A DNA stretch of 25,952 nt from positions 1 to 25,952 of the forward strand of contig JAZRDW010000010.1 in assembly GCA_045660505.1 (NCBI GenBank), given 5' to 3'. Shown here piece by piece: positions 1 to 25,952 of this stretch (positions are counted from its first letter, which is position 1; the number at the start of each line of letters is the position of its first letter). Made by a program: the position numbers and the translations under genes. A model generated the notes under the pieces. That model was not told the origin of the DNA. It searched no databases and was given only the letters and a program-made list of their open reading frames with translations. The DNA is from Christensenellaceae bacterium. GTDB lineage: Bacteria > Bacillota > Clostridia > Christensenellales > Borkfalkiaceae.

Positions 1-303
1 GTAGTCTTTTTCAAACAGGTCGTCTTCACAGAAGTTTGGTTGGCAGTTCAGGCAGTTGTATCCTGCATCGTGCATTTCTTCTGGTAGGAAGTATTCACTG
101 CATTCTTCGCACTGTCTAAAACATTCATCGCGACATTCCATGATTGCGATTGATACGTCAGCCAGGAATATTTTTTTATTTTCTACCTGCTTGGCCGATA
201 TCATATCGTGTATGTATGTAATGAACTTTTCTAGTTCGTATTTGTCTGGGTTATGCCCGATTGCATCAGCGATTTCATTTCTGATAATATCTGTAATAGT
301 CAT
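1..303 (-). CDS. Hypothetical protein with C-terminal Zn-finger-like motif (CEEC-x15-CLNC); 3' end runs off the window
   Basis: Hand-translated open frame from ATG at 303 to the window edge: MTITDIIRNEIADAIGHNPDKYELEKFITYIHDMISAKQVENKKIFLADVSIAIMECRDECFRQCEECSEYFLPEEMHDAGYNCLNCQPNFCEDDLFEKDY. RBS AAAAAGGACTAAAA precedes the ATG and a sigma70 promoter lies upstream. Absent from the ORF track because no stop is in the window. Confidence 0.85.
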   Translation of the reverse strand, partial: MTITDIIRNEIADAIGHNPDKYELEKFITYIHDMISAKQVENKKIFLADVSIAIMECRDECFRQCEECSEYFLPEEMHDAGYNCLNCQPNFCEDDLFEKDY

Positions 304-335
304 TTTTAGTCCTTTTTGCTTTGTTATACACCCAT

Positions 336-364
336 AGTATATAGTATTAAATTACTAATGTCAA
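336..364 (-). promoter_or_regulatory. sigma70-type promoter for the leftward gene at <1..303
   Basis: TTGACA (364-359), 17-nt spacer, TATACT (341-336). The spacer contains the inverted repeat TAGTA-N6-TACTA (342-357). Confidence 0.8.
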
Positions 365-388
365 GTACAAAAATAAAAATAATTTTCC

Positions 389-417
389 TTGATATTCCAA
401 TAGATACATAATACAAT
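389..417 (+). promoter_or_regulatory. sigma70-type promoter, divergent from the 336-364 promoter
   Basis: TTGATA (389-394), 17-nt spacer, TACAAT (412-417). Confidence 0.65.
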
Positions 418-423
418 ACCATA

Positions 424-480
424 TACCTACTTGTATATCAGTCATAACCCACAGTTCCCCCATCCTTCCTGTGGGTTTTT
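424..480 (+). ncRNA. Candidate small RNA 1 (about 57 nt) with CU-rich hairpin loop
   Basis: Lies directly downstream of the 389-417 promoter and ends in an intrinsic terminator whose loop is TTCCCCCATCCTTC. No plausible plus-strand ORF. Confidence 0.5.
446..480 (+). terminator. Intrinsic terminator
   Basis: Perfect 9-bp stem AACCCACAG/CTGTGGGTT (446-454/469-477), 14-nt loop, T-run at 476-480. Confidence 0.7.
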
Positions 481-486
481 ATATTT

Positions 487-527
487 AATAAGTGATAATT
501 TCATAAATGTGTGATAATAAGTGATAA
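487..527. repeat. Short direct repeats (putative protein-binding sites)
   Basis: AATAAGTGATAA at 487-498 and 516-527, plus a third core GTGATAA at 511-517, in an AT-rich intergenic tract. Confidence 0.6.
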
Positions 528-552
528 ATTTCTGGTGGATTGCTTTATATAT

Positions 553-593
553 GCAGAATAACTGGGCTTTTTAGTAGTCCAGTATTCTGTTTT
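553..593 (+). terminator. Hairpin with short T-tail, probable plus-strand terminator
   Basis: GCAGAATA-(A bulge)-CTGGGCT / AGTCCAG-TATTCTGT. G-U wobbles fit the plus-strand RNA. TTTT follows at 590-593. Confidence 0.5.
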
Positions 594-619
594 AACGGTA
601 GGCACGTCTGCCTGATGTA

Positions 620-3600
620 TTAGTCTGTAATCTTGATGCGATTAAAGACAATTCCTAACCAATGGTTGATTGTTGGGTCTATGCCGTCTAATCCCCATGT
701 GCGTTCAATCTTTCCGCCTATACCGGTCTTAAACCCTAAATCAATCGATTCTATATCTGTTTCTGCCCCTGTGGACTTGATAACTGGCTTTGCAATCTGT
801 TTTACCAGTGTTGGGATGAGTTTGTTGGCTTGGTTATATACTGTGCCTGCTGCCCAACCTGTTGGGTTCTTTGTTGCATAATTCAATCTATTATCTACCA
901 ATTCGCCAATTAACGGTACTGAACCCACTGTTTCCAGTATTTCTACCTGTCCGCCATGTAATGCGCTCATAAATACACGCATCGGGGCTTCAAGTACGCC
1001 TAACGAGTTTAATTTCAACCAGTAGCCACCAATACCGATGCTGTCGTATGGTTTGTTAGGATTATACTTTCCGCCCTTGTATGGCTCTTCATAGTCACAG
1101 AATGCACCGGCTATCAATGCTAACATTGCCAACCCGATAAAGTGTGCTGTATCTGCTGCATCTTGGAACGATATTTCCTTGCCAACTATTTTCTTGTACA
1201 GTGTCACGCCTGCGCCAAATGGAGAACGTAAGCCCGATGCAATTATATTTGCTGGCGTTTTGATAAACGGTGCTATCAGTGTACCCAATTGCAGTTCATA
1301 GCCGCCCACAGATAAACTATTCAGCCCATCACGCATCTTATTCAATGCGCCTGCCAGTTTCCCATTCTGGGTAAATGTAGCAAATGCTGACATTGTGACT
1401 ATTTCTGCACGTTTTGCGTATAATGGATTTTCTTTGCCGTTGATTTTCTTTGGCTGTGTTGATGTGTACTGCTTGAATAGTTCTTTTGCTTTATTCACAT
1501 CGCCATTCGCATCACGACTTGCCATACGTGCAGCAATATCTAAATACGTTGGGATTCTAAACCAGTTATCTTCGGCTGCCAATGCTCTCATAGGTGCATC
1601 GTATATTTTCTGCCAACCTTTCGCATCTGGGTCAAGTGGCTTATACTTTTCCCCATGGACTAAGGTTGGGTCTGTTGGCGTTATCATTGATGTCAAGTTC
1701 ATGAACGTTGCATCATATACCGCCTTGATACGTGCTTTTTCTGCATCTATGTCCGCCTGTGGCACGATGTTTTTACCATAATGTGCTGCAATAGCCGGTC
1801 TTAACATTGCCTGTTCTGCGGTATTTGAGAATATGTTAGTCACGTGTGTTGAAATGCCTGACAACATAGCACGTGGTGCGTATGAATTGATTGCTCCACT
1901 TAAAACTGTCTGTCTTGGGTCTGCAGAGTGTACCAATTCCGACCATTCACGCATTTTCTTTGCTGCTGCACTGGCTGTGGCAGGGTTCTTTGAGTTCAAG
2001 TCCTGTGATGCTTTTTCTGCCTGCGGGGCTAATGCCAATAACTTGCCTTGCATTTTGGTGTCTGGCTCTGCTTTGGCAATATCTCTGCGTACCAATCTCT
2101 TGGCATATTCTACAAATGCTTCACGTGTCTTGCCCGACTGTGTTAAATCTAACTGGTTCAGAATCGTTGTATCTTCTTCGCCTGCGAACTTTACACTTGC
2201 TTCGGCCACCAATGCTTTCAATGCCTGTTCTCTGCTCATAGAACCGTTGTCAACTGCATCAGCATACTTTGCACACAGTGCTTCAACGTCATTATTGAAC
2301 TTTGTAATTGAATCTGCACCACGTCCTGCGTACTTATATGCTGCCGATTCGGTCATTGCAGCGGTCAATCTGCGGTATCCGTCCAAATATGTCTGGTATG
2401 AACCGTCTTGTGCGTGCAATCCTAAGGTTGTACCTGCTTCTGAACGTGTCATAGCGATATTATGCATATATCTGAATCCTAAATCGCTTTTAGAATCAAC
2501 CTTATCAAACTCCATTACTGCTAAAATAAGCGTTTCTAGGTCGATTCCTGTGTCATTTAAGGCAGGTTTACCCATTAAAGCGACTTCACGTGCGTGTTCT
2601 GCGTTCTTTTTGACGTATTCACGTGCTTTTTTAATCATTTCATCACGCTGATGACGTTTGCCCTGTTTGAACCAACCTTTATCTTCTGGCAGTTTTTCCA
2701 CCGTCAACCCTGAAACATCATCATATTTGGTGTATTCTGCGTTGATTCCTGCTCTGGTTTCGGTTGGCAATTCATCTACTGCGGATTCATACAGTGCTTT
2801 ATCTGCATCCGTTTGGTCTTTTATCGCTTTATTTATCTGCTCTGTGCGTTCTTTTATTACCTGTGGGGTACTTGGTACTGTTTCGCCCGATTCGCTTACA
2901 GGATTGCTTGCCTGCTCACGTGCAGGGGATGTTGGCAGGGCAGGTAATGTGATATTTCCATACCATACGTTGAAGAAATCCATTGCTGCCTTGTCCAGTA
3001 TAGGATAAACAACCTTGCCGTTCTTATCACGATAGCCGATATTCAGTAATGATTTATACTTTTCTGGTATCCAGTTCAAGTATCCTGTGATTGGCAGTGT
3101 TGCACCGTCTGGAACGTTTGCTAACCCTGTGATGATTGCTTCGTTCATAGATGCCCAGTTTTCCTGTTGTTCACGTGTCAATGTGTCCTGATTCGCATTT
3201 ATGCCCAGTATATCAAACAATCTCTGTGTTTCGTCTAACCACTCTTGGGCCACAGGATAACCTTTCTGCGCCTGTTTGAACAGTTGGAACGTGTTATTCA
3301 ACCAGAAGTGTGATAATTCGTGTGGCAGAGTTGTAGTGTTGAAATTACGCCCTAACACGATAACATTTAATTCTGGGTCGTACATACCGTTGGCTTGACT
3401 GCGCTGGAACAGTTGATTCCCAAGTTCGTCAAACTTTTTACGCAATACTTTTACATCTTTATCGTTGAATATTACAAAGCAACGACCGTCTTGTTTGCCC
3501 CAGTATGTAATACCTTTAATACCGTATTTTTCAAGTAATAATGATGCTTTTTTGTCGGATTCTCTTGTAATTTTATATGTTATTTCAGAATGATTGTTAT

Positions 3601-6600
3601 CATCTCTATTTAGTTCTTTTGATATAGAGTCGTATATTTGTTTTCCTGTTAAAGTTGACCACTCTTTTAATATGTTTGATTTATCAAAGATTCCTTGGTT
3701 GGTTTTTGACCATTCATCAAATCCCTTTTGACCTAATTTTTCTTTCAGCCCTTTAATTAAACTGTCTTGGGCTGTGTTTTTTTTGCTGTCTATGTATTTT
3801 GCTACTTCTGCAAGTTTTTCTTTAACAAATTCTGACTGTTCATCAAATGTCTTTTGTTCATCAAGCAATACGTCCATTTCTGGTATATCTACTTCGTGGA
3901 CTTGCCCCTTTGGTTCTATGTATTTTAACAAATCAACATTCATATCTTCTAACAATGACAGTGTTTTTTTGTATGCTTGTATGTCTGTGTTGCCTTCAAC
4001 AAACCACTCTTCGCTATGTTCAGAACGTTTGGCAGTAGATAATAAATCTTCAATATCTTTTATGCGTGCGATTATCCATCGTTCTGTTGCGTTTTTACCT
4101 GTGTCAGTTAAATGTTTTAATGTAAGCCCGTCAATATCTTTATACTTTGTTTCTGGCACTGGCGTACCATTATAAAAATAATTATTTGAACCACGTTTTT
4201 CGTCTGCAATAAATGTTTTACGATAATTTTCTGCAATCTGTGGGTCAAGTGCATAATATAGCCCCCAACCGTGTGCCTGCGCCCCTTCGCCTGTTCCTAT
4301 TGCTTCCAATGATGGTCTATCATAGTCAATACGTGAACCTGCGTATGCAGATTGGAAAAGCGAACCGCTTTCTGATGCTTTCCATTCTTCAAAAGCACCA
4401 ACATTTACATCTGCTAATTTACCGCCTTTTAATCTGGTTTTTTGATTTGAAACTTTATCTTGCGCTTGTAGTTCCTTAATCTTTGCTACCATTTCAGGTA
4501 CAGATACGGATTTTGCATCAAAATTAGCGACTATATTATGTTTGTGTTTTTTCCCTATTTTTGATGCGCTTATTCTAATCTGTCGGGTTTCTTCGCCTTT
4601 CTTGATTTTGATATAAACTGCACCGTGGTCTGATATATCATTAGCGTTTTCTGCCTGTATGCCACTTTCTGTTAATGATTTTATAACTTCTGTGCGAATC
4701 GCTTTTAATTCTGATTCGGGTATTATTTCTCGTGCATCAAAAGCGGGTTCTTGCTGATCATTCTGTGATATAAACACGGCAACCAAATCTTTATCTATCG
4801 CTGTATCTCCGTCAAACTGTGTAGGATAGATTTCTTTTAATGTTTGGAATAATAGGTCATCTTTTGTGAACTGTGTATTAGATTCTGCACGTTGGATATA
4901 GGACTGTAAGAAAGCGCTAATATCGCCTGTGTGCTGTGCAAAAACCATATTATACATCAGTGCGTTTTCTGCAAATGTGCCGTCTTGCTGTACAAACTGC
5001 TTGAATTCGCCCTTGTGTTTCATTTCCAACATACGACTTAAAGCATTTTGCATATCTGCACGCAATCCCAATTCTGGATGTGCTGCATCAAACGCCATAA
5101 TCTGCTGTCCGTATTGAACGATGCTTTCAATCGCTTTAACTGTCATGCCATTGGATGTCATCAACTGGTCGAACAATCTTGTATCGCCATCACACAACCA
5201 CGCAACAATCGCATTATTATAGCGTTTCTGGGCTGTTTTTGCATCAACCGTTGCATCTTTCTTGGATATGCTCTGTGTAAATTCGGTTGCAGATTGTTTT
5301 TTAGCCACTGTCTTGGCATCTTTGAACGATTGTGCAGTATCTAGTCCAATCTGTTGTTTTTTGCGTTCTGTGGCTACGTCTTGTGTCTTTTCTATGGACT
5401 GTTTGCTCGTTAATAACTGTTGCAGAATACCTTTCTTGGTTGTCAGGTCATTTATTATGCCACGCAACTGTTCTACACGCTTTGGGTCTGTCTGTAAGGT
5501 AGTTTTCTTTGCGTTTTCAGCCCTTAATTCTGCTCTTGCTGTTTTCAGGTCGGCATTTACACTTTCAATCTTTGATTTTATTTGCTTTGATGTGCGTAGT
5601 TTCTGTGGTTTTAACGACAGCATATTGCCATGAACTTCAATCTCAGCCAAGTTTAAGATGTCAGACGTTGGAACTTGTGCCTTATCTGCCTGTCTTAATA
5701 CCTGTCCGGCAATATCAGATGCAACATAAGTGGCATAATCTAATCTGCTTGCTTCTGTGTATGCAGTTCCTTCTTCGATTGCTGATTTTCTTTCAATTCT
5801 GCCATCTTCAAGAATCACAAATGGGTCTGTGTCTGTCCAACCTGCGGATGTTAATGCACTGTCTATCTTTGCGACTAATGAATCAAATGGACTTCCAATC
5901 TTTTCTTTCAGTGAATTTACTGTGCCGATTTCCTTAATAAGTGCTGATTTGCCATCGTCAATAAGTGTTGTAGCCAGTTTTACCGCATCTTCATCAGAAT
6001 ACCCCTGACGTTTGAACATGCCGGCAATCTTTGAACGGTTGACATAGTACAATCCACCACCAAATGGCCCACCTAAAATACTGCCGTACATGGCACTGGT
6101 TAAAGCATCGTGTAAAAACTCTTTTTCTGTGCGTGTTTCGCTACCTGCAACATTACCCAACATAAATGCGGATAGTTCTTGCAGTGCTTCTTCTGCACCT
6201 TCGCCAATTGCACCTAATGCGGCTTGCTTTAATGCACGTTTTGCACCAGTTTTTACAATTGCTTTTTCGGCCATACGTTCAACACCAAGTTTGCTTTCAA
6301 TAAAACCTGATATTGCACCGTGGGTCATTGCCCATAAAGTATCGCCGGCTGCGTTGTATCCACGCATGCCATAGTTGTCTTTGTAGTACTTTTCAGCCCA
6401 CTCTTGTGATGTTTCGCCTGCTGTTTGGATTCCACCTAAAATACCAATGCCAGTACCGCCAGTTAAATAGCCAATAACAGCATACGCCCCAACTTGACCT
6501 GCCATACCAACCCATTTTGTGATGTCTGAGTCTGCTACACCTTCGTATTCTTCTGTGATTGCTCGTGCCTGCTTGGTTGCTAACATAGAACGCACGCCGG

Positions 6601-6934
6601 CTTCTAAAACTTCGTTGGCTTCCTGTTCGGTCATATTTGGATATGTGTAGCCGTTTGTGGCACGTGCCATCATATTTACAAAGTTTTCTGGAATATCCAG
6701 CAACATGTCTGATGTGCGTTTTAATCCACGGCCTACTTTTTCAACAACACTTGCTTTTGGCTGCATAAGTACTGCACGAACAAGGTCTGCTTGCTGTGTG
6801 TAGGTCTTATATGCATCAGTTAGTGGTAAAACGGTTTCTCTTGGTGTCCAGTCTGACTCTTGGGGGATTATTCTGTCTGTATTAGAATCTTCAAATGAGT
6901 TTTCAATTTCAAACAGTGTTTTGGTATCTTCCAT
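620..6934 (-). CDS. Large internal virion/ejection protein (T7 gp16 position); polyvalent protein with ART-like and zincin HExxH domains
   Basis: 2104-aa ORF, last of three internal-virion genes after tail tubular B. Contains LFQSAYAGS...IGTGEGAQAHGWGLYYA...GIKGITY...FVIF (polyvalent-protein ART-like signature) and GMYDPELNVIVL...TTLPHELSHFW (zincin metallopeptidase). Gly/Ala-rich hydrophobic segments occur near both ends. Confidence 0.8.
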   Translation of the reverse strand: MEDTKTLFEIENSFEDSNTDRIIPQESDWTPRETVLPLTDAYKTYTQQADLVRAVLMQPKASVVEKVGRGLKRTSDMLLDIPENFVNMMARATNGYTYPNMTEQEANEVLEAGVRSMLATKQARAITEEYEGVADSDITKWVGMAGQVGAYAVIGYLTGGTGIGILGGIQTAGETSQEWAEKYYKDNYGMRGYNAAGDTLWAMTHGAISGFIESKLGVERMAEKAIVKTGAKRALKQAALGAIGEGAEEALQELSAFMLGNVAGSETRTEKEFLHDALTSAMYGSILGGPFGGGLYYVNRSKIAGMFKRQGYSDEDAVKLATTLIDDGKSALIKEIGTVNSLKEKIGSPFDSLVAKIDSALTSAGWTDTDPFVILEDGRIERKSAIEEGTAYTEASRLDYATYVASDIAGQVLRQADKAQVPTSDILNLAEIEVHGNMLSLKPQKLRTSKQIKSKIESVNADLKTARAELRAENAKKTTLQTDPKRVEQLRGIINDLTTKKGILQQLLTSKQSIEKTQDVATERKKQQIGLDTAQSFKDAKTVAKKQSATEFTQSISKKDATVDAKTAQKRYNNAIVAWLCDGDTRLFDQLMTSNGMTVKAIESIVQYGQQIMAFDAAHPELGLRADMQNALSRMLEMKHKGEFKQFVQQDGTFAENALMYNMVFAQHTGDISAFLQSYIQRAESNTQFTKDDLLFQTLKEIYPTQFDGDTAIDKDLVAVFISQNDQQEPAFDAREIIPESELKAIRTEVIKSLTESGIQAENANDISDHGAVYIKIKKGEETRQIRISASKIGKKHKHNIVANFDAKSVSVPEMVAKIKELQAQDKVSNQKTRLKGGKLADVNVGAFEEWKASESGSLFQSAYAGSRIDYDRPSLEAIGTGEGAQAHGWGLYYALDPQIAENYRKTFIADEKRGSNNYFYNGTPVPETKYKDIDGLTLKHLTDTGKNATERWIIARIKDIEDLLSTAKRSEHSEEWFVEGNTDIQAYKKTLSLLEDMNVDLLKYIEPKGQVHEVDIPEMDVLLDEQKTFDEQSEFVKEKLAEVAKYIDSKKNTAQDSLIKGLKEKLGQKGFDEWSKTNQGIFDKSNILKEWSTLTGKQIYDSISKELNRDDNNHSEITYKITRESDKKASLLLEKYGIKGITYWGKQDGRCFVIFNDKDVKVLRKKFDELGNQLFQRSQANGMYDPELNVIVLGRNFNTTTLPHELSHFWLNNTFQLFKQAQKGYPVAQEWLDETQRLFDILGINANQDTLTREQQENWASMNEAIITGLANVPDGATLPITGYLNWIPEKYKSLLNIGYRDKNGKVVYPILDKAAMDFFNVWYGNITLPALPTSPAREQASNPVSESGETVPSTPQVIKERTEQINKAIKDQTDADKALYESAVDELPTETRAGINAEYTKYDDVSGLTVEKLPEDKGWFKQGKRHQRDEMIKKAREYVKKNAEHAREVALMGKPALNDTGIDLETLILAVMEFDKVDSKSDLGFRYMHNIAMTRSEAGTTLGLHAQDGSYQTYLDGYRRLTAAMTESAAYKYAGRGADSITKFNNDVEALCAKYADAVDNGSMSREQALKALVAEASVKFAGEEDTTILNQLDLTQSGKTREAFVEYAKRLVRRDIAKAEPDTKMQGKLLALAPQAEKASQDLNSKNPATASAAAKKMREWSELVHSADPRQTVLSGAINSYAPRAMLSGISTHVTNIFSNTAEQAMLRPAIAAHYGKNIVPQADIDAEKARIKAVYDATFMNLTSMITPTDPTLVHGEKYKPLDPDAKGWQKIYDAPMRALAAEDNWFRIPTYLDIAARMASRDANGDVNKAKELFKQYTSTQPKKINGKENPLYAKRAEIVTMSAFATFTQNGKLAGALNKMRDGLNSLSVGGYELQLGTLIAPFIKTPANIIASGLRSPFGAGVTLYKKIVGKEISFQDAADTAHFIGLAMLALIAGAFCDYEEPYKGGKYNPNKPYDSIGIGGYWLKLNSLGVLEAPMRVFMSALHGGQVEILETVGSVPLIGELVDNRLNYATKNPTGWAAGTVYNQANKLIPTLVKQIAKPVIKSTGAETDIESIDLGFKTGIGGKIERTWGLDGIDPTINHWLGIVFNRIKITD

Positions 6935-6943
6935 TTTAATCCC

Positions 6944-8524
6944 CTACATTTTGGTTTTGAACAGTGCATCTTTTGAATCATAACCCATAAATTCCCACGT
7001 TTTTCCGCCACGTGTGAAATATGCTGGTCGTTTGAGTTTCAAATCTTCTTCCAATCGGTCAAATTCAAAATCGCTTATTACACCTGAGTAGTTTAGTCTA
7101 ATTAGTTCCTTATTTCCAGTTTTTAATCTTTCCTGTGCCGCTTCATAGTTCCCTGCCGCCGACAATGCAATGGCTTCTTGAATAATCAGACTTGCTTTAT
7201 TTTCCAATGCACGTGGAATTGAACGGTCATTATGTTGGCCTATAAATGGGTCTTTTATTTCAACTGCTTTACTGCCAGACACAAACCCTTTCATTCTGTC
7301 GGTTGCTTGCGACATCACAGAATTTAACATAGATGGGCTATACAAGGGTTTCATACTGTCTACAAATTCCTGTGATGATATTGCTTCATATAGTGAACGT
7401 TGCAGTTCTGCTTGTGATTTTTCATCCATGCCACTTGCGCCAGCAAAAGTGTTAATGTTTGCTAATGCTTCTACCGCTGTGTCTAACAAGGCTTTATTGT
7501 GTTCTGGGTCTGTTGCACCAGTATCCATAACAACATCTTCTAGCGCCTGTATAGATGCTAAAAATCCGTCATCTGTAAATGCGGCATTGACTGTGCCTGC
7601 GTATTTTTTGTGTGCTTTGCGTATGTTGTTCTTAAAATCCTTAGAAACGGCATCATCGCTGATATTATCTAGTTCTTCTTCGCTAAAATCCGCAACCATA
7701 CGTGCTGCATTGAACTGATTTTGTGCCAAGATAACACGCTTTTCTTCATCGCCCATTGCTTTTCTGCGGTTGGTAATATAGGTGCTGATGTCATCATAAG
7801 ACTTATCTGTCACACCGTAGGCTTTCTTAAACGCTTCTCTGTCCTGAAAAGTACGTGTATCAAAGTCAATTAACGTCTGCAAATCCATTTGGTTAATTGC
7901 TGCTTTGGCGGCATCTACTTTATTGTACTGGCCGCTTTCCAGCATAGAACGTGTTGCTTTGTCGCCTATGATGTACGAACCTTTGATATCTGTTGTGTTT
8001 GCTAACAGATTCATTTCGTGTTCAATCTTGTTCCCATAAGCAATTGCAGAATTTAATGCATCTTTATCTTCGTTTATAATTGCAGTTATACGCAGGTTGT
8101 TTGCATCTTCCTGTTCTAACATTAAGCGGTCGTTGCGACTTAAAACATTGGTTTTGAACTCTTCGTTCTGGTTATCAATGTTGTTCTGTATTACTTTCTG
8201 ACGTGTGGCATCAACCTTTGGTTTTGCTGTCAACAAGACATCTTCACGCCATTTATTTGGTATATCTGCGGTGCTTTTTTGCAGGTTGCTTTGAATTAAT
8301 TCATCAAATTTAGCAGGGTCTGATGGTGCTAACTGATATGCGTTGTCTATAACCGAACTAATCAATTCTGCTTTACCCAAGGCAAAATTCTTGTCTGCCA
8401 TTGCCTTAAATGTACTGGAAACATCCGCCAGAATCTTTGTTTTAGTCATATCTGGTTGCAAAGGTTGTCTAATACCAATACCCTGTAAGTTTCCGCCCTG
8501 TCGGGTGTATAATTTGGTCGCCAT
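6944..8524 (-). CDS. Internal virion protein (gp15-like position)
   Basis: 526-aa helical protein with a low-complexity N-terminus, located between the other two internal-virion genes. Called by synteny. Confidence 0.6.
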   Translation of the reverse strand: MATKLYTRQGGNLQGIGIRQPLQPDMTKTKILADVSSTFKAMADKNFALGKAELISSVIDNAYQLAPSDPAKFDELIQSNLQKSTADIPNKWREDVLLTAKPKVDATRQKVIQNNIDNQNEEFKTNVLSRNDRLMLEQEDANNLRITAIINEDKDALNSAIAYGNKIEHEMNLLANTTDIKGSYIIGDKATRSMLESGQYNKVDAAKAAINQMDLQTLIDFDTRTFQDREAFKKAYGVTDKSYDDISTYITNRRKAMGDEEKRVILAQNQFNAARMVADFSEEELDNISDDAVSKDFKNNIRKAHKKYAGTVNAAFTDDGFLASIQALEDVVMDTGATDPEHNKALLDTAVEALANINTFAGASGMDEKSQAELQRSLYEAISSQEFVDSMKPLYSPSMLNSVMSQATDRMKGFVSGSKAVEIKDPFIGQHNDRSIPRALENKASLIIQEAIALSAAGNYEAAQERLKTGNKELIRLNYSGVISDFEFDRLEEDLKLKRPAYFTRGGKTWEFMGYDSKDALFKTKM

Positions 8525-8527
8525 TGT

Positions 8528-9361
8528 TTAGCCCCCTATCAAATAGTTAATACCAGTTTTAGCAATATCCCAACCAGCCGCTTCCCAATAATTTCTGCGT
8601 TGACGTGATGCTATACGATTGCTGCGTGCATAGTCAAGGTCAAGTGCCAGTTTTTGAATCTCTGCATTGCTACGTTGTATCGCAAAATCCTTACCCATAT
8701 CCATTGCACCCTTTTCTTTTATGCCTTGGATAGCACCTGATGTTGGATCAACGTTCTTGGATGCAGTAATTGCATCTAAATCTGCCATACTTTCACGATA
8801 ACGTTCCATTAACAGTGCTTCTGAGTTCTGAATATTGGTATCGATTATCTTTTTTTGTACTTCGTATTGTTCCTTTGTGGCGGCTACTTCATCGGCATAG
8901 TCGTTCATTTCCAAACCGCCCATAATAGTAGAACCAATGCGTGCGACTGCTGAAAATGCGTTTTGCTGTGCTGCACGTTTTAATCTTGTGTTTTCAATCT
9001 CGGTTATACTTTGTGTCTGAGTGTTTAACGCATTTAATAAAGCCTGTGTATTATCTGTGGTATCCAATCCCTGTGTCTGTGCAACAGTCATTTCTGCCAC
9101 TTGTGCAGGTTCAATTGGTGTCATTTTGGGCTTTACTAGGTTGTTTGTAAGCAACCAGTTTTGGAATTTTGCTTCCTGTGGTGTAACAGGTGTGCGCATT
9201 TCTGGTGGCACAGGACTAGACATCAATGAAATTGCATCTATGTTTTCCACAGTTGAACTTACAACTGGTGTGCGTGCCGTTTCAACCTGCGGTGGGGTTG
9301 TTGGGCGTTTTAACGCCTTATTCCAAGCCACAAGAACATCATTTGAGTATTTCAGAGCCAT
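8528..9361 (-). CDS. Internal virion protein (gp14-like position)
   Basis: 277 aa. Pro/Thr-rich N-terminal half, then a Gly/Ala hydrophobic patch and a Q/A/N-rich coiled coil. Immediately follows tail tubular B with a TGATG overlap. Confidence 0.6.
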   Translation of the reverse strand: MALKYSNDVLVAWNKALKRPTTPPQVETARTPVVSSTVENIDAISLMSSPVPPEMRTPVTPQEAKFQNWLLTNNLVKPKMTPIEPAQVAEMTVAQTQGLDTTDNTQALLNALNTQTQSITEIENTRLKRAAQQNAFSAVARIGSTIMGGLEMNDYADEVAATKEQYEVQKKIIDTNIQNSEALLMERYRESMADLDAITASKNVDPTSGAIQGIKEKGAMDMGKDFAIQRSNAEIQKLALDLDYARSNRIASRQRRNYWEAAGWDIAKTGINYLIGG

Positions 9362-12195
9362 CAGTATTCAATCTCCACTTCCATAGATAATATTTCAACA
9401 GGGTATATGTCATTTTCAATAGTAAATGTACAATCCCTTGTTGGTCTTTGTGGTCGTACGTATGATACCAAATTACCTTTCCTACGTCCATATTTTTTAT
9501 TTATTGTTAATGCATCGTGTCGGCTTTCGCTTGTCAACGCAATATCAATCCTAGCAATAGACTTGTATTCCGACATTGTAATACCACCGATATTCATTGG
9601 ATTTGAGTGGAATACTTGGTGTATATTATAACCTATTTCAGATATTCCTTGTGGTTTGCTTGGAATTGTTATCTGATTGTTTTCGCAAGTGTAAGCATCC
9701 ACAAATTCGCCATTTTCATCATATACGTTCAGTAATGTGTTCTGATATTGTGGCAATTCCAGTGTGATTACACCCGATTCTTGGTTATACTGGAATAATC
9801 TTGTAGAGTGTGCTGTTTTTTTGCTCTGGTCTATGCGTTCCAGTGTTGTATAACCTGCACGACTGCTCAATAACAAGACGTTTTCTTCGTTCTGTACTGA
9901 TTGTAGGAACTTTACCCCTGTGGCACTTCTGCGACAGAATCCTTGAATATTGTGGTCTTGCAGATAGTTTCCAATAATCAAATTACCATTTGCATCACAG
10001 ATATACAACAATGTGTCGTCTTGTGAATCACGTCCACGCTTTAAGAACAAATCATGAATTTCAACATCCAACAAATCTGTGAACATTGAAATATATGGTG
10101 TCATATAACTTGCGGATTGTTCGTTATAGATAAACCCAATGATTCCCTTGCCGTTTTTAGGACAGAATAAAGTTGTTCCATTGGCTGAAATAATAGGTTT
10201 AACACCGTTTGTACCCATTTGAGAGTTGCGCACAAATCCAGTTGTTCTTGTAATTGTCTGTGAATCCATTAACCATTCAGACACGTTTGTAAATATCTGT
10301 ATGCCCTGATTTAAGCAGAAAGCACGTATAGATTCTTTTTGGTCTGAACCGATAACCAACTGGAAAGCAGATGTTGATAAATAGTCATCTGTAAAGTTGT
10401 CGTATTCCCCAATATTAGAGAATAACACCTGTTCCTGATTATACTGCGTTCCAAAGATAACCAATCGTTGCTGATAGAATGTAATTAAATTAGGATAGTT
10501 CGTATCACTGGTTGGATTATCATCTGTATTTGGCAACGCGCCGCTTAAAGCAGGTGTCATTGACATTGTAATCTTAAAGCCTTTTGCGGGCGCATCTTTG
10601 GTATAAACTTTGTCAAAGCCTACAATGGTTGGGCCTGATATTTTTGTAACAGAGTACTCTTGACCCGATGCAGTTCCTTCTATATCTGTAATTCTAACAA
10701 CGCCTATTGCAGATTCTGAATCAAAATTAGTTCCAAGTAATTTAGATTGTGCATATTTGGTTGGGTCAAGTGTTGCTGGTGCTGTTATTTTGAATAGACT
10801 TGTGCCTGCTGGTGTAATATTTATAATCCCTGTTGCTGCTGATACCGCAAACCCAGTTGTCGGATATTTTGTATCTTCTCCGACCGACAAATAAAACCAT
10901 CCACCTACATATTCATAAGTTTCATTGTCCCACAAATTATTTGTTATTGTCGTTGTATCTGATGTATTTATTGTCGTAAAGATTTTAACATATCCGTTGC
11001 CTGAATTTTTTGCAATAGCCCCCGGGTCTGTCGCATCTCCATCTGTGCCTGTACTGCGATATGAACTAATTCCACCATAAGTTCCACCCCCATTACCACC
11101 GTATATAACTGGAACTACTGTGCTTTTAGAGCCGCCCCATTGTCCAGCACCGCCACAGGCTTCATATACAACGCCGTCTGCTACAACTGATGTAGAACCA
11201 CCACCACCACCGCCAATTCCTTCCGATATACTCCTTCCAGACGTTCCTGAATGGTATCCTGCGCCCCCAGAAACTCCGTTTGCGGCGGTAGCAACTATAC
11301 CTGTTATTGTTTTGTTTGAAACTTCTAATGTCTTACTAAGAACGCTACCTAAGCCTACACGCCCATAATCAGAGCCTTTAACAGATTTGCTACCACCAGC
11401 CCCAGCAAATTGTATTTCTATAACATTATATTCATTTGGTATGGTATAAGAATATTCCCCTGGTGTTGTATTCTTGTACAATAACATAGGGCCATTAGGA
11501 TAAAAATCCATTGGCCCGACCCAACCATCATTAGTTTTTTGATACACAGACCAAGGAAATGTTTCACTTGGTATATTTTCCGTCTGGTTGGGCTGAACAT
11601 AAGTTCCTACTATCCAACCAGTGTCTAATGTTGGTAAAATTGTATTTGCTTCTTCTTGTGAGTTTATTGTTTCTTTGGTTCTATATACCGATATTTCTGC
11701 ACTTGGTTTTACAACATTAGTCACTTTCATAACATTTTTAGCAGGAATAATGTAAATGCTGTATGATAATTTGTTGTTTGTAATACCGATTCGTACCAAC
11801 GGATTGTCGCCAGTAGCCAACAACACCAATTCTTCCTGCTGTGCTATGTTAGAACGTTCATAATTCTCTTCTGTGATGTATGGAAATGAAATCTGGTCTA
11901 ACTGGTTGCCCTGATAATCAAATAAATACAGTTTTTGATTTGTTGCATCAAATGCCAGTGTTGCTTCTTTGTTATCTGATAAATGGATAGTGTGTAGTTT
12001 TACCTTGGCATCCTTACCAAAATTGAACATAAATTCAGTACCGGCAACTGTCTGCAAAGCACCGTATTTAGTGTTGTAAAAGTTGGTTATTTCCTGTCCA
12101 GAATCGTCTAAAATACCAATATCGGTACGTTCTGCGAGGTTCTTGCTGATTTGCCCCTTAGAGATTTTAAGGTATTTTTTTACACTTCTAGCCAT
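9361..12195 (-). CDS. Tail tubular protein B (nozzle) with Gly-rich insertion
   Basis: 944 aa. N-terminal motif NFYNTKYGALQTVAGT; YPNLITFYQQRLV...VLFSNIGEYDNF and AFQLVIGSDQKESIR...GIQIFT are typical of podovirus nozzle proteins. Follows tail tubular A. Confidence 0.8.
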   Translation of the reverse strand: MARSVKKYLKISKGQISKNLAERTDIGILDDSGQEITNFYNTKYGALQTVAGTEFMFNFGKDAKVKLHTIHLSDNKEATLAFDATNQKLYLFDYQGNQLDQISFPYITEENYERSNIAQQEELVLLATGDNPLVRIGITNNKLSYSIYIIPAKNVMKVTNVVKPSAEISVYRTKETINSQEEANTILPTLDTGWIVGTYVQPNQTENIPSETFPWSVYQKTNDGWVGPMDFYPNGPMLLYKNTTPGEYSYTIPNEYNVIEIQFAGAGGSKSVKGSDYGRVGLGSVLSKTLEVSNKTITGIVATAANGVSGGAGYHSGTSGRSISEGIGGGGGGSTSVVADGVVYEACGGAGQWGGSKSTVVPVIYGGNGGGTYGGISSYRSTGTDGDATDPGAIAKNSGNGYVKIFTTINTSDTTTITNNLWDNETYEYVGGWFYLSVGEDTKYPTTGFAVSAATGIINITPAGTSLFKITAPATLDPTKYAQSKLLGTNFDSESAIGVVRITDIEGTASGQEYSVTKISGPTIVGFDKVYTKDAPAKGFKITMSMTPALSGALPNTDDNPTSDTNYPNLITFYQQRLVIFGTQYNQEQVLFSNIGEYDNFTDDYLSTSAFQLVIGSDQKESIRAFCLNQGIQIFTNVSEWLMDSQTITRTTGFVRNSQMGTNGVKPIISANGTTLFCPKNGKGIIGFIYNEQSASYMTPYISMFTDLLDVEIHDLFLKRGRDSQDDTLLYICDANGNLIIGNYLQDHNIQGFCRRSATGVKFLQSVQNEENVLLLSSRAGYTTLERIDQSKKTAHSTRLFQYNQESGVITLELPQYQNTLLNVYDENGEFVDAYTCENNQITIPSKPQGISEIGYNIHQVFHSNPMNIGGITMSEYKSIARIDIALTSESRHDALTINKKYGRRKGNLVSYVRPQRPTRDCTFTIENDIYPVEILSMEVEIEY

Positions 12196-12207
12196 TTTTA
12201 CACCCCA

Positions 12208-12804
12208 TTAAACAAATTCAAACTGGTGGATAGATGAACTGATGTCATCATGAACATCCATTTCAAAATCTTTATTGCCTAATATAGTCAAATCTATATC
12301 GGCTTTCTGGATTAAGAAATTCTTTTGGTCTGCACCAACGCCACCTAAATCAGCGGCTTCTGCTGCAATAAATACTTCCAAATATTCACGTACCCAAGGG
12401 TCTAAATCTTCTTCCGATACAGAACCGTCTATGTACGCCATTGTGAATTGTTTAAGGTTAGTGCGAATCGAACGACCAACGATAGATACGCTGTTGTGTG
12501 CATTGTTTCTGCGTTCTGGATCAACCCAAAATCCAACAGCAGATAAGAAATTACATGGTACGCACGCTTCATAACGATAACGACCGTCTTTTGGGTCTAT
12601 TGATTCGTCTGTGTCAATCGTGACGTACTTTATAGCACTTTTCCAAGGATAGTTATTCAAAGCACGTTTCTTTAACGAATCATAGATTTTTAAGACCAAA
12701 TCTTCCGGACTGTTCTTTGTTATGTTCTCAAAATCTGGCAAGGTGTCATATTTCCAGTATTTTAAGAACATATTTGTTAAAAGTTCTTTCTTTGCTTCGT
12801 TCAT
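12208..12804 (-). CDS. Tail tubular protein A (adaptor/gatekeeper)
   Basis: 198 aa. ALNNYPWKSA...RYRYEACVPCNFL resembles the adaptor W-x-FA...Y-x-LP-x-D motif. Coupled to the portal by TAATG. Confidence 0.75.
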   Translation of the reverse strand: MNEAKKELLTNMFLKYWKYDTLPDFENITKNSPEDLVLKIYDSLKKRALNNYPWKSAIKYVTIDTDESIDPKDGRYRYEACVPCNFLSAVGFWVDPERRNNAHNSVSIVGRSIRTNLKQFTMAYIDGSVSEEDLDPWVREYLEVFIAAEAADLGGVGADQKNFLIQKADIDLTILGNKDFEMDVHDDISSSIHQFEFV

Positions 12805-14360
12805 TATGCGTTCCCTTGCTGTTCAATTAGTTTTGCCATTGCTTTGGATTGTTCTTTGTTAGAATCAACCTGCATCTGTGCGTTTTGCGCCTGCTGAACT
12901 GCCTGTGCTTGTGCTTGGGCATCTGCCTGCTGTGCCTTTGTGATTTCATCCGCTGTGCGACTGATTTCAACTGGCACATTCCACGCACGACCCAATCTTT
13001 CAAGTGTCTTATTGCGGTCAAGTGCCTGCCAGATTGCCTGTGGGTCAAAACTGATATTGTTGATATATCCTGTAATCTTCTGTATCAGATTGTTGTCCAT
13101 TGTTGCATCGTTGTTGATGTTGCATTCCAACATTTCATGCATATCTTCCAGTGTAAAGTTGACTGTGCCTGCGATTTCACGATTGAATATATCATCAAAC
13201 AAATCCCAACCGATGCCTTTCAGTGTATCTGTCAGCAATGCTACATTAACGTTCGCTGTTTCTCCATACGGTGTGATGCGGGCATTTACTTCTGCCGCTG
13301 TCATATCACGTGGAACGCTTGGTAATGTAGAATCCAAGAATGTTTCCTTAATTGCAATTTCTTCTGTCTGTAATTCCAGTTTGAAATCAGACCGATTCGC
13401 ACCAAGTGTTAATGGTTGGAATCCTTGCATATCACGAACCGTCAAGAACCCACCCGGTTTGAATGTTAAGTTCTTGCTTAATACATTTCCAGCAGTGGTT
13501 AAGAACATTGGGAATTGGAACGGTATCAGTTCCAAATTCGCCTTGATGAACGAATTCAATCTTTTCAATGCCGGCAATGCTTTTAATGCTACACCTGCTG
13601 AATATGGCATATCTGCAATTCTTCCCCAGTGGAATATGTGATATGGACTAGATTTATATATGCGTGTCAGCAGTGTTTCAGAGCCATAACGCAGATAATA
13701 TTCATACTGACGTGTCGATTCGTTGTAATACAGTACGTCATTAAGTTTGATTTCTTGATATTTTGTAGCACCATCTACACGAACACCACCGATTTCCTGT
13801 TTATTTGCTAATTCAGGCCATGTAATACCAATCTGATATGCTGGCATCTCAAATGAACGACATACCGTCTGATGCTGTTCTGTGCCTAATTTATACTGTG
13901 TAAATGGCAATTTCTTAAACTGTGTGCCATATAAGCCATCTTCACGCATAATAACGGCTGTACCTGCTGCCAAGTCATAATATGCATCGTGCAGTGTTTT
14001 ATCTAATCCTACACTTTCTTTTATTTCATTTACACGACTGCTCATACCTGCTGCAAAATCACGCAACTGCTGTATATAATCAGATGATAATGATTTCTTT
14101 GGTTCAAAGTTAAAATATGCCTGTCCAATAGGGGATAATTTGTTTTGGATACGTGCTACAAATATATCCGTACCTGTTTTACCTGCCTGTGTGAACAGAC
14201 GAACCTGTTTTAAGTTCCCCGGATTGCCGCCCTTTGGTCTATAAATAATATTGCGTTCAGGTTGCGTATAGGCATTTGCCATATAGTATTCGCTATCCCA
14301 AGACGTTTTGTTGCTGTCGCACGTTGCGACCAGTTTATTCAATTCAGTAGAACTTAACAT
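12804..14360 (-). CDS. Portal (head-tail connector) protein, T7/Bbp21-like
   Basis: 518 aa. Typical size and motifs (DLAAGTAVIM, YSAGVALKALPALKRLN, PRDMTAAEVNAR) and a Q/A-rich C-terminus. Confidence 0.88.
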   Translation of the reverse strand: MLSSTELNKLVATCDSNKTSWDSEYYMANAYTQPERNIIYRPKGGNPGNLKQVRLFTQAGKTGTDIFVARIQNKLSPIGQAYFNFEPKKSLSSDYIQQLRDFAAGMSSRVNEIKESVGLDKTLHDAYYDLAAGTAVIMREDGLYGTQFKKLPFTQYKLGTEQHQTVCRSFEMPAYQIGITWPELANKQEIGGVRVDGATKYQEIKLNDVLYYNESTRQYEYYLRYGSETLLTRIYKSSPYHIFHWGRIADMPYSAGVALKALPALKRLNSFIKANLELIPFQFPMFLTTAGNVLSKNLTFKPGGFLTVRDMQGFQPLTLGANRSDFKLELQTEEIAIKETFLDSTLPSVPRDMTAAEVNARITPYGETANVNVALLTDTLKGIGWDLFDDIFNREIAGTVNFTLEDMHEMLECNINNDATMDNNLIQKITGYINNISFDPQAIWQALDRNKTLERLGRAWNVPVEISRTADEITKAQQADAQAQAQAVQQAQNAQMQVDSNKEQSKAMAKLIEQQGNA

Positions 14361-14371
14361 AGTCTAAATCC

Positions 14372-14962
14372 TTACCCTAAAACAATTGAACCTACATTCA
14401 AATCTGCGCTTGTAGCGCCACCACTGCCTGCTTGATAACCTTTTGTAATATTTTTAGTCAGTGATTTCTTTGTTGCCAACAGTTCAGACCTGCGTGCTTG
14501 ACGTGATTTTTCTTCTTCTGCTGCGACTTTGGCATTATATTCTGCATTTGCTTTGGCATATGCCGCTGCATCTTCTTTTTCTTGTTCTATTGCTTTATAT
14601 TCTTGGTGGCCTGAATATCCCGCATAAGCCGCTGCACCTATCGCTTCCCCGGCACTAAGAACTCCATGAAGTGTTGGTGCCGCTGTCGCTGCTGTTGCCC
14701 CAGCCGCCGTTGTGCCTGCTGCTGTTGCACCCCAAGGCCCTAAAACCATTGCAGCTGCCATTAGTGCTACATTATCCCATCCACCAACATAATCAACTGC
14801 TTTTTTTATATCTCTGTCTGCTGACGATATGATATTAGATACAAAGTTGTGTTTGCCTAATACACCTTCTGTTGCTTCTGCAATAGTTCTGCCTAAACTA
14901 CGTTTCCCTCTTACAACGTCCCAACTTTTTGATAGCCAACCGTTATGTCCAAGTAATCCCAT
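14372..14962 (-). CDS. Hypothetical virion-associated protein with Ala/Gly hydrophobic segment and coiled coil
   Basis: 196-aa ORF directly upstream of the portal, a position often held by small ejected virion proteins in podoviruses. Confidence 0.6.
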   Translation of the reverse strand: MGLLGHNGWLSKSWDVVRGKRSLGRTIAEATEGVLGKHNFVSNIISSADRDIKKAVDYVGGWDNVALMAAAMVLGPWGATAAGTTAAGATAATAAPTLHGVLSAGEAIGAAAYAGYSGHQEYKAIEQEKEDAAAYAKANAEYNAKVAAEEEKSRQARRSELLATKKSLTKNITKGYQAGSGGATSADLNVGSIVLG

Positions 14963-14985
14963 AATAGCACCTACATATATTGTTT

Positions 14986-15006
14986 GGGGGTGTATTTACC
15001 ACCCCC
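14986..15006. other. GC-rich intergenic hairpin without U-tract
   Basis: GGGGGTG-N7-CACCCCC just after the stop of 15012..15263. Confidence 0.55.
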
Positions 15007-15011
15007 GATTA

Positions 15012-15263
15012 TTACATTGCTGTCAGAGTCAATACGCCCTGTGCATCGTCTTTCGCATAGTATTCAGTTTCTGAACGACCAGTTACCAAACCCTGTTCAT
15101 CACGAGTGATTTCAACTTTGATAACTTTATCCCCAGCACCAACACCTGCATCTTTTGGAATATAACCTGCGCCTGTGACAACGTCAGATGTTTCCAATGT
15201 CCAGATGTGAGATAATGGAGAATAACTAGAAACGTGTACTAATTTTGTTCTATCAAAAGCCAT
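15012..15263 (-). CDS. Small beta-rich protein next to the capsid gene (possible decoration/cement protein)
   Basis: 83 aa with strong RBS AAAAAGGACTAAAA. Located immediately downstream of the major capsid gene. Confidence 0.65.
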   Translation of the reverse strand: MAFDRTKLVHVSSYSPLSHIWTLETSDVVTGAGYIPKDAGVGAGDKVIKVEITRDEQGLVTGRSETEYYAKDDAQGVLTLTAM

Positions 15264-15285
15264 TTTTAGTCCTTTTTAAGTTAAT

Positions 15286-15307
15286 CTGGGGCTGTTTCCA
15301 ACCCCAG
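15286..15307 (-). other. GNRA-capped hairpin after the capsid gene (weak terminator or 3' stabiliser)
   Basis: Minus-strand CTGGGGTTG-GAAA-CAGCCCCAG: 9 bp with one G-U, followed by ATTAACTT rather than a clean U-tract. Confidence 0.6.
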
Positions 15308-15318
15308 TGGGTTAAACC

Positions 15319-16236
15319 TTACTGCAATGGAGTTGCATCGATTTTGATACCGATTACACCGGTCTTATCGATAATCGCAGCACCAGAAGAACCGTTGGTC
15401 TTAAATACCAATGGATTGCCTTCTTTCGTCAAGTCTTGGAAGATACGTGACTGTAATGTGTCGTTCATACCAAAACCAACACGGCTACGTTTCCAAGCAA
15501 AGCCCAAGATTGAGCCATCTTCTGCGATTGGCAAACCAACTTTGTTGTTCGCCTGTTTCTTCGCCATAAAGCCAATCATGAAGCCACGATATGGTGTCCA
15601 ACGCAACATGTTGTCTGCATCGCCAGACTTGCCAACGTTGTCAACCAATGCTTTACCATTAGTCAAAGACCAGATTTCATAGAACTTTTCGTCCTGCATC
15701 AGTGTGTACTGTGCTTCGAATGGCAACAACAGGTAGCGGTCAGCCATACCCCAGTTGTTATTACCAGCCAACAAGTTCAGTTCGTCGATAGTTTTTACTG
15801 TGAATGGTGTGTCAGCAGAGCCGATTTCCATTTCTGTGTCGTCATACTGTGCCAATGCTTCCAGAACGTCAACTGTAAAGCGATTTTCCATTGCGTTATA
15901 AACCTTTTCAGCGGCCATAGCACGGATAGAACTTTCGCTGTTTGTCGAGTTCAAATCTTCTGGGAACAGTTTAGCAGATGCTTCATACGCATGAATATCT
16001 GCATTTACAGTGCGAACCAACAGGTCATCTGGGGCAATTGGAGAACCCTTAGATGTACGTTTTGCCATACCGTCTGTATCGCCGATTGGGAAACGAATCT
16101 GATTACCTGTGATAACACCTTTGTTGTTTGTTGCCATACGCAAACCGTGTGTTGCGTTCAGCATCAGGCGTTGAACTTCTGGGTCAAAGTACTTTACGTC
16201 CAACAACCCCTGTGAAAAACCTTGTAAATCTGACAT
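15319..16236 (-). CDS. Major capsid protein (HK97 fold, podovirus type)
   Basis: 305 aa. GVITGNQIRFP...G, DRYLLLPFEAQYTLMQD and FMIGFM segments are typical of podovirus coat proteins. Has a dedicated strong promoter, RBS AAGGAC and a downstream hairpin. Confidence 0.82.
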   Translation of the reverse strand: MSDLQGFSQGLLDVKYFDPEVQRLMLNATHGLRMATNNKGVITGNQIRFPIGDTDGMAKRTSKGSPIAPDDLLVRTVNADIHAYEASAKLFPEDLNSTNSESSIRAMAAEKVYNAMENRFTVDVLEALAQYDDTEMEIGSADTPFTVKTIDELNLLAGNNNWGMADRYLLLPFEAQYTLMQDEKFYEIWSLTNGKALVDNVGKSGDADNMLRWTPYRGFMIGFMAKKQANNKVGLPIAEDGSILGFAWKRSRVGFGMNDTLQSRIFQDLTKEGNPLVFKTNGSSGAAIIDKTGVIGIKIDATPLQ

Positions 16237-16335
16237 TTTATTAGTCCTTATGTTAAAAAGTTGTTAATTGGGAGTGTTGTCAAAACGGTTTTAGAGAATT
16301 CTATAAAAGATTGTTCTCTCGCTTTGGTCGTACTA

Positions 16336-16363
16336 ATTATAGCAAATATTAAAATTCTTTCAA
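16336..16363 (-). promoter_or_regulatory. Strong sigma70 promoter for the capsid/structural operon
   Basis: TTGAAA (16363-16358), 16-nt spacer, extended -10 TGcTATAAT (-10 hexamer at 16341-16336). Confidence 0.75.
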
Positions 16364-16365
16364 AT

Positions 16366-16441
16366 AAAAAATTGGCGCATGCAGAGAGAGAATGTCGTAG
16401 AGAAAAGAGAACCGATAAAGTTCCTGGGTTAAGCACGCGCC
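16366..16441 (-). ncRNA. Candidate small RNA 3 (about 70-76 nt), end-paired with pyrimidine-rich interior
   Basis: Predicted +1 (G16441) is the first base of GGCGCGTGC, which pairs with GCATGCGCC (16382-16374; G-U on this strand only). AATTTTTT follows. The interior contains CTTTTCTCT...TTCTCTCTCT. Confidence 0.5.
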
Positions 16442-16447
16442 TTTTTT

Positions 16448-16477
16448 ATTATATAGCATTTTTATTTGGTATGTCCA
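16448..16477 (-). promoter_or_regulatory. sigma70-type promoter overlapping the HNH 3' end
   Basis: TGGACA (16477-16472), 18-nt spacer, TATAAT (16453-16448). Confidence 0.55.
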
Positions 16478-16734
16478 TGTCTTTTTGCTTCTAAGTCTAA
16501 CCACAACTTATACTCTTCAAAAGTTAGTGCGCCTTTCTGCGAATTGCATGTTTTATGAGCCATGCGCCAGTTGCTAGAATCATTTCTTCCTGAACGGCTA
16601 ACAGGTGTTAAATGTTCGATGTTATAATCTTTGATTTTATAAATGGGTTTTCCACAAAGACAGCAATATGCTATTTTCATTTCGATTTGCATTTCACAAA
16701 TCTTCTTGAATTGTTTTCTTGTTATTTCTGGCAT
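16462..16734 (-). CDS. HNH endonuclease
   Basis: 90 aa: CCLCGK...NIEHLTPVSRSG...NWRMAHKTCNSQKG, a classic Zn-binding HNH signature. RBS AAAAGGA. Confidence 0.92.
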   Translation of the reverse strand: MPEITRKQFKKICEMQIEMKIAYCCLCGKPIYKIKDYNIEHLTPVSRSGRNDSSNWRMAHKTCNSQKGALTFEEYKLWLDLEAKRHGHTK

Positions 16735-16766
16735 TTTTTATCCTTTTAACAAGAAACATTACCGGT

Positions 16767-16904
16767 TTACTTCTCTTGACACCCTAAATCTTCTTCATAT
16801 ATTTCTTCATATAATCCCATAGAAAGCATAGCAATTGCCGCTGCAAGCATCACAACGCTGAACGCAAGAAAAACTATTAAAATGATAGATAATGCTAATA
16901 TCAT
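16767..16904 (-). CDS. 45-aa single-pass membrane peptide (not in ORF track)
   Basis: Hand translation: MILALSIILIVFLAFSVVMLAAAIAMLSMGLYEEIYEEDLGCQEK. ATGA overlap with the stop of 16901..17161. Confidence 0.6.
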   Translation of the reverse strand: MILALSIILIVFLAFSVVMLAAAIAMLSMGLYEEIYEEDLGCQEK

Positions 16905-17161
16905 TTCTTTTTAATCACTTTCTGTGCGGTTTCTGCTATAAATTCTTTTGCTTCAAATAATCTTGTAAATATGTAAGCAATCAGTCCAACAAGGGCAGGC
17001 GAAGTTCTAACCACCGCTTCCCAAAGTGTGACTTCGCCCACAGTGTCCATAGACCAAATTGCGGTAAATGGTGTTAGCAATAAACCTAAAAATAAAGAAA
17101 AACGTGCAATACACGGTTCATTTACATCGTCTAAGAATAAGCCTTTTATGAATTTTCTCAT
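16901..17161 (-). CDS. Putative holin (two TM segments, basic C-terminus)
   Basis: 86 aa with two hydrophobic helices and a KVIKKK tail. ATGA-coupled to the upstream gene. Confidence 0.6.
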   Translation of the reverse strand: MRKFIKGLFLDDVNEPCIARFSLFLGLLLTPFTAIWSMDTVGEVTLWEAVVRTSPALVGLIAYIFTRLFEAKEFIAETAQKVIKKK

Positions 17162-17529
17162 AATCTTTTTCCTAACAGTTCGAATACAAGTTTTTTTGTT
17201 ATTGTTGTATCTTCTTTAATGGCTTCAAGTTGCGCACTTATTCCGGCATTTAATACATTTAAGTCAGATATATTTTCGTCTATACGTTTAAAATGTTCAT
17301 CTGATTTAGTTATATGTTCGGATAAGTGTTTCTCACAATCAAGTATTCTTGCAGGAATTTCTGTACTAGTTTTGTAATACCAAGTAAAGACAGACAATAG
17401 CAACGCACCAACAGGTAATACCCATTGCCAGTTATTCCAAATCTTTTTTAGTCCTTGCATTATAAGCCCTGCTACCTTCCTATATAGGATGATAGCAGGA
17501 ATTAAGAAAAATAACAACTTATTTTTCAT
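17158..17529 (-). CDS. XhlA-like/holin-associated membrane protein (TM plus coiled coil); alternative start at 17460
   Basis: WQWVLPVGALLLSVFTWYY TM followed by a heptad coiled coil. Second in-frame Met at 17460. Confidence 0.6.
   Translation of the reverse strand: MKNKLLFFLIPAIILYRKVAGLIMQGLKKIWNNWQWVLPVGALLLSVFTWYYKTSTEIPARILDCEKHLSEHITKSDEHFKRIDENISDLNVLNAGISAQLEAIKEDTTITKKLVFELLGKRL
17468..17499 (-). promoter_or_regulatory. mRNA hairpin between the two possible starts of 17158..17529
   Basis: CCTGCTATC-A-TCCT-ATAT-AGGA-A-GGTAGCAGG: 13 bp with G-U on the mRNA strand, ending 7 nt before ATG 17460. Confidence 0.6.
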
Positions 17530-17732
17530 TAGACTTTATGTTTTTCGTCTTTCATAACAGTTTCAACCGCATAAGCCAATTCTAACAAAGCCTTCAACGT
17601 TTCTGCCACTTCCTTGCTTTTGTGCAAAGGCTGGTCGCCTGTTGCTGACAAGTGTGGGCGGACACGAGATTCATAGTCGCGTTGGACATAATTGCGTGCT
17701 TCATCTGTCATACGTCTGATATAGTCGTTCAT
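17529..17732 (-). CDS. Hypothetical helical protein, last gene of the Cys/Gly-rich cassette
   Basis: 67 aa, RBS AGGAGA. Confidence 0.75.
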   Translation of the reverse strand: MNDYIRRMTDEARNYVQRDYESRVRPHLSATGDQPLHKSKEVAETLKALLELAYAVETVMKDEKHKV

Positions 17733-17741
17733 AGCGTTCTC

Positions 17742-18089
17742 CTATCGTGCAAATTGGATACATTCAGGTGTGTCTTGCAACATAACATACGTCGCGCCAC
17801 CAAGACCGTTCACAACATAATTGCCTTTGTATTTTTTACGTGGGCATAAACGATTGGTGTTGATTTGTATGCCAAGATTGTTTACCAATGCAACTGCTGT
17901 ACCATTTACGTTGATTGTGTAAGGCAAAGGGTCGCCAGTGACAACCGTGTTCGGGTTCACACATAACACAAACTCAAAGTAGTCCAAGTCGGATACATTG
18001 GTCGGGTTGGTTATTGTGATTTCAACACTGTCAGCACCTGCGGTTAATGCTGTGCCTTTGTGAAAGTATGGGTTATAGCAACAATTCAT
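17742..18089 (-). CDS. Hypothetical Cys-containing beta-rich protein
   Basis: 115 aa starting MNCCY, 5 Cys, alternating hydrophobic strand pattern. RBS AGGAGAG. Confidence 0.8.
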   Translation of the reverse strand: MNCCYNPYFHKGTALTAGADSVEITITNPTNVSDLDYFEFVLCVNPNTVVTGDPLPYTINVNGTAVALVNNLGIQINTNRLCPRKKYKGNYVVNGLGGATYVMLQDTPECIQFAR

Positions 18090-18108
18090 TTCACTCTCCT
18101 AAGACTTA

Positions 18109-18137
18109 GGTAGGGGCAGGAAGGAATTGCCCCCACC
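18109..18137 (-). other. GC-rich intergenic hairpin without U-tract
   Basis: Minus-strand GGTGGGGGCA-ATTCCTTCC-TGCCCCTACC: 10 bp with one G-U, just after the stop of 18145..18852. Confidence 0.65.
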
Positions 18138-18144
18138 AAACTGT

Positions 18145-18852
18145 TTAGTAGCCGAAGCCACAACCACCACATCCGTAAGCACCGTGGTTGCCACGAGCAG
18201 ATTCATAAGGACTGCAAGTGATATACGATGGTGTTGGGAATGGACGTAGAGTGTTAATCAGCGTTGCGTTTTGTGCCTGTTGCGACAACTGGAAGTTCGC
18301 TGTCTGCAAGTCACGGTCTTTGTCTGCCAACTTATCACGCAGATTCTGCATTGTGTTGGAGTTGATTAAAGCACGAGTTGTTTCCGCTTCGTTGTGGATT
18401 AAGTTTTCCAAACGGCAGCAACATTTTTCGTTGTCAAAACGAACTGCGTCTATATTGCGGTTTGTTTCGCAGCAACACTGTTGAGCAGCAAAGCGGTTTT
18501 CCGCAATCTGGTTGCCGATAGAACTGAATCCAGTCAGCAGATTTGTATTCTGGGCATAGAACCCATCACACAAGCCCTGTGTAATGCCGTCTAATTTTGC
18601 CAACACACGGTTGTCTGCGAAGCCTTGTGCCAAAGCAGCAGTGCCGAACGCACCGTTGCCACCACCGAATCCGCCGCCGAAGCCACCGCCCCAGCCGCCG
18701 CCAAAGATTAACGCCAGCAAGATTAAACCCAGCCAGTCGCCACCCAAGCCACTGCCGTAGCCACCAAATCCGCCGCCCATCAAGACAGGCATTGCAGGAT
18801 AACCATTGTTTCCAATGACCGCTGCAATATCGGATAAAGAGTATTTTTCCAT
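18145..18852 (-). CDS. Gly-rich membrane-anchored coiled-coil protein with two CCC motifs (function unknown)
   Basis: 235 aa: Gly-rich / TM (DWLGLILLALIF) / Gly-rich, then a coiled coil with QQCCCET and EKCCCR, ending YGCGGCGFGY. 10 Cys in total. Confidence 0.85.
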   Translation of the reverse strand: MEKYSLSDIAAVIGNNGYPAMPVLMGGGFGGYGSGLGGDWLGLILLALIFGGGWGGGFGGGFGGGNGAFGTAALAQGFADNRVLAKLDGITQGLCDGFYAQNTNLLTGFSSIGNQIAENRFAAQQCCCETNRNIDAVRFDNEKCCCRLENLIHNEAETTRALINSNTMQNLRDKLADKDRDLQTANFQLSQQAQNATLINTLRPFPTPSYITCSPYESARGNHGAYGCGGCGFGY

Positions 18853-18892
18853 TTTGTTTTCTCTTGGTTAATTGTTCTCAACCTTTCGGGAT

Positions 18893-19099
18893 TTATCTCA
18901 AACCGAGAGACTTTAAATCATCTTCGGTGAATCTTTTCTCGTTGATGTCTATGCCCTTTGATTTGGCACAGTTCAACAGAGTTTCCATTTGGGCTTTGGG
19001 ATTCTTGCCACGCAACATCTGGTTATACAGTTGCATCATAGGTGTTCCCTGAAACGACCCCGACATTGCCTGCTGTACTAATTGCTGTAATGGATTCAT
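18893..19099 (-). CDS. Hypothetical Q/M-rich small protein
   Basis: 68 aa MNPLQQLVQQAM... RBS-like GGGGCAGGG. The 5' end overlaps the upstream gene by 77 nt. Confidence 0.75.
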   Translation of the reverse strand: MNPLQQLVQQAMSGSFQGTPMMQLYNQMLRGKNPKAQMETLLNCAKSKGIDINEKRFTEDDLKSLGLR

Positions 19100-19451
19100 T
19101 GCCCTGCCCCTTTATTTTTTGTTCTATTTCGTCTAGTTTTGCCATAATCGCGCGGATTTCTGGCATTTGTTCTGTTGCACTTTCTTTCTTGTATGTTTCA
19201 AATTCGATGTTCCCATCCATATTCCATTGCCGGATATAGATTTCGTTAGATGACTTGTTTATGCCGATATATACCGTTCCGGGCATAATGTTGTAGTTCA
19301 CTAAATCGTTGGGATTTGAAACGAAGAAACACTGCACCTGTGGCTGTATGCCTTGCAGGTTTTGTATCGTCTGTGGTTGCGATTGCTGGTATTGTTGTTC
19401 CAGTTGTGCCAGTCGCATTGCAGGCGGTTGATAGTAAGGATAGTTGTTCAT
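19023..19451 (-). CDS. Hypothetical protein with Q/P/Y-rich N-terminus (start revised from 19571)
   Basis: RBS AAAGGAG 5 nt before ATG 19451 (MNNYPYYQPP...). The longer ORF-track start would run through a terminator. Confidence 0.8.
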   Translation of the reverse strand: MNNYPYYQPPAMRLAQLEQQYQQSQPQTIQNLQGIQPQVQCFFVSNPNDLVNYNIMPGTVYIGINKSSNEIYIRQWNMDGNIEFETYKKESATEQMPEIRAIMAKLDEIEQKIKGQGNESITAISTAGNVGVVSGNTYDATV

Positions 19452-19470
19452 ACTAACTCCTTTGTATGTT

Positions 19471-19518
19471 AGTATGATGAATCGTTTTTGGATAAAAATC
19501 TGTCCAACAAAAGACCAA
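19471..19518 (-). promoter_or_regulatory. Putative activator-dependent promoter of the cassette
   Basis: -10-like CATACT (19476-19471) with no recognisable -35. Direct repeats TTGGTC (19518-19513) and TTGGAC (19507-19502) lie 11 bp apart at about -54 to -38. Confidence 0.4.
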
Positions 19519-19545
19519 AAAAAGACCGCCGAAACGTCAGCGGTC
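19517..19545 (-). terminator. Intrinsic terminator
   Basis: GACCGCTGA-CGTT-TCGGCGGTC (9 bp, one G-U) followed by 7 T. Confidence 0.85.
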
Positions 19546-19572
19546 ATCCAACTTGGAAAGGAGATTTCCAAT
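19517..19572 (-). ncRNA. Candidate small RNA 2 (56 nt) with anti-SD loop
   Basis: Predicted +1 at A19572, then hairpin TTGGAAA-TCTCC-TTTCCAA, a 7-nt linker and the terminator. Confidence 0.55.
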
Positions 19573-19578
19573 AATCAA

Positions 19579-19607
19579 ATGTTAAGATAAATATCTTTTA
19601 TTGTCAA
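19579..19607 (-). promoter_or_regulatory. sigma70-type promoter inside the 3' end of the HTH gene
   Basis: TTGACA (19607-19602), 17-nt spacer, TAACAT (19584-19579). Confidence 0.65.
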
Positions 19608-19857
19608 GAGCGGTACTATCTCTAAATAATTCCAAGCCAATCTTTGTTTTTCTTCGTATTGTTGTATATGATACGTTTATGTTGTGTTTTTCAGATAAGT
19701 ATTCAATCGCCTTAAAAAGCGGTAATTGTTTTATGCATACTGCTTCTAGAATTTCTTTATATGGACTTGGAATCATATATTTTTCTAACAATTCAACTGC
19801 AACCACTGGTGGTAGTTTTTTAAGATATAGTTTTGTGGCACGGTTTTCTATGTTCAT
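19582..19857 (-). CDS. Putative HTH DNA-binding protein (sigma-region-4/LuxR-like)
   Basis: 91 aa: YKEILEAVC...LFKAIEYLSEKHNINVSYTTIRRKTKIG resembles a helix-turn-helix recognition segment. Confidence 0.55.
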   Translation of the reverse strand: MNIENRATKLYLKKLPPVVAVELLEKYMIPSPYKEILEAVCIKQLPLFKAIEYLSEKHNINVSYTTIRRKTKIGLELFRDSTALDNKRYLS

Positions 19858-20006
19858 CAGGAGTATTCTTTTATTCTATAATTGCCCAGCAAGTGGATAT
19901 GAGAATTGGCTGGTATAGACATCTTTATTTTCTTGTTTCCCGACCCTTTCTGTCTTATAAAGACATCGCCGAGAGATATTCCAGATGCTAGTATCTTATT
20001 TGCCAT
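19857..20006 (-). CDS. 49-aa basic protein (not in ORF track)
   Basis: Hand translation: MANKILASGISLGDVFIRQKGSGNKKIKMSIPANSHIHLLGNYRIKEYS. Starts 3 nt after the upstream stop; its TGA overlaps the HTH ATG (TGATG). Confidence 0.55.
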   Translation of the reverse strand: MANKILASGISLGDVFIRQKGSGNKKIKMSIPANSHIHLLGNYRIKEYS

Positions 20007-20009
20007 TTA

Positions 20010-20201
20010 CTATTCTATAATTCCATTTGTGTTGAAATCCGATAAAGTATTTTCTTGCTCAATCGTTATGTCGTGTTTTCTTGTCGCTTGATATATATTA
20101 CCACATACGGAAACAAATAGTAAAAAGGAAAGAATTCCTACTGCCATGACATATGGCTTTGCTACTGCTTTTGATAGTTTTATCAATTGTTCTAAATCCA
20201 A
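20010..20201 (-). CDS. Small single-TM membrane protein
   Basis: 63 aa. TTG start with AAGGGG 6 nt upstream. TM segment YVMAVGILSFLLFVSVCG. Confidence 0.7.
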   Translation of the reverse strand: MDLEQLIKLSKAVAKPYVMAVGILSFLLFVSVCGNIYQATRKHDITIEQENTLSDFNTNGIIE

Positions 20202-20228
20202 GACATACCCCTTAATCTATACTAGATT

Positions 20229-20594
20229 TTAAGAAAATAACTCAGTATTGTCAACCGTTAATTCGATATAAGGATTTTCATCCTGAATCTTCGCCGTCAG
20301 CGACTTGACCTGCGCCACGTATTCCGCTTCCATTTCTTCTGTCCACTCGCCCAATACGACTTTTCGCTGTTTCTGTGCGTGCAACGGGTCAATCAGTTCT
20401 GCATACAGACTGGCACGAGTCTGGCGGATTGCTTCGTTCTTTTCTTCAATGGTCGGTTCTGGGATATGTATCAAGTCAACCCTGTACATATCTTGTCCAA
20501 CTGGCATAATCATAAATTGGTTGCCGTTTGCGTTAATCCAGTTGGCGCACGCCTTGTAATCTGCTTTTGTAATTATTTGTCCATCTCTGTACAT
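20229..20594 (-). CDS. Tail fibre assembly chaperone-like protein (start revised from 20621)
   Basis: EKNEAIRQTRASLYAELIDPL...IQDENPY pattern, located directly after a tail fibre gene. RBS AAAGGGG before ATG 20594. Confidence 0.6.
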   Translation of the reverse strand: MYRDGQIITKADYKACANWINANGNQFMIMPVGQDMYRVDLIHIPEPTIEEKNEAIRQTRASLYAELIDPLHAQKQRKVVLGEWTEEMEAEYVAQVKSLTAKIQDENPYIELTVDNTELFS

Positions 20595-20613
20595 TTTTTT
20601 TACCCCTTTGTCT

Positions 20614-21990
20614 TTATGCACCCATTCCGCTTACTTGCCAATATGCCTTTGCCTGACCGTCATTATACGAATACCAGTTCAACGTTACGGTTGTTGTTGT
20701 TAAGTTCGACTTAATGATAGCAAATCGTGGGTTTGTCCCAGTAGCGTTTGCTGCCGGTGTCATTTGTGCTGAATAATTCGTGTCCGCCATTGTGATTGGC
20801 AATGATACTTTTACAGAACTACCAGTACTTATTTCCTTGTACCCCCCTTGTTCAACCCAACCAGATTTATACTTTCTGTACCAAGTATAGCCGTTGTCGG
20901 CTGTCGGCAACTGCGATTCAACAACATAATCATAATTCGCAGGTATATTGCCCAAATCAACATCTGCCTTAGAGTTAAACGTTTCTGCATTAATGCCTGC
21001 CGTCTGCTCAACCGAGTCCTGCTCGAAGTTGCCTACGTAGAAGTACAGGTACATCTGGGTTGCAGGCGGTTGAACCGTATTAGAGTTGCCGTAGATTGAA
21101 GATGACTTACTGGCATCAAAGCCCACTGTTGTTCTCGTGCCACCAGAATGTGCTGCGCCAGTGTCGCCACTTGGGGACGCAACGTTATACAATGCCCCGC
21201 TAAAACTTCTTGAGCCAGAAAAATCAATTTGACCAACTTGTCCAGTAATATTCGGCAATCCAGGTGCAACGTACCCACCCACAGAATCACGCAAGCCAGT
21301 AAAGCCCCACTTTGTGCGCGGAAGTTTGAACTGCTTGTTTTCTGTGTCTAAGATATAATACCACGCAACACCAGTAGATTCATACAGTGCAGATATGTTG
21401 CTTTCTTGGTCTGGCAAACATATTTTATGACCGTCTTGTGCCAACATATAAGATACGTTTACATAATATCCATCAACGGCTGGAAACGTGTCAATGCCCG
21501 GCACATTGCTTTTGTCGCCTGTTGAAAGACGTTCAAAAACATCACTACCCAAAGAAATACACGCCCCAGAAACCACGCTGGAAATTATGTCAAATTGATT
21601 GATTGTTTTGTTGGTGGTATCTGTAAAAGAATAAGCATAGTCGCCAACACTTGGATTTTCAGAAAGAGTGAACCATAAGCCATAAGTAGCATTATACCAA
21701 GCATACATAGCGACTCCAACAGTGCTATCAAAGTCTGCAACCAAATGCTCATACGCCGCAACATAAACATCTCCCGATTGCCAAGAGAAAGTATCCGCAC
21801 GCAACCACGACACGTCATTCGCTAAGTGGTCGAACCACATAGGTGTCAGTACCGGCAACCGAACCGAAGTATCTGGCGTTCCGTACAATTCGTAAGGGCT
21901 TAAAGTACCTGCTTCTTGTGCCGCTTTGAATTGTTTGTGTGTCAGCGTATTTACAACTAATTCTTGAACAACTGTATCTTTTGTAGCCAT
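20614..21990 (-). CDS. Tail fibre protein with C-terminal gp53-like domain
   Basis: 458 aa: FKLPR...PGLPNITG...FDASKSSSIYG...TVQPPA fibre motifs and C-terminal WYRKYKSGWVEQGG...LPITM domain. Confidence 0.82.
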   Translation of the reverse strand: MATKDTVVQELVVNTLTHKQFKAAQEAGTLSPYELYGTPDTSVRLPVLTPMWFDHLANDVSWLRADTFSWQSGDVYVAAYEHLVADFDSTVGVAMYAWYNATYGLWFTLSENPSVGDYAYSFTDTTNKTINQFDIISSVVSGACISLGSDVFERLSTGDKSNVPGIDTFPAVDGYYVNVSYMLAQDGHKICLPDQESNISALYESTGVAWYYILDTENKQFKLPRTKWGFTGLRDSVGGYVAPGLPNITGQVGQIDFSGSRSFSGALYNVASPSGDTGAAHSGGTRTTVGFDASKSSSIYGNSNTVQPPATQMYLYFYVGNFEQDSVEQTAGINAETFNSKADVDLGNIPANYDYVVESQLPTADNGYTWYRKYKSGWVEQGGYKEISTGSSVKVSLPITMADTNYSAQMTPAANATGTNPRFAIIKSNLTTTTVTLNWYSYNDGQAKAYWQVSGMGA

Positions 21991-22223
21991 TATTCAACTT
22001 CCTTTGGTTCTTCGATTTCTTCCCACTTGTCCGCGCTATCTTCGCCACGCAACCAGTGTCCGCTTGATACATCGCCTGTTTCCTTGTGGCGCAGGACTAA
22101 TCCGTCATCTGGTATTAACATAGGGCGCTCTTCAATAACTTCGCCAATTGGTTCTTTGCCTGCCGCCAACCAAGCCGTTCCGCCTGTTGGTAATTTAACA
22201 AAATAAGAGTTTACTGTTTTCAT
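21990..22223 (-). CDS. Hypothetical small tail-associated protein
   Basis: 77 aa ending DSADKWEEIEE. Coupled to the fibre gene by TAATG. Confidence 0.7.
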   Translation of the reverse strand: MKTVNSYFVKLPTGGTAWLAAGKEPIGEVIEERPMLIPDDGLVLRHKETGDVSSGHWLRGEDSADKWEEIEEPKEVE

Positions 22224-22232
22224 TACTTACTC

Positions 22233-23051
22233 CTATAAATCAAAGTAGATTGTGGCATTTGTTGCACCCCACTTATTCGCGTATTGCGACATTGCTTCAA
22301 TCGTTGCTTGCATGTCTGCGCGGAAGTGAATTTCTGTTAGACCCGTACACTTGTTGAACGCGCAGTTGGACGTTGATGTCCCAAAACTATTTGATTGCAC
22401 GTCTGTTAATGCCGGGAATGATATTGAAGTAATTCTTGTGCAGTTGTAAAACGTAGCAGTTAACCCAGACGAACCAACGCTCTGCAACGAACTTAAATTC
22501 ACGCTTGTAATACCAGCACAGTTGTAAAACGCATAATTTAACCCAGTCGAACCAACGCTCTGCAACGAACTTAAATCTACGCTTGTAATGCCTTTGCAAC
22601 CGTAAAACGCATAATACATTCCAGACGAACCAACGCTCTGCAACGAACTTAAATCTACGCTTGTAATGCTTATACAACCGTAAAACGCATTACGAAATCC
22701 ACTATTACTAATCGTTGACAAAGAACTAGTATCTGCGCTTACGAGGTTGGTGCAACCGTAAAACGCTGCTTCCAACGCGTTCTCATCAACACTTTCCAAC
22801 GAACTTAAATCTACGCTTGTAATGCCTTTGCAACCGTAAAACGAACCGCTCAACCCATCTTTTCCAATCTCTTTAACCCCCACGAAATTTAACGCCGTTT
22901 GTGCAGCCGTTGCTTTCAACACCCCATTTTCGTCCACATCGCCAATCCACGTATCAACACTTGCACCGAACTTGGTCTTAGGGACTTTCTTCTCAACAAC
23001 CTTCATCAATCCAACTGGTTTATCGCCTATATACAGTGTCATTCTTCCCAC
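22233..23051 (-). CDS. BspA-like leucine-rich-repeat protein
   Basis: 272 aa with six FY(G/N)C-x2-(I/L)-x-S-x-D-L-S-S-L repeats of 26 aa. Confidence 0.88.
   Translation of the reverse strand: MGRMTLYIGDKPVGLMKVVEKKVPKTKFGASVDTWIGDVDENGVLKATAAQTALNFVGVKEIGKDGLSGSFYGCKGITSVDLSSLESVDENALEAAFYGCTNLVSADTSSLSTISNSGFRNAFYGCISITSVDLSSLQSVGSSGMYYAFYGCKGITSVDLSSLQSVGSTGLNYAFYNCAGITSVNLSSLQSVGSSGLTATFYNCTRITSISFPALTDVQSNSFGTSTSNCAFNKCTGLTEIHFRADMQATIEAMSQYANKWGATNATIYFDL
22374..22841 (-). repeat. 78-bp tandem coding repeat (6 units)
   Basis: Units start at 22841, 22763, 22685, 22607, 22529 and 22451. An identical 28-mer GAACCAACGCTCTGCAACGAACTTAAAT occurs at 22471, 22549 and 22627. Confidence 0.9.
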
Positions 23052-24229
23052 TCCCTAAATATTACTTTCGTGCCACCAGCAGGCTCTTGCCAACTCGCGG
23101 TCGTGCCGTCTGTCGTCAAAACCTTGCCCGCGTTTCCAGTCTGGTCTGGTAAGGCATCTATGTTATTTACCGCATCCGCAATTGCTGTCGCAACCTGTGC
23201 CTTGCGAACCATTGAAGTGTCCAGCGCATCGGCATAGGTCGTGTTGTCGTCTGTTGTCGGGGCTGTGTCGAACTTTACGTGGCTCGCAAAATCCAGTCCG
23301 TTGTTGGTCGCAATCGTTACTACACCTGCAACCACACTAACATAAAATTCCCCTTCGGCTGTGCGCACAGTCAATTCAGGCAGGGTTAATCCGCCTGACA
23401 TTGTGTCGCCCGACTTCTTCACATAGTCGCCAATAATGCCATTTAGAATCTGTGTCAGGGCTTCAACTGTTTCTTTTGGGGCTTTATCCGCAATCTCATC
23501 TCTAATTGCTTTTGCCAAGCCCAACGGAAACTCTTCCGAGCCGTTACCAACCAACGTTTCATCGTGGGCAACAGAGCCAATTCCGCCACCGCCACCACCA
23601 GATGCTGTCAGTTCAACGTTTCCGTCTTTGCCAACTATTAAGTATTTGCCTGCGTTCAGTGGGTCAAGGTTGCGGTCTAATTTATCGTTCTCTAACCCTG
23701 CAATCGCACCTGCCTGTGCCGTAATCTGTGTTTGAAGTTCGGATACAAGTTCGTTGTAATCATCACGAATGTCCATTTCTTCGTCCAGCAACTGCTGTTT
23801 GGTAATCAATGGGTTTGTGGCACTGGCCGACTCTGGAATCTTTTCTTCAATACCTGATACTTGGTCGCCCAACGATGCCTGATTGCCACGCAGTGTTGTC
23901 AGTTCGGATGCGTGATTGTTAAGAATCTGGTGGATTTCGCTATCTGCATTGATGAAATCATCACGTGTTTTCTGAATCGCATCGGCATTGGCATCTATTT
24001 CAGCATTTATAACCGTGACTTTGTTGTCCACATACTCTTTTGATGCAATTATGTCAGTATTTACACCTAAATCTACGCTATTTCCGTTTCCTATTAAGGT
24101 GTTGTCGTGAAATACCTGTTCCATACCGCCGGCACGATTTGCAACTTCTACCATAGTATCTGCTTGGGGTTCAACAACAACGTCAACATTAACTTCGTCT
24201 GTCGTTATATCACAAATTGCCTGTGTCAT
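23039..24229 (-). CDS. Tail fibre/spike shaft protein
   Basis: 396 aa: two HDxTLxGNG motifs, a long coiled coil, a GGGGG linker, and YVKKSGDTMSG and LPDQTGNAGKVLTTDGTTASW fibre motifs. Confidence 0.75.
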   Translation of the reverse strand: MTQAICDITTDEVNVDVVVEPQADTMVEVANRAGGMEQVFHDNTLIGNGNSVDLGVNTDIIASKEYVDNKVTVINAEIDANADAIQKTRDDFINADSEIHQILNNHASELTTLRGNQASLGDQVSGIEEKIPESASATNPLITKQQLLDEEMDIRDDYNELVSELQTQITAQAGAIAGLENDKLDRNLDPLNAGKYLIVGKDGNVELTASGGGGGGIGSVAHDETLVGNGSEEFPLGLAKAIRDEIADKAPKETVEALTQILNGIIGDYVKKSGDTMSGGLTLPELTVRTAEGEFYVSVVAGVVTIATNNGLDFASHVKFDTAPTTDDNTTYADALDTSMVRKAQVATAIADAVNNIDALPDQTGNAGKVLTTDGTTASWQEPAGGTKVIFREWEE

Positions 24230-24231
24230 GG

Positions 24232-24612
24232 TTAAACTCCACTTTCAAAAACGTTGTCTTTAATGTATAAATGCCCCTGAATTGCTGTGTACACAAATCC
24301 GTAATTACCTTCTATGCCTTTGTCTTTTAATAGGCGAAGTGCATAATAATAACCGCCTACTTTATTGCTAGATAGTTTTTCACGAATTGTGACTTTAACT
24401 GTGCTGTTTGCAACATCTATGATAAGTTCATCAATAGTATCATAAATAGCGGTACTGTCGGCTTTGTCCTTGTCTGCTTTTACTATGAACTGAGCATCAT
24501 AACCAAGTAAATCAAACGGTGTGCCGTCTGGGTTCTTGATATTAAAATTTAGGTTCACACCTTCGTCAAAACGGTCTATTGTAATTTTATTGCAATCTGT
24601 AATTTTAATCAT
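24232..24612 (-). CDS. BppU-N-like fibre adaptor/baseplate protein
   Basis: 126 aa: LNFNIKNPDGTPFDLLGY...VKVTI...GGYYYALRL beta-sandwich pattern, upstream of the fibre genes. Confidence 0.55.
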   Translation of the reverse strand: MIKITDCNKITIDRFDEGVNLNFNIKNPDGTPFDLLGYDAQFIVKADKDKADSTAIYDTIDELIIDVANSTVKVTIREKLSSNKVGGYYYALRLLKDKGIEGNYGFVYTAIQGHLYIKDNVFESGV

Positions 24613-24926
24613 TTTAGCCCCCGCTTAAAGAGTATATATACTAACAATGCAATTATACCAAATTCAAAAATACTTGCAAGAGTCCATTTTTCGGTCTTTT
24701 GCTTTTCTGAATCTATCAATGAGTCGCATGCTTGAACAATGTTAGGAATCTGGGCTTTTGCGCCGTTTATCTGCGCCATAACCGATTCGGTTTTACACTC
24801 TTTTGGCAGGGTCTTTTCTATGGAATCAAGTGATTCTATAACGGAATTTGCGATATTTTCAGTGACTGGTTTTTGTGAGCAACCTGTGCAGGTCATTAAA
24901 ATTAACAAAATAAATATCATCTTCAT
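24609..24926 (-). CDS. Putative unimolecular spanin (N-terminal lipoprotein signal plus C-terminal TM)
   Basis: MKMIFILLILMTCTG|CSQK lipobox-like signal, helical periplasmic part with an additional Cys pair, C-terminal TM WTLASIFEFGIIALLVYILF-KRGLK. Start at 24926 (GGTGG upstream) is preferred over 24938. Confidence 0.7.
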   Translation of the reverse strand: MKMIFILLILMTCTGCSQKPVTENIANSVIESLDSIEKTLPKECKTESVMAQINGAKAQIPNIVQACDSLIDSEKQKTEKWTLASIFEFGIIALLVYILFKRGLK

Positions 24927-24947
24927 ATCAGCCACCATAAGTTTTTA

Positions 24948-24995
24948 TCCTGGGCCAGTTTTGTAGTGTGGGATGATTGTTTTTCTGGCCCAAGA
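24948..24995 (-). other. Intergenic 11-bp hairpin with 26-nt A/C-rich loop
   Basis: Minus-strand TCTTGGGCCAG-N26-CTGGCCCAGGA (G-U on this strand); no U-tract. Confidence 0.55.
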
Positions 24996-25003
24996 TACAT
25001 TCC

Positions 25004-25690
25004 TTATTTCAGGAATTTCTGTTTCCAACGTTGCCATCTTTGTGCAAACGCTGGGTCAAATTCGCAGCATGTGTCTATAACATCTGAATTGACGATTTCT
25101 GCGATGTTTTCTTTTGTGATTTCATCTTCGCCAATAATGTTAGAGATAGATATGCCACGGCGTGTCTTTGAGCAGAATATAGCACGTTTCTGTGCCAATT
25201 TGCCAACCGTTTTTGCCTGCATTTCCTGTTTGATTTTGCGTTTTTTATCACGCATAACCCCACGTGCAATCCAAATCATACGTGTGTATTTCCACTGCTG
25301 TGTCAAAACATCGGCTTTCTGATGTGCGTTTTCTTTGCGTTTGCGGTTTTCATCAATCTTTTTCATTTCCGCTTCACATGCACGAATAACCTTGTTTAAC
25401 TGTTCATCATCAGTCAGCGTGCGAATATAATCTTCTGTGTAAGGAAATTCCGTAGGCTCTACTTTGACTTCCACGTTTTCAATAGTAATTGGTTGTGGTT
25501 CTTCTAACACAATAGTCATTGTGTCGGTTGTTTTTGCTTTTTTTTCTTCCAGTAACAATTCTTTAATCTTAGCAACCCATTCCGCCGCACTTTCGCTTTC
25601 TGGGTCGGCTTCGATACGTGTCAGCAATTCCTTGATTTCAGGGTTATTGCTTTTCTGGGCATCAATATACCATTTTGTATTTCTAGCCAT
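25004..25690 (-). CDS. Hypothetical charged helical protein
   Basis: 228-aa ORF, acidic N-terminal half and basic C-terminal half. RBS GGAGA. Confidence 0.75.
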   Translation of the reverse strand: MARNTKWYIDAQKSNNPEIKELLTRIEADPESESAAEWVAKIKELLLEEKKAKTTDTMTIVLEEPQPITIENVEVKVEPTEFPYTEDYIRTLTDDEQLNKVIRACEAEMKKIDENRKRKENAHQKADVLTQQWKYTRMIWIARGVMRDKKRKIKQEMQAKTVGKLAQKRAIFCSKTRRGISISNIIGEDEITKENIAEIVNSDVIDTCCEFDPAFAQRWQRWKQKFLK

Positions 25691-25693
25691 TTA

Positions 25694-25952
25694 TTATTCT
25701 CCATAAAATTCTTTCATCTTCTGGTGGCGCAGGTTCGGGTCGTCAATCTTTTGGATTTCCGCCATCAGTGCCGCCTTGTCTTTACCTGCAACCGTTCCTG
25801 ATACAACTGGAATACCACGATGTTCAATAGTATGTGTTAGCATAGTCAACAGTTTATAACCCATAGCAGAGCCGTCCGCCAATTCTGTGATGTATTTTTT
25901 CATTTCTGAGTCATTTGTGAACACATTAGGACTGTTCAAAAAGTGTTCCAAG
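25694..25952 (-). CDS. Partial gene, possibly the C-terminus of a capsid scaffolding protein
   Basis: The frame is open to the window edge (the ORF-track M is a TTG Leu). C-terminal ...IDDPNLRHQKMKEFYGE resembles the DP...R.K....Y ends of podovirus scaffolds. Confidence 0.45.
   Translation of the reverse strand, partial: LEHFLNSPNVFTNDSEMKKYITELADGSAMGYKLLTMLTHTIEHRGIPVVSGTVAGKDKAALMAEIQKIDDPNLRHQKMKEFYGE

Follow-up and report, generated by a model that had tools for sequence, protein, structure and literature searches.

Putative intrinsic terminators at transcription-unit boundaries of an uncultured podovirus-like phage linked to Candidatus Enterousia

Virulent phages commonly produce short RNAs by promoter-proximal termination, as shown by ONT-cappable-seq, and in phiKZ an RNA of approximately 71 nt is ended by the terminator T102 (PMC10914365). 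Late transcription in lambdoid phages is controlled through a constitutive promoter, PR', and an immediate terminator, tR', the by-product being the 6S or StxS RNA (PMC7547250). Among phiKMV-like podoviruses, an antisense promoter is known where the late and early regions meet, as with P001 in the early region of LUZ19 (PMC10914365). Three units consisting of a promoter-like site, a hairpin and a T-run, named U1, U2 and U3, were compared with these systems.

The window (the whole stretch of DNA that was analyzed, 25,952 nucleotides) represents most of a podovirus-like phage of approximately 37 kb which was binned in a Candidatus Enterousia-like MAG; the assignment of a host genus to the phage rests on this binning. 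Candidatus Enterousia is an alphaproteobacterium of the gut whose genome is reduced. Searches of cultured phages by megablast and tblastn found nothing near, the best likeness being that of the portal protein, with approximately 21-23% identity to Pelagibacter and Methylophilales podophages. The nearest capsid homologues showed 98%, 92% and 81% identity, and L019, the closest relative compared, had a capsid identity of 95%. No further copies of the capsid protein were found in 400 genomes of the host order, and neither U3 nor the capsid leader was matched when IMG/VR was scanned for exact patterns. No tRNA or tmRNA was found by search. When the three gaps containing the units were compared with the MAG by short-word BLAST, only A/T-rich noise was obtained. 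The covariance models of Rfam 15 gave no match in the whole window at E≤1, and noise only around U2. No likeness of the units to CRISPR repeats was seen, and no CRISPR array was detected in the 79%-complete MAG, its sole array-like repeat being a 69-nt coding repeat.

All real genes of this phage are located on the minus strand, and its own promoters are of the consensus sigma70 type. U1, U2 and U3 occupy the three largest intergenic gaps of the window. Promoters were taken from a promoter scan and terminators from a filtered list, since looser scans over-called long weak folds. The features were:

336 to 364, minus strand: early promoter TTGACA-17-TATACT (11/12) of the gene at 303-1
389 to 417, plus strand: U1 promoter-like site TTGATA-17-TACAAT (10/12)
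446 to 485, plus strand: U1 hairpin of 9 bp with a 14-nt CU-rich loop, and T-run from 476
553 to 594: second hairpin, located after the gene of 2104 aa, with a plus-strand T-tail, partly conserved in relative L025
16336 to 16363, minus strand: capsid-gene promoter TTGAAA-16-TGnTATAAT (11/12)
16366 to 16441, minus strand: U2 terminator-type element with closing stem, inner hairpin, unpaired CU-rich strand and T6
16448 to 16477, minus strand: U2 promoter-like site TGGACA-18-TATAAT (11/12), its -35 inside the final codons of the HNH gene
19517 to 19545, minus strand: U3 intrinsic terminator, 9-bp GC-rich stem (19545-19524), 4-nt loop and T7
19553 to 19571, minus strand: U3 first hairpin (weak), 7 A/U-rich pairs and loop UCUCC
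19579 to 19607, minus strand: U3 promoter-like site TTGACA-17-TAACAT (10/12)
20226 to 20254, minus strand: promoter TTGACA-17-TAAAAT (11/12)

Promoter scanning and folding bore out the positions given in the preliminary description, which had reported the three units there and remarked that gene callers would miss all of them, as indeed they would. Its placement of the start sites was likewise reproduced: counted 7 nt after the -10 hexamer, transcription would begin at the first stem base of U2 (16441) and one base before the stem of U3 (19572). The word "solitary" did not suit U2 and U3, which lie on the coding strand 20 nt and 10 nt (10-37 nt for U3) past stop codons, with their -35 hexamers inside the ORFs concerned. 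In all three units a U-rich tract follows a stable stem-loop by 0-2 nt, as in intrinsic terminators, and U2 and U3 also stand after a gene on the same strand.

The three units are best explained, with a probability of roughly 0.52, as intrinsic terminators bounding transcription units, the promoters upstream of them probably giving short by-product RNAs. Judged from sequence, the conserved feature is termination and not a riboregulator. The phage would be transcribed by the host sigma70 RNA polymerase; the sigma70-like sites 6-33 nt upstream are probably genuine promoters, and polymerase starting from them would mostly stop after 55-76 nt, leaving short promoter-proximal terminated RNAs. These would be by-products or attenuated leaders rather than dedicated trans-acting regulators. 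Promoter activity, termination efficiency and read-through are predictions throughout. Like other phage intrinsic terminators, the units combine a stem-loop with a U-tract after coding-strand genes, show compensatory stem changes and, for U2, directly precede the next promoter; unlike them, the U2 stem encloses a 50-nt multiloop and U1 is on the non-coding strand. The short RNAs of virulent phages likewise arise from a terminator tens of nucleotides after a promoter, but those were sequenced and are mostly found in gene 5'UTRs, whereas the RNAs described here are predicted and a second promoter comes after U2.

The adjacency of promoter and hairpin was scored as a promoter of at least 10/12 lying 4-30 nt upstream of the hairpin, with local dinucleotide shuffles as the null. 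Such an arrangement arose in 3.6% (U1), 0.5% (U2) and 2.6% (U3) of shuffles; this non-random geometry made the short transcripts of the preliminary description plausible. The units could instead be plain terminators without any short RNA, the promoter-like hexamers having arisen by accident in A/T-rich gene ends and in the A-tracts beside two-way terminators. Promoter-like matches as such were indeed at chance level in the first 20 kb on both strands (46 seen, 54 expected), the promoters of U1 and U2 are not conserved, and the TATAAT-A6 of U2 is the reverse complement of a plus-strand U-tail, U2 also folding as a plus-strand terminator. The 10-11/12 sites at 4-30 nt before each hairpin (shuffle frequencies 0.005-0.036 each) count against this explanation, as does the U3 promoter, which L019 keeps as TTGACA-17-TAATAT with hexamers 11/12 identical while 5/17 spacer bases are changed. 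We regard it as unlikely.

The promoter at 20226-20254 probably heads a three-gene operon which is closed by the U3 terminator. Under the boundary reading, U3 would end this operon of small genes and also restrict transcription entering the next cassette, for which no promoter of its own is recognizable: between the U3 terminator and the ATG at 19451 no promoter of at least 9/12 was found. The fraction of polymerase reading through U3 would feed the downstream genes. The terminator is kept in L019 with one compensatory change from G-C to A-U, and three distant relatives (L004, L017 and L018) have a hairpin followed by U7 at the equivalent junction. The first hairpin of U3, in contrast to the terminator hairpins of all three units, did not behave as the structured element previously proposed; at -5.7 kcal/mol (z -0.45) it folds no better than shuffled sequence, and in L019 two of its pairs are broken, a shifted weak stem being present instead.

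U3 is also the unit which best fits the lambdoid arrangement of a promoter, an immediate terminator and late genes downstream. The units, U3 above all, could accordingly be conditional terminators, forming a PR'-tR'-type checkpoint in which the promoter fires constantly and a phage factor or RNA element allows read-through at the proper time. This is in keeping with a principle known from StxS and 6S RNA (PMC7547250), with the retention of both promoter and strong terminator in L019, with the hairpin in distant relatives, and with a downstream gene without a promoter. A small HTH-like gene directly upstream of U3 points the same way, although its 91-aa product gave only a weak winged-helix match (E 0.004) and PHROG gave no hits. 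Against this, no Q-, N- or put-like component was identified, and no alternative antiterminator fold is evident. The capsid genes are not gated by U2, which is followed by their own strong promoter, and U1 has no gene downstream. Conditional termination is considered improbable, slightly more so than plain terminators.

U2 has the most elaborate fold (dG -19.7, z -4.3). On the minus strand, a closing stem of 9 bp (16441-16433/16382-16374) surrounds both an inner hairpin (16424-16408) and a CU-rich strand of 25 nt which is left unpaired (16407-16383). The T6 (16371-16366) reaches into the capsid promoter at its -35/UP region. This promoter was found at the same place in 14/14 lineages examined. 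As a boundary element, U2 would end the variable HNH cassette and insulate the strong, family-wide capsid promoter adjoining it. The fold is kept in L019 (9791-9875), where the closing stem has two compensatory pairs and two one-sided changes, all still paired; this covariation, like that of U3, comes from a single close relative. G-U pairs place the function of U2 on the minus-strand RNA. In L019 the inner hairpin is replaced, the strand remaining pyrimidine-rich and unpaired, and the T-run begins 5 nt past the stem, so that the L019 element would be a poorer terminator. A MAFFT alignment set the two stems out of register. A small peptide encoded by U2 was considered and rejected, as the frame is lost in L019.

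The covariation and conservation named as a check in the preliminary description were found in part: the terminator stems of U2 and U3 covary in L019, while U1 has no homologue, and the whole unit is kept for U3 (promoter and terminator) but not for U2, whose promoter has no counterpart there, nor for U1, which is absent.

The CU-rich strands had been interpreted as parts of dedicated trans-acting riboregulators or protein decoys, pairing with purine-rich ribosome-binding sites or binding a pyrimidine-binding protein. The start sites at first stem bases would suit such RNAs. Only four long pyrimidine tracts occur on the coding strand in 26 kb, the unpaired strand of U2 being among them, and in L019 this strand is likewise rich in pyrimidines and free of pairing. 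In U3, CUCCUUU is complementary to AAAGGAG of the next gene. However, when mononucleotide shuffles of each tract were paired with 52 phage start regions, they paired equally well or better in 25% (U1), 98% (U2) and 23% (U3) of trials; the apparent match of the CU tracts to ribosome-binding sites is explained by base composition. The loop hairpin of U3 is neither significant nor kept in L019, the U2 promoter is missing from that phage, and U1 is missing from all relatives. Nor did the Rfam search once suggested for these RNAs find a family. The proposed sponge for Hfq is weakened by the host: Hfq was detected in 0/13 genomes of the putative host genus and CsrA in 0/9, several of these genomes being 94-96% complete, with positive controls working for both proteins. 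StxS uses Hfq, and in this respect the present host genus appears to differ. A trans-acting role of the short RNAs is unsupported, and we consider riboregulators or decoys doubtful.

The stem of U2 closes a 50-nt multiloop in which an inner hairpin and a pyrimidine-rich strand are kept in L019, and this counts against a plain boundary, because it exceeds what a plain terminator needs. In three further, non-homologous lineages a promoter-to-terminator module likewise stands ahead of the capsid promoter, a hint of selection for the module itself. The U2-type element could be a selected device. It might supply a short RNA from the late region whose target, in a host without Hfq, is the leader of the capsid mRNA or a host factor which binds pyrimidines (Rho, S1), or it might be a module which hands the terminated polymerase directly to the adjacent capsid promoter. 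Rho was present in 9/9 genomes of the host genus. We give this suggestion a slim chance. The Rfam int-alpA RNA (RF02996) resembles U2 in having a terminator-type outer stem around inner hairpins; none of the units of the window matches it, and a third such element, in L019 (9138-9200), scored 28.2 bits, under the gathering score of 35.8.

U1 would act as a terminator on the plus strand of a genome whose genes are otherwise all read from the minus strand. Its hairpin (446-477) had a dG of -12.3 and a z of -3.1 compared with shuffles. It follows no gene on its own strand, only its own predicted promoter, and no gene lies downstream. That promoter is divergent from the early promoter (364-336), the two sharing an A/T-rich upstream stretch. 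The hairpin at 553-594 is probably a two-way terminator of the late operon. As boundary elements, U1 and this hairpin would together halt plus-strand transcription leaving the divergent early-promoter region toward the end of the late operon. U1 recalls P001 of LUZ19 in that a podovirus genome otherwise read from one strand has a single promoter on the opposite strand where its late and early regions join; the LUZ19 transcripts, however, are long and run over structural genes, whereas U1 has two terminators ahead of it in the first 200 nt and is not conserved. It was absent from 6/6 relatives having the junction (L025 and L028-L032), the closest relative lacks it entirely, and its promoter has no conserved counterpart in L025. 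A homologue of the early promoter-leader cassette is carried by contig C180. U1 alone could form a pair of the type I toxin-antitoxin kind, as the antisense RNA lying over the start of a 32-codon hydrophobic minus-strand ORF (445-347), and the geometry is suitable, U1 being complementary to the ATG at 445 and to a loop-displayed purine-rich stretch. This is very improbable, as the ORF has no Pfam family, overlaps the early promoter, is as hydrophobic as expected of A/T-rich DNA and, like U1, does not occur in L025.

Pyrimidine-rich loops near terminators need a composition control before they are read as seeds against ribosome-binding sites. Mild interest attaches only to the conserved fold of U2 and to the similar modules which precede the capsid promoter in three further lineages, and the U2 fold beside that promoter is a concrete candidate for testing. 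Promoter-proximal terminated RNAs are common in phages and functionally unexplored. If the three units are terminators at transcription-unit boundaries, this phage would be shown to rely on consensus sigma70 signals, and an uncultured group of phages linked to Candidatus Enterousia would gain a usable map of promoters, terminators and operon boundaries.

The window, a complete contig of 25,952 bp, has a G+C content of 40.8% versus 33.5% in its fragmented 1.18-Mb metagenome-assembled genome (MAG), and its minus strand carries every convincing gene. Besides the major capsid protein, these encode portal, T7-type tail-tube proteins, a 2104-aa virion protein and an HNH endonuclease. The remaining third of the phage genome was traced to C180, a further contig of this MAG (10,080 bp) with genes for large terminase, endolysin, exonuclease and methylase. 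The closest readable relative comes from a Candidatus Enterousia MAG, as a contig of 37.9 kb that assembled as a circle (capsid identity 95%; DNA identity ~81% over alignable stretches), and the close comparison covers this relative only. Distant relatives (50-65% capsid identity) were drawn from IMG/VR, JGI metagenomes and GTDB MAGs; no similar phage was found among the cultured phages searched. Assignment to a Candidatus Enterousia-type host rests on binning. A 78-nt tandem repeat in three copies (~22470-22700) inside ORF 22233-23051 (-) points to a repetitive fibre-like protein; here the relative encodes a single protein of 914 aa, against several ORFs in the window.

Features of the window (promoter scores are matches, out of 12, to the sigma70 hexamer pair)
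~389-480, plus strand: U1, putative promoter leading into a hairpin and T-run
364-336, divergent from U1: early promoter, duplicated as a cassette in C180
492-498, 511-517 and 521-527, plus strand: three GTGATAA repeats between U1 and the late-operon end
15319-16236, minus strand: major capsid protein gene
16236-16363, minus strand: capsid promoter and ~95-nt hairpin leader (GAGAGAA/UUCUCU)
~16366-16477, minus strand: U2, putative promoter leading into a closing stem that encloses an inner hairpin, then a T-run
16776-16803, plus (non-coding) strand: promoter-like site, 11/12, in the intergenic stretch ahead of the HNH gene
19446-19477, minus strand: conserved 10-bp hairpin containing the start codon of gene 19451, with AAAGGAG in the loop
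~19517-19607, minus strand: U3, putative promoter leading into two hairpins and a T-run

The three units occupy the three largest intergenic gaps (304-619, 16237-16461 and 19452-19581). Their hexamers, hairpins and T-runs were found as the preliminary description had them, as were the predicted start sites 7 nt past the -10 (16441, the first stem base, in U2; 19572, one base ahead of the first stem, in U3). Promoter-like matches overall were at chance (46 versus 54 expected in 20 kb scanned), with the high-scoring ones concentrated at the gaps. A site of at least 10/12 lying 4-30 nt ahead of the hairpin arose in 3.6%, 0.5% and 2.6% of local dinucleotide shuffles of U1, U2 and U3, respectively. 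When both phage contigs and the relative were scanned with filtering, promoter-then-terminator pairs turned up at U1, U3 and the U3 homologue only, with none inside genes; U2 was lost through the energy filter, its promoter-hairpin pair being seen in separate analyses. Based on this rarity and the lack of pairs inside genes, the architecture is real and not accidental. The units had been called solitary, which is wrong for U2 and U3: these lie on the coding strand, 20 and 10 nt past stop codons, with their -35 hexamers within the upstream ORFs.

The closest relative retains the U3 promoter (TTGACA-17-TAATAT) and terminator, in which one G-C pair is replaced by A-U and all other pairs are invariant. 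In distant relatives L004, L017 and L018, where a small gene is followed by the homologue of gene 19451, a hairpin and U7 stand directly ahead of the start codon at the same junction, making a terminator-like signal there a family trait. This hairpin buries the ribosome-binding site, unlike the AAAGGAG-displaying hairpin of the window. The 9-bp closing stem of U2 stays paired in the relative through two double and two one-sided changes, and its G-U pairs indicate that the minus-strand RNA is the functional one. Fold z-scores were -4.3 for U2 and -7.3 for its counterpart, which has an inner hairpin of unrelated sequence, a 26-nt unpaired pyrimidine-rich strand and a T-run that begins 5 nt past the stem and merges into the capsid promoter. 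No counterpart of the U2 promoter (at least 9/12) was found there, and the upstream gene differs, encoding a 177-aa NUMOD4/HNH_3 endonuclease. The HNH region is variable: window 16462-16734 is one 90-aa HNH gene, and the corresponding 8853-9739 of the relative holds an 88-aa HNH gene and the additional NUMOD4/HNH_3 gene, the latter resembling an inserted homing endonuclease.

Covariation, a check named in the preliminary description, was directly observed in the U2 and U3 terminator stems; it failed for U1 and for the first hairpin of U3. The latter is no more stable than shuffled sequence (z -0.45); in the relative, which carries 5 inserted nt here, two of its six pairs are broken and just a weak stem in shifted register can form. 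The U1 promoter and hairpin are both absent from the relative, in which the neighbouring triple GTGATAA repeat is well conserved and a second hairpin (553-590) is partly kept; an antisense promoter-terminator pair was found at this junction in none of five further relatives. The repeats, at the late/early junction, are candidates for an array of protein-binding sites. Homologous promoter-plus-leader cassettes, CTTGACATTAGTA..TAATACTATA.., then GTATAACAAA..AAAGGAC..ATG, lie at 303-366 (-) in the window and 2026-2093 (+) in C180, heading two unlike genes, the first past the late operon and the exonuclease gene, respectively.

A dedicated RNA function retains a modest probability, based on three features: the U2 multiloop, whose conserved inner hairpin and pyrimidine strand exceed the needs of termination; the offset U-tract of its counterpart; and a terminator-enclosed multi-hairpin of the same build after the 88-aa HNH gene of the relative (9138-9200, +). 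This last element scored 28.2 bits against Rfam int-alpA, below the gathering score of 35.8, and keeps the junction motifs CUAG, CGAAAAG and CCUG; the window itself gave no Rfam match. The proposal of riboregulators or protein decoys, with CU-rich strands directed at ribosome-binding sites, is not supported. Against 52 phage start regions the CU tracts paired no better than their own mononucleotide shuffles (fractions matching or beating the real tract: 0.25, 0.98 and 0.23 for U1, U2 and U3), so the complementarity is a composition effect. The U2 tract is among only four long pyrimidine runs of the purine-rich coding strand; that of U1 is unremarkable, its strand being pyrimidine-rich. Searches of the MAG and 12 further genomes from its genus found no Hfq, and those of the MAG and eight such genomes no CsrA; the controls were positive, as were other families within the order. 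Rho was found in nine of nine genomes. Neither tRNA-like genes nor, in the MAG, a CRISPR array were found.

The capsid promoter and its hairpin leader are conserved in all 14 lineages (L001-L022), and the leader stem covaries in the L003/L005 clade (GACGG/CCGTC versus GATGG/CCATC). In every lineage this promoter is strong, with TTGACA or TTGAAA, a 16-18 nt spacer and a TGnTATAAT-like -10 that ends 86-110 nt ahead of the capsid ATG; the leader is structured. Just upstream, a 10-11/12 promoter is followed 50-72 nt on by a strong terminator in three non-homologous types beside the window (the L003/L005/L015/L020 clade, L021 and L007), and in six lineages no such module was found; it recurs, yet is neither universal nor homologous. 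Directly ahead of the module, ~330-400 nt before the capsid ATG in L003, L005, L015, L020 and L021, is a tiny ORF that would encode a very basic peptide (MPCGKKKGGKK or MPCKGKGKKK); its Shine-Dalgarno sequence is strong. A multi-copy cassette, TTTGTCAAYACTATATATAG then a covarying hairpin (TCGACA..TGTCG), occurs in the L003 group, L022, L030 and L031 ahead of the capsid promoter and again past the large virion gene.

On the most economical reading, the phage depends on the sigma70 polymerase of its host throughout, and the units are intrinsic terminators at the borders of its transcription units. The promoters upstream of them are probably active, and short terminated RNAs are therefore probably made; sequencing demonstrates such RNAs in many virulent phages (PMC10914365). 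The classic precedent is lambdoid PR'-tR' control, which yields StxS or 6S RNA as a by-product (PMC7547250). U1 resembles the known antisense promoter of LUZ19-type podoviruses (PMC10914365), likewise lone, on the opposite strand and at the late/early junction. Assuming efficient termination with some read-through, U1 and hairpin 553-590 would stop plus-strand transcription leaving the divergent early-promoter region, and U2 would close the mobile HNH cassette and insulate the capsid promoter. U3 would close the operon begun at the 11/12 promoter at 20254-20226 and, because no promoter follows it, would also set the amount of transcription entering the next cassette.

Follow-up and report, generated by a model that had tools for sequence, protein, structure and literature searches.

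The eight tightly packed genes described here form a real, self-regulated add-on module that is carried by thousands of gut phages. They lie in a 25,952-nucleotide stretch of a Christensenellaceae contig (JAZRDW010000010.1), referred to in its entirety as the window, and an open reading frame (ORF) check of the window found all eight on the minus strand, exactly where the original prediction had placed them. Our preferred explanation, to which we give a probability of roughly 0.4, is that the block is a horizontally mobile, self-regulated operon of the phage moron type that encodes a rod-and-cap device of the host membrane and stands outside the virion and the core lysis machinery. That it is a mobile accessory cassette is, taken by itself, very likely. 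A literature search found no paper describing it.

Co-occurrence of the genes was counted over 163 fetched, independent loci, and on this basis their arrangement is far beyond chance. The order (an HTH gene, c142, a Met/Gln-rich protein of ~73 aa, c235, a cap gene and DUF7841) is kept over these loci, which come from phages with mutually unrelated backbones (podo-, sipho- and myo-like) and from hosts of many phyla; the hosts include non-spore-formers and diderms, and phages of the monoderm Clostridium perfringens carry the cassette as well. As originally predicted, the block is an accessory cassette complete in itself, which recurs widely and has regulatory signals of its own, and none of the findings named with the prediction as fatal to it turned up.

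Regulatory signals and conserved genes of the cassette

The cassette consists of a fast-evolving regulatory head, which ends at a terminator, and a conserved body encoding, in this order, proteins of 142, 68, 235, 115 and 67 aa. All coordinates below refer to features on the minus strand. The head starts with a small single-TM protein of 63 aa (c63, 20010..20201) and a basic protein of 49 aa (c49, 19857..20006). In the closest relative (L086) the corresponding slots hold a 64-aa TM protein and a 52-aa basic ORF, neither of which can be aligned to its counterpart in the window, and synteny of these first two genes is limited to that relative. A small TM ORF is found directly upstream of the HTH gene in 49 of 83 loci. 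c49 is specific to the lineage of the window, with no homologue found in the other loci. The third gene encodes a small HTH protein of 91 aa (c91, 19582..19857), which corresponds to the regulator of the sigma70-region-4/LuxR type found ahead of the cassette in other loci. Aligned with the HTH family A9 using hhalign, c91 reached a probability of 55% (E 1.2e-4, 67 aligned columns), and it was the best match in the window to an iterated HTH model (E 0.0085); a member of the HTH family matches GerE, Sigma70_r4_2 and ECF in Pfam.

The promoter-hairpin-terminator insulator that had been proposed between head and body is real. It comprises a promoter-like consensus match, TTGACA-17-TAACAT, in the 3' end of c91 (19579..19607), and an intrinsic terminator between the HTH gene and the body (19524..19545) with a 9-bp stem, 6 GC pairs and a T7 tail. 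A further sigma70-like promoter, TTGACA-17-TAAAAT, stands in front of the head (20226..20254) as a consensus match only (11/12), and such promoter-like sites are no more numerous in the region than in shuffles. In loci of the c235 family, the upstream HTH gene followed by a terminator travels along with the cassette. A terminator-like hairpin, varying in sequence by lineage, was present at the HTH>c142 junction in 51 of 71 unique loci; the rates were 0.70 at this junction, 0.30-0.49 after c235 and 0.54 at the cassette end, compared with 0.13 at background junctions and 0 inside c142>c68>c235. The window contains the first two of these recurrent hairpins, the second being a 10-bp GC-rich hairpin (18109..18137, -20.7 kcal/mol) that lies immediately 3' of the c235 stop codon and has no U-tract. 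Read off the sequence, a 20-bp palindrome, TTGGA-N10-TCCAA (19488..19507), upstream of a TAACAT -10-like hexamer (19466-19471), is a candidate operator or activator site.

The first gene of the body encodes a Q/P/Y-rich protein of 142 aa (c142, 19023..19451) that starts at ATG 19451 behind a strong AAAGGAG ribosome-binding site, the mechanical ORF list having extended it to a TTG at 19571. The N-terminus is of low complexity and Q/P/Y-rich, the small beta domain is conserved, and a helix forms the C-terminus. The protein matches phrog_21718 (E 1e-5); no relative was found in the PDB. In about 142 of 160 loci a member of its family is encoded upstream of the 235-aa gene and on the same strand, at a median distance of 233 nt. 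The next gene overlaps c142 by 77 nt and encodes a Met/Gln-rich small helical protein of 68 aa with NPxxMQ-type repeats (c68, 18893..19099). Members of its family were counted in 87-92 loci, and in 21 and 16 more the slot is occupied by one of two related families of ~73 aa. A Met/Gln-rich protein of ~73 aa accompanies the 235-aa family in about 129 of the 163 loci. The final cassette gene in this lineage (c67, 17529..17732) encodes a small helical protein of 67 aa, and its stop codon shares bases with the start codon of the TM gene that follows (TAATG at 17529), so that the cassette in the window is translationally coupled to three TM proteins. Homologues of 65-70 aa come after the cap gene in L095, L164, L166 and L167. 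In most other loci c67 is absent and the next slot is taken by DUF7841, which the window lacks.

A membrane-anchored core protein and two families of cap

The core of the cassette is c235 (18145..18852), a bitopic membrane protein of 235 aa. Its N-terminal helix is followed by a Trp-flanked Gly-zipper TM segment and 11-residue GF repeats, then by a long helix with CCC...C, a PxPxYITCSPY motif rich in Pro, and CGGC at the C-terminus. The strongly hydrophobic segment (W40-W54, mean KD 2.6) lies within Gly-rich tracts, and both of its flanks are net acidic, which favours neither orientation in the membrane. The protein is membrane-anchored, as had been proposed. The predicted model places the TM segment at residues 40-50 and a helix at 80-202, with pLDDT >85 over residues 130-200, and the hydrophobic periodicity of the long helix changes from 3.67 (hendecad) at residues 76-124 to 3.5 (heptad) at 160-202.

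The count of ten cysteines proved exact: C95, CCC126-128, CCC144-146, C213, C228 and C231. These residues are also conserved, a point on which the original prediction had wanted a check, C128 being retained by at least 90% of 49 diverse homologues and CCCETNRNID unchanged throughout a subset of 16 sequences; the conserved motifs are CCC, NTC, TCSPY and a CGC-type C-terminal tail, the Cys content of which is the same for both cap types. The family is unnamed, very large (6,070 matches, 1,233 clusters at 50% identity) and of phage origin, and nearly all of its members come from gut or faecal samples, which agrees with the earlier statement that Gly-rich/CCCET hypothetical proteins recur in gut phages. 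c235 itself matches phrog_16490 (E 2e-11).

The gene following c235 encodes the cap protein, which begins with MNCC (c115, 17742..18089, 115 aa). Its model (pLDDT 89, pTM 0.82) is a beta-sandwich of the tail-fibre bead or knob type behind an N-terminal Cys pair, and Foldseek searches of AFDB and BFVD found similar folds at the C-terminal ends of tail-fibre proteins (E 1e-8 to 1e-3, TM 0.5-0.7). The best solved match, bead III of Pa193 gp47 (PDB 9b45), gave a VIA Z of 5.5 over 93 residues, which is below the safe level for fold identity. The protein is confidently predicted to fold like a trimeric tail-fibre bead and unlike BclA. With this fold of c115, the earlier statement that no protein of the block matches a standard structural function holds only with a qualification.

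The c115 family occurs in about 50 loci, and 44 of 48 distinct N-termini have a cysteine within residues 1-8. Most cassettes have in this slot a BclA_C-like cap (98 loci); 8 of 9 members sampled from that family gave a match to PF18573 (best E 2.9e-9), and cysteines are conserved in it as well. The two families are mutually exclusive, no locus having both. c115 itself is not BclA-like: it has no Pfam match, no BclA or C1q protein is among its structural matches, and hhalign gave a probability of 1.5%.

Genomic slot and possible function

The nearest large gene upstream of the cassette is mostly an endolysin or amidase. In 8 loci a serine integrase gene of opposite orientation follows at a distance of about 1 kb, and viral contigs end within 3 kb of the cassette on the downstream side in 28 of 80 cases vs 7 of 80 upstream. 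As a rule the cassette directly follows the endolysin gene and is close to an integrase or to the end of the contig. This is the classic moron slot and, together with the dedicated regulator, argues for a moron-type device of the host membrane rather than a virion coat. In Dulem virus 39 the cassette is next to the integrase, and in C. perfringens phage CPD1 it lies in the early region, among early genes.

In the mechanism that we propose, the head (small TM protein, basic protein and sigma-r4/LuxR-like HTH) would be a transcription unit of its own, closed by the intrinsic terminator, and the HTH protein would act on a weak promoter immediately ahead of the body. From the body, c235 would be made in excess, and its long helix would oligomerise to form a rod with a lining of stacked conserved cysteines, with c142 and c68 as co-expressed low-complexity partners that probably help assembly or membrane insertion. 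The attenuating hairpin would lead to a smaller amount of the trimeric fibre-bead protein c115, which would cap the Cys/Pro-rich distal end of the rod via its own N-terminal cysteines, and c67 may be a lineage-specific helper. We see an even chance that the product is a membrane rod plus cap, and find it rather probable that the device acts on the host membrane and not in the virion; its place would be the cytoplasmic membrane of a cell that is infected or lysogenic. All cassette proteins lack a signal peptide, and an external cap would thus require an unknown export route. The most likely role, typical of membrane morons in this slot, would be to exclude or abort other phages or to alter the cell envelope otherwise; exclusion or defence taken singly is a tentative and rather doubtful proposal.

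The main rival explanation, unlikely in our view, is that the cassette encodes an accessory virion fibre, i.e. an optional extra fibre, for instance for gut adhesion, with c235 as trimeric shaft and c115 as receptor- or glycan-binding tip, in which the hydrophobic N-terminus of c235 would serve assembly or membrane insertion at infection. The bead or knob fold of c115 would suit such a fibre, as would the alternative BclA_C/C1q-like cap, another trimeric fibre tip, and tail-fibre genes adjoin the cassette in the window, L164, L167 and Dulem virus 36. In P0277, whose gene directly follows a tail-protein gene, the c235 stalk domain (HMM E 7e-55) is naturally fused to a T7 gp17-like shaft and an N-terminus that resembles those of tail fibres. 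This fusion favours the fibre over a membrane device, although it is known from a single 2.9-kb contig. However, we know of no tailed virion to which a fibre is attached by a Trp-flanked TM anchor, and the unrelated morphotypes that carry the cassette have no common docking partner. The usual slot is outside the structural module, in CPD1 the cassette lies among early genes, it has a dedicated regulator and flanking terminators, and the caps are conserved across hosts from different phyla, unlike receptor-binding tips.

An accessory function in lysis, with c235 and the neighbouring TM proteins as a holin, antiholin, spanin-like or lysis-timing (perhaps redox-sensing) component, appears improbable. 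The coupling to three TM proteins and the lysis genes that adjoin the cassette in many loci would fit, as might the general build of c235 discussed below, but cassette-bearing loci already have holin-like and endolysin genes of their own (L167 also a spanin-like gene), and in CPD1 and Dulem virus 39, for example, the cassette is remote from lysis genes. There is no match to a lysis family in Pfam and PHROG and no lipoprotein partner, and the cassette occurs in phages of the monoderm C. perfringens, for which spanins are not needed. 

The original prediction was partly supported, but a disulfide-cross-linkable coat or matrix of the kind proposed there, which would be oxidised on leaving the anoxic gut and would encase virions or harden cell remnants, is neither refuted nor supported and is very improbable: the cysteines conserved in c235, the cap N-terminus and the BclA-like cap, the Gly/aromatic and Q/N/Y-rich low-complexity regions, the probable excess of c235 over cap and the near confinement to gut and faecal samples would suit it, but no evidence links the proteins to virions or to a polymer encasing them, they resemble no spore-coat, exosporium basal-layer or polyhedron-envelope family, with no sequence match in Pfam, NCBIfam or the PDB, and carry no export signals, and a TM anchor with a dedicated regulator suits a membrane device better than a bulk matrix.

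Comparison with known systems

By sequence, the cassette proteins are members or neighbours of phrog_16490 and phrog_9288 (c235), phrog_21718 (c142) and Pfam DUF7841, all annotated as being of 'unknown function' and without a mention found in the literature search. By predicted structure, c115 superposes on trimeric bead or knob domains of tail fibres (Pa193 gp47 bead III and distal collagen-like, T7-type and tail-collar fibre domains) and would, like these, be a small all-beta module of the type that ends a trimeric rod. Unlike them it is free-standing, with no shaft of its own and no sequence similarity, and has an N-terminal Cys-rich peptide and a place in a regulated cassette beside a membrane protein.

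The logic of anchor, rod, trimeric tip and Cys-rich partners is shared with the BclA, F-BclA and L-BclA tips and their anchors in the exosporium and endospore appendages of Bacillus (PF18573; PMC12357932). Here, however, the cap in the window is not BclA-like, a collagen stalk is absent, and the hosts are not restricted to spore-formers and monoderms.

The i-spanin Rz and the class III holin T4 gpT combine a short N-terminal tail and a single TM segment with a long helical C-terminal domain whose cysteines are important for function, and are encoded near lysis genes. c235 resembles them in this build, in bearing cysteines and in the position of its gene, but it has no sequence or family match to them, no o-spanin partner and a far longer helix followed by a cap gene, and it occurs in phages of monoderm hosts too.

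Phage morons and lysogenic-conversion modules include lambda bor and lom and the membrane exclusion proteins of the Sie/Ltp type. Like them, the cassette is autonomous, has promoter-like and terminator signals of its own, occurs in unrelated phages and lies after lysis genes or beside an integrase or contig end. None of its proteins is related to a known exclusion protein, and while morons mostly consist of one or two genes, the cassette has six to eight, with its own regulator and what would be a two-part rod-and-cap product.

Gene content and order of the cassette

The original prediction described eight tightly packed genes between the fibre and lysis genes (17529-20201, minus strand), and all eight ORFs are indeed present. 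To see how far this unit is shared, ORFs were called in 163 fetched loci and HMMs were iterated from every protein of the window, a survey in which the eight-gene unit held up in its essentials, with a fast-evolving regulatory head (here the TM protein c63, the basic protein c49 and the HTH-like protein c91, named by their length in amino acids) and a conserved body (c142, c68, c235, c115 and c67). The core protein c235 was found in 160 of the 163 loci. The c142 family occurs in 142, in about 142 of the 160 loci with c235 lying upstream on the same strand at a median of 233 nt before it, and the slot between the two is taken by Met/Gln-rich proteins of ~73 aa in about 129 loci (92 + 21 + 16). 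The next gene after c235 encodes what we call the cap, present in 148 loci, which is BclA_C-like (~140 aa) in 98 of them and c115-like in about 50, the two types never being found together. DUF7841 follows the cap in 81 loci. We refer to the same-strand order of c142 family, Met/Gln-rich ~73-aa protein, c235 and cap as the 'stalk-and-knob cassette', an operational definition of this analysis and not a family from the literature; the window has all four members in this order.

For the Q/P/Y-rich protein, the preferred reading is 142 aa starting at the ATG at 19451, which has a strong RBS, and the gene of the 68-aa protein starts 77 nt before the end of the c142 gene. A conserved overlap or programmed frameshift was rejected, as the overlap is found only in the window, its closest relative L086 and the siphovirus-like relative L167, most loci having a small gap. 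No ORF of the window matches the DUF7841 model (best E 0.23), and the corresponding slot is occupied by c67, as in loci L095, L164 and L167. Two further observations concern the region 3' of the cassette. At about +1.1 kb from c235, ten loci (L129 and nine others) encode a ~122-aa protein in which Cys, His and Asp are conserved; it has no Pfam match and is absent from the window. In L167 (10080-10808), the cassette is followed by a 140-aa NNPGNIR protein, a TM protein of 59 aa and a protein of 69 aa bearing a lipobox-like signal, which together look like a diderm-host lysis module. Little genomic context came from short metagenome contigs.

As to genomic position, the first large gene upstream of the cassette codes in most cases for an endolysin or amidase (56 non-redundant loci), a large serine integrase lies on the opposite strand about 1 kb downstream in eight loci, and viral contigs end within 3 kb of c235 in 28 of 80 cases downstream and 7 of 80 upstream. 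In phage CPD1 the cassette sits among early genes and in Dulem virus 39 after the integrase; it adjoins fibre genes in Dulem virus 36, L164, L167 and the window. These positions indicate the behaviour of a mobile moron, and the cassette also has autonomous promoter-like and terminator signals, a slot outside the core modules and a distribution over unrelated phage backbones.

Regulatory head and transcription signals

A sigma70-region-4/LuxR-type HTH protein is encoded directly upstream of c142 in 83 loci (99 have an HTH anywhere), and one member of this family, in L040, passes the GerE cut-off (24.5 against 23.5 bits). c91 is the best match to the family in the window (E 0.0085 with the iterated model; probability 55%, E 1.2e-4 when compared by hhalign with A9, the alignment of this family); its own Pfam result is limited to a weak Rep3_C winged helix (E 0.0044). 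A small TM ORF lies upstream of the HTH gene in 49 of these 83 loci. In L086 a TM protein, a basic protein and an HTH protein occupy the matching slots and are unalignable to those of the window. As a side observation, c63 (20010-20201, minus strand) resembles the NprX quorum-signalling pro-peptide (NF033800) weakly and far below threshold (E 2.8e-4; 20.5 bits, the cut-off being 75), the small ORF next to the HTH gene in the 49 of 83 loci being a TM or secreted one.

The proposed insulator between the third and fourth genes was recovered as a promoter-like site (19607-19579) followed by a strong intrinsic terminator (19545-19524). Across loci, terminator-like hairpins occur at a rate of 0.70 between the HTH gene and c142, 0.54 after DUF7841 and 0.30-0.49 between c235 and the cap, compared to 0.13 at background junctions and 0 both inside c142-c68-c235 and between cap and DUF7841. 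In a wider count the hairpin upstream of c142 was present in 51 of 71 unique regions, with unrelated stem sequences. Besides this hairpin, the window has a 10-bp GC hairpin directly 3' of the c235 stop codon. The hairpins at the c235-cap junction, including this one, suggest that the predicted rod (c235) is produced in larger amounts than the cap. A 20-bp palindrome (19507-19488) and a TAACAT hexamer, located 3' of the terminator and before the c142 RBS, are proposed as a candidate site of the HTH regulator.

The core protein c235, a proposed rod

Of the ten cysteines of c235, six form two CCC triplets and two belong to a C-terminal CGGC. A hydrophobic segment flanked by Trp lies within Gly-rich tracts. 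It had no match in Pfam or NCBIfam, and its PHROG matches are all of unknown function. The family is large: at least 6,070 of 8,000 scored candidates matched significantly, and an exhaustive search returned 1,233 clusters at 50% identity, 507 of them with E up to 1e-10. Its members come from cultured phages of Clostridium perfringens, from faecal viromes, from at least 559 stretches of IMG/VR, and from phage-sized contigs binned with Clostridia, Negativicutes, Bacteroidales, Treponema, Gastranaerophilales, Mycoplasmatota and Candidatus Enterousia. The family alignments (A2-A4) reveal a conserved core of QxCCCETNRNID, NTC, TRALI, LRD, QLSQQAQ, LRPxPxPAYITCSPY and a CGC-type tail, CCCETNRNID and TCSPY being invariant in A4, and the c235 of the window has the Gly-flanked TM, the CCC, the LRPxPxPxYITCSPY and the C-terminal CxC that characterise the family. 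Neither the length nor the cysteine number of the c235 tail differed between cap types.

In the AlphaFold model of c235, a short helix at the N-terminus is followed by a TM helix (40-50) and then by a single long helix (80-202), with pLDDT >85 across residues 130-200. Hydrophobic periodicity, 3.67 in the GF-repeat part (76-124) and 3.5 in residues 160-202, would fit an oligomeric helical rod. The positive-inside rule was not decisive for topology, both TM flanks being acidic. Profiles of c142, c68 and c235 found nothing credible in the PDB, and the look-alikes in the ESM Atlas are unnamed viral clusters. A second fusion candidate, P0252, in which c235 sequence is joined to an N-terminal condensation-domain fragment, was set aside as a likely assembly or gene-calling artefact. 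Public RNA runs from samples with related DNA contained no genuine reads for the window, only foreign GGC-repeat reads over the Gly-rich tract (18666-18703); animal-sample RNA-seq reads at this site run on into unrelated sequence and are a mapping artefact for c235 quantification.

The proposed cap protein c115

c115 was modelled with confidence (pLDDT 89, pTM 0.82), and the predicted fold has matches among stand-alone proteins of phages and among C-terminal domains of numerous tail fibres, collagen-like, T7-type, tail-collar and hyaluronidase fibres included, with probability 1.0 and TM 0.5-0.7 across about 100 residues in AFDB and BFVD. Among solved structures, c115 comes closest to bead III of the Pa193 gp47 tail fibre (residues 241-340), at a modest Z of 5.5. 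At the level of the fold and over the whole domain, the model places c115 with the distal bead or knob of tail fibres. One BFVD protein fuses this fold to DUF7841. A BclA_C or C1q-TNF assignment was rejected, given no PF18573 or other Pfam hit at E up to 1 and no BclA or C1q among the Foldseek/VIA matches, and hhalign gave 1.5% probability for c115 against the BclA-like caps, of which eight of nine sampled members match PF18573. In 44 of the 48 different N-termini of the c115 family, at least one of the first eight residues is a Cys, often as part of CxxxCxxC; the subfamily of the window begins with MNCC.

The phage and its host

The contig is a podovirus-like phage with every gene on the minus strand. 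It encodes a portal (12804-14360, PF12236), a capsid protein (15319-16236, PF19821), tail proteins (phrog_394, phrog_376), a giant protein of 2,104 aa and two fibre proteins (20614-21990, Gp53-like_C; 22233-23051, BspA-type LRR). The cassette lies between the fibre genes and three genes for TM proteins of 123, 86 and 45 aa (16767-17529), which may be lysis genes; no endolysin gene is visible within the window. The first of them is coupled to c67 via TAATG, and the 86-aa protein, with two TMs and a charged tail, is class II holin-like. A free-standing HNH endonuclease of 90 aa (16462-16734) is encoded in the interval separating the TM genes from the capsid gene, at a place where L095 has two HNH- or NUMOD-like genes.

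No relatives of the portal were found in the phage collection, in IMG/VR viral contigs or in 300 genomes of the order of the MAG, indicating that the phage lineage is poorly sampled and host assignment unsafe. The MAG (1.18 Mb, 284 contigs) includes the window as a complete contig. Since GC content differs (40.8% in the contig, 33.5% in the MAG) and related genomes lack the phage, assignment to the organism of the MAG is unsafe, and the binning may be wrong.

Discussion

We favour the view that the cassette encodes a regulated host-membrane device, in which a Cys-layered rod and a trimeric cap are assembled with two low-complexity partners and which would serve in exclusion, defence or envelope remodelling. 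Its main competitor is the idea of an optional fibre on the virion. The cap folds speak for it, as does a natural fusion, P0277 (L170:263-1936, 557 aa), in which the c235 stalk domain is fused to a tail-fibre-like N-terminus and a coiled shaft resembling T7 gp17; its gene follows a tail-protein gene and precedes an 80-aa ORF and a DUF7841 gene, on a single 2.9-kb contig only. Against a fibre stand the TM anchor of c235, a regulator belonging to the cassette itself, and a position outside the structural genes in phages of unrelated morphotypes. A lysis role and the disulfide-cross-linked coat of the original prediction are both considered unlikely, no specific support having been found for either. 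The loose analogy to spore-coat or polyhedron-envelope proteins drawn in that prediction was not borne out, as no cassette protein had a corresponding sequence match in Pfam, NCBIfam or the PDB.

No description of the module was found in our literature search, in which DUF7841 and the cassette PHROG identifiers are not mentioned. With more than 1,200 c235 clusters at 50% identity, and carriers among phages of Clostridia, Negativicutes, Bacteroidales, spirochaetes and Melainabacteria-like and alphaproteobacterial gut MAGs, the cassette is among the commonest unexplained gene modules of gut viromes. Several proteins make up this self-regulated unit, and all of its core proteins come from families without known function. 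Establishing what it does would account for a sizeable part of the 'dark matter' of gut phages, and could reveal a new phage mode of acting on the cell envelope or of competing with other phages. The window adds the minority cap type, with a fibre-bead instead of a BclA-like fold, a regulatory head of TM protein, HTH-like protein and terminator, and a transcription plan suggesting more rod than cap. On a practical matter, the cassette is testable at the bench, because cultured Clostridium perfringens phages such as CPD1 carry it.

A bolder version of the membrane device, which we consider improbable as a whole, is a new phage-encoded cell structure, a regulated membrane-rooted rod acting as a switch. 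The stacked Cys layers and Cys-tipped cap would bind a metal or Fe-S centre or form reversible disulfides, so that exposure of a strictly anaerobic host or its lysate to oxygen, or damage to the envelope, would change the state of the structure. This switching would be tied to the decision of the phage to exclude competitors, time lysis or protect progeny, and the interchangeable BclA-like and fibre-bead-like caps would serve as heads, for sensing or as adaptors, on one shared signalling rod.

Some known systems invite comparison. Spanins (Rz/Rz1) combine an i-spanin, with N-terminal TM and periplasmic coiled coil, and an adjacent or embedded lipoprotein o-spanin; the cassette is not such a pair, as it has no lipobox ORF in or beside it and no lysis PHROG match, and the family occurs in phages of the monoderm C. 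perfringens. In endospore appendages (Ena, DUF3992), jellyroll subunits have an N-terminal Cys-bearing connector that disulfide-links neighbours; the c115 family has the N-terminal Cys motif as its one common feature, with no Pfam hit and no Ena chain among its structural matches, and an Ena-type subunit is considered the less likely reading of c115. Finally, a switching rod as outlined above would bear a loose resemblance to the long cytoplasmic tail of ZorA, a defence protein of Zorya.
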